A DNA stretch of 64,000 nt from a virus. Its lineage: Duplodnaviria > Caudoviricetes. The stretch is from positions 1 to 64,000 of the IMG/VR virus record IMGVR_UViG_3300042481_000164; one strand, given 5' to 3'. Below, one piece after another: positions 1 through 64,000 of this stretch. Under the pieces are notes generated by a model. It did not search any database and was not told the DNA's origin. It saw only the letters and a program-made list of their open reading frames with translations. Both the position numbers and the translations under genes were made by a program. Numbering within the stretch: the first letter of the stretch is position 1; each line of letters opens with the position of its first letter.

Positions 1-525
1 AATTTTGAAAAGTGTAATTGTGAAACAGTTAGACCTTTTGATACAACATGTCCTACACCTAATAAATGTAGTGATAAAGAAATGTTCAATGCTGATTGCT
101 TTGAATATACTACAGCTGATATTAAGTGTGGTACCAAGAGTGTTATATTTGCTAACAATCCCTTATCACAAATACTATCTAACATAGTAGAATTTTTATG
201 TAGTAAGAGATGTGATATAAAAGCTGTTATTAATGTGTCTTCTACAAATGATTTGTTATTAGAATCTACAGTTACAGGTGGTACAGGTCCTTATACTTAT
301 TTATGGTCTGAAAGTCAAAATTCAGAGTACTTAGGTCATGAAGAAAATAACGGTGGTGTTCTTACAGATCCCACATTACTTTTAGCACTTAAAACAGATA
401 ACTATTTTCAAGGTATATCTGCAAATGCTATTTATAAAACATTAATTAAACTTAAAGTTACAGATGCTAATGGATGTACAGCAGATGCTTATTATACAAT
501 TGCTAATTCTGTAACCTTAACATAA
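1..525 (+). CDS. 5'-truncated Cys-rich virion (fibre/decoration) protein with SprB-like repeat
   Basis: Frame 1 is open from base 1 (NFEKCNCETVRPFDTTCPTPNKCSDKEM...), so the real start lies upstream of the window. It contains GGTGPYTYLWS...LKVTDANGC, the SprB-repeat pattern, and its N-terminus parallels that of the next gene. Confidence 0.6.
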   Translation, partial: NFEKCNCETVRPFDTTCPTPNKCSDKEMFNADCFEYTTADIKCGTKSVIFANNPLSQILSNIVEFLCSKRCDIKAVINVSSTNDLLLESTVTGGTGPYTYLWSESQNSEYLGHEENNGGVLTDPTLLLALKTDNYFQGISANAIYKTLIKLKVTDANGCTADAYYTIANSVTLT

Positions 526-531
526 TATATT

Positions 532-2175
532 ATGAGCAACATTCAAAAATGTAAAAGTTGTAGAGGGAATTTATTTACACCATCACAACCATGTGTTACA
601 CAGCAATGTATTCAGAATACAAAATGTTCTGAAATAATTGATGCTGCATGTATTGCATACTCTGGCCAAGATTTGTTATTGTGCCAGGAGTATAAACTTA
701 TATCACAAAATGATAATGTAGAAGTAGCTCTTCAGAACCTTTTTGCATCAGCTTGTGAGAATTGTGCTATGTCAGTTGAAATTACACCAGTTGAGGGTAG
801 CTATCCTTCTCTTACAGCAGCAGTAACAAATGGAACAGGACCTTATACATATAATTGGTCAATAGCACAAGGACCATTTGTAGGACATGATGTATTAGGT
901 GTAACTAATCTTAATACTCTAGACTTAGAAGGTATTGGAGCTAATTCTATTTTAGCAAATTATCCAACTACTTGTGATTATGTAGTTTTAACAAATTTTA
1001 ATGTAACTGTAACAACTTATCAGTATAGAAATTGTGATGATGAATTAATAACACTTACATTAGATCCTAATGAAACAATTCCTTCACCTATTTGTGTAAA
1101 GCAATGGATTACACCTTTAGGACCAAATGATGCAATAGATAAATTTTTAAATCTAAAAAACAACAGAGCTCTTGGAACACCAAATGTTACATATACTTAT
1201 ACAGCATGTGATGGTGGAACTTATCCTTTTACATTACCAGCTCAAGCTTCTGTAGATCTATGTGTAAGAAAATGGGTATCTACTTTAACAGCACAAGATG
1301 TAATTACTTACGCTCCAACAATATGTGATCAAAGAGAAGTAATAAAATCTACTGTTGTTAGGTTAGATGTAACAGATTCCAAAGGATGTAAAAAATCTGT
1401 TTATTATGATTTCTCTTGTGATTGTTATGTTCAAACACAAGAACCAGAAGGTGTGTACACAGAATATTTAGGAGGTAATTTACAATTCACGGATTTTCCT
1501 ATCCCTGATATAAATTTTCTTGATAGAGATGATACAACAATTACTTGTTCTGAGTTAAAAAGTTTTGGATGTCTTGTAACTGAAGATTTTGTTAATGATT
1601 ATAGAGATTTAAGAGTTGATTTCTATATAGGTACAACTTGTATAGTTGTAGCAGAACAAGACTCAAGTGATCCTGAACAAGTATGTGCATCTAATTTACC
1701 TTTAGACTACACTACATGGGATCCTAATGGTTATGCTGATCAAACAATAGTTAATAAAGGAAGATTAACTACAGTTAATATTGATTTTGGTTGTCCAGAA
1801 TATACTTTTTGGACTTGGAGTAACGTACAGTTTCTTTCTTTAAATGGTGATAGAATAGTAGATAGATTACCAACTGTAAAAGATCATATGGTAAAATTAC
1901 CTGATGTAACTTTAATTTCTCAAATACCAACTACTGGTAAACCAGGTGAATATTTTGAATGTGATCAAGATGGTAATTTTTATGCTTGGGATCCTACATT
2001 GAATCAATTTAGTTCTGTTTTAGGGATGGCAATAGAGACCACTATTCTAATCTTTAAAAGAGCAAGAAGAGATGCTCAGTTAAAAGCTTTTAATGAACTA
2101 GTCATAGCGCAACAAGCATTTTTATTAGCTGCTGATACGTTACCTTTACATAGATATAAATATGAATTAATTTAA
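532..2175 (+). CDS. Cys-rich virion fibre/decoration protein, SprB-like repeat interrupted by two tandem Cys repeats
   Basis: NGTGPYTYNWS...LDVTDSKGC; internal repeats YQYRNCD...ICVKQWITPL and YTYTACD...LCVRKWVSTL; lies in the structural block. Confidence 0.55.
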   Translation: MSNIQKCKSCRGNLFTPSQPCVTQQCIQNTKCSEIIDAACIAYSGQDLLLCQEYKLISQNDNVEVALQNLFASACENCAMSVEITPVEGSYPSLTAAVTNGTGPYTYNWSIAQGPFVGHDVLGVTNLNTLDLEGIGANSILANYPTTCDYVVLTNFNVTVTTYQYRNCDDELITLTLDPNETIPSPICVKQWITPLGPNDAIDKFLNLKNNRALGTPNVTYTYTACDGGTYPFTLPAQASVDLCVRKWVSTLTAQDVITYAPTICDQREVIKSTVVRLDVTDSKGCKKSVYYDFSCDCYVQTQEPEGVYTEYLGGNLQFTDFPIPDINFLDRDDTTITCSELKSFGCLVTEDFVNDYRDLRVDFYIGTTCIVVAEQDSSDPEQVCASNLPLDYTTWDPNGYADQTIVNKGRLTTVNIDFGCPEYTFWTWSNVQFLSLNGDRIVDRLPTVKDHMVKLPDVTLISQIPTTGKPGEYFECDQDGNFYAWDPTLNQFSSVLGMAIETTILIFKRARRDAQLKAFNELVIAQQAFLLAADTLPLHRYKYELI

Positions 2176-2180
2176 TTAGT

Positions 2181-2750
2181 ATGGATCCATTTGAGTATAA
2201 AAATGATTTAAAAACTATTGGTAATACATGTGTAGGTTACTCACCTGATGTTAATAATCTTGGTGTAGATGATATGTATTCAACATACAGAGCATCAAGA
2301 GATTCTTATAAAAAAGCTTTAGAAGAATATTTATTAACTATGTTTAAAAGTAAATATTTTGATCAAAATAATAATTTTTGTACTGATTGTATTAGTCAAT
2401 TAAATTATGGAAAACTTATTGACAAAGTACAAGGACCAAATGGTGTTATAACATATTTTGATGAAGTATTTGGTGATGTTGTATTAAGATTTTGGAATTC
2501 ATTGTATGCTCCTGGTGATCCTAATAAATTATCTGGTACAGTAACTTATAATGAAATAAGAAAACTGTATTATCCATCTGGTCAAGTCATACCTTATACA
2601 TTAGTTGTAGATTATACAAATGCTCAAGTACCATCAAAAGCATTGTATAAAGAATATAGAACAAAACTTGGAGTATTTTTACAAAAACTAAAAGAGTTTC
2701 ATTACATGAGTATGAAGATGTCTTTTCCTGTATTTACTCCTCCGGTCTAA
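2181..2750 (+). CDS. hypothetical (putative virion) protein
   Basis: 189-aa ORF tightly coupled to the upstream gene and followed by a terminator. Confidence 0.6.
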   Translation: MDPFEYKNDLKTIGNTCVGYSPDVNNLGVDDMYSTYRASRDSYKKALEEYLLTMFKSKYFDQNNNFCTDCISQLNYGKLIDKVQGPNGVITYFDEVFGDVVLRFWNSLYAPGDPNKLSGTVTYNEIRKLYYPSGQVIPYTLVVDYTNAQVPSKALYKEYRTKLGVFLQKLKEFHYMSMKMSFPVFTPPV

Positions 2751-2787
2751 TTAGTTGCAGTTTGTTGGTTTATCTTCAACTAGACAT

Positions 2788-2815
2788 ACCCCTGCACTTG
2801 TAGGGGTTTTGTTTT
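2788..2815 (+). terminator. rho-independent terminator
   Basis: ACCCCTGC-ACTT-GTAGGGGT hairpin followed by TTTGTTTT. Confidence 0.75.
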
Positions 2816-2820
2816 ATATC

Positions 2821-2857
2821 TATATTTGTTAAACTAACTAATTTTTACTATATTATT
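2821..2857 (+). promoter_or_regulatory. Bacteroidota-type -7 promoter element (TATATTTG) plus TTTACTATATTA motif ahead of the tail operon
   Basis: TAnnTTTG at 2821-2828 with TTG 20 nt upstream; the downstream sequence is shared with the sites at 29287 and 52796 and with the intergenic motif at 13829. Confidence 0.5.
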
Positions 2858-3439
2858 ATGAGAGAGTTTAAGAAACCTGATTTATCAGCACCAAGGTATA
2901 GACCTGAAGTACTTACACTTTTGAATAAAGAGTTCTTTGATAGCTTTAAAAAGAAATATCCTAAGTATAATGCTTATGATAATAAAGCTTTAAAAGACAT
3001 TGCTAAAGCATTTAACAAAGCATTGTATACAATGGTAATTGATAATAGAGATGGAGTACAATTACCAGAACAAATAGGTTGGCTTTTTATTGGTACATGT
3101 CAAAACAGTAAGAAGAAAAATGTTGACTTTGCCAAATCAAAACAATATGGTGTAGAAGTATCCAATAACAATTTTGCAACAGACGGAAAGCTTGCTAAAA
3201 TATTTTTTACAAACTATGCACCAAAACACAAAATAAAAAATAGAGAGTTTTGGAGTTTCACAGCATGTAGAGATTTTAAAAGAGCTGTCTCTAAATCATA
3301 TCCTGAAAATTGGAATATGTATTTAGTAGTACAAAATACAAAAGCAATTAAAGAAGTATATCTGAAGTTGCAGTATGAAAAAATAAATAAAAGAGAGACT
3401 CTAAAAAAACTAGAGACTTATAATGAATTTGACTTATGA
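2858..3439 (+). CDS. IHF/HU-like DNA-binding protein (crAss-like IHF homologue)
   Basis: Helix LKDIAKAFNKALYTMVID followed by GVQLPEQIGWLFI resembles the HU/IHF fold. Its position before the tail ring genes matches crAss-like synteny. Confidence 0.6.
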   Translation: MREFKKPDLSAPRYRPEVLTLLNKEFFDSFKKKYPKYNAYDNKALKDIAKAFNKALYTMVIDNRDGVQLPEQIGWLFIGTCQNSKKKNVDFAKSKQYGVEVSNNNFATDGKLAKIFFTNYAPKHKIKNREFWSFTACRDFKRAVSKSYPENWNMYLVVQNTKAIKEVYLKLQYEKINKRETLKKLETYNEFDL

Positions 3440-4107
3440 CTACAGTAGGAGAAGCAATATCAAGAGTTAGGAATACACTAAAGGCCGTTAAAGAAGATGC
3501 CTTCTTGACTGACCGTGTGATTTACTACTCTATTGTAAAATATGGACAAGCTCTTCTCAAGAGAGAAGACAATCAATATAGATTGATGCAGATAAGTAAT
3601 ATATTTTCTGTATTACCTTATGTGGAATTAATTGATGTTGATAAGATAGAAGCTGGATGTACTGGTGTATATTCAGGTTGCTATTTTAAAAGAACTAAAG
3701 AAAAAATTCCAGATATACTTTCTGGAATGTTTGGACCTGTTATACGCACTGTATCTTCAATAGATGGTTCAGAAATTATCTTTAGAACAAATCCTGGTAC
3801 TTGGGTTTCTATAACTAAATCTACTACATTCAAATACAATAAAAGAAAATATTTTTGGTTCTTAAATGGCTATTTATATTTTCCTAATTTGATTTGGGAT
3901 GCAGTAAGAGTAGAGGCTTTATTCCAAGGAGACAAAGGAGATTTCTTATGTGATCCAGAAGATCAGTGTAAACTTAAACAAGATCTTGGATTACCATTCC
4001 CAGAGTATTTATTTTCTGAGATTGAACAGTTTGTTGTTAAAGAATTATCAATGTCATTACAAATTTCTACTGACGGACCAGATGATGGTCAAAATATTTT
4101 AAGATAA
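3436..4107 (+). CDS. tail ring/tubular (adaptor) protein
   Basis: Size, ATGA coupling and position between the IHF-like gene and the muzzle gene match crAss-like ring proteins. Confidence 0.55.
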   Translation: MTTVGEAISRVRNTLKAVKEDAFLTDRVIYYSIVKYGQALLKREDNQYRLMQISNIFSVLPYVELIDVDKIEAGCTGVYSGCYFKRTKEKIPDILSGMFGPVIRTVSSIDGSEIIFRTNPGTWVSITKSTTFKYNKRKYFWFLNGYLYFPNLIWDAVRVEALFQGDKGDFLCDPEDQCKLKQDLGLPFPEYLFSEIEQFVVKELSMSLQISTDGPDDGQNILR

Positions 4108-5162
4108 TGGACTTCAATTACACAATAAAATATAGAACCTTTGATCAGTTGATGGAAGATGTTCTTATTGATCTACCAACTTTTGCATTGGAGAACATGA
4201 TAGATCCACAGCAGTTAATTAAACTTGCTAGAAAAATTAACTATGACTTAGGTCTGAGACTTAATCAAACTAAGGAAGTTATATTAGATGTTTGTCACGG
4301 TAAAGTAAAACTACCGGATGATTTCTATGTATGGAACTATGGTCTTATATGCTATGATAGAGTAGAGCATGTTGGTTATGATGGTATGGTTGGTGGAACT
4401 AATATACAAGAAGTTCCTTGGAATCCTGTAAAATACCAAGAAGCCCCGTCAACAATAGACACCTGCGCTGTTCCTACAGTAAATTGTAGAACATGTAACT
4501 CTAATCCATGTAATCAAACAGCAGGATGTTTAGGACACACAGAACCTACTAATGTTATACCAACAGAGTATGATCCAAATAATCCTTATGGTGATACTTG
4601 TATTGCTCCAAGAGTATTCATGAATTGTAAAGGTGAGCAGTATGAACTTATTCAGGTTGTAAAATCTGGAGCAACAAGAACATACAAATCACTTGTGCAA
4701 CTTAGAATGAAAGCAAGTCAGAACATAGATTGTGAATGTCCTAACTTGTATTACAATGGACCAGATCAAGGTTGGCTTAAAGATGGTTTCTTATTTACTA
4801 CATTCCAAGATGGACATGTGTATGTAAACTATCAAGGAGAGCTTATTGATAATGATGGAAACATTATGGTTCCTGATCATCCAAGACTTAATGATTACTA
4901 TGAGTATGCATTTAAGAAAAGAATAATTGAAAACTTAGCACTTAATGGTGAAAATGTAGCACAGAGATTACAGATTATTTTACCAGAATTAAAAGATGCT
5001 AGAGTAAATGCATTGAACTTTATAAATACTCCAAACTTCAAAGAGATGGAGCAACTATGGTGGACTAACAGAAGAGCACAGTATTCTAAATACTATGATA
5101 TGTTCAAAGCTCCAACCTATGGAAATTACGCAAGATTAAACTATAATACTAAAGTGATATAA
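4107..5162 (+). CDS. tail ring/tubular protein with Cys-rich insertion
   Basis: KVKLPDDFY...YVNYQG...MVPDHP pattern typical of P22 gp4-like ring/adaptor proteins; synteny. Confidence 0.55.
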   Translation: MDFNYTIKYRTFDQLMEDVLIDLPTFALENMIDPQQLIKLARKINYDLGLRLNQTKEVILDVCHGKVKLPDDFYVWNYGLICYDRVEHVGYDGMVGGTNIQEVPWNPVKYQEAPSTIDTCAVPTVNCRTCNSNPCNQTAGCLGHTEPTNVIPTEYDPNNPYGDTCIAPRVFMNCKGEQYELIQVVKSGATRTYKSLVQLRMKASQNIDCECPNLYYNGPDQGWLKDGFLFTTFQDGHVYVNYQGELIDNDGNIMVPDHPRLNDYYEYAFKKRIIENLALNGENVAQRLQIILPELKDARVNALNFINTPNFKEMEQLWWTNRRAQYSKYYDMFKAPTYGNYARLNYNTKVI

Positions 5163-5163
5163 T

Positions 5164-8100
5164 ATGTCAAACATGCAAGATACTTCTCAGAATATTACTG
5201 ACAGTTTCATAAAGGGTCTGAACAAAGATTCTGATCCTTCTTATGTAACTGAAGGAATGTGGACGCATGCAGTAAACATGGTCAACAATTCTAAGACAGG
5301 TAGAGTGGGTTCATTATCTAATGAATCTTCTAATTATATTTGTTTTGAATCAGGTAAATTCTTTCCTCCAAATGTTACAGAAAAATATGTAATAGGGGCA
5401 ATATACTTATACTCAGATAAATGGGTAATACTTACAGCAGGACATAATTCATTAGGGCAGCCTGTTAATTCTGAAATAGGATTATTTGAAGAAGAGAACT
5501 GTGTTTACAGACCAATTGTAATTGATCCATGTTTAAAGTTTGATAAGAGATATTTGATATCAGGTACTTCTAGAGAAAGAGAAGATTGTACTTGGCAAAT
5601 ATATTGGGCTGATGGTTTAAATCCTGATAGATTTTTAAATATTGGAAACTCTAAAACTTGGCCATCATTAGATGATTATATTTTTGGTGGTGCAACAGGA
5701 GTTAATGCTAATTACTATTTATTACTAAACAGTAGTACAAGAATTCTTTGGCCAGGTGTACAGTGGAATGAAACTTGTAAGATTATAAATGATTGTAACA
5801 TATGTGAAAATGTTAACACTCTTGATTGTGAAAAAATAAGATTAGCAAGACTAATGACTACACCGTGTCTTAGATTAAAGTTAGGACAAACAGGTGGTAC
5901 ATTGGCTAATGGTACTTACTTTGTAGTAATTGCTTATTTAATAAATGGTCAGAAAGTTACAGATTACTTTTCACAAAGTAACTACCAGTTTATATATTCT
6001 CCTGATGATCTTGAAGGTTCTTTAGATTTAGAGATTGAAGCAGACAGAATAAACTTTGATGAGTTTGAGTTAGTAATAGTAAGTTGTACTAATCAACAAA
6101 CTGTTGCTAAAAGAATGGGTGTTTATTCAACAAATACTTCAGCAATATCATTTGATCAAATTGATCCTTCTAACATTTCAATTCCATTAGAGCAATTACC
6201 ATTAAAAACTCCAGTGTTTGAAACTAGTGATCAGATTGCAGAATTAAATACTTACTTGCTAAGAGTAGGTCCTAAATCTAAATTTGATTTTAATTACCAG
6301 CCTTTGGCTAATATGATTACAACTAAGTGGGCTTCTGTAGAATATCCTGCTGAGTATTATATGAAAGGTGGTAACAAAACAAATTACATGAGGGATGAAG
6401 TATATTCATTTTTTATTAGATGGGTTTACAACACAGGAGACAAAACATCTTCATACCATATTCCGGGAAGAGCACCAAGACAATTTACCGTTCCTACAAC
6501 AGGTACATCATTCTTAGAAACATCTACATTAAATGGAGATACAAATACTTTAACCACAAATGAAAAAGTATTTGAGATATATAACACAGCTTCAGCTGAT
6601 AATAACAATAGTTATATTGGTACTAAGACTGATGATGGGGGGACTGTTATAGCAACAGGTGACATGGGATACTGGGAATCAACAGAGAGTTATCCAGATA
6701 ATAGACCTGATTTATGGAATCCAAGTAGTTTGTGTTGGACAGGAGCTGCAGATGCTTCTTTTGATTTATGTGGTAAGCGTATCAGACATCATAAATTTCC
6801 TGAAGACTTTATTAATAATAGCCCAACTACAGATGTAATTAGATTTAGAAGTAATCCTACACCGCAAACTGCTGTGGGTAATGATTATTTTATAAGATTG
6901 ATGGGTGTATTTTTTACAAATATACAGCTACCAAAAGATAATGATGGTAATGATATACCAGGAATAGTAGGTTATGAAATACTTAGAGGATCTAGAGAGG
7001 GTAACAAAACTATTGTTGCTAAAGGGATGGTTAATAATTATAGAACTTATGCTATTGCCGGTAATAACAATTACACAGGTCTTTATGCTAATTACCCGTT
7101 TAATACAATCACTCCTTTAAGTTCTACTTTAGGGGGTAATGTTCAAGGAGAGTCCGATCCATTTATTAAAGCTGGGCTTAAAGCTAGTGTACCTTCAGAT
7201 GTAATAAGCTTTCACTCACCGGATACTATGTTTAGAACTCCGTTCTTATCTACTCCTGAGTTTAAACTGTATGGTCATATACAAGGTTTATCAAATCAAC
7301 AATTTGTTACACCATCTGATCATCCTAAATTTAAATTGCTATCTGATGCTACAGTTTTTGTAATGATAATATTTGGTCTTGCTGAAGCAATTATATCAGG
7401 TGTAGGTAAAAGAACTACTGTACAGACAGGTGCTGCATTTCAAAGTTTAGTAGGTCCTGATATAACAGGAAAAGAAATTGGTGGTGGTGATATAAAGGGT
7501 GGCTCAAGTGGACAAGAAAGTATAAATGGTACAGGTACTGCTACTATTTCTAATGTTAATGTTACTCATACTAATATTGTAGGTTCACCTTTAAAAGGAG
7601 GTGATATAAGTACAAAAGAAGATGAATATACAGATGTAAGTAAAAATTCAGTAATTGCTAATATTAATTCTACACAAGCATTAATCACTGGTTATAATGC
7701 AGCAACAGGTGCCTTAGCTGATTTAGCTACTGCTGGTTTAGTTGATGTATTAGGTGGTATATATCAGGCATCAGCTACTACTAACTTATCACAAAAAGGA
7801 GCAGTGTATACAGCTCCTGAATTACAAACAGAAATTGCTAAAACAAATTATTTACCAGGACCTCTTAGAGTACTAGCATTGGGTCAAAATATTGCAACAT
7901 ACTTTTCTCAAGGTGTAGACATAGCACTTAAAATAATGTATGCTGTTACATCTTACAAACCATTTGCTCTTCAGATGAAAGCTTATGGTTTTTATTCACA
8001 GATGCAACCTGTAGGTAATAATGATATTAAAAGATTTACTATTGAAGATGCTTTTTATTTAAGAGATAATATTCAACAAATGAGTAAGTATCTTGATAAT

Positions 8101-10599
8101 AATGGTATTTATAGATCTTACAGTATTAATAATTTAAAAAGACCTGCTACAGTTACATTAAGAGTTAAAAATGGTGCTAATCAAAATGTAGGTCCTAAAC
8201 TTTTAAATATTGATGAATCATTAGTTACATTAGGTACATTAATACAAACAAAAGGTGTTTCTTCTCCAAGTTTTAAAGCAAATGATATAAGTGATCCTTT
8301 TAGTTTACCTATTGCTAGTCACTATGGAGCTCTTAAAGGTAGAGTAAGAAACCAATATGGACAGTTAGATTCAATTAAACAAATTACAATTTCTAATTGT
8401 GAACAAAAACTTACTGGATCTAACATACAATCAATAACTCCTGTTATATGTAATTCTGTTAGTAAAACTAGATTTGTAATTCCTAGAACACCAATATTTT
8501 TTGGAGGTGATACTTATGTAAATAGATACACAGAAAAAAATAACATGTGTTTCTTTTTTGATTGGTTATATAATGAACCAGATGGTTTTGAATATAATTA
8601 CTTTTTAAAGAGTATGATTCCTCATCCAAGATTTAGATTAAATAGTCAGTTATATGATGCTAGTAATTTAGCAGAGTTATTTACAGATTTTGCAACTTTT
8701 GCAACTAATGCACAAACTCCTGGTACTGGTCCTTTACCTTCAAATTTTTATAATCTTGATTATTTAGAAGGTGGTCAACAATATAATTACAATACTGATA
8801 CTGCTTCTAATTATCCTGGGTTCTTTATTTGTAGAGATTCTTACTTCTACTTAGCAGCATCTTCTATAAGAGATTTCTTTGTTGAATCTGAAGTACTACT
8901 AGATTTTAGAAAGCAAGCAGACAATATTGGTAATAAGTTTTATGATCCTTACAGATATACTAACTACCAAGAAATGTTTGACATGAATCCGGAAATTATG
9001 GGTAAGAATTCTTTTTACCAGTATGACTATTCATTAAGTGTTTCTAAATTATACAACCAGTATTTCTCATTAGGTTCTATACAAAGTAGATACTATGATC
9101 CAAATGTATCTGAGTTATGTTATACTTATTTTCCTAATAGAATTATCTATTCATTACCGCAACAGGATGAGGCAATTAAAGATAGTTGGATGGTTTATTT
9201 AGTAAACAACTATAAAACATTTAAGTCTCAAATCAGTGGAGTAAAACCTATAAACAAATCAGGTATCATTATTACTTTTAGAAATGATAGCCCTTTAATG
9301 TTCCAAGGTGTAGATACACTTAATACTGATTTAGGAACTAAAGTTACTATTGGAGATGGAGGATTATTTAGTCAACCTGCCCAAGCTGTAGCAAATTCTG
9401 ATAAGGCATATGAATACGGAGCTTCTCAAAACAGATTGTCTGTGATATCAACTCCAGTGGGTATATTCTATATATCTCAAGCAGCTGGTAAAATATTCTC
9501 ATATGGCTCAGGACTTCAGGAATTATCTCAGCAAGGGATGAAATGGTGGTTCACACTTTTCTTACCGTACAAATTAACAGTAGACTTTCCTTTATATCCA
9601 TATCAAGATAACCCGGTAGCTGGAATTGGATGTCAATCAGTATTTGATAATACTAACACTATCTTGTACTTCTGTAAGAAAGATTACCAATTAATTGATA
9701 AGTACAAAGGTAGAACTACATATGTTCCTCTAAGAGCAGATGGTACAGGTGATTATTTCATTGTGGATAAAAATGATGCTTTCCAATATAGATTAGGTGA
9801 TCCAACTATATTCAGAGATGCATCATGGACTGTAAGTTATGACCCTAAGAGTCAATTCTGGATTAGTTTCCATGACTGGCATCCAGACTTATTATTACCT
9901 ACTAAAGATGTATTTATATCTACAAAAGGTACTGGAGGTTGGAGACATAACTGGCTATGTGATTCTTACTGTAATTACTATGGTCAAGACTATGCCTGTG
10001 AAATAGATATTCCAATTGTGTCAGGTCAAACTATTACTACTACAAGATCTATTGAATACATAATGGAGGCTTATAGAAAATCTAGTAACTGTGTAGACTC
10101 ACACCATGTACTAGATTATAACTTTGATACAGCTGTTGTTTATAACTCTGAACAAGTTTCTGGATATTTAAATTTAAATTTATATCCTAAAAATGATTTA
10201 GTATTAGCAAGACAGTATCCAAAAGTAAATCTTAATAATAACTCTTTTGATATCTTATTCTCAAAAGAAGAAAACAAATATAGATTTAATCAGTTTTGGG
10301 ATATTACTAAAAACAGAGGTGAATTCCCAATAGGTGGAACATATCCTCCAATAGGACCTGTAGTACCTAATACTACATTGTTAATAGGTAACTATACAAA
10401 TGAAACAACATGGATTACTGAACCAGATGGTTTTAGAAGAGAGCTTAATGTAAATAATCTTGATTATACAAAACCAGAATTACAAAGAAAAAAGTTCAGA
10501 CATTACATGAGTTTTGTTAACTTAAAGAAAAATAAATCTGGTAACACCAATATTATTTTGAAGATCAGCAATAGTAAAAATGAAATTTCTCTAAGATAA
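5164..10599 (+). CDS. tail stabilisation / muzzle protein (P22 gp10-like, crAss-type)
   Basis: 1811 aa; N-terminal KGLNKD...W.HA.N; YMRDEVYSFFIRW; GGDTYVNRY; C-terminal WTVSYDP...WISFHDW, all typical of crAss-like tail stabilisation proteins. Confidence 0.7.
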   Translation: MSNMQDTSQNITDSFIKGLNKDSDPSYVTEGMWTHAVNMVNNSKTGRVGSLSNESSNYICFESGKFFPPNVTEKYVIGAIYLYSDKWVILTAGHNSLGQPVNSEIGLFEEENCVYRPIVIDPCLKFDKRYLISGTSREREDCTWQIYWADGLNPDRFLNIGNSKTWPSLDDYIFGGATGVNANYYLLLNSSTRILWPGVQWNETCKIINDCNICENVNTLDCEKIRLARLMTTPCLRLKLGQTGGTLANGTYFVVIAYLINGQKVTDYFSQSNYQFIYSPDDLEGSLDLEIEADRINFDEFELVIVSCTNQQTVAKRMGVYSTNTSAISFDQIDPSNISIPLEQLPLKTPVFETSDQIAELNTYLLRVGPKSKFDFNYQPLANMITTKWASVEYPAEYYMKGGNKTNYMRDEVYSFFIRWVYNTGDKTSSYHIPGRAPRQFTVPTTGTSFLETSTLNGDTNTLTTNEKVFEIYNTASADNNNSYIGTKTDDGGTVIATGDMGYWESTESYPDNRPDLWNPSSLCWTGAADASFDLCGKRIRHHKFPEDFINNSPTTDVIRFRSNPTPQTAVGNDYFIRLMGVFFTNIQLPKDNDGNDIPGIVGYEILRGSREGNKTIVAKGMVNNYRTYAIAGNNNYTGLYANYPFNTITPLSSTLGGNVQGESDPFIKAGLKASVPSDVISFHSPDTMFRTPFLSTPEFKLYGHIQGLSNQQFVTPSDHPKFKLLSDATVFVMIIFGLAEAIISGVGKRTTVQTGAAFQSLVGPDITGKEIGGGDIKGGSSGQESINGTGTATISNVNVTHTNIVGSPLKGGDISTKEDEYTDVSKNSVIANINSTQALITGYNAATGALADLATAGLVDVLGGIYQASATTNLSQKGAVYTAPELQTEIAKTNYLPGPLRVLALGQNIATYFSQGVDIALKIMYAVTSYKPFALQMKAYGFYSQMQPVGNNDIKRFTIEDAFYLRDNIQQMSKYLDNNGIYRSYSINNLKRPATVTLRVKNGANQNVGPKLLNIDESLVTLGTLIQTKGVSSPSFKANDISDPFSLPIASHYGALKGRVRNQYGQLDSIKQITISNCEQKLTGSNIQSITPVICNSVSKTRFVIPRTPIFFGGDTYVNRYTEKNNMCFFFDWLYNEPDGFEYNYFLKSMIPHPRFRLNSQLYDASNLAELFTDFATFATNAQTPGTGPLPSNFYNLDYLEGGQQYNYNTDTASNYPGFFICRDSYFYLAASSIRDFFVESEVLLDFRKQADNIGNKFYDPYRYTNYQEMFDMNPEIMGKNSFYQYDYSLSVSKLYNQYFSLGSIQSRYYDPNVSELCYTYFPNRIIYSLPQQDEAIKDSWMVYLVNNYKTFKSQISGVKPINKSGIIITFRNDSPLMFQGVDTLNTDLGTKVTIGDGGLFSQPAQAVANSDKAYEYGASQNRLSVISTPVGIFYISQAAGKIFSYGSGLQELSQQGMKWWFTLFLPYKLTVDFPLYPYQDNPVAGIGCQSVFDNTNTILYFCKKDYQLIDKYKGRTTYVPLRADGTGDYFIVDKNDAFQYRLGDPTIFRDASWTVSYDPKSQFWISFHDWHPDLLLPTKDVFISTKGTGGWRHNWLCDSYCNYYGQDYACEIDIPIVSGQTITTTRSIEYIMEAYRKSSNCVDSHHVLDYNFDTAVVYNSEQVSGYLNLNLYPKNDLVLARQYPKVNLNNNSFDILFSKEENKYRFNQFWDITKNRGEFPIGGTYPPIGPVVPNTTLLIGNYTNETTWITEPDGFRRELNVNNLDYTKPELQRKKFRHYMSFVNLKKNKSGNTNIILKISNSKNEISLR

Positions 10600-13500
10600 T
10601 GTATAATAAAAAGACTCTATCTAAAGCTTCAGCTGAGTTGGACAAAGCTAAAGCTCCTAAGAAACCTAAAGATATAATCACTGATCCAATGGGTCAGTGG
10701 AAGTATCCTGGTTTACCAACTAGAATTCCAAGTAATGATATTACTATGAAAGGAGTAGGTTATCCTGTGTTGGGTGTAGCTAATAATGGTCAAAGAAAGA
10801 TAATGCTTCCGGGAGTAGACTACACTTTTCCTGGAGCAGATTATGTAGATGAGTACCCACAGATGAGAAAGGGTGGTGTTAAAAAGAAAAAGACTAGAAG
10901 TCTTTCTGGTACTAATAAGATAATGCTTACACATCCTTTGCTTCAGAACTATAAGAATAAGGTATATGATCCAAATGTAGATTACTTTCAAGATGGAGGT
11001 ATGAAGACTGTAAAATCTAAAGATGGTACAGTAACTAATAGATTCATCAATGAAGCAGGAGATGAAGTTGTACAAGTAAAAACTAAAAATGGTAAGTACT
11101 TTGAAAAGGTTATCCCAAATAATAAATATATCAGCCCTCTTACTGGAAAACCTTATGTACCTATGCAAGGTGATGCAACTATTCCATCAGGATGGGAAGC
11201 TGAAGATAATACACTTGAGGATATTTCAGAATTTATAGACCCTACCGGAATTACATCATGGGATGATGTAGCAAGAGCTTATGATGAAAATGGTTTGTTT
11301 GATCCTAAAACTGGTTTAGAAATATTAGGTGCTCTTCCTCTTGTAGGTAAAATTGGTAAATCTGGAAAAATACTTGCTGGTGGAGAAAAACTTTTTCTTG
11401 ATGCTGTTAAGTATTTTGGATACAATGATAAAATAGCAAATGCCTATAAGGCATATAGAAAATTTGGTGGAAAAAATCTTGATGATGTTTTAGGTTTGAC
11501 AACAAAAGGTTTGACAAAACTTTCTCCAAAACTTAATCCTGAAAAATGGGAATCTAGCATGAAACTTATTAATGGTTTAAATAAATTTACTGAAGGTGCA
11601 AAGGCAACTAAACTACTTCCATATACTCCAAGTGGAGATACTCAAACAAAAAATGATGAGGATTATATAGAAACAGAACTTACAGATGATGAAATAGAAG
11701 AATACAGAAAAGGTGGATACATAGTAGAAGATATATCTGTACCAGAACTTACACAAGCTCAGAAAGGTAAAACTGTAAAAAACAAGGTGTTAGAAATATC
11801 TGACCCTAAAGAATTTGCTTATAGGAAAAAAATGTATAATGACAGTTTAGCTTTATATAACAAAGGACAAGAACAAAATAAAATATACAATGAATTTGTA
11901 AAATCTTACGGTGTTCCTAAAAAGAGTTTAGAAAAATACACTAACGCATTAGATGTTACTAATAAAATAAATCCTCAAATAGAACCTATTTTAGGAAAAA
12001 GCTTTTTTTACAACCACAACCCAGATGTGATTGCAGGCACAAATATTTCAGACAAAAGAGTAAAAGGAATAGACCCTGTAAACATATATAAAAAACCTAC
12101 GCAACCTGTAAAATTTAATAAAAATGCTGAGAAACCAGTTGTAATTGACAGAGAAAAAGTTGCTAATGAACCAATTGTAAATAAATCAAAAACTGTAGAT
12201 TCTAAAATTATTAATAAAATTAATACTACTAATTATCCGGAAGGTTATCAACCGTACTCTTTATATGGAAGAGTGCTAGATCCTGAGGTATACGGGTATG
12301 TTAAATCCATTAATGGAAAACCAGTAGAAGCAGCACAGTTTGGTGATACTTATGGTTATAAAGCAAAAATGGATGAGTATAAAAAATCTGGTAAGTATCC
12401 TTGGGTAAAACAAGAAGGTGGTTTAATTGAAGCACAGAATGGAATTATATCTACTAAAGAGCACACAGATAAAAAAGGAAATAAAACTATTAAGGTTCAA
12501 AAAGAAGATGGAACTGTTTATACAAAAGTTATAGGTAAGGATGGTAAAGTTTACAATAGAACCTTTGATCCTAAGAAAGATTCATGGGCAACAGATCAAA
12601 CAAAAAATTTATATTCTAAAGCACAAGGTTCAGGTAATTCAGATTGGTTTTGGGCACCAGCCGCTCTTACAGCAATAACAGGTGCACCATTATTAAAATC
12701 TGGAGCAACAGCTGTAGGTGAAGGAATAGTAGCAGGAGGAGATGCAATTGCTAATGCTACATTAAATAAACTTGGTAAAAATTCTTTTTTGCGAGCAATT
12801 AAAGCTGCTTCTAATACAGCTCCATCATGGTTGCCATCAGGAGCAACAGCAAATAATTTACTTACTGCTGCTGGTGCTACTTATGGAACAGCTGAATATT
12901 TTGATAAAAATAGTGATATAAGAAAATCATATTCTAAAGTTGCTAAAGATCCTACTTTAAGAAATGTAGCTGATGCAGTTTCAGAGACTGGGTCAAACAT
13001 GTTAAATTTTTCAGGTCTAAATGTTGGTAAAAATTTAAAGAATGCATCTAAGTATGCTACCAAAGTTGCTGATAAAGTTGCTCATGGTGAAACTATATTA
13101 CCTTATGCTTGGAAAAGCCGAGCACAAGGTGTAACATCAGATCAAGCACAAGAGTTATATCAGGCAATAAAAAATAAAAAACCACTTACAGAATGGCAAC
13201 ATGCTATGATTAGAGATTATGCATTTGACTCATCCCCATACACAGGTAGATGGGGTAATGTAGATAAGGTATTAAGATCTAAACTAAACAATTTAATTAA
13301 AAAAACAGGGATGGATGTTCCTGAAAATACAGTATTAATTAGAAGAATAAATTCTGAAGATCCAAAATTATTTAATTTAAAAAACAAAGTTGCAGATTTT
13401 GGTGATAGACCTGTTTCATTTTCTGCAGGTAGAGGTGCAGATTATAATGGACCAAAAGATAGAATTGTTCTTAGTGGAAGAAATGCAAAAAAAGCTAGTA

Positions 13501-13799
13501 AAAATTTTATAAAAAATGAGCATTATACAGATTATTCTGATGATGTTTTAAATAAAATACCTGAAGACTTGAGAGCTTCTTATAAAAGCTTGCCTGAACT
13601 TGTTTTACAAGAAAGAGAACTTATTGGTACAGATTTAAATTTAAGAAAAATTGGAAAAGTAAAAAATGAACTTGGGGGTCATGATTATATAATGAAACCT
13701 AAAGGTAAATTTTTTAAAGAAGGAGGTGTAGTTGCAGAATTATCAGATGATGAAATACAAGATTACATTAACCAAGGTTATATAGTAGAAGAAGTATAA
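10599..13799 (+). CDS. modular virion cargo protein with pre-toxin-like segment and C-terminal ADP-ribosyltransferase-like domain
   Basis: Cys-free; GG-delimited modules; DPTG...GALPLVGKIGK segment; R (VLIRRIN), S (PVSFS) and QERE motifs near the C-terminus. Confidence 0.6.
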   Translation: MYNKKTLSKASAELDKAKAPKKPKDIITDPMGQWKYPGLPTRIPSNDITMKGVGYPVLGVANNGQRKIMLPGVDYTFPGADYVDEYPQMRKGGVKKKKTRSLSGTNKIMLTHPLLQNYKNKVYDPNVDYFQDGGMKTVKSKDGTVTNRFINEAGDEVVQVKTKNGKYFEKVIPNNKYISPLTGKPYVPMQGDATIPSGWEAEDNTLEDISEFIDPTGITSWDDVARAYDENGLFDPKTGLEILGALPLVGKIGKSGKILAGGEKLFLDAVKYFGYNDKIANAYKAYRKFGGKNLDDVLGLTTKGLTKLSPKLNPEKWESSMKLINGLNKFTEGAKATKLLPYTPSGDTQTKNDEDYIETELTDDEIEEYRKGGYIVEDISVPELTQAQKGKTVKNKVLEISDPKEFAYRKKMYNDSLALYNKGQEQNKIYNEFVKSYGVPKKSLEKYTNALDVTNKINPQIEPILGKSFFYNHNPDVIAGTNISDKRVKGIDPVNIYKKPTQPVKFNKNAEKPVVIDREKVANEPIVNKSKTVDSKIINKINTTNYPEGYQPYSLYGRVLDPEVYGYVKSINGKPVEAAQFGDTYGYKAKMDEYKKSGKYPWVKQEGGLIEAQNGIISTKEHTDKKGNKTIKVQKEDGTVYTKVIGKDGKVYNRTFDPKKDSWATDQTKNLYSKAQGSGNSDWFWAPAALTAITGAPLLKSGATAVGEGIVAGGDAIANATLNKLGKNSFLRAIKAASNTAPSWLPSGATANNLLTAAGATYGTAEYFDKNSDIRKSYSKVAKDPTLRNVADAVSETGSNMLNFSGLNVGKNLKNASKYATKVADKVAHGETILPYAWKSRAQGVTSDQAQELYQAIKNKKPLTEWQHAMIRDYAFDSSPYTGRWGNVDKVLRSKLNNLIKKTGMDVPENTVLIRRINSEDPKLFNLKNKVADFGDRPVSFSAGRGADYNGPKDRIVLSGRNAKKASKNFIKNEHYTDYSDDVLNKIPEDLRASYKSLPELVLQERELIGTDLNLRKIGKVKNELGGHDYIMKPKGKFFKEGGVVAELSDDEIQDYINQGYIVEEV

Positions 13800-13842
13800 A
13801 CATAAGAAGTTTATTTAGTAAATTAAAATTTAGTATATTATT
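13797..13842 (+). promoter_or_regulatory. conserved intergenic element (candidate late promoter/operator)
   Basis: TAAAC-N7-GTTTA...AGTAAA...AAAATTTAGTATATTA; a similar element occurs at 19173. Confidence 0.45.
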
Positions 13843-13856
13843 TATATACCCAAGTT

Positions 13857-16379
13857 ATGGAAAAAAGAAAAGTACGTATTTATAAAGCTCATGATGGAGA
13901 AGGTAAATACATTAATAAAACTAAACAGTTTTTAGAAAAAGCTCAAATGGGTATGCAAACTCAAAATGAGTCAGCTGATGTTGAACAGCAACTACAAAGT
14001 GTAAAGTATTACATTAAGGGATTAAAAAATGAATCAGTAGATGATAATCAAATTCTTAAAGTATTAGTTTCAAAAGGATTAAGAAAAGATATTGCTACAG
14101 CTTTAATACTTCAAGTTTCAGAAGAACTAGAAGAGCAAGAAAGAAAGCTTGAGGAAGAGGATGAAGCTAATGCAGAAAATCAACCAAATGCTGAAGAAAC
14201 AGAAATGGGTCAAGAAGAAGAAGCTGATGTTGAAGAGCAACCAGAAGAAGAGGAAGATGAATCTGCTGGTTATAATGAGGCTATAGCTGAAGATGATGAT
14301 TACATGAATCCTAACATGGAATATGGATACGGTGGTAGAGTAGGAAAGAAAAAGTTTACCAACAATGTATTAAAATTACTAAAGAAACAAGAGGGTGGTG
14401 AAGAAAAAGCATTAGGTCAAGGTTATAGATTTGATAACATGAATAATGATGCTTCTACTAAAAAATCATCTTTCCTTGAAAAGATAAAAGAAACATCTAA
14501 TAAAGCTGCTGTTGATGAGCTTTATGAAAAAATGATGCAATCTAATAATCCTGAGTTGATTGAATCTGCAAATAAAATGGCAGAAGAAAGAAACAAACCT
14601 GCAGAAGGTACATTTGAAGAAGCTCAGTCAGGAGGTTTTATTGGAGGTGATGATCAACCGGATATGTTTATGTATGGTGGAACAGAGATGCCTTTCTATG
14701 AAGCAGATTTCCTACCGGAGGCACAAAAAGGTATTATATCAGGTAAAGCATATAACGCAAAAACAAGAGAAGAATACAAAGATTCTTTTGAAGGATTAGA
14801 TCCTTATGCTAAAACAGTTCACAAAAGAGGATTATTTGGAAGACCTAAGCAATGGACTGAATACTATACAAAAGGTAAAGGTTCTGCTAAATCATTGACA
14901 CCAGGTCAAGAAATTCAAGCAGCTTATGAAAAACAATTAGCAGAAAAGTCTCAAAATTTAAAACACGGTGTTGAAAAAGAAGTTTGGGATGATTTATCTG
15001 GTAAAGCAAAAAGAGCAATTAGAAGAGGAGAAAGACAATTAGGTAGAGAAGCTAGAAGAGGTGAAGATTCATTAGCAGAAGATGCTGCATTCAACAAAGG
15101 TGTTCATGCTAGATATAAATATGATACTGAAGAAGATTTAGCAAGAGATCTAAAAAGAAGTGATGATGCTTGGGATAAAGATGAATCTTTTGTTTCTGAT
15201 ATTGATAATTCTATTAAATCTCCGTATAAAGGTTTTGTGTATAATACTCATGATCCAAGAGGTAATAAATATGAAGAACCTAGACTTGTGGCTATGCCTG
15301 AATTATTACCATATGGTTTAAAAGAAGCTGATTTTGCTATATCAGAGATACCTCTTGATGATAATGTACCTATAGAAGAATTAAATGATATAGCAAATGA
15401 TTTTAAAGAACAAAAGCAAGCATATGATATTAGTAAACTAAATAATGAACACTATGTTACAAATCCTAAATTATTAGAGTTACAAAAATCTAGTAGTAGG
15501 AAAGAGTATAGTAACTTTAAAGCAGATCAACTTGAAAACATGTATAATACAAAAAAAGAATTTGCACCTCGTATGGTTGATCCTAAATTAAGTACATTAC
15601 ATCAATTTATGCCAGGTAAATCTAGAGCTACAAAAGAAGAAGAATCTATGAATAAAATTTTTGATCAGAGAGAAGCTGCTGAAGATGATGATCTTAAAAA
15701 TCAAAAATATGGATTTAGATATGGTGGTTTACCAAAAGCACAGACTGGACCTCCTGTAAAAAAACCTTCTGATCCAAGTACTAATACTGGTGATTTGTCA
15801 GGTATGTTAAAACCTGCTCAAAATCCTAACACTCTTTTAGGTGCTTCACAATCTTTTCCAGGAATGCCTTCAAATACTCCTGTCAATCCTGATGCTGGTA
15901 AAGTAAAAACTGTTACCATGGATCCTAATCAAACTAAAGGTCAAACAATTACTTCTGAAGATTTTGGAGATCCAAGTAATGATGATATAATAGCTGTTGA
16001 TAAACAAAAAGCTCCAAGTAACTTTGATGGTGAAGATGCTGTTAATAAATTTAATGCTGGGGCAACTGCTGTAACAGGATTCTTAAATAATCTTGATACT
16101 GCTAAACAGCAAAAAGAAATGTATGATAACAATTTTACTTCTGATAACATGTATGCTTCTACTAACACAAAAGACAGAGGTGATTATGTAGACTATGGTC
16201 AACAATTAGGTCAGTTTAGATATGATCAAATGGGTAGTGACACTAGCGGAAGATTTGCTTATGGTCAAGAAGGTGGTTATATGCAAGAGGGAGGATATGC
16301 TGAAGGAGATGAAGTATTCATGACTGATGAAGAATTAGAAGAATTCCTTGCTAATGGAGGAGATGTAGAATATTTATAA
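13857..16379 (+). CDS. acidic low-complexity virion cargo protein with repeated GG motifs
   Basis: 840 aa, no Cys, E/D-rich, many YGG/QEGG/AQxG motifs, C-terminal MTDEELEEFLANGGDVEYL tag. Confidence 0.55.
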   Translation: MEKRKVRIYKAHDGEGKYINKTKQFLEKAQMGMQTQNESADVEQQLQSVKYYIKGLKNESVDDNQILKVLVSKGLRKDIATALILQVSEELEEQERKLEEEDEANAENQPNAEETEMGQEEEADVEEQPEEEEDESAGYNEAIAEDDDYMNPNMEYGYGGRVGKKKFTNNVLKLLKKQEGGEEKALGQGYRFDNMNNDASTKKSSFLEKIKETSNKAAVDELYEKMMQSNNPELIESANKMAEERNKPAEGTFEEAQSGGFIGGDDQPDMFMYGGTEMPFYEADFLPEAQKGIISGKAYNAKTREEYKDSFEGLDPYAKTVHKRGLFGRPKQWTEYYTKGKGSAKSLTPGQEIQAAYEKQLAEKSQNLKHGVEKEVWDDLSGKAKRAIRRGERQLGREARRGEDSLAEDAAFNKGVHARYKYDTEEDLARDLKRSDDAWDKDESFVSDIDNSIKSPYKGFVYNTHDPRGNKYEEPRLVAMPELLPYGLKEADFAISEIPLDDNVPIEELNDIANDFKEQKQAYDISKLNNEHYVTNPKLLELQKSSSRKEYSNFKADQLENMYNTKKEFAPRMVDPKLSTLHQFMPGKSRATKEEESMNKIFDQREAAEDDDLKNQKYGFRYGGLPKAQTGPPVKKPSDPSTNTGDLSGMLKPAQNPNTLLGASQSFPGMPSNTPVNPDAGKVKTVTMDPNQTKGQTITSEDFGDPSNDDIIAVDKQKAPSNFDGEDAVNKFNAGATAVTGFLNNLDTAKQQKEMYDNNFTSDNMYASTNTKDRGDYVDYGQQLGQFRYDQMGSDTSGRFAYGQEGGYMQEGGYAEGDEVFMTDEELEEFLANGGDVEYL

Positions 16380-16388
16380 CTTTGAATT

Positions 16389-19175
16389 ATGATAAAGGTT
16401 AGAATTAAAAAAGTACCAAAAGCTAGAACAGGTTACCAAGTACAAGGTTCTTTAGCTAATGATGTACCAGCAATGGGTGGTGCAGATTACAATACTTACA
16501 TTGGTATGCCAAAGCCACAGCTAAGTAAATATATCACGGCTGTTCCTAGAGAAGAAGCTAATCTAGAAGCTGAAGGAGGTGAAACTGTATACGGTGACAT
16601 CAATGGTGATGGACTACCAGAACACAAAATCATCAAAGGCCCAAGACATGCTCAAGGAGGTGTACCATTAAACTTACCGGATGATACTTTTATATACAGT
16701 GACTTTAGAGGAATGAGTATTAAAGATCCTGAAATATTAGCAAATTTTGGTAAGAATTCTAAAGGTAAAAAAAGTTATACTCCAGCTACATTAGCAAAGC
16801 AGTATGATATTGATAAGTACAGAAAGATCTTACAAGATCCAAATTCTGATAGTATTGATGTTAAGACAGCTGAATTAATGATTGCTAATTTTAATAAAAA
16901 ATTAGCTGCTTTAGCATTAGCACAAGAGTCTAAAAAAGGTTTCCCTCAAGGTATTCCAGCAGTTGCTAAACCATATATGACTGAAAATAAATTAGAGGAA
17001 ACATCATTTATTGATCCATCTATAAAACAGTTTAGAAATCAAGTTGAACAAAAACTTAGTCAATCAGAGCAACAGAATGCAAATGAAACAGATAATTCAA
17101 ATACTGAATTAGAAGATGAAGAACAAGCTCAAGAAATGAATCAAGGTCAACCAGTAGCAATGCCAGAACAACAATTTGGTGGTATGTTTATGGGTGGTTT
17201 TGATTTTCCTTATACTGGTTTACCTGAAGCAGAATACGGAATGGCTATGGGTGCTAATCCAAGAAATTATATGGGTAGACCTAAATCTCCTATGTATGCT
17301 AGAGGAGGTGCTTTAAGAACATATCAAGGTGCTACAGGTGCTAGTACAACTGGTGCTACTGGTGGTGCTAATCCATCTGGTGATGCATTAGATATTTCAG
17401 GAATGGATCCTGAACAAGCTAGAAAAGCTCATTACATGTGGAAAAGAAAAAATCCAAATAAAGAACCATCAGTAACTAAAGATGGTAAAAAGATGAAATA
17501 CAAAGCACCAGATCCTCAAAAGGCGGTGACCATGGATAATTTAAAAGCAGTTAATGCAGCTGGTCAAAAGTTTTTAGAAACAGAATTAAAAAATCCTAAG
17601 TCTAAAATTAGAGCTGAATTAATCAAAGAAGCGCAAGCAGCTTATAATGATCCAAAAACAGGTGGTAGAATTGGTATAAGTAAATACAGAAAAGGTAAAA
17701 AATCTTTAAATGAAGATGAAATTATAAATGGTATTTTAAATGGTAAAAAAAGAAATGATACTATAAAAGAAGCTGGTATTAACATGGCTTATCTTGATAA
17801 TGGTGCAAAAGGTTTTGCAACATTTGATGATTTAAAAAGTAGAGGTCTTGTTAATGATCAAACTGAATATAATAAAATAAAAGCAGAATACACAGCTAAA
17901 AAATGGGATAGCAAAGAAAACATAGCAAAAACTTTAAATATAAAATTACCAACACCACAAGAAACTTTAGCTGAACAAGCTGGAGCACATGGTTTTGCCA
18001 GAATGAATTTAGAAAAAGCTAAAGGTACTTATAGTACTTTTAGTGATGATGAAACATATAACCTTGACACTATTTTAGGTAGAGAACAAAGTAGAGAAAC
18101 TAATACAGGTGGTGCAGATGAATCTGAGATGGCTAAATTATACGGTAAGGATTATGCTACATTATCACCAATTGAAGGTTATGCAGGTAATAGTGCATTA
18201 GCTCATGGTATAAATCCAAACATGGATGGCGGTACTTATGAAGAAGAAGCTGAAAAAGTTCAAGAAAAAGTTGAAGAAGGTAAAGATCCTCAAGAACCAT
18301 CAGAGGAAGAAGTAGTTGAAGGAGAAAAACCAGCTGAAGAACCAGCTGCTGAAGAACAACCTGTTGAACAACCTGAAGCTGAACCTGAGATGTGGTTACA
18401 AGACAAATTAAAAATTGCTGGAGCTGCTGTAGATTTATTTTCTGCTAAAAAGTATATGCCTATGGGAGCTGCAAGAGTAGACTTGCAAGCACCAAAACCT
18501 ACTTTTATGGACCCGACCAGAGAACTTGCTGCTAACGCAGAACAAGCAAATATTCAAACAGCTGGTATGGCTCAGTTTTCAGGACCACAAGCATTGTCAG
18601 CTAGATCATCATCTATTCAAGGACAAGGTGCAAAAAATGCTGCAGATGTATTAGCTAAATATAATAATCAAAATGTTGGTATTGCTAATCAATTTGAACA
18701 AGCAAATGCTTCTGTTAATAACCAAGAAGCTGCAATGAACCAAGCTAACCAACTTAAATTGTATGATCAAAATACAATAGCTAATCAACAATTTGATAAT
18801 AGTAAGAGAGCATTAAGAGGTAACTTGTTAAATCAATACACTAATGGTATTACTAATAAGTATAAGACAGATGCATTAAATCAAATCTATCCACAAATGA
18901 AAGTTGATGCTGGTGTTGGTGGTAAAGTTAAATATGATGAATCTAAAGCAAAACAAATCAAACCTACTACTTCTAAAACTATAAGTCAATATATTGCTGA
19001 ATGTAAACAAGAGGGTGTAGTTGAAGATAAAGTTATAGAGTGTGCAAAACTTAAACAACAAGCAGCTGGTTCTTCAGCTGATAGTAATGCTGCAGAAGCA
19101 TATCAAGCACAATTTGGTAACATGAAAAATGGAGGTTTTGTTTATAGTGATATTGTTTTCCCATTCATATTATAA
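16389..19175 (+). CDS. virion cargo/ejection protein
   Basis: ANLEAEGGETV...GPRHAQGGVP conserved-looking domain, GG motifs and a Q/N/A-rich helical C-terminus; lies upstream of the giant ejection genes. Confidence 0.55.
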   Translation: MIKVRIKKVPKARTGYQVQGSLANDVPAMGGADYNTYIGMPKPQLSKYITAVPREEANLEAEGGETVYGDINGDGLPEHKIIKGPRHAQGGVPLNLPDDTFIYSDFRGMSIKDPEILANFGKNSKGKKSYTPATLAKQYDIDKYRKILQDPNSDSIDVKTAELMIANFNKKLAALALAQESKKGFPQGIPAVAKPYMTENKLEETSFIDPSIKQFRNQVEQKLSQSEQQNANETDNSNTELEDEEQAQEMNQGQPVAMPEQQFGGMFMGGFDFPYTGLPEAEYGMAMGANPRNYMGRPKSPMYARGGALRTYQGATGASTTGATGGANPSGDALDISGMDPEQARKAHYMWKRKNPNKEPSVTKDGKKMKYKAPDPQKAVTMDNLKAVNAAGQKFLETELKNPKSKIRAELIKEAQAAYNDPKTGGRIGISKYRKGKKSLNEDEIINGILNGKKRNDTIKEAGINMAYLDNGAKGFATFDDLKSRGLVNDQTEYNKIKAEYTAKKWDSKENIAKTLNIKLPTPQETLAEQAGAHGFARMNLEKAKGTYSTFSDDETYNLDTILGREQSRETNTGGADESEMAKLYGKDYATLSPIEGYAGNSALAHGINPNMDGGTYEEEAEKVQEKVEEGKDPQEPSEEEVVEGEKPAEEPAAEEQPVEQPEAEPEMWLQDKLKIAGAAVDLFSAKKYMPMGAARVDLQAPKPTFMDPTRELAANAEQANIQTAGMAQFSGPQALSARSSSIQGQGAKNAADVLAKYNNQNVGIANQFEQANASVNNQEAAMNQANQLKLYDQNTIANQQFDNSKRALRGNLLNQYTNGITNKYKTDALNQIYPQMKVDAGVGGKVKYDESKAKQIKPTTSKTISQYIAECKQEGVVEDKVIECAKLKQQAAGSSADSNAAEAYQAQFGNMKNGGFVYSDIVFPFIL

Positions 19176-19217
19176 ACTTATCATGTTTATAGTAAACATA
19201 AAAAATTTATAGATTTA
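19173..19217 (+). promoter_or_regulatory. conserved intergenic element (second copy)
   Basis: TAAAC-N7-GTTTA-T-AGTAAAC...AAAATTTATAGATTTA, similar to 13797-13842. Confidence 0.45.
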
Positions 19218-19235
19218 CAATAGAAAAAAAATATT

Positions 19236-22200
19236 ATGGCTACATATTTACAAGGTGTAACTGATTACATACCAGATTTTCAACCTTTCCAACCGGATTA
19301 TAATTTCTACATGAATGTTTTGCAAACAAAGCAAAACCAATATGATAGCAATTATAAAGCCTTGAATAATTTATATGGTGAGCTATATCATCAAAGAGTT
19401 ACTAGAGATGATAGTAACAAAATGAAAGATGACTATCTTAAAAAAGTAGACTTTGAACTTAAAAGAGTTTCTGCTTTAGACTTATCATTAGAGCAAAATG
19501 TTGAACAAGCACAGCAAGTTTTCAAACCTTTATATGAAAACAAGCACTTGATGAAAGATATGGCTCTTACAAAAAATTATGATCTTGAAAAAGGTAAAGC
19601 AATGGCTTTACAAAATAGTAAAGATGTTAAGCAAAGGGAGATGTACTGGGATGTGGGTATTAAAGATATGGATTATAGAATAGAAGAGTTTAAAAATATA
19701 TCTAAAGATGATGTATTAACTTTTTCAAATATTACCTATACACCTAATGTTAATGTGTATGAAAAATATAAAACACTTTCTAAAGATTTAAATATTGATA
19801 TTACTTTACCTGATAAATCAGGTATGTATTTAGTTAGACAGAAAAATGGTGATTTAATAATACCATCATTACAAAAACTATTTTTATCTACATATGCTAG
19901 TGATCCAGCAATACAAAAAAAATATACTACAGAAGCTTATGTAAGAAGAAAAGATGATGTAAAACAAAGAGCTGCTAAGTATAACAATAATGAATTGCTT
20001 GCTGAACAAGAGTTTTTAAAAGAAAAATACATAATGCTAAAAGATTATGTAAATCAAAAAACAAAAGATTCAGAAGATGCTGAAGAAGCATCAACAACAA
20101 AAAAAGCAATTGTAGAAAATGATGTTCAAACAGGTGATGTTAACCCAAGACAACCTGCATTTTTAGCTAGAATAAATCAAGCAGTTGAGGTTGATAAAAT
20201 TGTATATGCTCATAATGCAAAGTTAAATGATGAAATTAACTCAAGTGGTTCTTCATTATATGAAGCAAAACCTGTTGGTAATGTTGACGGTTTAGACTTA
20301 AATAATATTGAATTAGCAAGACAGATTGTAGATTCAAATTATGCAAGTTATTTAGCTGAATCAGATATAATATCTTATGCAGGTATATTATCTGAAAGAG
20401 ATAAAATTGTAGATTATAAAGTTAATCAAGTAGGTCTTGAAGAAAGAAGACATATGCATAATCTTCAAAGAGATGCAAACAATAATAATTTTGCATTAAG
20501 AAGAGATCAAATGAAATTTAATAATGATCTTTTACTTGCTCAAGCTAAACAAAAAAGTGAGAAAGAGAACATGATACTTGAGTGGAATTTAGATAATGGA
20601 TTAGCAGAAGTTAAAGATGGTCAAATTGTTCCTGTTCAACCAGAAGGTCAAGAAATAGAAGAATTAGAACCAGGAGATACTGGTTTTAATACTATAGTTG
20701 TACCAAAAGATAACAGAAAATTATTTCTAAGTGGTAATGAAAAACAGTCAACACAATATTTTGATGTTTGGTTAAATACTATTAAGAATGGTATTAATTC
20801 TGGTGAAATTAAAAAATCAGATTTAGCATATTTAATGGGTCAACCATCATCAGCAGCTGATAAAATTTGGGATAAATATGTAAATCAAGCTGATAATAAA
20901 ACAAGTAAAAATGCATTAATTCAAAAGTTATTACTTTCTGCTAAAATATTTGATTTAAAAAAGAGAATGGATGTATGGAGTGATAAACATAGTGCATTAA
21001 GTACAGCAACTACATATTTATCAGATGGTGCTAAAGCAAGATACAGTCTTGATAAAACAAAAGCATCATATACATTACATATGGATGTTAAAAAACAAAA
21101 TGATAACAAAATTAAAAATGCTCTTTATACATCATTAAGTCAAGCAGATTTATCAGAAAAAAGTAAATACTCAATTGTTGATGCCTATATGAAAAACTAC
21201 CGTACTGGTAAATTATATCATGATGAAGACTTTGATGATTTTGTTAATGACTGGTTAGATAAAAATGAAAAAAAATCTGGTGTTACTAAAGTAGATTGGA
21301 AATCAGTTGATCCACGTACTGCTCAATATGCAACACCTACTAAAGTTAAAGGTCAAACTTCTTTTGCAAAATTATTAAATGATGCATATGATAAAATTAC
21401 AAGTAACCCTAATCATAAAGTAGGTTTATTATCCTATAGAAATACAGAAGTTACATCACAGGATGGTCAGGCAACAATTGGAGCTAGACCAACTTCAGTA
21501 GCAGTTACTTTTGGTAGAAAAGATGATAATTTAACTATGTTTAATCAGTTTGTTAGTGATTTAAAAAGTTTAAATTTTACCAATGATCCTGATAATTATA
21601 GAGTTTCTACTAAAGGAAATGTTTTAGAAAAAGATTTTGAAGTAAGTGATCCTGATAAAATTAGAAAAATGAAAAGCTTAATGTTTGACTTACAACAGTT
21701 AAGCAAACAAAAAGGTCAGAAAGATAAACCGGATGTAATAAAATTAGTTCAGCATCCTGTTGCAATGGAGAATCCTGATTTAGGAGCAATGAGTGTTAAA
21801 AACATTCCGCTCAATATGATTGAAAAATATTTTAAAGGTGATGATAAGACTATAGCAGAAATCCAAGCTAATGGTATTACATTTATGGCACCAGAAAAAA
21901 GTTGGAACAATAGTTTATTTCAGTCAAATAAAATTACTCCTTTTGAAATGAGTTTAAATACTGGTAAAAGTATTCAATATGTAGATCCATTATATGGTCA
22001 TAAGTTGATTGTAACAAGAGATAAAGTAACAGGTACTTATTCATTAACAAAACAACTTAATAGTGTTGATGAAAGTGGTAATAGTGTTGTAGAATCATCT
22101 TCTCAAATCATCCGTCCTTTTGGAAATAACATTGATGCTCAAATTGAAAAAACTGTAGATGAGTTTGCTAATTGGTCAAAAACAATGGAAGGTAACTTTA

Positions 22201-22295
22201 AATATTTTCAACAATCAAACAATACAGAAGCAGTACAAAAAATGCAATCTGCTTTTGGTAAAACAATAAAAAATTCAGGATTTAAAATATTGTAA
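19236..22295 (+). CDS. virion cargo/ejection protein
   Basis: 1019 aa, Cys-free and helical; MATY...QPFQPDYNF start; directly precedes the giant genes. Confidence 0.55.
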   Translation: MATYLQGVTDYIPDFQPFQPDYNFYMNVLQTKQNQYDSNYKALNNLYGELYHQRVTRDDSNKMKDDYLKKVDFELKRVSALDLSLEQNVEQAQQVFKPLYENKHLMKDMALTKNYDLEKGKAMALQNSKDVKQREMYWDVGIKDMDYRIEEFKNISKDDVLTFSNITYTPNVNVYEKYKTLSKDLNIDITLPDKSGMYLVRQKNGDLIIPSLQKLFLSTYASDPAIQKKYTTEAYVRRKDDVKQRAAKYNNNELLAEQEFLKEKYIMLKDYVNQKTKDSEDAEEASTTKKAIVENDVQTGDVNPRQPAFLARINQAVEVDKIVYAHNAKLNDEINSSGSSLYEAKPVGNVDGLDLNNIELARQIVDSNYASYLAESDIISYAGILSERDKIVDYKVNQVGLEERRHMHNLQRDANNNNFALRRDQMKFNNDLLLAQAKQKSEKENMILEWNLDNGLAEVKDGQIVPVQPEGQEIEELEPGDTGFNTIVVPKDNRKLFLSGNEKQSTQYFDVWLNTIKNGINSGEIKKSDLAYLMGQPSSAADKIWDKYVNQADNKTSKNALIQKLLLSAKIFDLKKRMDVWSDKHSALSTATTYLSDGAKARYSLDKTKASYTLHMDVKKQNDNKIKNALYTSLSQADLSEKSKYSIVDAYMKNYRTGKLYHDEDFDDFVNDWLDKNEKKSGVTKVDWKSVDPRTAQYATPTKVKGQTSFAKLLNDAYDKITSNPNHKVGLLSYRNTEVTSQDGQATIGARPTSVAVTFGRKDDNLTMFNQFVSDLKSLNFTNDPDNYRVSTKGNVLEKDFEVSDPDKIRKMKSLMFDLQQLSKQKGQKDKPDVIKLVQHPVAMENPDLGAMSVKNIPLNMIEKYFKGDDKTIAEIQANGITFMAPEKSWNNSLFQSNKITPFEMSLNTGKSIQYVDPLYGHKLIVTRDKVTGTYSLTKQLNSVDESGNSVVESSSQIIRPFGNNIDAQIEKTVDEFANWSKTMEGNFKYFQQSNNTEAVQKMQSAFGKTIKNSGFKIL

Positions 22296-22297
22296 TA

Positions 22298-25200
22298 ATG
22301 GCTAAAAATAGATTCACTTCTTTTACACAATTTGAGGGTAACAATCTTTCAAATACTAGTAAGGTACCAGATATAAATGAACAAAAATATGGTGTGACTC
22401 CTAATGCACCTAAAGTTATTACTAAACCAACTTTTGTTGGACCAGACCAAGCTAAAAATTTATTAGCTGAATCAAAACTAAGAAGTAATGCTTTACTTGA
22501 TGCAAATGAATATGGTAAAACTTTTACTTTTGATAATAGTCCTACAAGTGCATCTTTTAAAGCAAGATATAAAGCTTATGGTCAAGATACATATAACAGA
22601 ATAGGTTTTGATCCTGATATCAATAATGAAGATATTTATAATAAAAATACTTCAACCTTTGATGATATGAAAAGATGGTTTAAACATTCAGCTGCACCAA
22701 TGGTGGGGCTGGGGTTTATGGCACCAATTCATTCCTACGGCAAGCTCTTAGGTTCTGGAGATGTAGGAGCAGACAGACAAGAAGCAAAAGATTATGAATA
22801 CTACAACTCTATAGGTTATTCATCTAGAGGAGGTATTGGTGGATTTGCTACTAACTTATTAAACTCTGTATCTTATTCAGCAGGTATCTTATTAGAGGGT
22901 GCAGTAGAAGGAGCTATGGTTAGTGGTGCTGTAGGAGCAGCAACTGGAGGTGAGTTAAATTTATTAGGTGGGGCACTTGGTGGTGTTAAAGCTTTAACAA
23001 AATTACCATCTGCATTAATTCAATCTACTAAGAATATTGGTAAAATAGCTCAGTCATTAAAGAATCTTAAAAACATTAGCAATGCAAAAAACTTTTGGCA
23101 AAGTGCTGGTGAGTTAGGAGTAAAAACTTTAGAAAAAGTTAACCCATTAGAAAATACATTTGATGCTGTTAAGAGTTTAAGTCAAGTTCAAGATATGTCA
23201 AAACTTGCAAAAACAGCTAGAACAGCTGGTGCTTTTTGGCATGATGTTATGAGTATGAACATGGCATTATCTGAAGGTAGACTTGAAGGTGGTTTTTCAG
23301 AACAAAATGTGTATAATAAATTATATAATGATTATTATGCTAAAAATGGTAAAGCTCCATCTGGAGAGTTACAAACTAATATGATGCTTCAAGCTAAAGA
23401 AGCTGGTTTTAAGAATACTCTTTACAACACAGGTTTAGTATTTTATTCAAATAAAATTGCATTCCCTTCAATCACAAGAGCAAAATTTTTAAAAGGGGCA
23501 CCTAAATTTAATTTTGGTAAAGTAGTTGGTGAAGTAGGTAAGGAATTTCAAATTATATTTAATCCTGCAGATGACATTGCAAAGGCTACATATACCAAAG
23601 AAGCAATAACTTTTAAGAATTCACTTAAAGCTTTAAAAAGCCCTAAACAATGGGGTAAATTAGGTTTGAATTATTTTACAGCAAACTTAGTAGAAGGTGT
23701 TCAAGAAATTGGTCAGGAAGCTTTAGCTGCTGCAACTGAGAAATATTATACTGATACTTTTAACAATCCTTCTGTAAGGGGTTATAAGTATGGTATGGGA
23801 GCTTTAATGGATGGTTTAGGTAAACAATTAAATACCCAAGGTGCTGAAACATTTGCTTCAGGTTTTTTAATGGGTGGTTTATTAGAAGGACCTAGTAAAA
23901 TGTTTAAGTTTGGTACTAAAAATTTTAGTAGAATTTTTAAAGATAAAGCTGTTTATGATGAGTATGTAAAACAAAGAGAAGTTCAAGCTGATGCTATTGT
24001 AAACTCTTTGAACAACATGCATAAAAATGCAAAATACTTTTTTGATCCAAGAATAAATAATTATTCAAATCAGATGTTGACTGCTAAAATGGTAGACAAT
24101 CCTGATGATGTTGAGACAAAACAATTAAAAGATGCTGAGTTTGCAACCTTTCAAAGTTCAGTAATTACTGCTTTAAGAACAGGTACTTTTGATACATTCA
24201 TTGATAATCTAGCAGAATATAAAAATACTACACCTGAAGAGTTAGAACAAGCTTGGTCATTAGAACCAGGACAAGGACAGAAAGCATTACAAAATATTGA
24301 TAAGGCTATCAATTCTGCAAAAATAACAGCAGAAAGATATAAAATTGGACAAAATAAATTTAAAGATTTTGTTGACCCAAAAAAATTTAAAGAAGATTCT
24401 CCAGAATACAATGCTGCTATAATCTATAACAAAGCTTATGAAGAATCTATTAGTAGTTTAGTTTTTTTACAAAGTGCATTTGATAATAATCTTGATAGAT
24501 TAGGTAAATTATATGGAGAATTAGATAAGTTAAAATCTATTTCTGGTAATGCTTTTTCAAATTTTAGTGTAATAACAGATCCTGTTAAGTTAAATTCTCA
24601 AATAAATTATTTAAAACAAGAGATTGAATCTGGTGTTACATCAACTATGCCAGAAGCTATAGCTGAAGTAAGACAGAAAAGAGAAGTATTAGCTGCTTTA
24701 AATAAATTTCAACAAGCTCAAGATAATAATACAGGTGAAAATTTACAAAAAATAAAAGATGTAGTAGCTGGAAAAGCTGAAGTAACACCTGAAATAAATG
24801 AATATTTTCAAGCTTTTGGAGAATTACTTGAAGCAATAGCCGGTTCTGAAGAGAAAAAAGTTGATTTAAGACAAGAGATTGATAAAATGGGTGGTCCTGA
24901 TGCTTTATTTGCATCATTACTTGACATTCATTTATTAAAAAATGATAGAATAAATACTGCAAAATATATAAACATTCTTGCTGACCCTGCAGGTTTTTAT
25001 GAAAGTGTGAATAAAAACTTTGAGTGGATGAAAAGAATGTATGATAATAGAAAAGAATATTACAAAGATATTGTAAATCAAGAGATTGCAAATGTTGAGA
25101 GAAATGAAATCTTAAACACATTAGCATCTGATGGTATTTTTGTTGACTTAGAAGAATTTGCAAAATTTATAGAAGATCCTGAAAACTATTTACCAGAGTA

Positions 25201-28200
25201 TTTTATTGATACTACTAAAGAAATGGTTATTAATAAGGATAGTATTCTTTATGAAGATTATGCTAAAATATTTTTGACAGCGGCTGTTTTAGCTCAAAGA
25301 AAACCTGCAGGTAATCCTGCTACTGAAAAACAAAAACTTGATGATGAGTTAACTGATCTAGCAAAAGATAAAAATAATGAGTTAGTTTCTGCTTTAGCAG
25401 ACTATGATCAAGCTTTTACTAATGAAGTAGGTATGTCTGTACAAGACGCTACCACACAAAATCAAGAGGCTTTAGAAAATAATACTGACTTAGAAGAACA
25501 ACAAAAGACAGCTACTGAAAAAATTACAAAGCTTCAGGACTTACTTGAAGTAATTGCTAAAGATCCGGTAGACACTAATGCTATAGTAGAACTTGCTGAA
25601 GAATTATTAACTCAGGAAGAACTTCTATTAACAGAAGATGATATAGATGTTGATACTATAAATGCTATTGCCAGCCGTAAATTTAAAAGACCTAAAGCTG
25701 GCTCTAAAGAAACTATTATTGATGATGCAGTTTCTGTAATATATGTTTTAACTGAAAAATCTCCTTTATTAGTAGCTCAAAAAATTGATGAACAAAAAGA
25801 AATACTTAACAAACAACAAAAATCTGTAATTGATATTGAGAATACTAAAAGTTACAAAGTATATCAAGAAAGAGTATCTCAAATAAATGAAAGATATGAT
25901 GCATTAGAAGCTCAGATACTTGACAAGTATAAAGAAAAAGGTGTAGATAAAAATACTGTAGATGCTTTTACTTCAGAAATGGGGTATGATAATTTTCCAC
26001 CAGACTTACAAGCACAACTTGATAAAGCATTTGATGATTACTTGATTAATGAAGAAATTGAGGCTGATCCAAAAAGTTTAATGGATACTAATTTTGATAA
26101 GTATCAAAACATGAGACGGAACTGGCTGGAAAATAAAAGTGGAGAAGGACAGGTAATAATTAATAAATACAATGAGCAAGTAAAAGCAGAAGGTGCAGCA
26201 AGAGCTGAGGCTTTGACTAAACCTCCTGTATTGACTTCTAGAATTTTTAAAAACCTAAAAATTGATGCTACTATTCCTATTGGAACTTTAAATGCTATCA
26301 TAGATAAACTTGAGTCTACTGTAAATACTAAAATTTTTAATAGTGGTACTAATGAAGTAAAACTATCAGAACAAGACATTAAAGAAATCACGGAGGATAT
26401 TGAGAAACTTAAAACTTTCCTACAGTACAAACAAGGGAACTTACAACCTGTTACACTACAAGAAAAAGTATTCAAAAGCTTTAAACAAAATGTAGCAGCT
26501 AAACAAGATGAGTTAGTAGATGTATTTGATGAAGATGGTAATAAGATAGGTAGAAAATTTGCAGATGATCCTGATTCTAAACTTACTACAAGAGTTACTT
26601 CAATTTCTGATAAGATTGCTACTGAAATTACTGGAGAAACGGCCTATGTATACTCTGATGAATACATAGATCAATTAAGTAATGCTTTCTTTTCTGAGTA
26701 TAATACTGCTCTTAAAAAAGGTGATACTGATGCATTCAATAAAGCTTGGTCTGTGTTTACAAATTTGGCTAGAACAAATAACAAACAGTTTAACAATCCT
26801 GAGAAGCAAGCTAAAATTAGAGAGTCTTTAGAGTTAAATACAACTGAAGAAAACTTTAAAAAGTTACTAAAAGCTGAAGCACATTCAAACAATGCTAAAG
26901 CTGGAACAAGACTGGATGCTACTGTAAGAAGATTCTTCACGGTTGATTTTGATAAATCTACAGAGGATACAACTGCTTGGATGGACTTAAAATATAGTGA
27001 CACTATAGATGTTGATGGTGTTGAAATGAAAATTTCAGATATCATGAGTGAGTCAGCTTTTGAAAATTTATTTGGTCTTAGAGGTATTGTTACTAGATTT
27101 AGATCTGATTTAGATGCTAAAGGCTTTTTCCCATTAACAAACAATGTAAAGCTATTTGATAAAACTTTATTGGAGAATGGTGTATCTGGTGAAACTGATA
27201 TAGTCTTAATCAATACTAAAGGTGAAATTACTATTGTAGATATTAAAACTGCTACCTCATGGAATGGTTTTAATAATCCTAATAGTTGGAAAAATGTAGC
27301 ATATAGAGCACAGCTTTCTATTTATAGAAACTTGTATCATAATATGACAGGTCAAATACCTAAGATTGCTTTATTTCCAATATTAGTAGCCCTTGGTAAA
27401 AATGGTTCTTCTTATATTGACGGTGTATCTGTAGGTGGAGAAAAAACTACAACTGCACCATTGGTTCCACTTGTTCCAAATAATGCTAAATTATTCAATA
27501 CACTAGAGCTTGAATACCTACCTGAAGTAGAAACTCAAGGAGGTATTACTTTAACTAAACCTGAAGAACCTGTTCAAACTGAAACTATTACAGAAACAGA
27601 ACCAGAAGCAGTAGAAAAACCATTTACACAACTAACTCCTTCTGACACAAATAAAGTATCACTTACAGACAATGTAGGTAAACAAGTAGTTTATAATGGT
27701 AAAGTGGGAACTTTAGTTTTACAAGATGATGGTTCTTATGCTGTAGAAATTGATTTAAGTGCTGAAGCAGAATTTAATAATGAACTATTATCCGGATTAA
27801 AAGCTGATTTGGCTTTTGAAAATGGGGAATTTGGTAATCCTGAAAGAGCTGCTGAAATCACAAAACAAATTGAGGCTATAGAAAAAAGTCAAACAGGAAA
27901 AGAAATATATCCTGTTACAGCTGACAGTAAAAATGTTACTGATGGTAATATTGAATTGACAAGTGCTGGTATATCTTTAATAACACCTATAGAAAATATA
28001 GGTCAAGTGTCTATGGTTAGCAATCAAATAATTGATGCTAGATTTGAAAATGAAGATGAATCTATTGCTATTGTAAATGGTGTTAGATACAATGTTGAAA
28101 GAAATGCTTTAGGTGAAATAACTAAACTTACTTATTATAAGAATGAAAAAAGAAGAAATGAAATTGATGACTTTATTTTAGAGCTTAATAAAATTATTAA

Positions 28201-29494
28201 GTCTGAAAGAAGCATAATGAGATCTTCTAAATCTCCAAATAAAAGTTTAAATAAAATTGCAAAAGCTAAAGATAAAATAAAGGATCTTGAACTTGAAAGA
28301 TCTAAATTATCTACAGAAGATGTGGTTATTGTATATGGTGATAATAATAATGATGTAATATTTGCATTAAACAGATTACCTAACAAATTCCAAAAAAATA
28401 AAACAAGCAAGACTGGAGCTGATACTCAAAAAGAGTTAAAACAAATAGCTGCTTTATCAGAGGCTTCTCCTAAAGTAGAAGAAGAAATAGCTCTAATAAT
28501 GAGTCAGAACTTTCCAGAAGAATTAAATACTTTATTTGCAAAAGGTATTTCTGAATTTAAAGGAAAAAGTAAAGAACTTGCAAAAATTAAAAATTGGATA
28601 AATGATACAATACAAAAATTAAGAGACTATAAACTTGGTGATGATACATTAGGTAAAGAATCAGTAAATAGAAAAATAAATGTATTGTCAGAATTACTAA
28701 ATAATTTAAATTTAATTAATTTAACTGCTACAAATAGAGTAGCTAAACAACAACCATATGAACAAGAACTCAACAAACTCTTTGGATCAGAAGCAGAAGT
28801 ACAATCCGGGACTGGTATACCTAATGTTCAAATCCCTACCGGAGAACAAACAGAGGGTGTTTCTGGACAAACAAGCGGAGGACAAACGCAAGAAATCTCA
28901 ATTGATGAACTCAAAAAAATAGTTACATCATCAGTAGAAGAACTTGAAGGTTTAGAGTCTGAAGCAACTGTAGTTGATAAGGCAGTAGAAGCTTTTGCAA
29001 AAATTAAAGATTTAGAATCTTTATATGCTAAAAAGCTTGAGTTAATTAAAAATATTAACAGCAATAAACTTAGTCAAGGTCAAATAAATACTGCTTATGA
29101 CACTAGATTAGCAGAGTTAGAAAAAAATGTTGACATTGCATCATTAAAACCAAATGATATTTTGCAAGATGTTACTAACTTTACAAATCAAGATTCTCCT
29201 GTACAAGTAGCAAAAGTTAACAAAAATTCTGTTATATTAAAGTATGGAGATGTTACTCAAGAAGTAACTGAAGAAGAGCTTGTAAATAACTTTGTTAAAC
29301 CTACTAATGAACCTACTATGGAAGAAGTTGTAAAACCTTCACAAGAAACTGTTGATGCTTCAGAACAAACTAAAACTGATGCTAAAATCTTTTTTGAAAA
29401 TAAAAAAACTGAAGCTTCTGACTATAAAGAAGCAACAGAATCAAATGAAGATGATTTATTTAAAAACCTAGAAAATAATTCAAAAACTTGTTAA
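22298..29494 (+). CDS. giant ejection protein 1 with N-terminal membrane-like Gly/Ala segment and internal PD-(D/E)xK nuclease domain
   Basis: 2398 aa; hydrophobic G/A-rich stretch near aa 180-230; GVSGETD-x-VDIKT...YRAQLSIY nuclease motifs; its only Cys is the last residue. Confidence 0.65.
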   Translation: MAKNRFTSFTQFEGNNLSNTSKVPDINEQKYGVTPNAPKVITKPTFVGPDQAKNLLAESKLRSNALLDANEYGKTFTFDNSPTSASFKARYKAYGQDTYNRIGFDPDINNEDIYNKNTSTFDDMKRWFKHSAAPMVGLGFMAPIHSYGKLLGSGDVGADRQEAKDYEYYNSIGYSSRGGIGGFATNLLNSVSYSAGILLEGAVEGAMVSGAVGAATGGELNLLGGALGGVKALTKLPSALIQSTKNIGKIAQSLKNLKNISNAKNFWQSAGELGVKTLEKVNPLENTFDAVKSLSQVQDMSKLAKTARTAGAFWHDVMSMNMALSEGRLEGGFSEQNVYNKLYNDYYAKNGKAPSGELQTNMMLQAKEAGFKNTLYNTGLVFYSNKIAFPSITRAKFLKGAPKFNFGKVVGEVGKEFQIIFNPADDIAKATYTKEAITFKNSLKALKSPKQWGKLGLNYFTANLVEGVQEIGQEALAAATEKYYTDTFNNPSVRGYKYGMGALMDGLGKQLNTQGAETFASGFLMGGLLEGPSKMFKFGTKNFSRIFKDKAVYDEYVKQREVQADAIVNSLNNMHKNAKYFFDPRINNYSNQMLTAKMVDNPDDVETKQLKDAEFATFQSSVITALRTGTFDTFIDNLAEYKNTTPEELEQAWSLEPGQGQKALQNIDKAINSAKITAERYKIGQNKFKDFVDPKKFKEDSPEYNAAIIYNKAYEESISSLVFLQSAFDNNLDRLGKLYGELDKLKSISGNAFSNFSVITDPVKLNSQINYLKQEIESGVTSTMPEAIAEVRQKREVLAALNKFQQAQDNNTGENLQKIKDVVAGKAEVTPEINEYFQAFGELLEAIAGSEEKKVDLRQEIDKMGGPDALFASLLDIHLLKNDRINTAKYINILADPAGFYESVNKNFEWMKRMYDNRKEYYKDIVNQEIANVERNEILNTLASDGIFVDLEEFAKFIEDPENYLPEYFIDTTKEMVINKDSILYEDYAKIFLTAAVLAQRKPAGNPATEKQKLDDELTDLAKDKNNELVSALADYDQAFTNEVGMSVQDATTQNQEALENNTDLEEQQKTATEKITKLQDLLEVIAKDPVDTNAIVELAEELLTQEELLLTEDDIDVDTINAIASRKFKRPKAGSKETIIDDAVSVIYVLTEKSPLLVAQKIDEQKEILNKQQKSVIDIENTKSYKVYQERVSQINERYDALEAQILDKYKEKGVDKNTVDAFTSEMGYDNFPPDLQAQLDKAFDDYLINEEIEADPKSLMDTNFDKYQNMRRNWLENKSGEGQVIINKYNEQVKAEGAARAEALTKPPVLTSRIFKNLKIDATIPIGTLNAIIDKLESTVNTKIFNSGTNEVKLSEQDIKEITEDIEKLKTFLQYKQGNLQPVTLQEKVFKSFKQNVAAKQDELVDVFDEDGNKIGRKFADDPDSKLTTRVTSISDKIATEITGETAYVYSDEYIDQLSNAFFSEYNTALKKGDTDAFNKAWSVFTNLARTNNKQFNNPEKQAKIRESLELNTTEENFKKLLKAEAHSNNAKAGTRLDATVRRFFTVDFDKSTEDTTAWMDLKYSDTIDVDGVEMKISDIMSESAFENLFGLRGIVTRFRSDLDAKGFFPLTNNVKLFDKTLLENGVSGETDIVLINTKGEITIVDIKTATSWNGFNNPNSWKNVAYRAQLSIYRNLYHNMTGQIPKIALFPILVALGKNGSSYIDGVSVGGEKTTTAPLVPLVPNNAKLFNTLELEYLPEVETQGGITLTKPEEPVQTETITETEPEAVEKPFTQLTPSDTNKVSLTDNVGKQVVYNGKVGTLVLQDDGSYAVEIDLSAEAEFNNELLSGLKADLAFENGEFGNPERAAEITKQIEAIEKSQTGKEIYPVTADSKNVTDGNIELTSAGISLITPIENIGQVSMVSNQIIDARFENEDESIAIVNGVRYNVERNALGEITKLTYYKNEKRRNEIDDFILELNKIIKSERSIMRSSKSPNKSLNKIAKAKDKIKDLELERSKLSTEDVVIVYGDNNNDVIFALNRLPNKFQKNKTSKTGADTQKELKQIAALSEASPKVEEEIALIMSQNFPEELNTLFAKGISEFKGKSKELAKIKNWINDTIQKLRDYKLGDDTLGKESVNRKINVLSELLNNLNLINLTATNRVAKQQPYEQELNKLFGSEAEVQSGTGIPNVQIPTGEQTEGVSGQTSGGQTQEISIDELKKIVTSSVEELEGLESEATVVDKAVEAFAKIKDLESLYAKKLELIKNINSNKLSQGQINTAYDTRLAELEKNVDIASLKPNDILQDVTNFTNQDSPVQVAKVNKNSVILKYGDVTQEVTEEELVNNFVKPTNEPTMEEVVKPSQETVDASEQTKTDAKIFFENKKTEASDYKEATESNEDDLFKNLENNSKTC
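28758..28922 (+). CDS. candidate nested 54-aa ORF in the +1 frame of giant protein 1
   Basis: ATG...TAG reads MNKNSTNSLDQKQKYNPGLVYLMFKSLPENKQRVFLDKQAEDKRKKSQLMNSKK. It has an A-rich leader, and the host frame shows atypical codons over the same span. Confidence 0.4.
   Translation: MNKNSTNSLDQKQKYNPGLVYLMFKSLPENKQRVFLDKQAEDKRKKSQLMNSKK
29287..29308 (+). promoter_or_regulatory. candidate internal promoter upstream of the RNAP gene
   Basis: TAACTTTGTTAAACCTACTAAT matches the intergenic site at 2821 (TATATTTGTTAAACTAACTAAT) at 18 of 22 positions. Confidence 0.4.
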
Positions 29495-29495
29495 T

Positions 29496-32400
29496 ATGAT
29501 TTGTTCACTTAATGAAACTCAACTTTCAGATTTAAGAAAAATAACATATAAAAAACTTTCCGGTCTTAAACCATCGGAAAGTTTTGATCTTGAAGGATTT
29601 ATAAAAGACATTTACAACAGAATTGAAAAAGCTGCAGGTGAAGAAAAAGCATTGCAGTATGCTCAAATCATTCCTCTTACAATTCATTATGTTCAGGGTG
29701 ATGATGAAATAAATAGCATATTAGCTAAAACTGATTTTAATCCTACAGTTATAATGCAGTTGAGAGCAGAATTTAATGACATTGATAATGTTAAAAAATA
29801 TGTAACTGAATTTGTAAGAAAGAAGTCTAAAAAAGAATTACAGGGTGAACTAGAGCATGAAAATTTTCAATTAGATAACATAGATGTTGTAGATCCAGAA
29901 CCTTCTGAATTAGAAAAATTAAGAAAGGCAAAGATTGAGTTTCCTAATGTTACAACATTTCAATATGGTGCTAAGAATGATCCTTCTAAACCAGAAACAC
30001 AAAAAGAAGAAGATGTTGTAACAGAAGATAAAAAAGTTTTTGAAAAGGTTATCAAAAAAATAATAAAAAGCTTTAATGAAAAAACTGCTGATCAAAACAA
30101 TCCTATAATTGATGGCACAGAAGTTTTTTTAAAAATGATGCCTGCAGATCAGTTAGAAGATAAACATAAATTAGCAGATGATAAAACTGAACAAGCTAAA
30201 TCTTTTAAAGGTGTTGTATCAGTTGTCACAGATGCTGAGGGTAATTACTTATACTTTGATGAAGCGGGTAACATAACAGATGAATCTAGAGGTGCTGTTG
30301 TTTATCAATATATTAGAAGACCATATTTATTAGAAGATGATTTAAACCAAAAGAAACCTGCTTTTTTTACAATTACAAAAAGTAGATCTAGTCTAGGTGT
30401 TAGAATATTTAAAAACACATTAGTTGCTGCTGCTAAAGTTGCTGAAAGACTTGGTTTACCTTCTAATATTGTTTTACAACAACAGAAAGAAACAATGAAT
30501 GGTGTTTATAATATGCGCAAGGATATTATAGATAATGGTAATTCATATGTTACACAAATTACTGGTGGTAGTTTTGGTATTGTAAGTTCAACAAGATCAA
30601 AAAGAATTAATAAAGATTTACAAGATACTGTAAAACTTACAAGAGAAAATATTATAGAAAGTAAGATTGTATCAAGTAAAGGTAAAAACACAGGATTTTT
30701 TCAATTTTTTACTAAAATTAATACTGAAAATTTTGGTGAACTTGAAATACCTATCAATATTCAGAGAGGTAACTTTGACCAAACACTTGCTAATAAAGTA
30801 GCTGATGTTATTACTACCAAAGCTACAAACATGGGAGACACACTTTCTGATTCAGAAAGGATTGCTTATTTTGAGTTGTTCTTAAACAATGATAAAAAGA
30901 AAAGTAAGAACAACATTTTCCTAAAGCAAGCACCAGGTGGACCACTTACATTAACAATAAATGATGAAGTAATTCAAGATGAAGCAATTTTCACTACTGA
31001 AACAAGAGATAAAATTGCAGAACACCTACTTAAAGCTATTAAGTATGGTACTGAAAAAACTGGACCAGCTAATGTAACTATAAATAATACTGCTAAAACT
31101 AAACAAACATACACTGATTATGAAATTTCAGGTAATACAATAAAACCTTTTGAAGCAGATTATATTGACTTTCAATTAAAATATGTAAAGCCTCAATTCA
31201 CAGAAGAAATAGCTGGAGCAGTAGCAGGATTTAATCCTTATTTGGGTTATAGTATTCCTGATAAATTTACAGAAGATCCAATTAACTTTTTTGATGTTGC
31301 AACAGATTCTGAAACATTACCAGCTGTTAGAAAAAAATCTACAGTTGAGCAAAATGAAGTTGCTAAAGAAGCTGAAAAAGAAAAAGCTGAAGTTGTTCAG
31401 AAAAAAAGAAATAGTGAAAAGAAAGAAACAGTAGATGAAATACAACAAACATTTACTCATAATTGGCTTAATGATTTAAATGTTACTGTTAAAGGTGAAC
31501 AAAAAACAATCATATCTAAAGATGAAGCTGATGGTTTTAACAGAAGTAAACAACTAGATAATTTCTTAGATAAGGTATTTACTACTAAAGAAGATAAAGC
31601 AAATGCTGAAGCTTGGTGGGCTAATTCTCCTTTAAATAAAAGCAGTAAATGGAATAAGAATTCTAAATTTAAGCATTTAGGATTAATATCATTAAATAGA
31701 ATAACAGAAGTAGTTAACTCAGATGCATTTGCAACATTTACTGGAACTGGTATTACTCTTTATGAAGCTGATGGAGGTACAGCTGTAGATTTGTATCATG
31801 AAGCATGGCACGGATTTTCACAATTATTCCTTACTGAAGAAGAAAAAATTAAACTTTATAATGATGTTAAGTCATATCCTAAATGGGCTAATAAATCTTT
31901 CTTTGATATTGAAGAAGACATAGCTGAAGACTTTAGAGATTATGCAAGAAGCAAAGGTAAAAAAGCTGCACCTAAAGGCTTCTTAGGTAATGTGTTTCAA
32001 AGAATTTATAAGTTTTTGGAAAACATGTTTGGTAAAGTAAGTAAGAAAGATCTTGCTACTAGACCAAGAGACATTGCATCTGTAAAAGAATTGTTTGATA
32101 ACCTATATCAAGCATCTGAAAAACCAGAGTTGTTACAAAACATGCAACCATCTACAGATAACATGATGTTTACTCAATTGAATAGATCAAAAGCAATTGT
32201 TTCTGTAAAAGATGTTGTAGCTAAATATGAACCTTTTGATTCTGCTGAGTCATTAAAAGTTGTAAGCTATTTAGATAGCATGATTCCAGAAATTTTTAAT
32301 GCTGTAAATGAACAAAAGAATACTTCTTCTTCACCAGTAAGAGTATTACAAACTAATGGAAATAGAAAACATTTATACAAAGTTTTAGAAAATAAAATAG

Positions 32401-35400
32401 CTGAAAGAATTGAAGCTTTAAAAACAGATTTTGCAAAAAAAGCTTCTGAAGGTTTAGAAATTAATACTCAAGATTTAAATCAATTACCATTCTTAGCTAA
32501 ATTATTAGATAATTTTGGAGATATAACAAGCAGTGTTGAAGGTAAAGACCAAAAAGGTGCTATTGCTTTTCATATGCAAAACTCTAGATTTAAAATTTTA
32601 GCTAATACATTTGTTGAATTAGAAGAAGATCCAACTGACATAGAACAATCTAGAATTGTAAGACTTGATGGAGGTAATATTTTTTCTTCAAGAGAAGCAG
32701 CAAGTCAAGAGACTAAAACTATTTTGTCTAGTATCTATAAAATAGATAGAAACAAAACAAAAGTTGGTGTAGATGATAATGGAAAACCAACTCTTTCTGT
32801 ACAATATGAAATAGATCCTGAAACAGGATTGTATGTTCTATTGGATGAGAAAGAAATGTGGAGTAAGGTTGCTAAAGTATTAGCAGGTTCTTTTGATAAA
32901 ACTGAAATGTACAAAAGACTTTCAGAAGGTGTAATGGATAACCCAGAGTTTTTACAGTTGTTATCTTATTTACCAAACCCTGAAGATGCTGACTACAAAG
33001 ATAAAGCTGAGTTTGACATTGAAACTAAATTTTGGCAAGACCTTAAAAAACCTAGATTATCATATGTACAATTAAACTTGAACATTACAAAAAGTGCAAC
33101 AGATGTTATATCAGAAGCAAGAGTACAAAGAACTGATTTTGATAGAAGTAAGGTTTTAAAAGATTGGGAGATAAACTTTCTTACTGTTGCTCAATCAGAG
33201 TTTATTGTTGAAAATGAAGCTGGTCAAAGAGTGCTTGATTTAGATAAGCTTGTTAAATATTATAAGAATAATTTAAAACCAAGTAATGTTCTTGAATTCC
33301 TAAATGCATTAGGTATTGTAATGGACACATCTAATCCTACTATTGCAAGTGTTGTAGAAGATCCAAACTTCATGAATAAATTTGCTATAGGGCAGATATA
33401 TGATTCTTTAGAGCAAATCAGTAAAACATATGACAAAGAGAAGTTTAAGTTTTTACGCAACCCTCTTTCTTATTTAAAATCTAGTTTACCTAAAACTTTA
33501 GATCCAGGAAGTAAATTTGACTCTTCATCAAGAATTAAAGAACTTGCTAATATTCAAGTAAGATTTTCTGATAAGTATTCTAACTTTAGTGCTATAAGCC
33601 CTGAAGGAAACAGAGTGTGGGAACATTTTTTAGATAATACTTTTACAAGAATCATGACTTCTTTAAATCATGCAAAGTCTTGGCAAGAACTTACAAATCC
33701 TGATGCTGATCCTAATGGTTTATTTAGACACATGAGATACTTAGCATATGATAATAATACCTATACAAGACATTCTGTATTATTAAAATCATTGTTTAAT
33801 AGCTTGTTGGATGTAAACAATCCTGGTGGTAAAAAAGATAACAGATTAGTTATTCAAAATGTAGCTGGTACACAGTTAATTGATAAAAAAAGTAACAAAT
33901 CAACAGGTGTTTCTACAGCATCAATGGATGCTACAAGTAAATACTTACAAGAGATCCACACTATGTTGATGAATGGTGTAGAAGAGTTCATGAGACATGC
34001 TTCTAAACAAATGTCACAAGGTATTGTATTGCAAAAAGGTATCCGTACTTATGATGGTAAAAAGTCTACAAACTTATATGTGGATCTAGAAAAGTTTTTA
34101 CCAACTAGTACTGATGGTGAGAGATATGCATTTAATATTTTAGCAGGTTACTTATCAGGAGAAGTAAATAGAATTTTCAAATTTAGTTCTGACTTAAAAA
34201 AATATGAACAGTTTACTGGTTATACAAGATCTGTTGAAAGAAAGACTGGTAAAGTTGTAATGGCTGGACAAGCTCTTGCTGCTTTTGAAGATGTACTATC
34301 TAAAGAAACACAAGAAAAGATTTATAAAATAGTAGACAGTGCTGTTAAAAACAAAGAAACTGACTTTGATTTTTCAGACATCTATGAAAATAATCCTACT
34401 CTTACAGTAGAGATAAAAAAAGATGTAGCTAAATATTTTGGTCATATAACTGATGAGTTAAAAAATAGACTTGATCAAACTAAATTTATTGATCCTACTT
34501 TAAGAGCAAGAGTTGATAACAAGGGTGTAGAACTTACTCCTGATGAGTCTGATAGAACATTGCTTAAAGCATATGCTTACAACTCTTGGATTCATAAGTT
34601 TGAGACTGCTATTCTTGGTTATGGAGATTTTGCACAGTATAACCACTCTAAAGAAGAGTTCCATAAAAGAAATGCTGGTTTTGGTTCTGGTGGATTAGGC
34701 TTTGCTTCTGATTTAAAAACAAGAAGTTTTGTAAATAAAATGACAAAACTATTTGATAAAAAAGCACCAAGAAAACCATATGACGGTACTTTAACTACAG
34801 CAATCATAAAAGAAAGAGAAATAGAAAAATCTGTATACTATGATGAGTACTATGATGCTCTTGTAAAAGAATATACTAAAAGATTTGGTGATAAAGCTAA
34901 AGCTGAGGAATTAGCTGAAACAGCATTGAAAGAATACAAAGGTATGAAGATTGGTGATGGTCAAGGTCATATCAGTTTTGAATCTTACAGAATGCTTAAA
35001 AATCTTGAAGGTAATTGGTTACCAGAACAAGAAGAGTTATATAAAAAGTTAGCTAACGGAGAAGATGTATCTACAGAAGATATAGTACATTATTTTCCTC
35101 CATATAAACTACAGTATTGTGGTCCTATGGAAACTACAGGTTTACCACTTACTTCTTTTCATAAATTTTCTCTTGCTCCAATTGTACCAGGTGTAGCTAA
35201 AAAGGGTACACCACTTTATAATTTACATCAAAAAATGATGCTGAATGATATAGACTATGTGTTATTTGAATCAGGGTCAAAAGTAGGTCATTTAGGTAAA
35301 GGTGATGAGGTGTATGATAAGGATGGTAATATTCTGATGAATGTACCATTTACAAAAAATATAGTTTTTACTGACTTCTTAAAAAATCAAACAGAAGTTA

Positions 35401-38400
35401 ACTCTGAATATAAAGGTAAATCTATCTTCTCAACTCAGATGAGAAAGTTAATCTTAGATAACTTATATGAAAATGGTGCTATTAATTCTCCAAATGAAGA
35501 AGATGTAGTTTCTCCATTAGTAAAAAGATATCTTAATAATGTGTCTGATTATACTGAGTTAGTTAAATTAGAGTTACTAGAAGAAATTGGATTTGATGAA
35601 ACTAGTACTGGTGAGTATGTTCCAAGAGATAAAGAAAGCATTGGTAAATTACTGTCTCTTGTAAGAAACAACTTAGATAGAGAAGAATCTTACAGTGATG
35701 AAATGCTTAACTTTATTGATGCCTTAGATAGTGGTCAGTTATTACATGACTTATCATTACATCCAGAAGCATTAAAAATTGAGAAACTTTTATTGTCTCT
35801 GATTAACAAAAGAGTTATCAAACAAAAAGTAAAAGGAGAACCACTTGTACAAGTATCTTCTGCTTTTTATGAAAATAACTTAACAGAATCTCCTAAATTC
35901 AGAAATGCAACAGATGCTGATAAGAAAAAATGGGTTGGTAGCAATTTACTTCCTACATACCATAAGATGGCAGATGGTAAAACTGCAGCAATGAAGGTTA
36001 TGATTGCATTACAGGGGGACTATGCTAACTTGTTAAATCTTGATTATAATGGACAGACTATTGAGACTCTAGATAGATTAAACCAAGCTATCAAAGATGA
36101 TGAATGGTTAGATGCAAATAATGGCGCTAACAGAAAAGCAATAACTCTTGTAGGGGTTAGGATTCCAGTTCAAGGTCTAAACTCTATGGAGTTTATGGAA
36201 GTATATGAATTCTTACCAGCACAAGCAGGTAATATTATTATTCCTCCAGCAGAGATAGTTGCTAAGTCAGGGGGTGACTTTGATATTGATAAACTTACAA
36301 TCTTCATGACTAACATAGATCAGGAAGGTAAGCTTAAATCAAGACTGTTTAACAATACTACAGAGTTAAAGTCTCAGTTAGCTACTATAAAAGGTGATAA
36401 AGAGAAATCAATTACTAAGGTATTTAAACAACAAAAAGCGGGAGTTGAGAATGACTTAATGAATGATATCAAAGAAATACTTGAACTTCCTCAAAATTTT
36501 GGATCCCTTGTTACACCAAATGGAACTTTCCTACTGAAGGATATAGCAGATGATTTAGCAACAGATGTAATGGAATACAATCCATTTAAGAATTACATGA
36601 CTGCTGAAACTAGAGAGCCTAAGAAAAATAAAAAAATAATTAGTGCTACCAGAGTATTAGAACCTTTATATAACTTATATAAACATGAGTCTAATATTGT
36701 TGGTAAGAAAACATTAGGTCTTGGTGCAGTAGAAAATACAATGAATGTATTATTAAACTCAATTGGAGCTTTAATGCCTAAAACATATACTAATTATAAA
36801 GGTATTTCAAGAGATACTAGTTTAGGTTTGAGACACAATACAAGAGAATTTAATAATGAAAAAAGAATTTCTTTATCAAACTTATATGATGTTGACAACA
36901 CTAATAAAATAGCGGATGTATTTTCACAAGCTATGAATGGTTGGGTAGATGTTGAAAAAGATGCATGGATTTTCTTTATCCAGGGTAACTATGAAGTAGC
37001 TCCAACATTATTATATCTTATTAAAGCAGGTGTACCTGTTAAAGAAGCTATTTACTTTGTGTCACAACCATTAGTGAGAGAATATGTAGATGAACAACGC
37101 TTGGCTAAATCAACATTTGGTGATGTATTAGGAAAAACTCCTGAAAACAAAGCCTTGGTTAAATATCAAGCTGCTTCTACAATTATTAATAAGTATTTTG
37201 ATGCTAATGTTGTACCAGCAAAAGGTAAATCTGAAGAAAGATTCAGGGCTGCTACTAATTTGTTTAACAAATTTATGGCTGATAGAAAAGATAAAGTTTT
37301 TACAGAAAAAGAAATGCGTGATTTAATTAGAGATTCTAAAAGAACACCTTCTGAAAAAATGTCTGACTTATCTTTAACTATGTTCATGCACTATTTAGAT
37401 ATTGAAGACCAGATTAAAGGTATCACACAGATTAAAATGAATGCTAATCCTGATACAAATATTAAATCTGTAATATCTGATATTGAAACTTCAGAAGGAA
37501 GATTAGAAAACTTAGAAAACAATCCTGAGTTACAACCTATAATTTCTGCATTAATGAGTGATTCAGTTATCAGCTCATTCTTTAATAATAAACTAGCATT
37601 ATCTTTAGCTGCACCATTATTTAAGTTAAGATATAACAGTGCAATCCGTAAATTTATTAAAGGAAAAGATGATGCGGGTGATTTATTACAAGCTGTTATA
37701 TCAACATTTGGTGAAGCAGGTAGAGATAATTATCTAAACACATTTAGAAATGATTTAGTAACCTATATTTTTCAAAACACACTTGTTAAGACAGATATTA
37801 AAAAAGGTTACATGTCATATGATACAAAAGAATTACCAGCAAAACAAATGGTATCTGATAAATTTGGAGCTTTTGTAAAAACTAATACTGATGGTTCTAA
37901 AACTTTGTTTTACAATCTTGAAAATTTAGAAAAAGAATATCTATCTGAAAAGTGGAAAAACACATCTCAAAAACCTAATTACTATTCTAGCTTAGGTTTA
38001 CATCCTCTTCCAGCAAATACTTTTACAATTGCAAAAGGTCAAAATAGTAAAGCATATGCAAGATTTGTGATGGAAAGAGAATATTTAAGATCAGTGTACC
38101 CTATTGCTGAAACAGGTTTAGACAAAGCAAACTATGAAGAATTTTTAGCAAATAGAGCATTGGATAATACTTTTAATGTTAACCATTTATTCTCTGATCC
38201 TAAAAATGCTTTTGCTATAAGACTGTATGATATAATCTTAACTAATCCTAAGCTTGTAAATAAATTTGATATTTTGTCTAAACTACAACTTGACAACAAC
38301 ACAGAAAACACTATGTTTAATCTTGAGTTAGTTGACCGTGACATTGATAATATCAAAGCAAATATCTATACTAAAAACTTATCTGACTTAGCTAATCCAG

Positions 38401-40292
38401 TTTTGTTAAAATCATTAGCAACTGAATTAAGTTTGAGTGATCAAGAAATAGAAAATATAACAGACATATTCTCAAGACTTCCTTTATTTGCATACTTGCA
38501 ATCAGGTATTAATAAGACTAAAGCTAACTTGGTTCCTTATGTAAGTACAAAACCTTTCTTGGATATTATGGATGATGCTGTAAAAGATTTCACAGGACTA
38601 TTAGCAGACTCTGGTAAAGCTGAAAGAGTATTACAAGATTTCTATGATAAATTTAATACTCAAAACAGTTATGATAACAAAGACAAAAATAGATTCAAAA
38701 ACTATTTTACAGATATTAACTTTGACAAAATAGAATCTAAAGCAGTTACTCCTAAAGTACAAACTCCAACTGAAGGTAAAAAGAAAGAACTTTTTACATT
38801 TGAAAAAGGAATGGAAAAAAAATCATTTAGAGGTAAACCATTAAGCTTTGTAGATAAAATCCCTACTGCTAAAGATACTGTTGTTGCAATGCGTAATAAT
38901 AGAACTACAGGCTTGATCACTATTGATGCAAAAGCAATGGCTCAAAAATTTATTGATAAAGCTTGGACTAAACCTGCTAAACAATTAGATGATAGTTATG
39001 CAAAACCTTTATCAGAAAATGAATTTAAATCTGCTAATGAATTTTTTACATTTGCATTAATACATGAAGTTAAACATGATACTATTTTTAAACAAGAAGG
39101 TGAAAATACCGGTGCTTATGAAGATAGGATTAATCAAGCTGCTCTTGAAGATTTAAGAAAAAACTATAATGCTCAAGTAGAAGCTGAAGCTAAAATAGAC
39201 TTTCAAGAAGAACCAACAAAAGGTTACACAGAAAGAACTAAAAAGAATGCATTAGCTGATGCTACAATTGATTTTGGTTTAAATCAAGAAGGGGAATCTT
39301 GGACTAAAAAAGCTGTAGATAATAACAAAAAGAAATATATTGGAATAAATACTAATAACCTTGCAGTTACACCTGAAATGGTTAGTAAAATAGTTAATGC
39401 TTTAAATAGTGTTAATGCTAAAACATTAAATATAGCTGGTATGGGTATTTATAATATGAAGCAATATACTCAAGAGCAAGTTGATGATTTTACTTATGAT
39501 TTATTAAACCAAGTATTAAACTCATCTGATCTTAAAACTAAAATACAAAGTATCAGAAGTGGTGGTCAAACAGGATTTGATGAAGCTGGTGCAAAAGCAA
39601 GTATGAAATTAGGATTACCAACAATAGTACTTGCACCAAATGGTTGGACATATAGAGATGTAAACAGTAAAGATATTTCAAATAAAGAAAAATTTATTGC
39701 AAGATTTGGACAACCACAAGCTGAGACTGAAGTAGAAACTAAAAACTTGACAACTACTAATGAACCTAATGTGTTTATATTTGATGATAGTAAAACTAAA
39801 ACTGCAGATTACTACAGACAATTAACTAGTGCTAATTCTACAGTAGGTTTTGTATATAATGCAAGTAAACAAGAAATAGAAAAAAATCTTACACTACCAG
39901 AGCAGTCACTTTTAAGATTTGTTTCACCTGATACAGCACTACCATTTATCACAAGTTTGGACACTAATTCTGATAACTTTAGTACTTTAGCATCTGAAAA
40001 TTATCAAAGTATAAAAAACTATTTTGATAGAAAAATTCAAGAGCTTAAAAATGCTAAGGACTCAGGATTCAAAATTGCACTTCCTATAGAAGGAATAGGT
40101 AATGTTAACAAAATGCCTGAAGAATTATTTGTATATTTAAGTAAGAGGTTATTTGAAGAATTAGGTTATCTAAATCCTGGTTCTACAATGTATCAAGACA
40201 TTAAAGAAATATTAAGTAATAAACAAGGTATATCAGATGATGAAATTCTAGCATCATTAGGTTTTGAATCTGATCCTTTTAACTGTGTATAA
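29496..40292 (+). CDS. giant virion-packaged RNA polymerase (crAss/phi14:2 gp66-type) with zincin domains and SLOG domain
   Basis: RIPVQG...AKSGGDFDIDKL (DFDID at ~36276-36290); DGQG motif; HEAWH (~31797) and HEVKH (~39063) zincin motifs; SGGQTGFD SLOG motif (~39558). Confidence 0.85.
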   Translation: MICSLNETQLSDLRKITYKKLSGLKPSESFDLEGFIKDIYNRIEKAAGEEKALQYAQIIPLTIHYVQGDDEINSILAKTDFNPTVIMQLRAEFNDIDNVKKYVTEFVRKKSKKELQGELEHENFQLDNIDVVDPEPSELEKLRKAKIEFPNVTTFQYGAKNDPSKPETQKEEDVVTEDKKVFEKVIKKIIKSFNEKTADQNNPIIDGTEVFLKMMPADQLEDKHKLADDKTEQAKSFKGVVSVVTDAEGNYLYFDEAGNITDESRGAVVYQYIRRPYLLEDDLNQKKPAFFTITKSRSSLGVRIFKNTLVAAAKVAERLGLPSNIVLQQQKETMNGVYNMRKDIIDNGNSYVTQITGGSFGIVSSTRSKRINKDLQDTVKLTRENIIESKIVSSKGKNTGFFQFFTKINTENFGELEIPINIQRGNFDQTLANKVADVITTKATNMGDTLSDSERIAYFELFLNNDKKKSKNNIFLKQAPGGPLTLTINDEVIQDEAIFTTETRDKIAEHLLKAIKYGTEKTGPANVTINNTAKTKQTYTDYEISGNTIKPFEADYIDFQLKYVKPQFTEEIAGAVAGFNPYLGYSIPDKFTEDPINFFDVATDSETLPAVRKKSTVEQNEVAKEAEKEKAEVVQKKRNSEKKETVDEIQQTFTHNWLNDLNVTVKGEQKTIISKDEADGFNRSKQLDNFLDKVFTTKEDKANAEAWWANSPLNKSSKWNKNSKFKHLGLISLNRITEVVNSDAFATFTGTGITLYEADGGTAVDLYHEAWHGFSQLFLTEEEKIKLYNDVKSYPKWANKSFFDIEEDIAEDFRDYARSKGKKAAPKGFLGNVFQRIYKFLENMFGKVSKKDLATRPRDIASVKELFDNLYQASEKPELLQNMQPSTDNMMFTQLNRSKAIVSVKDVVAKYEPFDSAESLKVVSYLDSMIPEIFNAVNEQKNTSSSPVRVLQTNGNRKHLYKVLENKIAERIEALKTDFAKKASEGLEINTQDLNQLPFLAKLLDNFGDITSSVEGKDQKGAIAFHMQNSRFKILANTFVELEEDPTDIEQSRIVRLDGGNIFSSREAASQETKTILSSIYKIDRNKTKVGVDDNGKPTLSVQYEIDPETGLYVLLDEKEMWSKVAKVLAGSFDKTEMYKRLSEGVMDNPEFLQLLSYLPNPEDADYKDKAEFDIETKFWQDLKKPRLSYVQLNLNITKSATDVISEARVQRTDFDRSKVLKDWEINFLTVAQSEFIVENEAGQRVLDLDKLVKYYKNNLKPSNVLEFLNALGIVMDTSNPTIASVVEDPNFMNKFAIGQIYDSLEQISKTYDKEKFKFLRNPLSYLKSSLPKTLDPGSKFDSSSRIKELANIQVRFSDKYSNFSAISPEGNRVWEHFLDNTFTRIMTSLNHAKSWQELTNPDADPNGLFRHMRYLAYDNNTYTRHSVLLKSLFNSLLDVNNPGGKKDNRLVIQNVAGTQLIDKKSNKSTGVSTASMDATSKYLQEIHTMLMNGVEEFMRHASKQMSQGIVLQKGIRTYDGKKSTNLYVDLEKFLPTSTDGERYAFNILAGYLSGEVNRIFKFSSDLKKYEQFTGYTRSVERKTGKVVMAGQALAAFEDVLSKETQEKIYKIVDSAVKNKETDFDFSDIYENNPTLTVEIKKDVAKYFGHITDELKNRLDQTKFIDPTLRARVDNKGVELTPDESDRTLLKAYAYNSWIHKFETAILGYGDFAQYNHSKEEFHKRNAGFGSGGLGFASDLKTRSFVNKMTKLFDKKAPRKPYDGTLTTAIIKEREIEKSVYYDEYYDALVKEYTKRFGDKAKAEELAETALKEYKGMKIGDGQGHISFESYRMLKNLEGNWLPEQEELYKKLANGEDVSTEDIVHYFPPYKLQYCGPMETTGLPLTSFHKFSLAPIVPGVAKKGTPLYNLHQKMMLNDIDYVLFESGSKVGHLGKGDEVYDKDGNILMNVPFTKNIVFTDFLKNQTEVNSEYKGKSIFSTQMRKLILDNLYENGAINSPNEEDVVSPLVKRYLNNVSDYTELVKLELLEEIGFDETSTGEYVPRDKESIGKLLSLVRNNLDREESYSDEMLNFIDALDSGQLLHDLSLHPEALKIEKLLLSLINKRVIKQKVKGEPLVQVSSAFYENNLTESPKFRNATDADKKKWVGSNLLPTYHKMADGKTAAMKVMIALQGDYANLLNLDYNGQTIETLDRLNQAIKDDEWLDANNGANRKAITLVGVRIPVQGLNSMEFMEVYEFLPAQAGNIIIPPAEIVAKSGGDFDIDKLTIFMTNIDQEGKLKSRLFNNTTELKSQLATIKGDKEKSITKVFKQQKAGVENDLMNDIKEILELPQNFGSLVTPNGTFLLKDIADDLATDVMEYNPFKNYMTAETREPKKNKKIISATRVLEPLYNLYKHESNIVGKKTLGLGAVENTMNVLLNSIGALMPKTYTNYKGISRDTSLGLRHNTREFNNEKRISLSNLYDVDNTNKIADVFSQAMNGWVDVEKDAWIFFIQGNYEVAPTLLYLIKAGVPVKEAIYFVSQPLVREYVDEQRLAKSTFGDVLGKTPENKALVKYQAASTIINKYFDANVVPAKGKSEERFRAATNLFNKFMADRKDKVFTEKEMRDLIRDSKRTPSEKMSDLSLTMFMHYLDIEDQIKGITQIKMNANPDTNIKSVISDIETSEGRLENLENNPELQPIISALMSDSVISSFFNNKLALSLAAPLFKLRYNSAIRKFIKGKDDAGDLLQAVISTFGEAGRDNYLNTFRNDLVTYIFQNTLVKTDIKKGYMSYDTKELPAKQMVSDKFGAFVKTNTDGSKTLFYNLENLEKEYLSEKWKNTSQKPNYYSSLGLHPLPANTFTIAKGQNSKAYARFVMEREYLRSVYPIAETGLDKANYEEFLANRALDNTFNVNHLFSDPKNAFAIRLYDIILTNPKLVNKFDILSKLQLDNNTENTMFNLELVDRDIDNIKANIYTKNLSDLANPVLLKSLATELSLSDQEIENITDIFSRLPLFAYLQSGINKTKANLVPYVSTKPFLDIMDDAVKDFTGLLADSGKAERVLQDFYDKFNTQNSYDNKDKNRFKNYFTDINFDKIESKAVTPKVQTPTEGKKKELFTFEKGMEKKSFRGKPLSFVDKIPTAKDTVVAMRNNRTTGLITIDAKAMAQKFIDKAWTKPAKQLDDSYAKPLSENEFKSANEFFTFALIHEVKHDTIFKQEGENTGAYEDRINQAALEDLRKNYNAQVEAEAKIDFQEEPTKGYTERTKKNALADATIDFGLNQEGESWTKKAVDNNKKKYIGINTNNLAVTPEMVSKIVNALNSVNAKTLNIAGMGIYNMKQYTQEQVDDFTYDLLNQVLNSSDLKTKIQSIRSGGQTGFDEAGAKASMKLGLPTIVLAPNGWTYRDVNSKDISNKEKFIARFGQPQAETEVETKNLTTTNEPNVFIFDDSKTKTADYYRQLTSANSTVGFVYNASKQEIEKNLTLPEQSLLRFVSPDTALPFITSLDTNSDNFSTLASENYQSIKNYFDRKIQELKNAKDSGFKIALPIEGIGNVNKMPEELFVYLSKRLFEELGYLNPGSTMYQDIKEILSNKQGISDDEILASLGFESDPFNCV

Positions 40293-40294
40293 AA

Positions 40295-43200
40295 ATGGTT
40301 TGTGAAGTTAAATTAAAGTCAATCAAGTTTTTAGAAGATGAAAAAGCTACTAATGATGTAAGAAAGATAATTGATATAGCAAAGTTTGATAAGCTCAACA
40401 GGAGTCTTACCAAACTTGCTGTTGATAAGTATGGTCTTGAGACTAATGGTGAAAATCTTTTTGAGAATAGAGAAATTAAAATCAAAGATGTAAGAACCTC
40501 TACATACAGAAGAGATACTTTTGTTACTATAAATAGAGCAGAGCCAAATGATCCTTTATTTGAGAAACTTCAAGAACTAAAAGAAAGGTATGATCAAAGA
40601 AATGAAATAGCTAAAAATGCTATTTTACCAGAAACTACTACACAAGCACAACCAAAATTCATTAGAGAAAAACAGGCTAATCCAGATTTTCCAGTTATTC
40701 CAATGGATTTAAATACTATTAATCAGCAGCAATCAAAAGTAGTTGCTGAAGCTATAGCATCTAAATTAGCTGCTAAAATGGGAGTAAACTATCATACGGT
40801 TACTTCTGAACAAGCTACACAAATGCTTAAAAACAATCCGGTACCATATAGAGGTGAGCCAGCTTTCTTTTATAATGGTGCAGTATTTATTGTTGGAGAC
40901 AATGTTAAACCAGGAATTCTCCTACATGAGTTTTCTCATCCATTACTTCAAGGTTTAAGAAAGACTAATGCAAAGTTGTTTAATAGCTTATTTGAACAAT
41001 TAGCAAAGACAGAGGAAGGTTTAGGTATAATTGATTATGTGTCTAGAGCATATCCAGAACTAGATGCTACTTCTGATTTATTCAAAGAAGAAGCATTAGC
41101 TTTTGCTTTACAATTAAAATCTTTAAATAAACTTGAGAAACAAATTGAGACAGAAGGTTTCCAGTCCTTTATAAGTAAGTTATTAGCTTCATTAAAACAG
41201 TTTTTACGTGATATATTTGGAAATGGTGTAAACTTGAAAAACCTAAATGAATCCACATCTCTTGATGAGTTATCAGAAATGCTACTTGATGATACTATGT
41301 TTGATTTTAGTGAAGTAAAGTTAACAGAGGATGATCTTGTTATGTATGTTAGAGACATTTTTGATGAAGCAGACAAACTTTCACAAAGTGTTAATGCTTC
41401 TACACTACAAAACATAGTTAATGAGGTTTATGCTAGTCATGTTGGTATTGTTAATCAGATTAAAGACTTTAAGGCTGATAAGGTAACCAAAGAAATGTTA
41501 CAAAGAACTTTGGATAAACAGGGAACAACAGAGTTTTTACCTGCTGTAAGAAAGATTCTTTCTGGATACCAAAACATAAACAATCTACAAGACTTGGTTA
41601 ATGAAGACTTAGAAGACTTAGACAGAAGTAAACAAATGGCCGGGGCTTTAATCAATAGTATTGATAGAATTAACTCATCCAGTGAGAATATTATCAAAGA
41701 ACTAAATAACATCTCCAAACAACCTAATTTAATCAATAATAGAAACACTATAGCTTTATTAGGTATATATAAAAATACATCTCAAGCTTGGTTAAATATT
41801 GTTGATGAAATCAATACAGCTTTAGATGAGTTAGACATTGACAAAAATAGTGAGTTCTATACATTAGTTACAGGTATTGTTAATAATGCAACAGTTATAA
41901 ACTCTAAGATTGCAGACATTTATAAAAGAGGTAATGTACAATTCTTTGTAGAAATTACAGGTTACATGAATGAGTTTGTAAACAAAGAATTAAAAGGTAA
42001 CCTTGGTATTGCATTAAAAAAAGCTTATCCTGAAGACCAGTTAGAAGCTGCGGTAGATGATTTGTATAATAAGATTGTTCAACAAAGATTGAGTAATGAG
42101 GACTTACAAAAAATGTATAGTAAAGGTGTACCAGCAAATATTCTTCAAGAATTTATTGACAAGTACAATAAATATATAGTTAGTAAAGACGATATAAAAG
42201 ATGCACTTACAGGACATGCTAAAGATGTAAGTTGGTTTAACAGATGGTTGGAATCTTATTCATCCAGTAATGATATTATAGTAGGGCCATTAGCAATGTT
42301 TATTCAAAATCAAAGAACTGAGGTAGAGACTAAAGTTTGGAGAGCTTCTCAAGATTTTAGAAGTAAACTTGCTGATTTATTACCTAAAGTAAATTTTAAT
42401 AAACTTAATCAGAATCAGATTTTAAATATGGTTTCTGGTAAAGACAAAATATTTTACTTTAACAAAAAAACTAAAGCTTATGAAGCCAAAGAAGTTTACA
42501 CATTTTTAAATGAGTTTGGAAATGGTTGGAGATTTGAGCTTGATAGACTAGAGTATGAGTATGAAGAAGCTAAAAAAACTGGTGATAAAGAAGCAATTGC
42601 TAAAGCTCTTGATGAATTAAGACAGTTTAATAAAGATTATATGTGGCAAGAATACACATTAGATTTTTATGAAAAAGATGATGTATTTAAAAATTCTGAA
42701 ATAGGGTCTTTAGCATATGCTGCAAGAAGATCCGCTCTTGATAATTACTTAAACTTGCAAAACAGTTTGCAAAAAGAGTATGAAAGATTTGAAAAATACA
42801 GTGAATTACAGGAAGCCTTTAGAAGTTACCAAAGATTATATTCTTTACAGAATGAAGATGGAACTGAGAAAGTTGATGATCCTGCAAAAGGTATTTATGA
42901 TAAATCTATTGCTGAGTTATTAATCAAACACAGACAAGAAACTAGTAAGTTCTATGAATGGGTTCCAATTACTAATTCATTAGATACTGCTTATAATGAG
43001 TTTATCACAGAGCTTCAGTCAAAAAATATTAAAAAAGGTACTAAAGAATATGACACTAAATTAAGAGAGTGGCAAAAACAAAACATTAGAGTTGTTTATT
43101 CTGAGAAATACTATGAGACAAGAACTAATTTATTTGAAAGACTTAAAGCAGTTCAAGATCAAATAAATTCACAATTAGGTACAACATACAATGTTTCTGA

Positions 43201-46200
43201 TGAGTATAAAAAAATACTTGACATGTTGTATATGTACAAAGATGATTTTGGTCAGCCTGATGCTACTCAATTAGGAGAAGATAAGCTTAGAAAAATCAAA
43301 GATATTCAACAAAATATTATTGATTTAAGACAAAAGTTTGATAAATACACAGGTTTAACAAGAGAAGATTCTCAAACTCTTTCTGAATTAATTTTAAAAT
43401 CTAGAGATGAGGAGTTAACTACAGAAGAAGCGGAAGAATTGGATAGGTTAATTTCTTCTAAGAAAAATGTAGATATTAATCTGATTGAAACTATGTCAGA
43501 GATATTAGAAGAATTATCAAGTATTTCTAGCAAGTATCCTACTGATTACTACATGGAAGCATTAGAAACACATATGAGTAAGTATGAAAACATACCAGCT
43601 TTTTCAGATGTAACTGTAGATGATTTTATTAATAAAGAGTTGTTTCAACAATTAATTGATCCAACAAGTAGCTTGTATGATGAAGAGTTAGCTAAATGGT
43701 TTGAATTAAACCATGTTGAAGTTATGGTTTTTGAGAATAAGGCATTGGTGAAAAAATACCAGAGAACCGCTGCTAATTCCTACAGCAAACCAACAAACCC
43801 TGAGCATTTTATTACTACTAAAATAAAAGACAATCAAACTGATGAAGTAATCTCTATTATAGGTGTACCTAATATAAGACACTCAAGAAGAGTTGTTAAA
43901 AATGAGTACAGAACAATACCAAGAGGAACAAACAAGAAAGATTACATTGGTAAGTATATAGATAATAAAGGACACTTTTTACCTAGAAGCTTTCAACCAG
44001 GTAGTAAGAACAGTGCTCTTAATGATAGATTTATTGATAAGAGATACCAAGCTTTAAAAGCTGACCCTAATTCAGCTGAGTTTCAGTTGATAGAAGCAAT
44101 GAAAAAGTTCCATTTGAGCAATCAGGAAGGTGCTTCTAATTATGGTAAATTATACTTAGATGTTCCAAGATATGGTATTGGAACCAGTGATAAATACCAA
44201 TTGCTTGCTAAAGGTGAATATGGTGAAAGATTTAAAGATATTAGAGGTAATGTCAATGAATGGTTAAAACAAAAATTTGGTAAGTCTGTACAAGATAACT
44301 TGAATGGATATAACTATGATCCTGAAAATAACCTTGTAAATACAGACCTTAAAGGAAATGAGATTTCTTATATTCCTGTGACAGGTATTTATAATCTTGA
44401 TGCAGAAAAAATAGATGCTGATGTATTTAACTCTTTGTTTAAATACACTATGTCTATTCAAACTCAAAGTGCTTTATTAAAATCATTACCATTAGTAGAA
44501 TCTATTTTAGATACTCTAGATGATCCAGCAAATCAACCAAAAAATTTAGATGCATTTTCTAAAGGTATTTTTGCTTTAAGAAAACAACAACAACATCCTA
44601 CAAGAAAAGGAGCTACTAATAATAGATCTGCTCAAGTAAGATCACTTGTTGAAAGAGAATACTATGGTAGACAAGTAACAGGTATAGAAGAAAATCATCC
44701 TGTTTTAAGTAAGTGGTTGAGTAATATAACCAGTATGTCTAGTAGAGCAGCTTTAGCTTTAAATATACCTTCAGATTTAAAAAACCAGTTATCAGGTTAT
44801 GTTCAAACTATTATTGAAGCTTCTGGAAACAGATATATTTCTGGTAGAGATTTGGCATTATCTGCATCATGGTCAACTAAAGCTATGTTAGAGTGGACTA
44901 CTAAAGGTATTTATGAAATAGGTCCTGGAGCAGTTTCTACTCAATTGATTCAAGTATTTGATCCAACATTTAAAGCTAATGATGAAAATGGTAGACCTGT
45001 GTACAGATCTTTATACAAAGACTTGGTAAATGGAGAATGGATGTATATGCACAGAAAGTTTGGTGAGATGGATGTAGCAATGAGATTGTTTGGTGCATTT
45101 TTACATGCTGAAAAAATTGAACAAACTTTTTCTGATGGTAAAAAAACTTTAATTAGATATAATGATGCTTGGGAAAAAGATGCTGATGGTATACTTAAAC
45201 TTAAAGAAGGTATTCATCCAGGCTGGAGTTATGAAGCAGTTTATCATACATATACAAAAGGTGAATCTTTAGAAAGTATTGCTAAACAGTATGGTGTATC
45301 TGTTGAAGAGCTTAAAGCAAAAAATAGAATTAAGGATGTAATTCAACTTGAAGATGGTCAAGAAATTATTATTGCTAAATCAGAATATTTCAAACAATTC
45401 AAGAATAAACTACAAGGTACATCAAGAGCACTGTTTGGGGTTTATGATGAATTTGGTCAACCAGAAGGTAATAAATTAATTTTATACCGTATGTTCTTTT
45501 TCATGAGAAAATGGTTCACACCAATGTTTGTGAATAGATTTGGAATGGATCTTTCTAAAGAAAATTTTGGAGGTTCAAGATATGATTGGGCATTAGGTAG
45601 AACTACAAAAGGTTACTATGTTGAAGCATTTCAAGCTCTTTATAAAATTATAAAATCTAAAGGTGCTGATTATCAGTTTATGACTGATGACCAAAAAGGT
45701 TCTTTAAAGAAAGTATCTTCTGAAGGTTTAGTAATGATTACTTCAGCTTTACTTGCTTCAATGTTATTTGGTTTTGATGATGATGATCCAGAAAAATGGA
45801 AAAAAATAAAAGCTAAATCAGGTGCTTTGTTTACAGATGAATTTAACACTTATGGTTTCCTATCTAATCATGCTTTATTATTGTTGTTAGGTGTACAAGC
45901 TGAGACAGGTGCTTTTATTCCACTTCCTTCAGTAGGAGGTATGAATCTTGGTGCTGATGATTATGCTAAATTACTAACTTCAACAACAACAGCTTTTGGA
46001 AATACCTTGTTAACTTACATTGAAATCTTAGGTGATGTATTAAACTTGATTACATTTAATGATGAAGCTGTAAGATATAAGAAAGATGTTGGTCCTTATT
46101 GGTGGCAACAAAAAGGTGAGTTAAAAACTTACAAAAGAATATTCAATATGTTTGGTTTAACTGGTGGTATTGGAGATCCTGAAACACCATTGAAAAACTT

Positions 46201-46228
46201 AGAAAAAGGTGCATCAAGAATTAGGTAA
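40295..46228 (+). CDS. giant ejection protein 3 with zincin motif, LysM domain and hydrophobic C-terminal segments
   Basis: LLHEFSHP...EEALA zincin; HTYTKGESLESIAKQYGVSVEELKAKNRI...LEDGQEIII LysM; its only Cys is residue 3. Confidence 0.7.
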   Translation: MVCEVKLKSIKFLEDEKATNDVRKIIDIAKFDKLNRSLTKLAVDKYGLETNGENLFENREIKIKDVRTSTYRRDTFVTINRAEPNDPLFEKLQELKERYDQRNEIAKNAILPETTTQAQPKFIREKQANPDFPVIPMDLNTINQQQSKVVAEAIASKLAAKMGVNYHTVTSEQATQMLKNNPVPYRGEPAFFYNGAVFIVGDNVKPGILLHEFSHPLLQGLRKTNAKLFNSLFEQLAKTEEGLGIIDYVSRAYPELDATSDLFKEEALAFALQLKSLNKLEKQIETEGFQSFISKLLASLKQFLRDIFGNGVNLKNLNESTSLDELSEMLLDDTMFDFSEVKLTEDDLVMYVRDIFDEADKLSQSVNASTLQNIVNEVYASHVGIVNQIKDFKADKVTKEMLQRTLDKQGTTEFLPAVRKILSGYQNINNLQDLVNEDLEDLDRSKQMAGALINSIDRINSSSENIIKELNNISKQPNLINNRNTIALLGIYKNTSQAWLNIVDEINTALDELDIDKNSEFYTLVTGIVNNATVINSKIADIYKRGNVQFFVEITGYMNEFVNKELKGNLGIALKKAYPEDQLEAAVDDLYNKIVQQRLSNEDLQKMYSKGVPANILQEFIDKYNKYIVSKDDIKDALTGHAKDVSWFNRWLESYSSSNDIIVGPLAMFIQNQRTEVETKVWRASQDFRSKLADLLPKVNFNKLNQNQILNMVSGKDKIFYFNKKTKAYEAKEVYTFLNEFGNGWRFELDRLEYEYEEAKKTGDKEAIAKALDELRQFNKDYMWQEYTLDFYEKDDVFKNSEIGSLAYAARRSALDNYLNLQNSLQKEYERFEKYSELQEAFRSYQRLYSLQNEDGTEKVDDPAKGIYDKSIAELLIKHRQETSKFYEWVPITNSLDTAYNEFITELQSKNIKKGTKEYDTKLREWQKQNIRVVYSEKYYETRTNLFERLKAVQDQINSQLGTTYNVSDEYKKILDMLYMYKDDFGQPDATQLGEDKLRKIKDIQQNIIDLRQKFDKYTGLTREDSQTLSELILKSRDEELTTEEAEELDRLISSKKNVDINLIETMSEILEELSSISSKYPTDYYMEALETHMSKYENIPAFSDVTVDDFINKELFQQLIDPTSSLYDEELAKWFELNHVEVMVFENKALVKKYQRTAANSYSKPTNPEHFITTKIKDNQTDEVISIIGVPNIRHSRRVVKNEYRTIPRGTNKKDYIGKYIDNKGHFLPRSFQPGSKNSALNDRFIDKRYQALKADPNSAEFQLIEAMKKFHLSNQEGASNYGKLYLDVPRYGIGTSDKYQLLAKGEYGERFKDIRGNVNEWLKQKFGKSVQDNLNGYNYDPENNLVNTDLKGNEISYIPVTGIYNLDAEKIDADVFNSLFKYTMSIQTQSALLKSLPLVESILDTLDDPANQPKNLDAFSKGIFALRKQQQHPTRKGATNNRSAQVRSLVEREYYGRQVTGIEENHPVLSKWLSNITSMSSRAALALNIPSDLKNQLSGYVQTIIEASGNRYISGRDLALSASWSTKAMLEWTTKGIYEIGPGAVSTQLIQVFDPTFKANDENGRPVYRSLYKDLVNGEWMYMHRKFGEMDVAMRLFGAFLHAEKIEQTFSDGKKTLIRYNDAWEKDADGILKLKEGIHPGWSYEAVYHTYTKGESLESIAKQYGVSVEELKAKNRIKDVIQLEDGQEIIIAKSEYFKQFKNKLQGTSRALFGVYDEFGQPEGNKLILYRMFFFMRKWFTPMFVNRFGMDLSKENFGGSRYDWALGRTTKGYYVEAFQALYKIIKSKGADYQFMTDDQKGSLKKVSSEGLVMITSALLASMLFGFDDDDPEKWKKIKAKSGALFTDEFNTYGFLSNHALLLLLGVQAETGAFIPLPSVGGMNLGADDYAKLLTSTTTAFGNTLLTYIEILGDVLNLITFNDEAVRYKKDVGPYWWQQKGELKTYKRIFNMFGLTGGIGDPETPLKNLEKGASRIR

Positions 46229-46246
46229 TAATTAAAAACAAATACA

Positions 46247-46366
46247 ATGGCTGTAAAAACTACAACAACAAAAGTATCTAGACCCGGAGTTCACTCTAAG
46301 ACTAAAACTTCAAAAAGTAAAAAGTCCAAGAACTACAAAAAAATGTACAAAGGACAGGGGAGATAG
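46247..46366 (+). CDS. 39-aa highly basic peptide ending YKGQGR (absent from ORF track)
   Basis: MAVKTTTTKVSRPGVHSKTKTSKSKKSKNYKKMYKGQGR*; A-rich leader; last gene before the terminator. Confidence 0.7.
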   Translation: MAVKTTTTKVSRPGVHSKTKTSKSKKSKNYKKMYKGQGR

Positions 46367-46410
46367 AAAAAAAAAGGGAGAGCCCGAAAGCTCTCCCTAA
46401 TTTATTTATT
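46367..46410. terminator. bidirectional rho-independent terminator at the convergence of late and replication blocks
   Basis: A9-GGGAGAGC-CCGAAA-GCTCTCCC-TAATTTATTT. Confidence 0.85.
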
Positions 46411-46582
46411 CATCCTTATCTTCACAGCAGTCACATTCTTCTGACTCTTGTATACCAAATTCTGTATCAAACCATTCTCTGGCATCTTGCAAAGTCTGTC
46501 TATCATAACAACCACAATACATACTATTAGCTCCTGCTAAATATGCTTTGACCATTGCTTTTTTAAAAACATTAGGATGCAT
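46406..46582 (-). CDS. 58-aa small Cys-rich acidic protein (absent from ORF track)
   Basis: MHPNVFKKAMVKAYLAGANSMYCGCYDRQTLQDAREWFDTEFGIQESEECDCCEDKDE*; fills the gap up to the terminator. Confidence 0.6.
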   Translation of the reverse strand: MHPNVFKKAMVKAYLAGANSMYCGCYDRQTLQDAREWFDTEFGIQESEECDCCEDKDE

Positions 46583-46587
46583 AATTA

Positions 46588-46752
46588 TTAATTTAAATCA
46601 TCATTTAAACTATTTAATGATCTTCTTACTGTTCTAGAAGAGTTAAATACATTTTTCCTATTTTCCCTAAATTTCAATCTTGGGTAATCACTCATTGGAC
46701 TCAGATTGCAAATCATAACCCATCTGTTTCTGTTTTTGTTATTTCTGTTCAT
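46588..46752 (-). CDS. 54-aa basic hypothetical peptide (absent from ORF track)
   Basis: MNRNNKNRNRWVMICNLSPMSDYPRLKFRENRKNVFNSSRTVRRSLNSLNDDLN*; overlaps the end of the MazG-like gene and abuts the next ORF. Confidence 0.4.
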   Translation of the reverse strand: MNRNNKNRNRWVMICNLSPMSDYPRLKFRENRKNVFNSSRTVRRSLNSLNDDLN

Positions 46753-47134
46753 ATTCTTCTACAAATTGTTTTAAGTTTGGTTTGAAATAATTTGGACCTT
46801 TTAAGATTTTACCATCTTCTCTCATAATAGCTTTACCATCTTCACCAACTTTACTCATGTTGCTTCTATGGATTTCATCAAATACTTTTTCTATTACATC
46901 TTGCATACCATGTTTAAGTATAGTACCACATAGAATATAAAGTTTATCACCTAATGCATCTGCTATTTCTGTAAGGTCTTGGTTTTCACAGCCCATGAAA
47001 TATTCTTTGTTCTCTTCATCCATTAAGTTGTATCTTAATGTGTATTCTTCTTCTGTAAGAAGTCTTGGTTGTTTACCATTTTCCTGGTTGAAAGTTTCAT
47101 GGAACTCTCTTACTGCTTCAATTTGTTTTTTCAT
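46739..47134 (-). CDS. MazG-like nucleoside triphosphate pyrophosphohydrolase
   Basis: EENKEY...EIADALGD...HRSNMSK...REDGKILKGPNYFKP. Confidence 0.85.
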   Translation of the reverse strand: MKKQIEAVREFHETFNQENGKQPRLLTEEEYTLRYNLMDEENKEYFMGCENQDLTEIADALGDKLYILCGTILKHGMQDVIEKVFDEIHRSNMSKVGEDGKAIMREDGKILKGPNYFKPNLKQFVEEYEQK

Positions 47135-47781
47135 AATAATTCTGAATCTATAACTTCTAATACATTTTTAAATGGGTTTCCCGGAATCTCTCCTACAGCA
47201 GTAAGCATAGCATTAACAACTTCTCTAGTCTCAACTTGTGCATCTGGTTTAAGTCTTAAAGAACACATATGCATAAGAGCAAGTAAACTACCAGTCCAAA
47301 TAAAACTTGTGTTTAAGTTTAATGGTAAGATAGTTCTAGCTTGTTCTTTAGATACACCTAACTCTAATAGTAGTGAGTAAGCTTGTTTACAAGTATCAAT
47401 CACTTTAGCTTCAATCTTTTTACAAGCTATTTGGTTATCTACTTTTCCTTCACTACCTTGTTTACTGTTTTTGCTTTGTTTTCTCCACTCAGATATAGTA
47501 TCATAACTATCTGAAAAATCAACATATCTACCAGAAATACTATTAATAGATATTCCAACCTGGTGCTTAAACAGCTGACGCTCAACATATATAGGACACT
47601 CAATTCTAAATTGAAATTGAGGATGCCTAAAAGGACTTGAATGCTTATGATTCCACAAGTACCTAATAAGTTTAGTATTTTGCTCATCTGTATAGTTATC
47701 CGCTTTTTTATCATAGCTCACGCGGGCTACATTTACAATCATGTGATCATTTCCAAAGTGATCAATTAACTCTACCTTCAT
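47131..47781 (-). CDS. thyX: FAD-dependent thymidylate synthase
   Basis: VARVSY; H.SPF; RQLFKHQ-x7-SGRY; EQARTILPLN; LRLKPDAQVE. Confidence 0.9.
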   Translation of the reverse strand: MKVELIDHFGNDHMIVNVARVSYDKKADNYTDEQNTKLIRYLWNHKHSSPFRHPQFQFRIECPIYVERQLFKHQVGISINSISGRYVDFSDSYDTISEWRKQSKNSKQGSEGKVDNQIACKKIEAKVIDTCKQAYSLLLELGVSKEQARTILPLNLNTSFIWTGSLLALMHMCSLRLKPDAQVETREVVNAMLTAVGEIPGNPFKNVLEVIDSELL

Positions 47782-48307
47782 CTTCTTTATTAATATACAT
47801 TATTTTTTTACCTAGGTTATTTAATGCATCAATCACTTCATGAACATAACCACCTTCAATTCCATCAGGGTCTAACATTGTATTGTTTTTCTTCAATGAT
47901 TCTTCTAAGAAATCTTCACATATTTCTTTTAACCCAGACAACATAGCATCTGTGTATTCCATTTCTTTTAAATCATCTACAATAGAATGTATTTTTGCAT
48001 ACAGTAAAATAAATGCTGTTCTCTCATTACTTTTAAAAGAAATTTTAGCACTAAACTCTGTAAACATTTTTTGTAATTCCATTTGTGATTCTTCATTATT
48101 TTCAACAAAAGGAACTAAGAAACAAGAACTAAATTTATCAATATATTCTCCAAGGCTAAAGAATATTTTTTTATGGTCATGTTTGATATATCTAGTCTTT
48201 TTTGCCTTTATGTAATCTTCAAGTGTGTCAAAATCATATAGTAAATCAGAACATTTTATAACAATTCTTACTATTCTAATAGTATCAGCATGCTTAATTT
48301 CCGCCAT
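47762..48307 (-). CDS. hypothetical protein
   Basis: 181-aa ORF in the operon orientation. Confidence 0.6.
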   Translation of the reverse strand: MAEIKHADTIRIVRIVIKCSDLLYDFDTLEDYIKAKKTRYIKHDHKKIFFSLGEYIDKFSSCFLVPFVENNEESQMELQKMFTEFSAKISFKSNERTAFILLYAKIHSIVDDLKEMEYTDAMLSGLKEICEDFLEESLKKNNTMLDPDGIEGGYVHEVIDALNNLGKKIMYINKEDEGRVN

Positions 48308-48319
48308 AGCTTTTTTTAA

Positions 48320-48505
48320 TTAACTCCCACAATTTAAACAGCCATCATCAGTATCTTCTTCTGGATGTTCTTCAATGCGTGGATTAAGTTGTTTTTTTAA
48401 TTCATAAATTTTTTGTTGAATTTCTCCATCCTGGAAAAGGTCACCTGTTAATTGAGTTCTTAAAATCTCAATGTCTCTTTCAATTTCTGCTTCTGTTCTT
48501 GGCAT
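48320..48505 (-). CDS. small protein with C-terminal CxxCGS (RNR alpha tail-like)
   Basis: Ends in DTDDGCLNCGS; helical hairpin N-terminus. Confidence 0.65.
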   Translation of the reverse strand: MPRTEAEIERDIEILRTQLTGDLFQDGEIQQKIYELKKQLNPRIEEHPEEDTDDGCLNCGS

Positions 48506-48524
48506 AGCTATTTATTTTAGGTTA

Positions 48525-48665
48525 TTATTTAGCAAATCTTCTGGTAATCCAAACTTTTCTTCTCATTTTTTTATCTTGTTTGTACATTTTTTTCTGTCTG
48601 TAATGATAGACATCTGTAGTAGCACAAGCAGATAAAATGAAAATTAAAAATATAAAAGTTCTCAT
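48525..48665 (-). CDS. 46-aa basic lipoprotein (absent from ORF track)
   Basis: MRTFIFLIFILSA-CATTDVYHYRQKKMYKQDKKMRRKVWITRRFAK*; LSAC lipobox after a hydrophobic core. Confidence 0.65.
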   Translation of the reverse strand: MRTFIFLIFILSACATTDVYHYRQKKMYKQDKKMRRKVWITRRFAK

Positions 48666-48669
48666 TTTG

Positions 48670-48677
48670 CAAAGATA
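48670..48677 (-). promoter_or_regulatory. TAnnTTTG (-7) promoter element 4 nt before the lipoprotein ATG
   Basis: TATCTTTG-CAAA-ATG on the minus strand, immediately after a terminator. Confidence 0.5.
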
Positions 48678-48702
48678 AAAAAAGAGGTAGTTTCCTACCT
48701 CT
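48677..48702 (-). terminator. rho-independent terminator
   Basis: AGAGGTAG-GAAA-CTACCTCT followed by a T run on the minus strand. Confidence 0.8.
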
Positions 48703-48730
48703 CAAAAAAAATAAAAAATTAACAATTAAA

Positions 48731-50002
48731 TCAGAACAAATCAACAGTGAAATCAGAATCTTCTTCATCATCTGAAGAGCTAAAGTCTAATGAAAAATCT
48801 GGTTCTTCTTCTTTAGCTTTTTCTTCATTTGGTATTCTTATTAAAATATCATCAAGTGATAATTTTTCAGGCTCAGTTACTTCTACATTTTGCAATTGGT
48901 CTATCTTATCCTGGATTTTATCTAAGACAGCAGGCATTTCATCTAAAGTATATGTTCCAACTAAATCAGATGCATCAATGGTTGGTTCTTTAGGAGAAAT
49001 ATCTACTACAGGTGCTTCAAATGTATTTCCCGCAGGGTCTGTATAAACAACAACATCATCAACATTATCCTCAACAGCAAACTCATCTTCTGCTTCAGGT
49101 TCTTCTACAGGAGGAGGACACACAGCCATTTCTTCTTCCTCAATAACATCAAAGATGGTTATTTGATTAGGATTCGGAATGTCTTCTGATGCTTCTGGAC
49201 CCTTTTCTGGCCCTTGTTCTACGGCTTCTACTACTACTTCATCTTCTACAGGTGTAACAGGAGCTATTGCAGCTGTGGTAGTATGTTTAGGAAACTTGTA
49301 AATGCTATCAATAAAATAGTGTAACACTCTTTGATCCTCCATCCAAGTTCTAGGATGTGATTGTTGTAAAGCAATAGTGACACTGTTATAGAAAGCCCAC
49401 AAACTATCAGGATTACTGAAGGATTTCATAGGTCTCTCAATATAGTTCCTTACAATACTAGCTTGTTCTGTAGTTAGGATACCATACTCAGCAAATAAAA
49501 TTCCCAAGATTTGAGCCTTCTTTCTTTTGTCCAGAGTTTTATCAATCATCTCATTCTTATCGGACACCATTTGATTGTAATACTGGTGAGCATTTTGAAT
49601 CTGCTCATCAATATTTTGTTTTGTCTCAACATCTGCAGTACCCATGTGTTTTCTAATCCACACTCCCATTTCTCCGGATACCATCACAGTACTTGTAGGT
49701 TCAATATAGGCACCAACAAGACACTTAAACTTGATTTGCTTATTGTAACTATTTGTCCAAGCAAACATCATGGACAATTCAGGATCATTATTATACATCA
49801 ATTTATGTACACCTTGAGCAATCTGACCATCTGCAGTACATCTGTATTCTTCTAAAAGAATCTCAAATCCTGCTGCTGTTAATGCTTGATGTACATAATC
49901 AATCACAAATTGGTGACTGATTACAGTATAGGTAGAACCATGTTGTGGTAGCGGCACATTAATTAAATGTGCTTTGCTACACTCGCTAATTTTCTTTGGC
50001 AT
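48731..50002 (-). CDS. DUF932/DUF945-like protein with long acidic disordered C-terminus
   Basis: VPLP...YTVISH...FAWTNSYN...RKHMG...SLWAFYNSVT pattern; last ~180 aa E/D/P-rich. Confidence 0.55.
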   Translation of the reverse strand: MPKKISECSKAHLINVPLPQHGSTYTVISHQFVIDYVHQALTAAGFEILLEEYRCTADGQIAQGVHKLMYNNDPELSMMFAWTNSYNKQIKFKCLVGAYIEPTSTVMVSGEMGVWIRKHMGTADVETKQNIDEQIQNAHQYYNQMVSDKNEMIDKTLDKRKKAQILGILFAEYGILTTEQASIVRNYIERPMKSFSNPDSLWAFYNSVTIALQQSHPRTWMEDQRVLHYFIDSIYKFPKHTTTAAIAPVTPVEDEVVVEAVEQGPEKGPEASEDIPNPNQITIFDVIEEEEMAVCPPPVEEPEAEDEFAVEDNVDDVVVYTDPAGNTFEAPVVDISPKEPTIDASDLVGTYTLDEMPAVLDKIQDKIDQLQNVEVTEPEKLSLDDILIRIPNEEKAKEEEPDFSLDFSSSDDEEDSDFTVDLF

Positions 50003-50004
50003 GA

Positions 50005-51990
50005 CTAAAATAATTTTAATTGAGTAACTACGGGCTCAAGAGACTGAATCTCTTTGTTAATTTTATCTAAGTAATAGCTTAGATTAATACCATATTCTTC
50101 AAATGGCTTTTCTACATGTTTTACATAAACTGTTTGTAACCAGCGTCCAGCTTCTATCTGAATCTCTCTGTTATCGGCACGGTTACATTTTATAATCTTA
50201 CTACCACTAGTAGAGATATAATACCTCAAAGTATCTTGTAAATTAGTTTTTGTATAATCACCCATTAATACCTGATGCTCTACAAATTCCCAATTCCCTT
50301 TGATTTTAACACCACCACAGTAATCAAAAATATTTTGTTCTGTAGCAAGATAATCTTCCGGCTTAATTCCATGTACAAAATACATAAATATAGCCTTTGG
50401 AATAATCAAGCAACTTTTGTTCTTATGAAGAGCTAGGTTAGCAAACTCAAACCTACCTTTAGACTTAGTAGCTTTGACAAAATACTCACCATTTACTTCT
50501 TCATATACATCATAAGGAACCTTTTTCTTGAGCTCCTCATAGACTTCCTTATCCACTTTTTTACTTTCGGTAACTGCAATATAATTATTCACATCACCCA
50601 GAATTATCCTACTGTAGGTATCATGCTCAAGTTGAAGATTAGTTATCTTCTCCCATCTAGCGCATATTTCCATATACTTATCATAATACTTTCTTGGAAT
50701 CATAGTCTCCAGACCATCTGTATTTTGCATTAAAGGCATAACATCAGGTATCTCAAGACAAATCATCTCATACAGCATCATCAGACTTAGCTGACCATTA
50801 ACAGTAATCCTCATAGTAAATTCAGGATCATACAGGAAACTATTCTCATCATTACTCAAACCATAAGTTGAGTTCAAGATGATCTTATATACATAGTTTT
50901 TAGGATCTTTCTTACTTATCTTTTTTCTTTCATCAAAGAACCATTCATACAGCTCACAAAATTCTTCTTTAGGAAGATGTAAGGGTGCCCATTTATTTCT
51001 AATAGCCAAGTTTGGATAGTAACTTACAACATCTGAAGACATGATAACCATTTCTTCATCTGATTCATATACTCCAGATACTTTAGCACCATGAACACCG
51101 CCCAGACCAAAGTCTGTTTTCACGCCCTTATATTGCACAGAATATTTAAAGCCTCCTTTTGTGTGCATAGGATTTAATACAATCTCCTTAAATCTATTAA
51201 GTAAGTTTTGAAATGTTGCAGTCTCAAACTTTGTATAAGGTAGAATTATATCTTCAAATCTAATCTCAGTTCTATATGTTCTGAGTTGTTTGAGGTCCCA
51301 TTTTTTGTATCCGGTTTTTTCACTAAGAAAATAAAGGAACAATTCTTTAGAAATTCTTGGCTCAGAAGCACTGAATAAATCAATGTTATACTCTATAGTA
51401 AGATTCTTTCTTAAATCAATCTGACTCTTAGATAACATTAGGATAGCTTTAGTTGACCTAACATCATTAATACAATAAGTAATAACTGTATCAATCTGAT
51501 CAGCTGTTATCTCTTTAGTATGATGTATTGGCATATCAACTATGTTTTCCCAATCCATTGTGTACTGAATCCATTTTAAAGAACTTCTCTTTGCAGGGTT
51601 ATCCCAGTGATTTAACTTAAACAAATCAATCTGACTTATAGACATTTTAGTAGGTTTAAATTCAAGGAACTCACCATTATTTTGTCTATTAATTACATCT
51701 TGTGCTTTACTATAAATAAACCTTGCAATTTTATCACCACTACTGGCTAGTAGGGTTCTTTTATTTTTAAGAATATGTTCTGTTATTTGCGCATCAAATG
51801 CTAATCCATTAAAGCTTATATGCCATTCATTATAGGCAATATTGTGTTCTAAAAATGTTATAAAATCAAAGATATCATTTCTGGATTCATGGCACACAAA
51901 TATTTTTTTATTCTCAGATTTTACATCCTCAAAGACTCCAATGAAACAATTCTTGAGTGTTTCATAGTCCATTACATAGTTGGTTTTCAT
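50005..51990 (-). CDS. polB: family B DNA polymerase with 3'-5' exonuclease
   Basis: Exo motifs DYE, FNGLAFD and YCINDV; polymerase motifs DVVSYYP, KIILNSTYG and NTDG. Confidence 0.9.
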   Translation of the reverse strand: MKTNYVMDYETLKNCFIGVFEDVKSENKKIFVCHESRNDIFDFITFLEHNIAYNEWHISFNGLAFDAQITEHILKNKRTLLASSGDKIARFIYSKAQDVINRQNNGEFLEFKPTKMSISQIDLFKLNHWDNPAKRSSLKWIQYTMDWENIVDMPIHHTKEITADQIDTVITYCINDVRSTKAILMLSKSQIDLRKNLTIEYNIDLFSASEPRISKELFLYFLSEKTGYKKWDLKQLRTYRTEIRFEDIILPYTKFETATFQNLLNRFKEIVLNPMHTKGGFKYSVQYKGVKTDFGLGGVHGAKVSGVYESDEEMVIMSSDVVSYYPNLAIRNKWAPLHLPKEEFCELYEWFFDERKKISKKDPKNYVYKIILNSTYGLSNDENSFLYDPEFTMRITVNGQLSLMMLYEMICLEIPDVMPLMQNTDGLETMIPRKYYDKYMEICARWEKITNLQLEHDTYSRIILGDVNNYIAVTESKKVDKEVYEELKKKVPYDVYEEVNGEYFVKATKSKGRFEFANLALHKNKSCLIIPKAIFMYFVHGIKPEDYLATEQNIFDYCGGVKIKGNWEFVEHQVLMGDYTKTNLQDTLRYYISTSGSKIIKCNRADNREIQIEAGRWLQTVYVKHVEKPFEEYGINLSYYLDKINKEIQSLEPVVTQLKLF

Positions 51991-52310
51991 AATACAGTAT
52001 GCCCAGCAATAGCCATTAAGTTAACAAATTCTTCTACAGTTTTCTTACCAACATTATGATATTTTAAGAAGTTTTCTTTGGTAATATCTGTAAAATAAGA
52101 TAATTTTTGATGTTCATTATACCAAACACAATAATTAGGTTCATGAAGTGCATGAAATAGATTAGTGCTTATATACTCAGCTAAATCTATTAAATTTGTA
52201 TCAAGAGTAAGGTTAAGTTCTTTAAATTTTTCAAACTTTAGATTCTTTTGTTGTTCTTCATATGCTTTAATAACCTTTAAAGCATTTTTATAACTTCTTT
52301 CTGTTACCAT
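51987..52310 (-). CDS. stand-alone RNA polymerase alpha-CTD-like protein
   Basis: ISTNLFHAL...ITKENFLKYHNVGKKTVEEF resembles the alpha-CTD pattern LS.R...L...DLLK.RN.GKKS..E. Confidence 0.6.
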   Translation of the reverse strand: MVTERSYKNALKVIKAYEEQQKNLKFEKFKELNLTLDTNLIDLAEYISTNLFHALHEPNYCVWYNEHQKLSYFTDITKENFLKYHNVGKKTVEEFVNLMAIAGHTVL

Positions 52311-52346
52311 AAGATTATTCAGTTAAGCTGTCTCCCCTGTTTAGTT

Positions 52347-52377
52347 AAGAAACAGAGTGCCACTGATGACACTCTGT
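52347..52377 (-). terminator. rho-independent terminator
   Basis: ACAGAGTGTCA-TCAG-TGGCACTCTGT-TTCTT on the minus strand. Confidence 0.65.
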
Positions 52378-52385
52378 GACATCAA

Positions 52386-52766
52386 TTAATTAGCAGCTGG
52401 TTCTGCAACTTTGTCCATGAAAGACTTATAGTCAAAAGTTTTTGCATTAGTAGCAAAAGTATGTAACAAGTCTTCAATAGCAACTCTATCTTCAACATAG
52501 AACTCTTGGAATACTTCAATTTTGTTTCTCTCTTCTTTGAAAGTTCTTCCATTCATTCTTTGTTTACATGGAATTGGGTCACCCAACTCATTTAATTTTG
52601 GCAACATGTGCAAACTTTGTTTTCTAATTTTTGATATGATTACAAACACTTTTGTAGCCGGGTCAAAAATACATTCCACATATGGACACTCTTCCAAAAT
52701 AGGAATTAGTCTAAAAGTTTGTGTTTCATTCCATGTCGCTTGGACAATCATCATTGAATTCTTCAT
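52386..52766 (-). CDS. conserved-looking phage hypothetical protein
   Basis: 126-aa ORF preceded by a TAAATTTG promoter-like element. Confidence 0.65.
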   Translation of the reverse strand: MKNSMMIVQATWNETQTFRLIPILEECPYVECIFDPATKVFVIISKIRKQSLHMLPKLNELGDPIPCKQRMNGRTFKEERNKIEVFQEFYVEDRVAIEDLLHTFATNAKTFDYKSFMDKVAEPAAN

Positions 52767-53364
52767 AGGTATTTAAATTATTAGTTAACAAATTTACTGC
52801 AGATTCTTCTATACATCCTAAATTAGCTATCTCTAATTGTAGAGTTTCTTTAGCTAAGTCTGGTTTAGTACACAATTCTCCTACAGATTTAAGTAGTTCC
52901 ACATCAGTATTTAGCAATTCTGCATACTGGTTATAGTATTTTTCAGGATACAAATAACTTTTTATGTATTGAAAATTACCGCTTTGTGGATCAAAAAAGT
53001 TTAAAATTTTGGCTTTTAAATTCAGATTTATTTTACTATACTTTCCCTTCAGAAAATTCTCCCAATCATTACTTAAATCAGAAAACTCAAATGTAAACAC
53101 ACTAGTTTTTGAGTCAGCTTTCACATAACCAAATAATCTAGCATGTTTAAGTAAGATAGATTTTACAAATACATCAAAAGTATTTGATCCATCATTTTCA
53201 TACACACATACAAGTTTCATATCCTCAGAGGATGTAGCATTTTCTTCCCAAGCAACATAAGTTGCTTTAGGAACATATGCTGCGCCTCTTTTAATTCCCA
53301 GGAGCGGATATATAAACACCTGGGATTTTTGGAAATACTTCCTATACACTGAATTTAAAGCCAT
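52726..53364 (-). CDS. hypothetical protein
   Basis: 212-aa ORF in the replication operon. Confidence 0.65.
   Translation of the reverse strand: MALNSVYRKYFQKSQVFIYPLLGIKRGAAYVPKATYVAWEENATSSEDMKLVCVYENDGSNTFDVFVKSILLKHARLFGYVKADSKTSVFTFEFSDLSNDWENFLKGKYSKINLNLKAKILNFFDPQSGNFQYIKSYLYPEKYYNQYAELLNTDVELLKSVGELCTKPDLAKETLQLEIANLGCIEESAVNLLTNNLNTYEEFNDDCPSDME
52780..52796 (-). promoter_or_regulatory. TAnnTTTG promoter element (TAAATTTGTTAACTAAT)
   Basis: Same TAnnTTTG-TTAA core as 2821 and 29287; lies just upstream of the ATG at 52766. Confidence 0.5.
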
Positions 53365-53369
53365 AACAC

Positions 53370-54392
53370 CTACAATTTTACATTATTAACTACTAATGAG
53401 TATGGTAGGTCATATCTTCTATTGTCATAGTGCCATCTAACAGTTTTCACTATTTCATTAAAAGACTCCTTCCATTTTTCTAAAGTCTCTTGACTAACTT
53501 GAAATGGATACACTTGATTGTACTTATCAATAACAATAAATGTTACTTGAAATTTCCAATTAAGCTTATCTTCTCTGTTAGCAAGATACTTGTTGCTTGC
53601 AAGAATAGTATAAATAACGGCTTGCATCCAATACTTATAATACTCTACAGATTCTGGAAAATCTTGAATTGCTTTAGATGTTGTTTTGAGGTCATTGATG
53701 AATATAGTTTTAGATTCAGAATCAACAACCACATGATCTAATACACCATGAAAACCAAAGCTTAATTTAGGGTTATCATACTCTAAATGCAACTCACTCT
53801 GGATAATAAGGTGATCATCTTCAGGAGACCTATCTAATTGTAATAAAGCTCTGACATCTTTATTGCTTCTTAGTATCTCAATTTGTGCTCTGCAGCCACT
53901 CAGAGTTTCTTGATCCACAACTGTTTTACCAATACTGTTTTTCAAGAAGTCAAAATAAGTTTTGTTCTCTTCTGTAAGAATCTTATCAAGTCTTTGCTGA
54001 TCTGTTTTGAGAGATTGGTAGAGATTAGCTGTGAGAAGTAGGTTGAGAATATCTTGGGAGTAGTCTTCCAAAGATAAGGAACTATTTCCAATTGACATGT
54101 GAATCTTAAACAAATCACTGATAATTTTTCTTTGGCTATCTGTAGGCATCTTGCCAGGTAACTCTAAAAAGTTTTCATCAAACTTTTCTTCTTCAAATAG
54201 TAGACAATGCAGAACGCGCCCTGCAACTAGGTGCGCGTCTGTAGAGTCCTCTCTTTGATTTAAAACATAATGGTTGTAAAAAACTACCGGTGAGAATAAT
54301 AACTTATTTATTCCACTGTAGCTAAAATAAAACTTCTTCTTATAGAACTTCTCAAGCTCTTCATTAGAACCAATCAATTTCTGACTCTCCAT
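53370..54392 (-). CDS. PD-(D/E)xK exonuclease (Cas4/RecB-like, recombination)
   Basis: FSYSGI...GRVLHCLL...HGVLDHVVVD...INDLKTT...YWMQAVIY. Confidence 0.8.
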   Translation of the reverse strand: MESQKLIGSNEELEKFYKKKFYFSYSGINKLLFSPVVFYNHYVLNQREDSTDAHLVAGRVLHCLLFEEEKFDENFLELPGKMPTDSQRKIISDLFKIHMSIGNSSLSLEDYSQDILNLLLTANLYQSLKTDQQRLDKILTEENKTYFDFLKNSIGKTVVDQETLSGCRAQIEILRSNKDVRALLQLDRSPEDDHLIIQSELHLEYDNPKLSFGFHGVLDHVVVDSESKTIFINDLKTTSKAIQDFPESVEYYKYWMQAVIYTILASNKYLANREDKLNWKFQVTFIVIDKYNQVYPFQVSQETLEKWKESFNEIVKTVRWHYDNRRYDLPYSLVVNNVKL

Positions 54393-55728
54393 TTTCTTCT
54401 GTTGTTGTTGGGTTAATATCTAATTGTTCTTCTGTATCTGTAATAGCCTCAGTTGTATCTTCTACAAACGGTAAGAGTTCTTCTTCTCTTACTGTTTCTA
54501 TTACTCTTACTGTTTCTTCAGATTCAGAAATTGCATTTACATCTTCTAATAAAAAAGATACTTCTTCTTCAATAACTTCTTCAGTTACACTTTCTATGTT
54601 TAAACTTTCAGTGTTTACAACTTCTTCTTCAACAGTTTCTTCTTCTACTACAACAGGTTCAAAGTCCTCAATTATACCATATGTATAGTTTTGATTTAAT
54701 AATTGAAGTAGATTATCACATACAGTTATTGTTTTTACTTTAAAATATCCACTATCCCCACGTTGCATAATTTCTTTATTATAGTGTCTCATTAAAAGAT
54801 TTAACTTATCAGCAGTCAACACATTGAAAGAAATTAAAGACTTAACCACATCATCTAACTCAGTTGAGAATCTATATTTATTTTTATTTATCATAGAACA
54901 TAAACTTTTAAAGTTTACATGGTTTCTTGTATGACACTCATACATTGTGTAACTATGTTCTTTAAACAACATTTCTAAGAAAAGTAAACTTTCTACAATA
55001 TTTGAATTAGCCATAATTTCCATAGCCAAAACATGATTGTCTCTATCACCACTCTCAAACATGTTTTTTAATTGACCAAACATTTCATAATCAATAATCA
55101 CATTCTTTGAACTGATTGCAGCAATTAAACCTGATACATCATAAATTGTTTTTGTTTGTAAAAGCTCAACTTCTTCAATAAAATCAGGATGAACTTCATA
55201 AAATGATTCAGAATCATCATAATTAGTAGGTAAATCAAGTTTTTTCTTATTTACAAGATCTCTTAGTTCATTAACTGTGTTCCAATTATAATAAATTTTA
55301 CATTCTTCTTCACCATGCAAAGTAGTATAGGCATCTATTACATCTTTTAAATCTGAAATTTGTGTAGGATCAATATAAAAATATGAACTTAAATAAGGTT
55401 CTATTTTACTAAACTCACTTTTACTTAAAGAATAGTACCAACTTGTACCATTATTAGTTTTATAGTATTCATGATGTGTTTTAGCAGAAGCAAAAATATA
55501 ATTAGCAGTATTAGCATCTCTTACACTTTTTGTTCCATATTCATCATTGAAGGCTTTAAGTTTTGTTCTAGGTAATTCAACACCAGGTAATAAATATAAC
55601 TTATCTCCTTTAGTAGGGGTATAATCAATATCTACAAGATTAAATAATTTTTCTGTACAAGGTATTAAATGTATAAGTTTATGAGACAACTTACCCTGAC
55701 TTATGCTTACAAAAATTTTTGCTATCAT
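54364..55728 (-). CDS. hypothetical protein with BRCT-like N-terminus, shared helical domain and acidic tail
   Basis: LYLLPG...KSVRDANTANYIF (BRCT-like, weak); MFESGDRDNHVLAMEI motif shared with 58329..58733. Confidence 0.55.
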   Translation of the reverse strand: MIAKIFVSISQGKLSHKLIHLIPCTEKLFNLVDIDYTPTKGDKLYLLPGVELPRTKLKAFNDEYGTKSVRDANTANYIFASAKTHHEYYKTNNGTSWYYSLSKSEFSKIEPYLSSYFYIDPTQISDLKDVIDAYTTLHGEEECKIYYNWNTVNELRDLVNKKKLDLPTNYDDSESFYEVHPDFIEEVELLQTKTIYDVSGLIAAISSKNVIIDYEMFGQLKNMFESGDRDNHVLAMEIMANSNIVESLLFLEMLFKEHSYTMYECHTRNHVNFKSLCSMINKNKYRFSTELDDVVKSLISFNVLTADKLNLLMRHYNKEIMQRGDSGYFKVKTITVCDNLLQLLNQNYTYGIIEDFEPVVVEEETVEEEVVNTESLNIESVTEEVIEEEVSFLLEDVNAISESEETVRVIETVREEELLPFVEDTTEAITDTEEQLDINPTTTEENGESEIDWF

Positions 55729-55737
55729 TTTTTTAAT

Positions 55738-55771
55738 ATAAAAGAAGATAGGGGAATAATCCTCCCCTATC
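55738..55771 (-). terminator. rho-independent terminator
   Basis: GATAGGGGA-GGATTAT-TCCCCTATC-TTCTTTT on the minus strand. Confidence 0.7.
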
Positions 55772-55821
55772 CCGGTTAATAATTAAGTTAACTTTTTTTA
55801 CAGGGAACTGAATAGTCCTGA

Positions 55822-56991
55822 TTATTTAACAGACATCTTTACTACATTAGCATTCATCATCAATGGAGCAAATTTAACCTTGTTACCATTGATTAATTCT
55901 TTGATGACATAGTATCTCAAGTCATCAGTAAAAGAATCACATTCAGTAGTTAATTTGATAATTCTATCAGTCATTGCTTTAGTAACAGGATTCTTCTCTG
56001 CATGAGTCAAACCATAGTTAACAATTCTTGTTGCAACTACACTAGATAAATCAGCACGGAAGTCATCACCTTCTCCTATAGCATGTTTAAGTGTGTTTAA
56101 CACATACTGCTCATCTTTCTCAAAGATATCTTTAGGACCAATAATCTTATCTAGTTTGTTATTGATAAACATAGTAAACATAGATGCAAAGTCAGGACCT
56201 ACAGAACCCTCACCAATCATTTGAATAATTGGTAATTGTTTAGAGAAATCTTGAATAGAACTGATAGAGTTAAAGAATGTAGTAATCATCCTTGGATTAA
56301 TTCTTTGAGAAACTAACTCAGGATTCATCAATAAGAAGTTAATACATCTACTATCTATTTGAGACTTCTCAGCCCATTTAGCCCATATACCTGCATCAAA
56401 TTTTACTTCTGTAGAAATAAATCTGGTCTTTTGAGCAATATCTAAAGAAGTAACATTATAATCACCATTGTCTGGATTAGTAGTTAACAAGATATGCCAG
56501 TTCTTAGGTAATTTCCAAGAAGCATATGCTTGCTCATCAATCAAAGTCATGGTAGCTTGCATAAATCTGTGGTCAGCTCTGGTATAGTCATCAAGAATCA
56601 AGAATCCACCTTCTTTCTTACCCTGAATCCATTCAGGAGCAGCATGTGACATTCTTTTATTGATTACTTTGTAACCTTTCTTCATTGCTGCATCAATCTG
56701 ATGCTCATTAATCCAGGTAGTTTTACCTTCTGCATTTGAAATCTCAAATTCTTTAACAGGAAAACCTACTAAATCACCCAATTCCTCAAACTCTGCTAAG
56801 TTTAATCTAATAATATCCATGTTAAGCTCTGCAGCTAATTGTTTTACTGATGAAGTTTTACCCAAACCTGCATCACCCTCAATATTAACAGCTACAGGTA
56901 CTTTACCTAAGCTTTGAATGTGTTGGTTATTAACAACCATATACTTTACGAAATCTTTTAACTCATCTAGGTTTAATTGAACTTGGCTCAT
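55822..56991 (-). CDS. MoxR-like AAA+ ATPase
   Basis: GDAGLGKT Walker A; LILDDYTRA Walker B; TTNP sensor; adjacent to a vWA gene. Confidence 0.85.
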   Translation of the reverse strand: MSQVQLNLDELKDFVKYMVVNNQHIQSLGKVPVAVNIEGDAGLGKTSSVKQLAAELNMDIIRLNLAEFEELGDLVGFPVKEFEISNAEGKTTWINEHQIDAAMKKGYKVINKRMSHAAPEWIQGKKEGGFLILDDYTRADHRFMQATMTLIDEQAYASWKLPKNWHILLTTNPDNGDYNVTSLDIAQKTRFISTEVKFDAGIWAKWAEKSQIDSRCINFLLMNPELVSQRINPRMITTFFNSISSIQDFSKQLPIIQMIGEGSVGPDFASMFTMFINNKLDKIIGPKDIFEKDEQYVLNTLKHAIGEGDDFRADLSSVVATRIVNYGLTHAEKNPVTKAMTDRIIKLTTECDSFTDDLRYYVIKELINGNKVKFAPLMMNANVVKMSVK

Positions 56992-57011
56992 AACTTTTCT
57001 TTTTTAATTTT

Positions 57012-58322
57012 TTATAACTCTAACTTAATAACTTTGCCTGGTAATGCTGTGTTCAGATGTGATCTTTCAGATAATACCCACAATACTTTGCCTTTTGGCT
57101 TTATACTAGTGTAACACTCACCATCAGTAAAATATATCAAACTTGTATACTTTCTGATGTTAGCATCATAATACTCTAGGACGGGATCAAATTCAGTCCC
57201 ACCTCTACCTACAATGTTCAAATCATTCTTGCCTTTATAGGCTTCAATGCTTTTGATTTTGGTGTCACATTGTATGATAGTTATATCTACTCCAGTTTTA
57301 TGAATGTGTTGAATCTCATTCATGAATTCTTTAAGCTCATCATTACTTACTGAACCTGAAGTGTCAATGGCCAACAAAATATGCTGACGCATTTTAATTT
57401 TTAGACCTGGAAAAGCCGGAAATCTTTTGTTTTCCTTTCTCTGAAGTTTCTTGGTAAATACTTTTGTACTTGTACCAGTAAATCTTCTGACATAACCTTT
57501 CCAATCAAATTTTTGTTTTACAATTTGTTCTACTTTTATCAAATCTGACATCTCACCAGGAACAGTACCTCTTTTCTTTTCAGTCTGGTCTTTAGCTTCA
57601 GTAAGAATTCTTTGAATTTGGCGGTCCATAAGCTTTTGCTCTGTCTCACTAATATTATCAAATTCTTCCCATGTATCATGTTCAGAGCCTGTACCCATTC
57701 CTTGTTCCATTTGGTCAAGTAATTGGTCAAGGGCTTCAGAACCTGAACTACCTGTTTGCTCTTTTTGCTCCTGTGCATCCTTCAGCTTCTTATAGTAGTA
57801 TTTAGTACCTGCTTTTCTATCAAGGTTTAACTCATGATAATCATCAATAATTATACCTCTCATAGGTATTTTAGCTTCAATTTGTTTCAATTCTTCTTCC
57901 GTAGAACCAGAATCTTTGGCTTGTTTATATTCAGCCATTACAGTCTCTTTAAGAGCTGTATATTCATCTGTGGTATATTCACCACCGGGTAACCATGTAT
58001 CTTCTATATACTGGTTAATCTCCATGTCCATTGCAACATTGGCCATTCTCTTATCAGCATATCCGTGATAAGCTGTTAAGTGTCCAAAAGCAATATGTAA
58101 CAATTCATGTTTCATGATACCCAACCTATGTTGGTCTGTAAGTGTATTGACCCAGAAATTTTCATTTATGGCCAATTGGTAGTTAATACCATTCTTGCTT
58201 ACACCTGCTGTCGGAATATCATCTCTCCAATGCTTATTCAGCTGTATTAGAAAATAGCCATAATATGGCTCTTTAAGCATAAGGTCCTTGATGGCCTTGC
58301 TTAGTAAATCTACTTTATTCAT
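57012..58322 (-). CDS. metallopeptidase-vWA protein (DUF2201-like)
   Basis: KHELLHI HExxH; AIDTSGS MIDAS; GRGGTEF; YFTDGE. Confidence 0.85.
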   Translation of the reverse strand: MNKVDLLSKAIKDLMLKEPYYGYFLIQLNKHWRDDIPTAGVSKNGINYQLAINENFWVNTLTDQHRLGIMKHELLHIAFGHLTAYHGYADKRMANVAMDMEINQYIEDTWLPGGEYTTDEYTALKETVMAEYKQAKDSGSTEEELKQIEAKIPMRGIIIDDYHELNLDRKAGTKYYYKKLKDAQEQKEQTGSSGSEALDQLLDQMEQGMGTGSEHDTWEEFDNISETEQKLMDRQIQRILTEAKDQTEKKRGTVPGEMSDLIKVEQIVKQKFDWKGYVRRFTGTSTKVFTKKLQRKENKRFPAFPGLKIKMRQHILLAIDTSGSVSNDELKEFMNEIQHIHKTGVDITIIQCDTKIKSIEAYKGKNDLNIVGRGGTEFDPVLEYYDANIRKYTSLIYFTDGECYTSIKPKGKVLWVLSERSHLNTALPGKVIKLEL

Positions 58323-58328
58323 AAGCCC

Positions 58329-58733
58329 TTACTTTTTTACTATTTTCAGATCTCCTTTAAATTCAAAACCAAATTTTTCAAGTTTAGTTTTTACAGTTTC
58401 TACATACATTTCAAAATAAAAAATTATACACTCATTGTAATCAGGACAAACCTTAAAGTATTCTATAACATTAAGTACTTTCTGTTTATCAGTAAAGCAC
58501 ATAGAAAAAGTATAACCTAATTCTATGTATAATACTTTATGAAATTTAGTTTTTTCCCAATAAGCTTCATTTTTACCAGAAAAGATAAAAACCATAAAAA
58601 TCCAGAACATATTCTCTTCAATGTCTAAAGAGTCAATAATTGTATGTGCTAAATAAGAATTAGTTTCATCAGGAGAATTAATCATTGCAATCAGATTCTT
58701 ACATTCTTCTTTTCCAAATTTTACTTTTTCCAT
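58329..58733 (-). CDS. hypothetical protein sharing a motif with the 454-aa protein
   Basis: MINSPDETNSYLAHTII aligns with MFESGDRDNHVLAMEIM. Confidence 0.6.
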   Translation of the reverse strand: MEKVKFGKEECKNLIAMINSPDETNSYLAHTIIDSLDIEENMFWIFMVFIFSGKNEAYWEKTKFHKVLYIELGYTFSMCFTDKQKVLNVIEYFKVCPDYNECIIFYFEMYVETVKTKLEKFGFEFKGDLKIVKK

Positions 58734-58745
58734 CAGTCTTTTTTT

Positions 58746-58838
58746 TTACATTTTACCAAATAGAGACTTCTCTCTACATTTTCTTACATGCTTTTCAATA
58801 AAAGCTAAATACCTGTAAATGCGTCTAAGTGTTTTCAT
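58746..58838 (-). CDS. 30-aa basic peptide (absent from ORF track)
   Basis: MKTLRRIYRYLAFIEKHVRKCREKSLFGKM*; exactly fills the gap, starting 1 nt after the upstream stop. Confidence 0.5.
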   Translation of the reverse strand: MKTLRRIYRYLAFIEKHVRKCREKSLFGKM

Positions 58839-58839
58839 A

Positions 58840-59223
58840 TTAATTTGCATATTTCCATTCAAAACCACCTGTTGATTGCTGTAAACCTTGACAACATTTA
58901 TTTATGTTGGTGTCAAATATTCCATTTGCTTTAGCTGCAAGTTTACTTGAATCATAACTACATATATATTTTCCTTTGTAGTATTTATGAACTGGCTTTG
59001 CAAAAGTTAATCCCATTTGTGATACATCTCCTATTTTGTTAGGAATTCTAGATTTTTCTGAAAACTTTCTGAACTGTCTATTATTGGTACTAATAATTAA
59101 TCCTGCTGTACATCTGGATATAGCACTTTTATAAATATCTAACTGTTTTTCTAATTCAGCAAATGTTTGTACATCAAACACTTCTAATAAATAACCTTCA
59201 AGGTCATACATTGCTATTTTCAT
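58840..59223 (-). CDS. tandem NUMOD1/IENR1-type DNA-binding protein
   Basis: IAMYDLEGYLLEVF...ISRC and KPVHKY..GKYICSYDS...INKCC.G....GGFEWKY. Confidence 0.7.
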   Translation of the reverse strand: MKIAMYDLEGYLLEVFDVQTFAELEKQLDIYKSAISRCTAGLIISTNNRQFRKFSEKSRIPNKIGDVSQMGLTFAKPVHKYYKGKYICSYDSSKLAAKANGIFDTNINKCCQGLQQSTGGFEWKYAN

Positions 59224-59225
59224 AA

Positions 59226-59663
59226 CTATTTTATTTTATAAAATCTACCTAGAATATTCCCATTCAGAAACTCCTCTTTTTCAAGTACTTCATACACAAA
59301 TTGATGTTTAGTTTCTTGATAAGTAAGTTCTCTAGCTGAAAAACATATTTTAAGTATTTCTCTTTTAATACTTACTCCTTGTTTATGTGCTTCTTTAAGA
59401 ATCATATTACTGCTAAAATAGTTTCTAAAATTTGGTTGTATTACCATTTTATATTTCTTCAACCTTTTATCAGTACTGACCGCCAGAGCTTTCTTACCCA
59501 AGGATCTTTTGATATTTGCAAAGAAGTTTTTCTTTCCTATGTACATAAAAGACCTACCATCTATTATAGCTGACATAATATAAACAAAACCTATTGCACC
59601 TTCAGGTATATGAGAGTCTTTAAACTCTTTACCTTCATAGATCCATTCTGCAGAATCTTTCAT
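59226..59663 (-). CDS. GIY-YIG endonuclease (Seg/DenA-like)
   Basis: GFVY...MYIGKK...YFSSN...REIL...E...LNGNI. Confidence 0.75.
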   Translation of the reverse strand: MKDSAEWIYEGKEFKDSHIPEGAIGFVYIMSAIIDGRSFMYIGKKNFFANIKRSLGKKALAVSTDKRLKKYKMVIQPNFRNYFSSNMILKEAHKQGVSIKREILKICFSARELTYQETKHQFVYEVLEKEEFLNGNILGRFYKIK

Positions 59664-60634
59664 AATTTACTTTTTATTAGATTAAACACAATGTTTCTTG
59701 TTTCTTGAACACCTCTAGCTTTTACAGTGTCAGAGATATCCTTCTCAAAGGGTAGTATCAAGTAATCAAAACCATATCTCTTCTGATATGCTTTAGAAGC
59801 TTCAATACCGGGCTCATCATTGTCAAAGAGTACTATGATCTTAGCATATTTATGCATATACTTTTTCATAATACCTTCTGCAATAACAGTGTTTTCACTA
59901 TCCGGAGCAATAGCTTCAGCATTACCAATACCAAGAGTCTTAAAAGACATGATATCCTTCAGAGATTTGGTAAGAATAAGATACTTACAATCAAAGTTAA
60001 CCTGCTCAGAACCCTGAATATAATCAGAGACTTTGATAAATTTACTTTTCTTATTTTTAGGCTGATATATCTTATACAGAGTACCATCTTTTCTAAAATA
60101 ACCATAAGTATATTGATTCTCAAATCTTAATTCCTTTACCTCACCAGCATTATCTGTTTTACTCAAGATGAAATACTGTAATGGTTGAACATTATATTCT
60201 TTTAGTAATCTAGAAGAAATTTTGTAACCCATCCAGAAATCCTGATCAAGATTATTCCAGTGTCTTATTTCATAATCAGAAACTTCATATCTACTTTCAG
60301 CTACATATTCTCTTGGTGTAATGTCATGTCTAGAAACATATATGGAATAATCATCCATAATTTTTCTAACAGCAATACCTCTTGATTCAAGATTATGATA
60401 AATCATTACAAGCTCTATTGCATCACCAGATTTACCAGAAGAAAAATCCTTAAATCTATATTTACCCATCTTATCAGGATAAATACAAAATGATGGAGTA
60501 TTCTCTTTAACAAATACTGATTTGATTTTAAGATCTTGTCCGGTTAATTTTTCTGTAAGATTTAAATAGAACTCAAAGATCCATTCTGTAGGAACTTGAT
60601 TCAAGTCAGAAATTAGTCCTTTAGTTGAAATCAT
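59660..60634 (-). CDS. dnaG: DnaG-type primase (crAss-like)
   Basis: Degenerate N-terminal ZBD (ENTPSF...FKDFSSGKSGD); TOPRIM LILTKSLKD and LFDNDEPG; KDISD. Confidence 0.8.
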   Translation of the reverse strand: MISTKGLISDLNQVPTEWIFEFYLNLTEKLTGQDLKIKSVFVKENTPSFCIYPDKMGKYRFKDFSSGKSGDAIELVMIYHNLESRGIAVRKIMDDYSIYVSRHDITPREYVAESRYEVSDYEIRHWNNLDQDFWMGYKISSRLLKEYNVQPLQYFILSKTDNAGEVKELRFENQYTYGYFRKDGTLYKIYQPKNKKSKFIKVSDYIQGSEQVNFDCKYLILTKSLKDIMSFKTLGIGNAEAIAPDSENTVIAEGIMKKYMHKYAKIIVLFDNDEPGIEASKAYQKRYGFDYLILPFEKDISDTVKARGVQETRNIVFNLIKSKL

Positions 60635-60652
60635 AACTAAAAATTTTAGAAT

Positions 60653-60679
60653 AAAAAAGGGAGCACTGAGACTCCCTTT
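60653..60679 (-). terminator. rho-independent terminator after ssb
   Basis: AAAGGGAGT-CTCAGT-GCTCCCTTT-TTT on the minus strand. Confidence 0.75.
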
Positions 60680-60697
60680 CTCAAAAGTTATTTACTT

Positions 60698-61381
60698 TTA
60701 ATCTAAGCTGAAGTCTGCAGCATTTTTACTTGGAACAGAGAAATCATCATCTTGTCCTCCAAATTCTTTTTTCTCAGTTACTTCAAGCTTTTTAAGGTGT
60801 TTAGCCTCATTATACTCTAAGTTTTTACCTCCTTCAAGAGCAGCAAATGCATATTTGTTGTTCTCTGCTTTTGGTAAATACATATCATAGTTAGTGTAAC
60901 CAGTTTTACCCATATACTCTTTACCACCTACACACCATTTAAGATATTTATCTTTGATAGGAGCATTCTCACTGAAGTTTTTAACAAAGTCTTCAATTGT
61001 ATCAAACTTGTTATCTTGAGAAATAAACCACTCATCAATCTCAAATGTATGAGCTAAGTTCTTCAAGAAGATCATGATAGATCTATCTCTTTGAATTTTA
61101 ATTCCAGATTTAGTTTCACCATCAGCAAATGCATATTGGCTTGCCTTTACTCTACCAATTTGACCTGCATAGCGTCCTTTGCTTTCATCATCTTTGTCAA
61201 TCATAAAACCTTCAAAGTCATCCATAGGAGGAGTTTCTACATTCAACATTAAGTGGTATGCACCTTCAATAAATGTAAAATCTTCTAATGTAACAGAGTT
61301 AATTTTTAAAACATGATTACCTGGTGTAATTGTTTTAGGCATCCCTGAGCCTGTTCCTAAATCAGTTGTACTTAAAGCCAT
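60698..61381 (-). CDS. putative single-stranded DNA-binding protein
   Basis: OB-like beta pattern, acidic/aromatic C-tail (DDDF...ADFSLD), position between the Sak4-like ATPase and primase. Confidence 0.55.
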   Translation of the reverse strand: MALSTTDLGTGSGMPKTITPGNHVLKINSVTLEDFTFIEGAYHLMLNVETPPMDDFEGFMIDKDDESKGRYAGQIGRVKASQYAFADGETKSGIKIQRDRSIMIFLKNLAHTFEIDEWFISQDNKFDTIEDFVKNFSENAPIKDKYLKWCVGGKEYMGKTGYTNYDMYLPKAENNKYAFAALEGGKNLEYNEAKHLKKLEVTEKKEFGGQDDDFSVPSKNAADFSLD

Positions 61382-61415
61382 CTTTTTTTTACTTTTTAAT
61401 TGTTAAACTTACTTT

Positions 61416-62135
61416 TTAAATATATACTTCATCCCAAGACACTTTCAAAGGTCCTTCACTAGAATCAGCAATTACTATTTCTTTATTTCTCAAGTGATCT
61501 GGTCTTGCACCACAAGTTACTTCATCATTAGTCTTAAAATTTAATATAGTTTTAGAACCTTTTCTGTACATGTAACCAATCGCATCTGCATTAGCACAAA
61601 CTAAAGATTTCAGTTTACCTGACAAATCTATATTTGCTGCCATTACCATCTCACCTTTATCATCAACTTGCTTATCTTTAATGTGTCCAGAAAGGATCAC
61701 ATGATCAGCTAGTGTATCTACAAAATCAAGCACCTGGAAAAAAGCTTGGCGAATATACAAATAACCTGCACCATTTGGTAAAGTAGTAACATTATCACCA
61801 TCATAATTTTTACCCATTGATGTGCTTTTGTATAATTTCACAGCAAGCGGGTGAATCATTTCTTCCAATGCTGTTACAGTATCTATTGTAATGTACTTGT
61901 AAGGTTTATTAGCTTCTCTAATAGCCTTACCAGTATCCAATAACTCTTGTAAACTATTAATTGGAACTTTAAGTGCTTCAATAAAATCTGTACCTTGTTC
62001 TAAGTCTAAGATAAGATTACTTTCTAAACCCGCATAACAAGTAGTTTTACCTGTTTTAGGCTTTGAATAGATAACCAATCTTTTAGGATTAGCTCTTTGA
62101 GCTTTTACCTTTGTAGTAGGAAGTACTATACTCAT
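61416..62135 (-). CDS. AAA_24 / Sak4-like recombination ATPase
   Basis: YSKPKTGKTT; LDLEQG; ITIDTVT; ADAIGY. Confidence 0.8.
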   Translation of the reverse strand: MSIVLPTTKVKAQRANPKRLVIYSKPKTGKTTCYAGLESNLILDLEQGTDFIEALKVPINSLQELLDTGKAIREANKPYKYITIDTVTALEEMIHPLAVKLYKSTSMGKNYDGDNVTTLPNGAGYLYIRQAFFQVLDFVDTLADHVILSGHIKDKQVDDKGEMVMAANIDLSGKLKSLVCANADAIGYMYRKGSKTILNFKTNDEVTCGARPDHLRNKEIVIADSSEGPLKVSWDEVYI

Positions 62136-62812
62136 TGTTTAGTAATTAATTCATTTAACCACTGTTTATTACTTACAGGTTTTTTCCACATAATTGCTGC
62201 ATAATCTGCAATAGTCATTTCAGAATATAATATATCAGGAATAACATTTACAGGTTTAGGTATCAAAGCAACTTTTTCTTTTATACCTTCAGTAAAATCT
62301 GGAAAGTCATTGTTATCAACTAAAGAATTCTGAAGTCTAGGTAGATCCATATCAAAATCACTTTTCTTCTTTTCTTCAACCTCAGTAAGTCTTTTCTCAA
62401 ACAAACTAAATGTTATTGCACTTCCGTCAGGATTAACAGCCATCATTTCTTGTAATGGTACAGTAAATAATGAATAATCAGATCCTGTAGAAGATGTACC
62501 ACTTTTCTTATCATACTCTTCAGAAAAGAAAGGGTTGTATCTGTACTTAAACAACTGTCTATGTTCATAAAAAGGTTTTACATCCACAACAGTACCTGAA
62601 GCATCAGTTACATTGTCATACAGCTCAATATATAAATCTTCACCTTTACTTAGCTCAGACTCAAAAAATTGAACTTGTCTTCCATACTTACCTTTTTGGA
62701 AAAAAGCAGTTTTAATTAAGAATGCCGGATCTGGTAGACCAAGCCTCTTAAAGGTTTCTATGTGTTGCACATAGAATTCTTTTTCTCTTGTTTTTCTAAT
62801 TGTAACACTCAT
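62132..62812 (-). CDS. hypothetical replication-module protein
   Basis: 226-aa ORF coupled by ATGA overlaps on both sides. Confidence 0.65.
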   Translation of the reverse strand: MSVTIRKTREKEFYVQHIETFKRLGLPDPAFLIKTAFFQKGKYGRQVQFFESELSKGEDLYIELYDNVTDASGTVVDVKPFYEHRQLFKYRYNPFFSEEYDKKSGTSSTGSDYSLFTVPLQEMMAVNPDGSAITFSLFEKRLTEVEEKKKSDFDMDLPRLQNSLVDNNDFPDFTEGIKEKVALIPKPVNVIPDILYSEMTIADYAAIMWKKPVSNKQWLNELITKQ

Positions 62813-63816
62813 GTTGTTGAAATTTTTGGTTTAGTTGCTGTTGGTGGAGTAGGAACTTCTACAATCCTCATTAAAGTTCTGTCAAGTCTAAAGAAGCTAA
62901 TCCTAGTAGTACCATTCCTTGATTTAAGGAAGTGAAACACTAAGATATCTTCATCCGCAATAATAAATTTTTCCGGACCATATAACCTTAACTTTCTTAC
63001 AGAAGGTTTATTAATACCCATAACCACGTCAGCATGTTGTAATAAAGCATCAGACCCGTAAATATCAGAATCTAACACATAATTACCATAAGTACCTTCT
63101 TCTTGTCTCTTAATGTCATCTATGTTTCTGTTCAACTGACTCAAGACAATAAATGCTATAGGATATTTCTTTTTCATCATAGTGAGAGCCTCACCTAAGC
63201 TTCCTAGCATTTCAAATTTGTCTTTCTGTCCCTTACCAACTTTAAATAAAGCTGAGTGATCTATAGCAACTAGCATGTTATTATAAGTACCGTCTTCAGT
63301 CTTATACTTTTCCATTTCATAGTGTATAGTAGCACACATCTCATCTACTGTACAAGCATCATAGACAACATTAATTCTGTCTGTTGCTTGCATGTTTTGG
63401 TAAAATTTGACACACTCATCATAGATTCTTTTATCTACAAGTTTTCCGTCCTTACTCATTAATGTGTTGTAATCAGCACTTGTAATCAGACTCAGTTTTC
63501 TAACACCGCTGGTTTCATCAACCATCTCCATCTGAAACTTCAAAACTCTAAAATACTGGTCACTATTGTTAGCAATTATATCGCTAATTAGCTGTTCCAT
63601 AAATAAAGTTTTACCTGTTCCAGGTCTGGCACCAACCACGGTAATTGTTCTCCATTCAAGACCATCACAGAAAGCATCATTAAATTTAGGCCAAGCACTC
63701 TTTAGGGATTTTAATGTACCCTGTCTCCTAGCTCTAATTTTATAGATAGCTTTTTCTACGGACTGCCTTTCACTAACAGGTAGTAAAGGTCTTGCTCCAT
63801 TAAATAAATTTGACAT
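62809..63816 (-). CDS. dnaB: DnaB-like replicative helicase (C-terminal ATPase domain only)
   Basis: GARPGTGKT; IDH; LSQLNR; SDIYGSDALLQHAD; KSRNG. Confidence 0.9.
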   Translation of the reverse strand: MSNLFNGARPLLPVSERQSVEKAIYKIRARRQGTLKSLKSAWPKFNDAFCDGLEWRTITVVGARPGTGKTLFMEQLISDIIANNSDQYFRVLKFQMEMVDETSGVRKLSLITSADYNTLMSKDGKLVDKRIYDECVKFYQNMQATDRINVVYDACTVDEMCATIHYEMEKYKTEDGTYNNMLVAIDHSALFKVGKGQKDKFEMLGSLGEALTMMKKKYPIAFIVLSQLNRNIDDIKRQEEGTYGNYVLDSDIYGSDALLQHADVVMGINKPSVRKLRLYGPEKFIIADEDILVFHFLKSRNGTTRISFFRLDRTLMRIVEVPTPPTATKPKISTT

Positions 63817-63836
63817 ATGTGGATTTTAAAAATTGA

Positions 63837-64000
63837 TCACACTATGTTGTCCCTGAAATAAGTAGGAACTTCATCTGCACCAGATGCTACTAGTTCACAG
63901 TATGTAGCCAAGTCTGACTCAAAAGATTTATCCAAATTTTGCTTACGGATAAAATACTGTGAATTTCTCATATACTCAAACCTTTTCAATTCATACTCAG
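63837..64000 (-). CDS. 3' end of a gene upstream of dnaB (possible helicase loader/initiator)
   Basis: Open frame ...EYELKRFEYMRNSQYFIRKQNLDKSFESDLATYCELVASGADEVPTYFRDNIV*. Confidence 0.55.
   Translation of the reverse strand, partial: EYELKRFEYMRNSQYFIRKQNLDKSFESDLATYCELVASGADEVPTYFRDNIV

Follow-up and report, generated by a model that had tools for sequence, protein, structure and literature searches.

Here, we report that about 20 short glycine motifs in three consecutive proteins of a freshwater (lake-water) crAss-like phage are not independent sites but parts (the glycine turns) of a single conserved connector that is present in a few copies. The three proteins (P0001, P0002, and P0003; cargo proteins 1 to 3) are predicted from their sequences to be virion cargo (ejection) proteins built from exchangeable modules. 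We tentatively read the connectors as uncut hinges and end tags of a polymorphic cargo chain, separating independently folding, exchangeable modules. Few known viruses are as abundant as crAss-like phages, whose internal cargo amounts to several megadaltons, and the connector bears on how that cargo is loaded, ordered, and ejected.

The phage genome (IMG/VR record IMGVR_UViG_3300042481_000164) is 120.8 kb long and CheckV-complete; the stretch analyzed (the window) is its first 64,000 nucleotides. Cargo protein 1 starts on the last position of the muzzle gene (Table 1), and genes downstream in the cargo block encode the next cargo proteins. The order from muzzle to cargo genes, with the end motifs, was kept in about 20 related IMG/VR loci. 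The three proteins have a glycine content of 8.0 to 8.5%, above most of the proteome, and contain no hydrophobic 19-amino-acid (aa) window above 1.2; cysteine is absent from proteins 1 and 2. Pfam and PHROG searches with protein 1 returned no match.

Table 1. Features of the muzzle-cargo region and of other parts of the genome (window positions unless marked as genome)
Feature	Position	Strand	Details
Muzzle protein gene, 1811 aa	5164..10599	+	PF25731 crAss_MUZ, E 2.4e-23; directly 5' of cargo block
Cargo protein 1 (P0001), 1066 aa	10599..13799	+	Modular, polymorphic family
Protein 1 conserved N-terminal domain, aa 1-134	10599..11000	+	Closed by MRKGG (10863-10877) and FQDGG (10986-11000)
Protein 1 full internal connector unit, aa 349-394	11643..11780	+	Unit HMM, 84 bits
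Protein 1 minimal connector KQEGG-LIE-AQNG, aa 604-615	12408..12443	+	Precedes beta-meander module
Protein 1 C-terminal truncated unit (tag), aa 1039-1066	13713..13796	+	39 bits, HMM positions 4-32
Cargo protein 2 (P0002), 840 aa	13857..16379	+	Orthologues in related loci
Protein 2 basic N-terminal start, aa 1-32	13857..13952	+	KVRIYK strand-hairpin ending in AQMG
Protein 2 YGYGG and KQEGG marks, aa 156-181	14322..14399	+	
Protein 2 clustered connector AQSGG..FMYGG..LPEAQKG, aa 256-292	14622..14732	+	
Protein 2 minimal connector FRYGG-LPK-AQTG, aa 620-631	15714..15749	+	
Protein 2 GQEGG-YMQEGG marks and C-terminal helix tag, aa 803-840	16263..16376	+	
Cargo protein 3 (P0003), 928 aa	16389..19175	+	
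Protein 3 basic N-terminal start, KVRIKK and VPKARTG, aa 1-15	16389..16433	+	Kept in 14 orthologues
Protein 3 Met/aromatic-Gly connector region, aa 261-307	17169..17309	+	QQFGG, MFMGG, LPEAEYG, YARGG
Protein 3 C-terminal AQFG..MKNGG and hydrophobic end	19107..19172	+	F-V-Y-S-D-I-V-F-P-F-I-L
HEAWH of putative zincin-like module	31797..31811	+	In 3598-aa giant RNA-polymerase cargo protein
Phage ClpS	74239-74424 (genome)		

An earlier, sequence-only reading had listed the motifs in open reading frames of 1066, 840, and 928 aa; these lengths were correct, every listed motif was found in its place, and enrichment over the glycine-rich background was confirmed by shuffling and by counts in the rest of the proteome. 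In 2,000 composition-preserving shuffles of the three cargo proteins, none equaled the observed counts of AQxG (9, versus 1.0 expected), of [FYM]xxGG (11, versus 2.0 expected), or of GG with A[QE]xG no more than 16 aa downstream (5, versus 0.27 expected). The remaining 34,348 aa of the genome held 3 AQxG, 16 [FYM]xxGG, and none of the GG/A[QE]xG pairs. Across the family, 211 GG..[AK]QxG pairs were counted (17 expected), with preferred spacers of 3 to 4, 8, 13, and 16 aa, and motif positions in cargo protein 2 were kept in orthologues at 33 to 64% identity. Synonymous codons were no more conserved in the unit (0.63) than in the N-terminal domain (0.59), which argues for selection on the peptide and not on the DNA; the idea of a recombination hot spot was dropped on the same comparison.

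In its minimal form, the connector reads [YFM]-Q-x-G-G, a spacer of 3 to 16 aa, and (L)P-x-A-Q-x-G; the full form (about 47 aa) adds an acidic amphipathic helix and a short strand. The full unit of protein 1, aligned with 16 relatives, runs in the order strand, acidic helix ending in YRKGG, strand, and ISVPEL..AQKG linker. Out of 1.84 billion proteins searched, the unit was found in at least 841 protein clusters, with 2 to 4 copies per protein. Internal copies extend to AQxG (HMM positions 44 to 47), and terminal copies stop at HMM positions 30 to 33 (91 of 116 homologues; 94 of 113 representatives). Over 80% of the inspected family members terminate in a truncated copy, here called the C-terminal helix tag, in which the natural C terminus lies 5 to 8 residues beyond the glycines. 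Residues around module-border GGs were conserved on the upstream side only. The unit had no Pfam or PHROG match, and no description of it was found in the literature searched; PDB sequence and profile searches with the unit alignment, family alignment A3, and protein 3 gave nothing significant, and a viral-contig scan with P0158 gave no match.

That the motifs fall at module borders, as first proposed from the sequence, was borne out by the ends of homologue alignments and by recurrent breakpoints. The 544 homologues of protein 1 have the N-terminal domain and the unit in common and differ in their middle modules; the N-terminal domain is 50 to 98% identical across proteins of 600 to 1800 aa that carry different modules. 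In BLAST alignments of 120 homologues, 37 ended exactly at residue 134 (FQDGG) and more than 50 started at residues 351 to 360, the beginning of the unit. Out of 1,257 recurrent homology breakpoints (234 family proteins), 43% lay within 3 aa of a GG, versus 6.5% at random, with little or no enrichment for the controls KK, EE, NG, SG, and GK. Extra modules in orthologues were bordered by duplicated motif copies: a module of 90 to 180 aa lies between duplicated GGYMQxGG copies of protein 2 (loci L001 and L002), and one of about 150 aa lies between duplicated AQYGMxMGGYDLP copies of protein 3 (loci L003 and L005). An insertion upstream of the YGYGG/KQEGG marks of protein 2 carries its own FQDGG mark in relatives. 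The beta-meander module of protein 1, for its part, is preceded in relatives by a full unit instead of the minimal connector. Modules found between units in relatives comprise SET, VanY, SLT, lysozymes, and PG_binding.

In AlphaFold2 (AF2) models, most motif sites were linkers with pLDDT below 50 beside better-ordered modules, and helix tags scored 53 to 65 (the P0003 sites at residues 61 to 64 and 304 to 307 were not separately resolved in this comparison). The model of protein 1 was poor (mean pLDDT, 43.6), with no useful confidence for the connector; its N-terminal beta core (residues 40 to 88) reached 77 to 84, and pLDDT was below 50 at residues 593 to 617, around KQEGG-LIE-AQNG, with strands from residue 616. 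Protein 3 was modeled with a mean pLDDT of 62.7, its modules at residues 332 to 620 and 670 to 890 having block means largely of 63 to 93 with short dips; its connector region (aa 261 to 307) fell below 50, with two ordered parts on either side. Foldseek of this model against the PDB returned nothing at E ≤ 0.001 and no protease-like fold.

Gene borders fall within the connector as well. The upstream protein finishes with a helix, then G(G), then an acidic strand; in the downstream protein, a basic strand comes first and P-K-A-Q/R-x-G next. The tag of protein 1 runs FKEGG, acidic helix, G-Y-I-V-E-E-V, and stop; in the start of protein 2, V6, R7, Y9, K10, and Q30 were invariant in 15 orthologues. 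Orthologues of protein 2 keep the YGYGG/KQEGG marks as Y-K-K-G-G and K-Q-E-G-G, and 7 out of 9 keep FRYGG-LPK-AQTG as x-Y-G-G-L-P-K-A-Q-x-G; the C terminus of protein 2 itself matched the unit HMM weakly at residues 809 to 838. Protein 3, whose N-terminal domain has 2,135 homologues, ends in G-G-F-x-Y-x-D..P-F-I-L and a stop, an end conserved in orthologues and retained in fused forms. Relatives with a fusion of proteins 2 and 3 have neither the helix tag nor the basic start at the junction, where a minimal connector is left; at least six junction types were seen, none with a tag or basic start, and a plain GG..x-T-G junction stands in for the start of protein 3. Three locus types have an upstream protein without a helix tag, followed by a gene that still has a basic start. 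A predicted complex of the protein 2 N terminus with the protein 1 C-terminal tag scored 0.14, which speaks neither for nor against their pairing.

Under the reading we tentatively favor, the connectors would stay uncut and act as flexible hinges that keep the modules autonomous, so that, after packing, the cargo could pass through portal and tail in a partly unfolded state and each module could then refold in turn. They may also serve as permissive joints for the gain, loss, and swap of cassettes, among them lysozyme, SLT, VanY, and SET in relatives, and the helix tags at protein ends might anchor these proteins within the particle or link consecutive cargo proteins. Several observations sit poorly with hinges. 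A generic hinge does not need a conserved [YFM]-Q-x-G-G, and its retention at 33% identity, together with the upstream-only conservation, suggests that a partner or an enzyme recognizes it. Coupling of tag and basic start is not strict, given the tagless upstream proteins of the three locus types, and internal units retain the helix although the chain is covalent there. The comparison with crAss001, whose C1 (gp45) and C2 (gp46) are cargo proteins (Bayfield et al. 2023, PMC10172136; PDB 7QOG), is one of analogy, sequence homology to gp45 not having been detected. A helix C-cap (Schellman) reading of the hydrophobic-x-x-G-G motif was rejected: it fits the helix tags only, with no upstream helix in the model elsewhere.

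The maturation proteases of adenovirus and ASFV cut after Gly-Gly, and the sequence-only reading had taken the motifs for such cleavage sites or for docking motifs of the capsid interior. What stands of it is a conserved code delimiting modules, exchangeable effector and peptidoglycan-hydrolase cassettes among them; for the cleavage sites themselves there was no direct evidence, and no classical maturation protease family was detectable in the genome. We know of no recognized maturation protease in crAss-like phages. As a processing code, the paired marks would be cut in the capsid or after ejection, probably by a putative zincin-like module; this would remove the spacer and tag peptides and free each module as an effector of its own, with tags and basic starts serving as targeting propeptides. 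We consider this somewhat unlikely. Split and fused gene versions would yield identical mature effectors, and their junctions differ solely in what stands between a GG mark and the A-Q/R-x-G mark after it. The motifs look like GG-type cleavage sites, lie at module borders and mostly in predicted disordered linkers, and show conservation confined to the upstream side, and the family modules (peptidoglycan hydrolases and SET-type enzymes) would probably act in different places.

The sole candidate for a processing enzyme is the HEAWH module predicted in the giant RNA-polymerase cargo protein. Its H, E, and H and a downstream acidic motif (E-E-x-x-A-E-x-F-R) were invariant or at least 95% conserved in 80 relatives, down to 31% identity, and there is a counterpart in crAss001 gp47. 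Iyer et al. (2017, PMC5512222) proposed that peptidase domains process phage polyvalent proteins, and P1 DdrB is given there as processed. The module lacks a Pfam MPTase-PolyVal match, however (PF18818 had no match in the genome), and a second HExxH matched DUF4344 at a weak E value of 0.052. The N4 virion RNA polymerase bears a zincin-like domain yet is packaged unprocessed. That this neighboring module cuts both marks (..Q-x-G-G and ..A-Q-x-G) of a polyprotein-like cargo block is a proposal we regard as unlikely; if true, cargo proteins of crAss-like phages would for the first time have a defined cleavage code and protease.

Against any processing stands the absence of prohead protease, C48, C5, C39, S77, and S78 families from the complete genome. 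Clan CE (adenain/Ulp; PF02902 and PF00770) had no match at E ≤ 1 in it, the prohead protease models PF04586 and PF03420 and the C39 peptidase model PF03412 had none, and Pfam and PHROG proteome scans showed no prohead protease among the 25 top families listed. Proteins 1 and 2 lack cysteine, and protein 3 lacks a protease-like fold. A protease would have no need of several tandem marks within 10 to 25 aa, and the helix-tag copies already sit at natural C termini, just past their glycines. In crAss001, the one crassvirus with a solved virion, AFGGWL (residues 425 to 430) lies inside the resolved portal-bound C1 domain and is thus intact in the solved virion, which by analogy suggests uncut motifs here. 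Two related ideas were discarded: double-glycine leader export by C39, because no C39 peptidase is present and the motifs are internal or C-terminal, not in a 15- to 30-aa N-terminal leader; and an N-degron in which cut ends pass to ClpS, because F, Y, W, and L are not overrepresented directly after border GGs.

A docking or packaging code, in which aromatic-Q-x-G-G and helix-tag short linear motifs bind repeated sites of the portal, muzzle, tail-barrel rings, or capsid interior, would load cargo into the procapsid and fix its order, each cassette bringing its own motif copy. The docked C1 segments of crAss001 (214 to 245, rings; 425 to 552, portal) each start with an aromatic-GG motif or directly behind one, although they have no homology to the cargo proteins here. 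The placement of the tag at the extreme C terminus in 91 of 116 homologues and 94 of 113 representatives, the conservation of the motif as peptide and not DNA, and the avidity that tandem copies would add are consistent with docking. The motifs lie in predicted disordered linkers, however, not in docked helices, no candidate partner was identified, and fused forms lose the tag without a visible substitute; we judge this code quite unlikely. That the motifs have no function, as by-products of linkers in proteins glycine-richer than most of the proteome or as recombination scars, is very improbable, given shuffles that never reach the observed counts, positions kept in orthologues at 33 to 50% identity, and a family-wide excess of pairs without elevated codon-level identity.

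The connector grammar offers a sequence handle with which to find and dissect cargo proteins in uncultured phages, and it maps the start and end of effector cassettes. It also yields two testable models, an uncut hinge/coupler and zincin-mediated processing.

The cargo proteins resemble gp45 and gp46 of crAss001 in that their genes follow directly after the muzzle gene and in being large, glycine rich, and mostly unstructured; those of crAss001 are stored in tail and capsid, as those here may be. Aromatic-GG motifs occur in gp45 at residues 209, 263, 332, 427, and 562, two of them at or just before the starts of two resolved segments. Neither gp45 nor gp46 has the 47-aa unit, helix tag, or A-Q-x-G mark, and gp45 has a predicted transmembrane helix, whereas the proteins here contain no comparably hydrophobic window. 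A tblastn search of the three cargo proteins against 50,697 records of cultured phages gave no match, and hhalign of family alignments A3 and A7 against gp45 gave probabilities below 1%. In Cellulophaga phage phi4:1 (NC_021788), gp040, annotated as a virion protein by tandem mass spectrometry, matches the N-terminal domain core at residues 27 to 88, ending at FQAGG (profile probability, 81%; E, 1.3e-5), has five further [FYL]-[QK]-x-G-G marks (one 3 aa from the C terminus), and lies two genes downstream of a muzzle-like gene. It lacks the 47-aa unit, A-Q-x-G marks, and helix tag. Its match to the N-terminal domain core is indirect evidence that the proteins here are carried in the virion.

Clan CE processing (adenovirus protease, ASFV pS273R) is similar in its recurrent glycine motif in internal virion proteins and its upstream-side specificity. 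Compared with the adenoviral consensus, one more residue separates the hydrophobic residue from the glycines here. Packaged proteins are also trimmed by prohead proteases, as with T4 gp21 and in phiKZ/SPN3US (PMC10052503); the genome here differs in having no clan CE or prohead protease family. Polyvalent proteins, in the relevant passages of PMC5512222, likewise join unrelated effector and lysozyme/DD-peptidase domains in one virion-delivered polypeptide, adjoin an N4-like RNA polymerase with zincin-like modules (a putative one here), and are proposed to be processed into units; those passages describe domains and mention no conserved interdomain connector or end tag. Several unrelated conflict or lysis domains per polypeptide, a polyvalent-type trait, are present among family members.

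Polymorphic toxins have demarcation motifs, reportedly set out by Zhang and colleagues in 2012 as VENN in CdiA and DPxGL in Rhs. The likeness lies in an N-terminal part that is conserved, C-terminal cassettes that vary, and a short conserved motif placed exactly at the switch point, and protein 1 has such an architecture, its alignments breaking at residue 134 and about residue 356. The cargo proteins differ in belonging to a phage and in having several connectors per protein, found also at gene borders and at the C terminus.

The glycine motifs of the three cargo proteins encoded directly after the muzzle gene (proteins 1 to 3) make up a genuine, conserved grammar of connectors and end tags, which belongs to a large, polymorphic, hitherto undescribed cargo-protein family. 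The source record was 120,766 bases long (GC content, ~31%), complete (CheckV), and had genes for further crassvirus hallmarks, the ring proteins and the major capsid protein, at other sites. Downstream of proteins 1 to 3 lie a 1019-aa protein and three giants (2398, 3598, and 1977 aa). Proteins 1 to 3 had no match in Pfam and PHROG searches or by tblastn against 50,697 phage records, cultured or deposited. Their position matches that of crAss001 cargo proteins C1 (gp45) and C2 (gp46), which are stored in the tail and capsid and are thought to be ejected first (PMC10172136).

Every motif listed by a sequence-only reading of proteins 1 to 3 was found in place, and enrichment was confirmed against 2000 composition-preserving shuffles of these proteins: AQxG (9 observed, 1.0 expected), [FYM]xxGG (11 observed, 2.0 expected), and GG followed by A[QE]xG within 16 aa (5 observed, 0.27 expected) each reached the observed count in 0/2000. 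The rest of the proteome (34 kaa) held 3, 16, and 0, respectively. Chance is excluded as the source of the motifs. Three sub-motifs of protein 1 are parts of one ~47-aa unit in 116 of 120 homologues; the glycine motifs are not independent sites. The unit begins with a ..Q-D-G-G turn and a short strand, continues into an acidic helix (type LTDDEIEEYRKGG) and then a second strand (YIVED), and ends in a linker (ISVPEL..AQKG). A collapsed form, also seen in relatives, lacks the helix and reads GG, a 3- to 16-aa spacer, and (L)P-x-A-Q-x-G. A profile search of 1.84 billion proteins recovered the unit in 841 clusters (50% identity), most often at 2 to 4 copies per protein. Internal copies extend to A-Q-x-G; the last copy forms the protein end in 91/116 and 94/113 proteins, where terminal copies stop directly after the second strand without exception. 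Family-wide, GG..[AK]QxG pairs numbered 211 (17 expected), with spacer peaks at 3-4, 8, 13, and 16 aa.

The proposed placement of motifs at module borders also held for protein 1, in which alignments to homologues stop at residue 134 (FQDGG) and begin at 351-360 (start of the unit). Recurrent homology breakpoints numbered 1257 across 234 family proteins; 43% of them were ≤3 residues from a GG, versus 6.5% by chance, and five other dipeptides, used as a control, showed little or no enrichment. The consensus at border GGs is [YFM]-Q-[DK]-G-G, with conserved residues upstream only. Orthologues of proteins 2 and 3 carry extra 90- to 180-aa modules that sit precisely between the two copies of a duplicated motif. 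AF2 places most of the motif sites in stretches with pLDDT <50 beside better-ordered modules, and the two helix tags (truncated units ending a protein) reach 53-65. The unit's codons are no more conserved than those of the N-terminal domain (synonymous-codon conservation, 0.63 versus 0.59); therefore, selection acts on the peptide. Modules between connectors vary by phage (SET, VanY, SLT, two lysozyme families, and PG_binding domains among them), and the family architecture is polymorphic and of polyvalent type.

The SET (lysine methyltransferase) domain lies between connectors in 6 of 52 unit-bearing relatives (P0124-P0236); as predicted cargo of a phage particle, it is unusual. Protein 1 has two similar four-stranded beta-meander modules, each starting directly behind a connector and bearing a K-x-D-G-x-x-Y-x-K-V-I-like repeat, and a low-confidence stretch near its end had no Pfam match. 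The N-terminal region of protein 3 is 68-100% conserved in the best 120 of 2135 homologues (invariants include E-A-N-L-E-A-E-G-G-E and G-x-R-H-x-x-G-G-V-P-L-N-L-P-D-D); residues 1-64 are nonetheless modeled at pLDDT ~30, and a search for a fold match to the region found none.

About 20 related loci share the order muzzle gene, then counterparts of proteins 1, 2, and 3. There, the first cargo protein ends in a helix tag; the second starts with a basic K/R-V-R-I-Y-K strand plus A-Q-x-G and ends in a helix tag; and the third starts M-K-V-R-I-K-K-x-P-Q-A-R-T-G and ends G-G-F-x-Y-x-D..P-F-I-L. Fusions of proteins 2 and 3 occur among 38 longer relatives, through at least six junction types, all of which lack the basic start as well as the helix tag. 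Since these junctions drop both end features and keep a minimal GG..x-T-G connector, the cargo block acts as a single modular chain, writable as one gene or several.

We tentatively favor connectors that would remain uncut and serve as hinges, couplers, and docking tags. The sequence-only reading had them either cut by a maturation protease or serving as docking motifs: its conserved code at module borders stands, but direct genome searches for the C48, C5, C39, S78, and S77 families were empty, and no maturation protease was among the Pfam and PHROG matches listed (best 25 families each). Zincin-mediated processing at the connectors is a live rival, if an unlikely one. The one-sided conservation at border GGs would fit it, as would the finding that the stretch from a GG mark to the following A-Q/R-x-G mark is all that distinguishes fused from split forms, and the candidate enzyme is the HEAWH module of the giant RNA-polymerase cargo protein. 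Across 80 relatives, with identities as low as 31%, HEAWH is invariant or almost so (≥95%), as is an E-E-x-x-A-E-x-F-R downstream of it; crAss001 gp47 carries a counterpart. The module, however, matched no Pfam family, MPTase-PolyVal included. Passages of Iyer et al. (PMC5512222) propose that zincin-like domains process phage polyvalent proteins, but also describe the N4 virion polymerase as packaged unprocessed. Also speaking against cleavage, cysteine is absent from proteins 1 and 2, a structural search with protein 3 found no protease-like match, and the crAss001 paper reports no processing (PMC10172136). That the motifs serve purely for docking is more doubtful still.

A proteome scan returned one DUF2201_N putative metallopeptidase and one DUF2201 VWA-like member, ORF not specified; if the former is the HELLH ORF, it lies in the early/replication arm, outside the virion genes. 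The phage also encodes a ClpS-like adaptor.

Coordinates of cargo-locus features, connector units, and HExxH motifs (window positions unless stated)
Feature	Position	Strand	Detail
Muzzle protein	5164-10599		Pfam crAss_MUZ
Protein 1	10599-13799	+	1066 aa
Beta-meander module	11004-11114		Protein 1, aa 136-172
Full unit copy	11643-11780	+	Protein 1
Beta-meander module	12444-12566		Protein 1, aa 616-656
Low-confidence stretch	13180-13710		Protein 1, AF2 pLDDT <50
Truncated unit copy	13713-13796	+	C-terminus of protein 1
Protein 2	13857-16379	+	840 aa
Divergent truncated unit copy			C-terminus of protein 2
Protein 3	16389-19175	+	928 aa
N-terminal region	16389-17060		Protein 3, ~225 aa
HEAWH	31797-31811		Residue 768 of 3598-aa protein
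HEVKH	~39063		Residue 3190 of 3598-aa protein
HEFSH	~40925		Residue 211 of 1977-aa protein
HELLH ORF	57012-58322	-	436 aa
ClpS-like adaptor	74239-74424 (genome, outside window)	-	PF02617, E 3.9e-13

In crAss001 gp45 (genome 11988-14516), Gly makes up 12.6% of residues and GG dipeptides number 21. Aromatic-GG motifs of this protein lie at 209, 263, 332, 427, and 562, and the cryo-EM-resolved segments 214-245 and 425-552 begin at or just behind two of them. AFGGWL (425-430) is intact in the virion because it is inside the resolved portal-bound domain. This would speak against processing solely as an analogy, because gp45 has no detectable homology to the cargo proteins here. Among cultured phages, the nearest handle is gp040 of Cellulophaga phage phi4:1, which MS/MS shows to be a virion protein; its N-domain core matches the cargo family and ends at F-Q-A-G-G, and the protein bears five further marks of this kind.

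Follow-up and report, generated by a model that had tools for sequence, protein, structure and literature searches.

The DNA analysed here (hereafter the window) is a 64,000-nucleotide stretch of the IMG/VR record IMGVR_UViG_3300042481_000164 (positions 1 to 64,000), and it carries a block of three giant genes from a freshwater crAss-like phage with an RNA polymerase (RNAP) as the central protein. All features discussed are on the plus strand. The genes upstream, for a crassvirus tail ring protein 1 (4107-5162; Pfam CrAss_Ring_1, 29 bits) and a muzzle protein (5164-10599; Pfam crAss_MUZ, 82.7 bits), show that the block has the tail-to-cargo gene order canonical for crassviruses. The three genes encode P1, a cargo protein of 2398 aa (22298-29494) that is homologous to phi14:2 gp67 and crAss001 gp47; P2, a virion-type RNAP of 3598 aa (29496-40292) that matches phi14:2 gp66; and P3, an RNAP-associated cargo protein of 1977 aa (40295-46228) that is homologous to phi14:2 gp65 and crAss001 gp49. 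P2 has the DFDID catalytic motif of crAss-type RNAPs (residues 2261-2265; 36276-36290), and in tblastn its residues ~1820-2280 match phi14:2 g066, 'Catalytic RNA polymerase subunit' (E 4e-13), as well as many genes labelled 'putative RNA polymerase'; when the RNAP region was compared by megablast with 50,697 phage records, there was no match. The variable C-terminal part of P2 contains a predicted cpYpsA SLOG domain (residues 3235-3316; 39198-39443; Pfam PF12694, 29.5 bits with a cut-off of 26.2). P3 has a LysM domain (residues 1654-1693) and an HExxH motif, HEFSH at residue 211, which corresponds to the zincin-like region of phi14:2 gp65 and for which the consensus HEFxHP is retained in a 42-sequence alignment. 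Sequence searches of the PDB with P1, P2 and P3 returned matches at the level of LysM and SLOG only.

As in the window, the homologous genes of phi14:2 (gp67-gp66-gp65) and crAss001 (gp47-gp50-gp49) are found downstream of the muzzle and cargo genes, and their order is the same. In both phages the virion contains these cargo proteins, which are then translocated into the host (Drobysheva et al.; Bayfield et al., PMC10172136), and for phi14:2 gp66 there is a crystal structure (Drobysheva et al.). The window proteins are larger than those of these two blocks, with the SLOG domain in the 3598-aa RNAP and LysM in P3, and would be packaged likewise.

Together P1, P2 and P3 have five cysteines in 7973 residues, and four of the five are positioned within three residues of an end that faces a gene junction. 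Specifically, the sole Cys of P1 is its final residue, 2398 (codon 29489-29491), P2 has Cys3 (29502-29504), the internal Cys1875 (35118-35120) and Cys3597 (40284-40286), and the sole Cys of P3 is residue 3 (40301-40303), while the two outer ends (P1 N-terminus, P3 C-terminus) lack Cys. An earlier note on this DNA, made from the sequence alone, had listed all five positions, including the internal one at 35118, as well as the Cys-free outer ends and had named P2 an RNAP; the translations agree exactly with the former, and the DFDID motif at residue 2261 and the match to phi14:2 gp66 bear out the latter. At junction 1 (29489-29504), where the C-terminus of P1 is proposed to be linked to the N-terminus of P2, the P1 Cys codon is followed by TAA, one nucleotide and ATG ATT TGT of P2; junction 2 (40284-40303), the proposed link between the C-terminus of P2 and the N-terminus of P3, reads TGT GTA TAA, two nucleotides and ATG GTT TGT. 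The chance that at least four of five Cys residues fall in these 12 positions (three or fewer residues from the four junction-facing ends) is 2.6e-11, or 1.3e-10 when counted over all six ends. The remaining 27 proteins of the window have 132 Cys in 8894 aa (1.5%).

For the comparative analysis we used 338 homologous sequences (98 P1, 120 P2 and 120 P3, with identities down to ~23%) and 80 related IMG/VR loci, in which junctions were those between consecutive large ORFs; all tallies count sequences and not independent evolutionary events. A Cys is present within the last six residues in 94 of the 98 P1 homologues, and at the N-terminus in none of the 98. Among the 120 P2 homologues, Cys3 is found in 116 and a Cys within the last six residues in all, and 99 have precisely these two Cys and no other. 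For P3, 107 of 120 have a Cys among the first six residues and 99 of 120 have no further Cys. Internal Cys residues are rare throughout (50 in 915,344 residues, ~0.005%), and Cys1875 of P2 is not conserved. In the 80 loci, Cys is present on both sides of 145 of the 146 junctions and the outer ends lack it; the sole exception is a junction (in L009) between two parts of P1 whose genes overlap by ATGA, and there neither side has Cys. Moreover, in 42-sequence alignments of the C-terminal 250 aa of P2 and the N-terminal 350 aa of P3 the Cys is the only invariant column, with mean column identities of 15-17%. Within clades the terminal modules are kept beyond the Cys, e.g. DPFKC together with MVCEVK, and 'CPNKN..EW'. 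The pattern extends to cultured phi14:2, where Cys is present only as the last residue in gp67, only at positions 3 and 2179 in gp66 and only at position 3 in gp65, and to Kehishuvirus 'tikkala', a relative of crAss001 at the genus level, and other gut crassviruses; in the tikkala RNAP the C-terminal Cys is positioned nine residues short of the end.

The cysteines also covary with the breaks in the chain. Four loci (L068, L071, L074 and L076) have a 307-aa gene with homology to the C-terminal end of unsplit P2. This gene has Cys3 and a Cys as its last residue, while unsplit P2 has no Cys at the site that matches the break. The chain in L080 has four links, and in L081 there is an additional 739-aa link of which the first 47 residues match the N-terminal module of P3; Pfam had no match for the additional links of L068, L080 and L081. 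P1 and P2 are fused in four phages (cr108_1, cr118_1, cr109_1 and cr50_1), none of which has a Cys at the fused point, and all four retain the P2 C-terminal and P3 N-terminal Cys. Gene breaks of other kinds, i.e. by a group I intron in cr108_1 (Rfam, 80 bits) and by a plain frameshift in L072 (where Rfam gave no intron), are without Cys. The P2-P3 fusion protein of cr271_1 has a Cys, residue 2545, near the roughly estimated fusion point, which may be due to chance because this protein has 15 Cys. L002 had been considered a P1-P2 fusion with one junction Cys, but BLAST identified it as a P2 that runs off the 5' end of the locus, with the Cys being internal.

On these comparisons, a head-to-tail covalent tether in gene order appears well supported. 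The earlier note had proposed such a linkage of P1, the RNAP and P3, and had suggested to look for terminal Cys in the orthologous giant genes and to ask whether splits and fusions move them; the orthologues retain them at the frequencies given above, splits gain pairs and the four P1-P2 fusion points have none, all of which supports the proposed linkage.

A structural precedent is present in another podophage. In the cryo-EM structure of the pre-ejectosome of cyanopodophage A4 (Anabaena phage A-4L; PNAS 2025, PMC12002296), Cys1715 of gp27 and Cys5 of gp26 form a disulfide in the virion, and our check of the sequences showed that Cys1715 (of 1717 residues) and Cys5 are each the sole Cys of their protein and that the two genes are consecutive. 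As in the window, there are consecutive genes, large packaged ejection proteins and junction-facing Cys residues, and the window proteins and their homologues have the same signature, a sole or near-sole Cys a few residues from the C-terminus and another at the next N-terminus. Unlike the window, A4 belongs to the family Saffermanviridae and has one link and no chain, with no RNA polymerase taking part; the authors of the structure describe the disulfide as stabilising a pentameric core, and propose no general rule or thread (PMC12002296). BLASTP of A4 gp26-gp29 against P1-P3 gave no homology (best E 0.023), and the precedent is therefore an analogy of mechanism and not of family. In crassvirus particles themselves disulfides are on record, with many between subunits of the crAss001 tail (PMC10172136), which speaks for the chain.

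Two other systems are informative. N4-like phages also have giant virion RNAPs and adjoining ejection proteins with an extreme suppression of Cys, but in these ejection proteins (N4 gp50 and DEV gp71-gp73) Cys is wholly absent (PMC11445570), whereas in the window there is one Cys at each junction-facing end, where it is the most conserved residue. Some crassviruses have fused P1-RNAP or RNAP-P3 polyproteins, according to Yutin 2018 as cited by Drobysheva et al.; these have the same domains in the same order, with a peptide bond joining the parts that in the window are separate genes and have a Cys pair at each break.

We consider it probable that P1, P2 and P3 are cargo proteins joined covalently end to end via their terminal Cys residues, most likely through disulfides in the assembled particle. 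The three proteins would be packaged as cargo, and the C-terminus of P1 would be joined post-translationally to the N-terminus of P2, and the C-terminus of P2 to the N-terminus of P3, each time via single terminal Cys residues and most probably by a disulfide between the two molecules that arises in the particle after its assembly. With each join taking the place of a peptide bond, the products of the three genes would act as the equivalent of the one polyprotein found in some crassviruses. The position of each Cys, only a few residues from where a chain ends, would keep the joined product an unbranched thread able to pass the narrow portal and tail channel, and with every other Cys purged no wrong or branching disulfide would be possible. 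Once inside the host, reduction in the cytoplasm would cut the joins and free the polymerase. The disulfide chemistry in crassviruses, its timing and its role in co-packaging, ejection order and release are what we infer from the conserved pattern, the covariation with chain breaks and the A4 precedent; the fixed stoichiometry, the ejection order and the cytoplasmic release of the parts would then be as envisaged in the earlier note. More tentatively, and perhaps as a rule throughout the Crassvirales that also arose independently in at least one cyanophage, injected giant proteins might be divided among separate genes at portable 'junction modules', rejoined after translation by terminal disulfides and injected as one unbranched, reduction-cleavable thread of more than 8000 residues that carries the RNAP, with reduction in the cytoplasm as the signal for release and activation of the parts.

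Another way to read the junctions, which the earlier note allowed for in the form of a shared metal site, is that the ends dock non-covalently and that the Cys pair constitutes a bridging metal site or takes part in thiol chemistry other than a disulfide. The conservation of the terminal modules beyond the Cys within clades would agree with docking, and so, weakly, would the predicted complex of the C-terminal 250 aa of P2 with the N-terminal 350 aa of P3. This pair scored 0.46 and the best of three controls 0.00. Of 80 solved complexes 58 reach the mark, as do two of 110 mismatched pairs, but only seven of the 80 reach it with a score of 0.60 or below, where both passing mismatches also are; the runs share at least 27% of the contacts, the pLDDT of the partner is at least 66 and no interface was reported. 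The same prediction weakly favours the chain. Such a reading is nevertheless unlikely, since each junction always has two Cys residues, with totals from 2 to 8 and no fixed set of four ligands, and there is no second invariant column and therefore no conserved His, Asp or Cys as co-ligand. Moreover, a metal site would leave the roughly 200-fold purge of all other Cys unexplained, and the single solved case (A4) is a disulfide.

It is quite improbable that the link forms only after ejection, i.e. that the thiols are free in the particle and become oxidised once in the periplasm of the host, e.g. through its Dsb system, thereby locking an assembly that spans the envelope. Suppression of Cys in ejection proteins has been ascribed to transit through the disulfide-forming periplasm (PMC11445570), and the LysM and HExxH of P3 are peptidoglycan-related features that would suit such a location. 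The RNAP, however, needs to reach the cytoplasm for early-gene transcription, the A4 bond is present already in the virion, and the crAss001 tail contains many inter-subunit disulfides in the particle (PMC10172136).

The Cys counts as such, with two terminal Cys residues in each middle protein and one in each outer protein, would fit equally well if an intramolecular disulfide closed P2 and each extra link of 300-760 aa on itself, leaving P1 and P3 to pair through their C-terminal and N-terminal Cys, respectively. We regard this as very unlikely. In the four P1-P2 fusion phages only the P2 C-terminal and the P3 N-terminal Cys are left, and these two must therefore pair; the A4 partners have one Cys each and their bond is intermolecular; and the link inserted in L081 keeps a P3-type N-terminal module beside the C-terminus of P2 in gene order. 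A closed loop would, in addition, presumably have to traverse the channel doubled over.

That the Cys codons have no function at the protein level, and are a by-product of the junction DNA (start/stop overlap or translational coupling), a relic of polyprotein cleavage or due to chance, is hardly tenable: the C-terminal TGT does overlap the next ATG in some relatives (ATGTTAA), but this reading is contradicted by P1 genes on the opposite strand that still end in Cys (in tikkala, DAC15 and cr126_1), which excludes a nucleotide-level artefact, by junction spacings from -11 to +30 nt with both TGT and TGC in use, by the absence of Cys at the P1-P2 junction of the fused polyproteins, where it can therefore not be a cleavage signal, and by a chance of ~3e-11 for the window alone.

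Two further candidates were considered and rejected. Split inteins and protein trans-splicing would involve Hint-fold halves flanking the break, with an N-intein of ~100 aa that starts with Cys and a C-intein that ends with HN followed by Cys; Pfam gave no domain at the termini, and with the Cys being the last residue in P1 and residue 3 in P2 there is no room for intein halves. As to a bacterial lipoprotein Cys, residue 3 follows M-I or M-V and is succeeded by a polar stretch (MICSLNETQ), whereas a lipobox Cys comes after a signal peptide, at residue ~15-25.

Returning to the disulfide-linked chain, several points count against it: phage assembly occurs in the reducing cytoplasm, the habitat of the gut crassviruses is anoxic, gp47, gp49 and gp50 are not resolved in the cryo-EM of crAss001 (PMC10172136), and the Cys-free junction of L009, the C-terminal Cys nine residues short of the end in tikkala and Cys2545 of cr271_1 depart from the pattern. 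In the phage's own 120,766-base genome, searched for a redox catalyst that might form or cleave the links, neither thioredoxin nor glutaredoxin was detectable; the search for an Erv1/ALR oxidase carries no weight, as it gave no signal in any of the 14 control genomes.

The question of how podophages move megadaltons of protein, among it a polymerase 2000-3600 residues long, in order via a channel of a few nanometres concerns above all the crassviruses, which outnumber other phages in the human gut. If the tether is true, one thread, with its parts fixed at 1:1:1 and their redox release built in, would be a simple physical answer, which would together explain the purge of Cys, the polyproteins in some lineages and why gene splits and insertions in the block are harmless. 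The earlier note knew of no such description; for crassviruses this agrees with our search of the literature, where no terminal-Cys tether was found (junction cysteines are mentioned neither by Drobysheva et al. nor by Bayfield et al., PMC10172136), but for phages at large the gp27-gp26 disulfide of A4 had been seen by cryo-EM in 2025.

Finally, four large proteins (1066, 840, 928 and 1019 aa) are encoded between the muzzle gene and P1 (10599-22295). Pfam and PHROG gave no family for these four or for P1. They are also poor in Cys, with two in total and none terminal, and are presumed to be cargo proteins outside the chain; taken together, the seven consecutive large proteins encoded at 10599-46228 have seven Cys in 11826 aa (0.06%).

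The three giant cargo proteins of the window were called as consecutive ORFs on the plus strand: P1 (2398 aa; 22298-29494), P2, the virion RNA polymerase (vRNAP; 3598 aa; 29496-40292), and P3 (1977 aa; 40295-46228). Translation gave exactly the Cys positions listed in the earlier note, i.e., the single Cys of P1 is its last residue, P2 has Cys at residues 3, 1875 and 3597, and the single Cys of P3 is residue 3; the outer ends (the N-terminus of P1 and the C-terminus of P3) have none. For five Cys among 7973 residues, the chance that at least four lie no more than three residues from the four facing ends is ~2.6e-11. Cys constitutes 1.5% of the other 27 window proteins, compared with 7 Cys among the 11826 aa of the seven large proteins encoded from 10599 to 46228.

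Genes for a crassvirus tail ring protein and a muzzle protein (Pfam CrAss_Ring_1 and crAss_MUZ) lie upstream of the giant ORFs. Residues ~1820-2280 of P2 align with RNAPs from many crassviruses, phi14:2 g066 among them (E 4e-13), with the catalytic motif DFDID at residue 2261, and P3 has a LysM domain and, at residue 211, an HExxH motif, through which it resembles the zincin-bearing phi14:2 gp65 (Drobysheva et al.). The source record, at 120,766 bases, is a phage genome that CheckV rates as complete, and the same DNA is present in metagenomes from lakes and other fresh waters. The neighbours, the RNAP match, the P2 and P3 motifs and the freshwater sources together identify the block as the P1-vRNAP-P3 cargo block of a crAss-like phage from fresh water. 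Homologous block proteins are packaged in the virions of phi14:2 (Drobysheva et al.) and crAss001 (PMC10172136), and the phi14:2 RNAP, gp66, has been inferred to enter the host along with the DNA.

Among 120 P2 homologues (42-98% identity, ~3250-4050 aa), Cys occupies residue 3 in 116 and occurs among the final six residues in all 120; 99 have only these two Cys. The P1 homologues (n=98, identity down to 23%) have a Cys among the last six residues in 94 cases and an N-terminal Cys in none, 80 of the 98 being without any further Cys. Cys is found among the first six residues, almost always at residue 3, in 107/120 P3 homologues; most of the others appear to be truncated or to have mis-called starts. 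Internal Cys number 50 in 915,344 residues over the homologues. When the C-terminal 250 aa of P2 and the N-terminal 350 aa of P3 were aligned for 42 phages, columns averaged 15-17% identity and the single invariant one on each side of the P2/P3 junction was Cys. The counterparts in the cultured Cellulophaga phage phi14:2 are gp67 (1797 aa; one Cys, the last residue), gp66 (2180 aa; two, residues 3 and 2179) and gp65 (1421 aa; one, residue 3). Internal Cys amount to ~0.1% in gut crassviruses (loci L005, L006, L007, L088-L090 and L092-L094), with 15 in the cr271_1 fusion, and are fewer, ~0.005%, in the aquatic clade (P0001-P0338), with none in phi14:2; this difference is compatible with a redox explanation, but phylogeny is a confounder.

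All junctions between consecutive large ORFs were tabulated in 80 related loci with 10-kb flanks, and 145 of the 146 have Cys on both sides. The sole exception is L009, where an ATGA overlap at 2409 splits P1 without Cys; relatives 90% identical to L009 have an unsplit P1, its P1 lacks ~76 residues relative to that of the window, and either a recent deletion or an assembly error may account for the split. The earlier note raised the question of whether splits and fusions move the Cys, and they do: extra breaks come with extra pairs (L068, L071, L074, L076, L080, L081), and there is no Cys at the fused point where P1 and P2 are one protein, in cr108_1 (Steigviridae) and cr118_1, cr109_1 and cr50_1 (Suoliviridae), all of which keep the C-terminal Cys of P2 and the N-terminal Cys of P3. 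cr271_1 (Intestiviridae) has P2 fused to P3 and retains the P1/P2 Cys pair. In L068, L071, L074 and L076, P2 and P3 are separated by a 307-aa gene that has Cys3 and Cys as its last residue; its end is homologous to the final ~130 residues of P2 proteins that are unsplit and carry no Cys where this gene is split off. L080 has four consecutive links, and L081 has a 739-aa insert whose first 47 residues match the N-terminal module of P3, the P3 that follows having a new Cys-bearing N-terminus. All post-RNAP links (L081 15049-17265 and 17271-21449; L068 15514-16434; L080 8617-11804) have similar N-terminal modules, M-x-C-[PIV]-N-K/R..[WY]-K/Q..L, and their C-terminal modules have ..L-K-x-C in common; this resemblance suggests that new breaks may arise through copying of an existing junction module.

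Breaks that are not protein ends have no Cys. A group I intron (cr108_1, L007, NC_055878, 16388-16706; Rfam RF00028, 80 bits, E 7e-21) splits the cr108_1 RNAP gene within the catalytic motif (..AKAGSD / YDIDKMY..), the two exons being annotated as separate proteins in that record, and in L072 the break is a frameshift. The fused P1-RNAP gene of cr109_1 (L089, NC_055892; 6682-19668) has 70 in-frame TAG and no in-frame TAA or TGA, which fits reassignment of TAG by this Suoliviridae phage in its late genes.

A covalent head-to-tail tether joining P1-P2-P3 is the best reading of these data, and its chemistry is most probably a disulfide. The proteins of cyanopodophage A4 (Anabaena phage A-4L) have no detectable homology to P1-P3 and therefore provide an analogous solved case: cryo-EM of the virion shows gp27 Cys1715 disulfide-bonded to gp26 Cys5 (PMC12002296). 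In the A-4L record these are the sole Cys of gp27 (1717 aa) and gp26 (1114 aa), which are encoded consecutively. Since crAss001 has many disulfides between tail proteins (PMC10172136), crassvirus particles do contain such bonds, and N4-like phages suppress Cys in their ejection proteins, which has been attributed to disulfide-forming conditions during entry (PMC11445570).

The Cys counts taken alone agree equally with middle proteins that close on themselves by their own two Cys while P1 bonds P3. Pairing in gene order, across every junction, is nevertheless the reading we favour, because in the fused P1-P2 lineages the C-terminal Cys of P2 and the N-terminal Cys of P3 are left as the only possible partners, the A4 partners carry one Cys each, and the L081 insert keeps a P3-type module adjoining the P2 end. 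A predicted complex of the C-terminal 250 aa of P2 and the N-terminal 350 aa of P3 (score 0.46; best of three controls 0.00), with at least 27% of contacts agreeing between runs and partner pLDDT of at least 66, weakly supports contact between these ends; the mark for this score was passed by 58/80 solved complexes and 2/110 mismatches, and scores passing it at ≤0.60 came from only 7 of the 80 solved complexes plus both passing mismatches. That the terminal Cys form a fixed metal site is unlikely, since each junction invariably has two Cys (2 to 8 in total) and no further ligand is conserved. A DNA-level artefact is ruled out by the P1 homologues of Kehishuvirus 'tikkala', DAC15 and cr126_1, which are encoded on the opposite strand, at a distance from the RNAP start, yet still have the end Cys, by junction spacing that varies between an 11-nt overlap and a 30-nt gap, and by the use of TGC as junction Cys codon in ~1/6 of cases.

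In the head-to-tail tether, a disulfide would take the place of a peptide bond at every gene break. Cys at the extreme ends and the purge of all others would be required of an unbranched thread passing a narrow channel; stoichiometry and ejection order would be fixed, and reduction in the cytoplasm would release the parts. Neither thioredoxin nor glutaredoxin was found in the phage's 120,766-base genome. The suggestion that such a link had not been described holds for crassviruses, in that the phi14:2 (Drobysheva et al.) and crAss001 (PMC10172136) papers do not mention these Cys and a full-text literature search, with subscription journals outside its coverage, found no description of the terminal-Cys rule; it does not hold for A4, a known single case that its authors did not generalise.

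Other proteins of the window also have particular Cys patterns. A 547-aa protein (532-2175), encoded a few genes 5' of the Cys-free block, contains 24 Cys (4.4%), matches the SprB repeat weakly, and probably serves as an external tail or fibre component rich in disulfides. The 928-aa cargo protein (16389-19175) has only Cys872 and Cys885; two Cys are likewise present in proteins from two further crassviruses, L004 g069 (Cys369, Cys378) and L092 1138-3366 (Cys224, Cys232), and the pair, 8-13 residues apart in these three proteins, which we liken by this spacing, may form a small internal disulfide loop. Finally, the variable C-terminal part of P2 includes a cpYpsA SLOG domain (residues 3235-3316; 39198-39443), and precomputed Pfam assignments for P2 homologues (P0003-P0094) include an AAA_33 or zeta-toxin-like kinase, a 2OG-Fe(II) oxygenase (PF13532) and PF25176 as other add-ons; these look like swappable injected effector domains.
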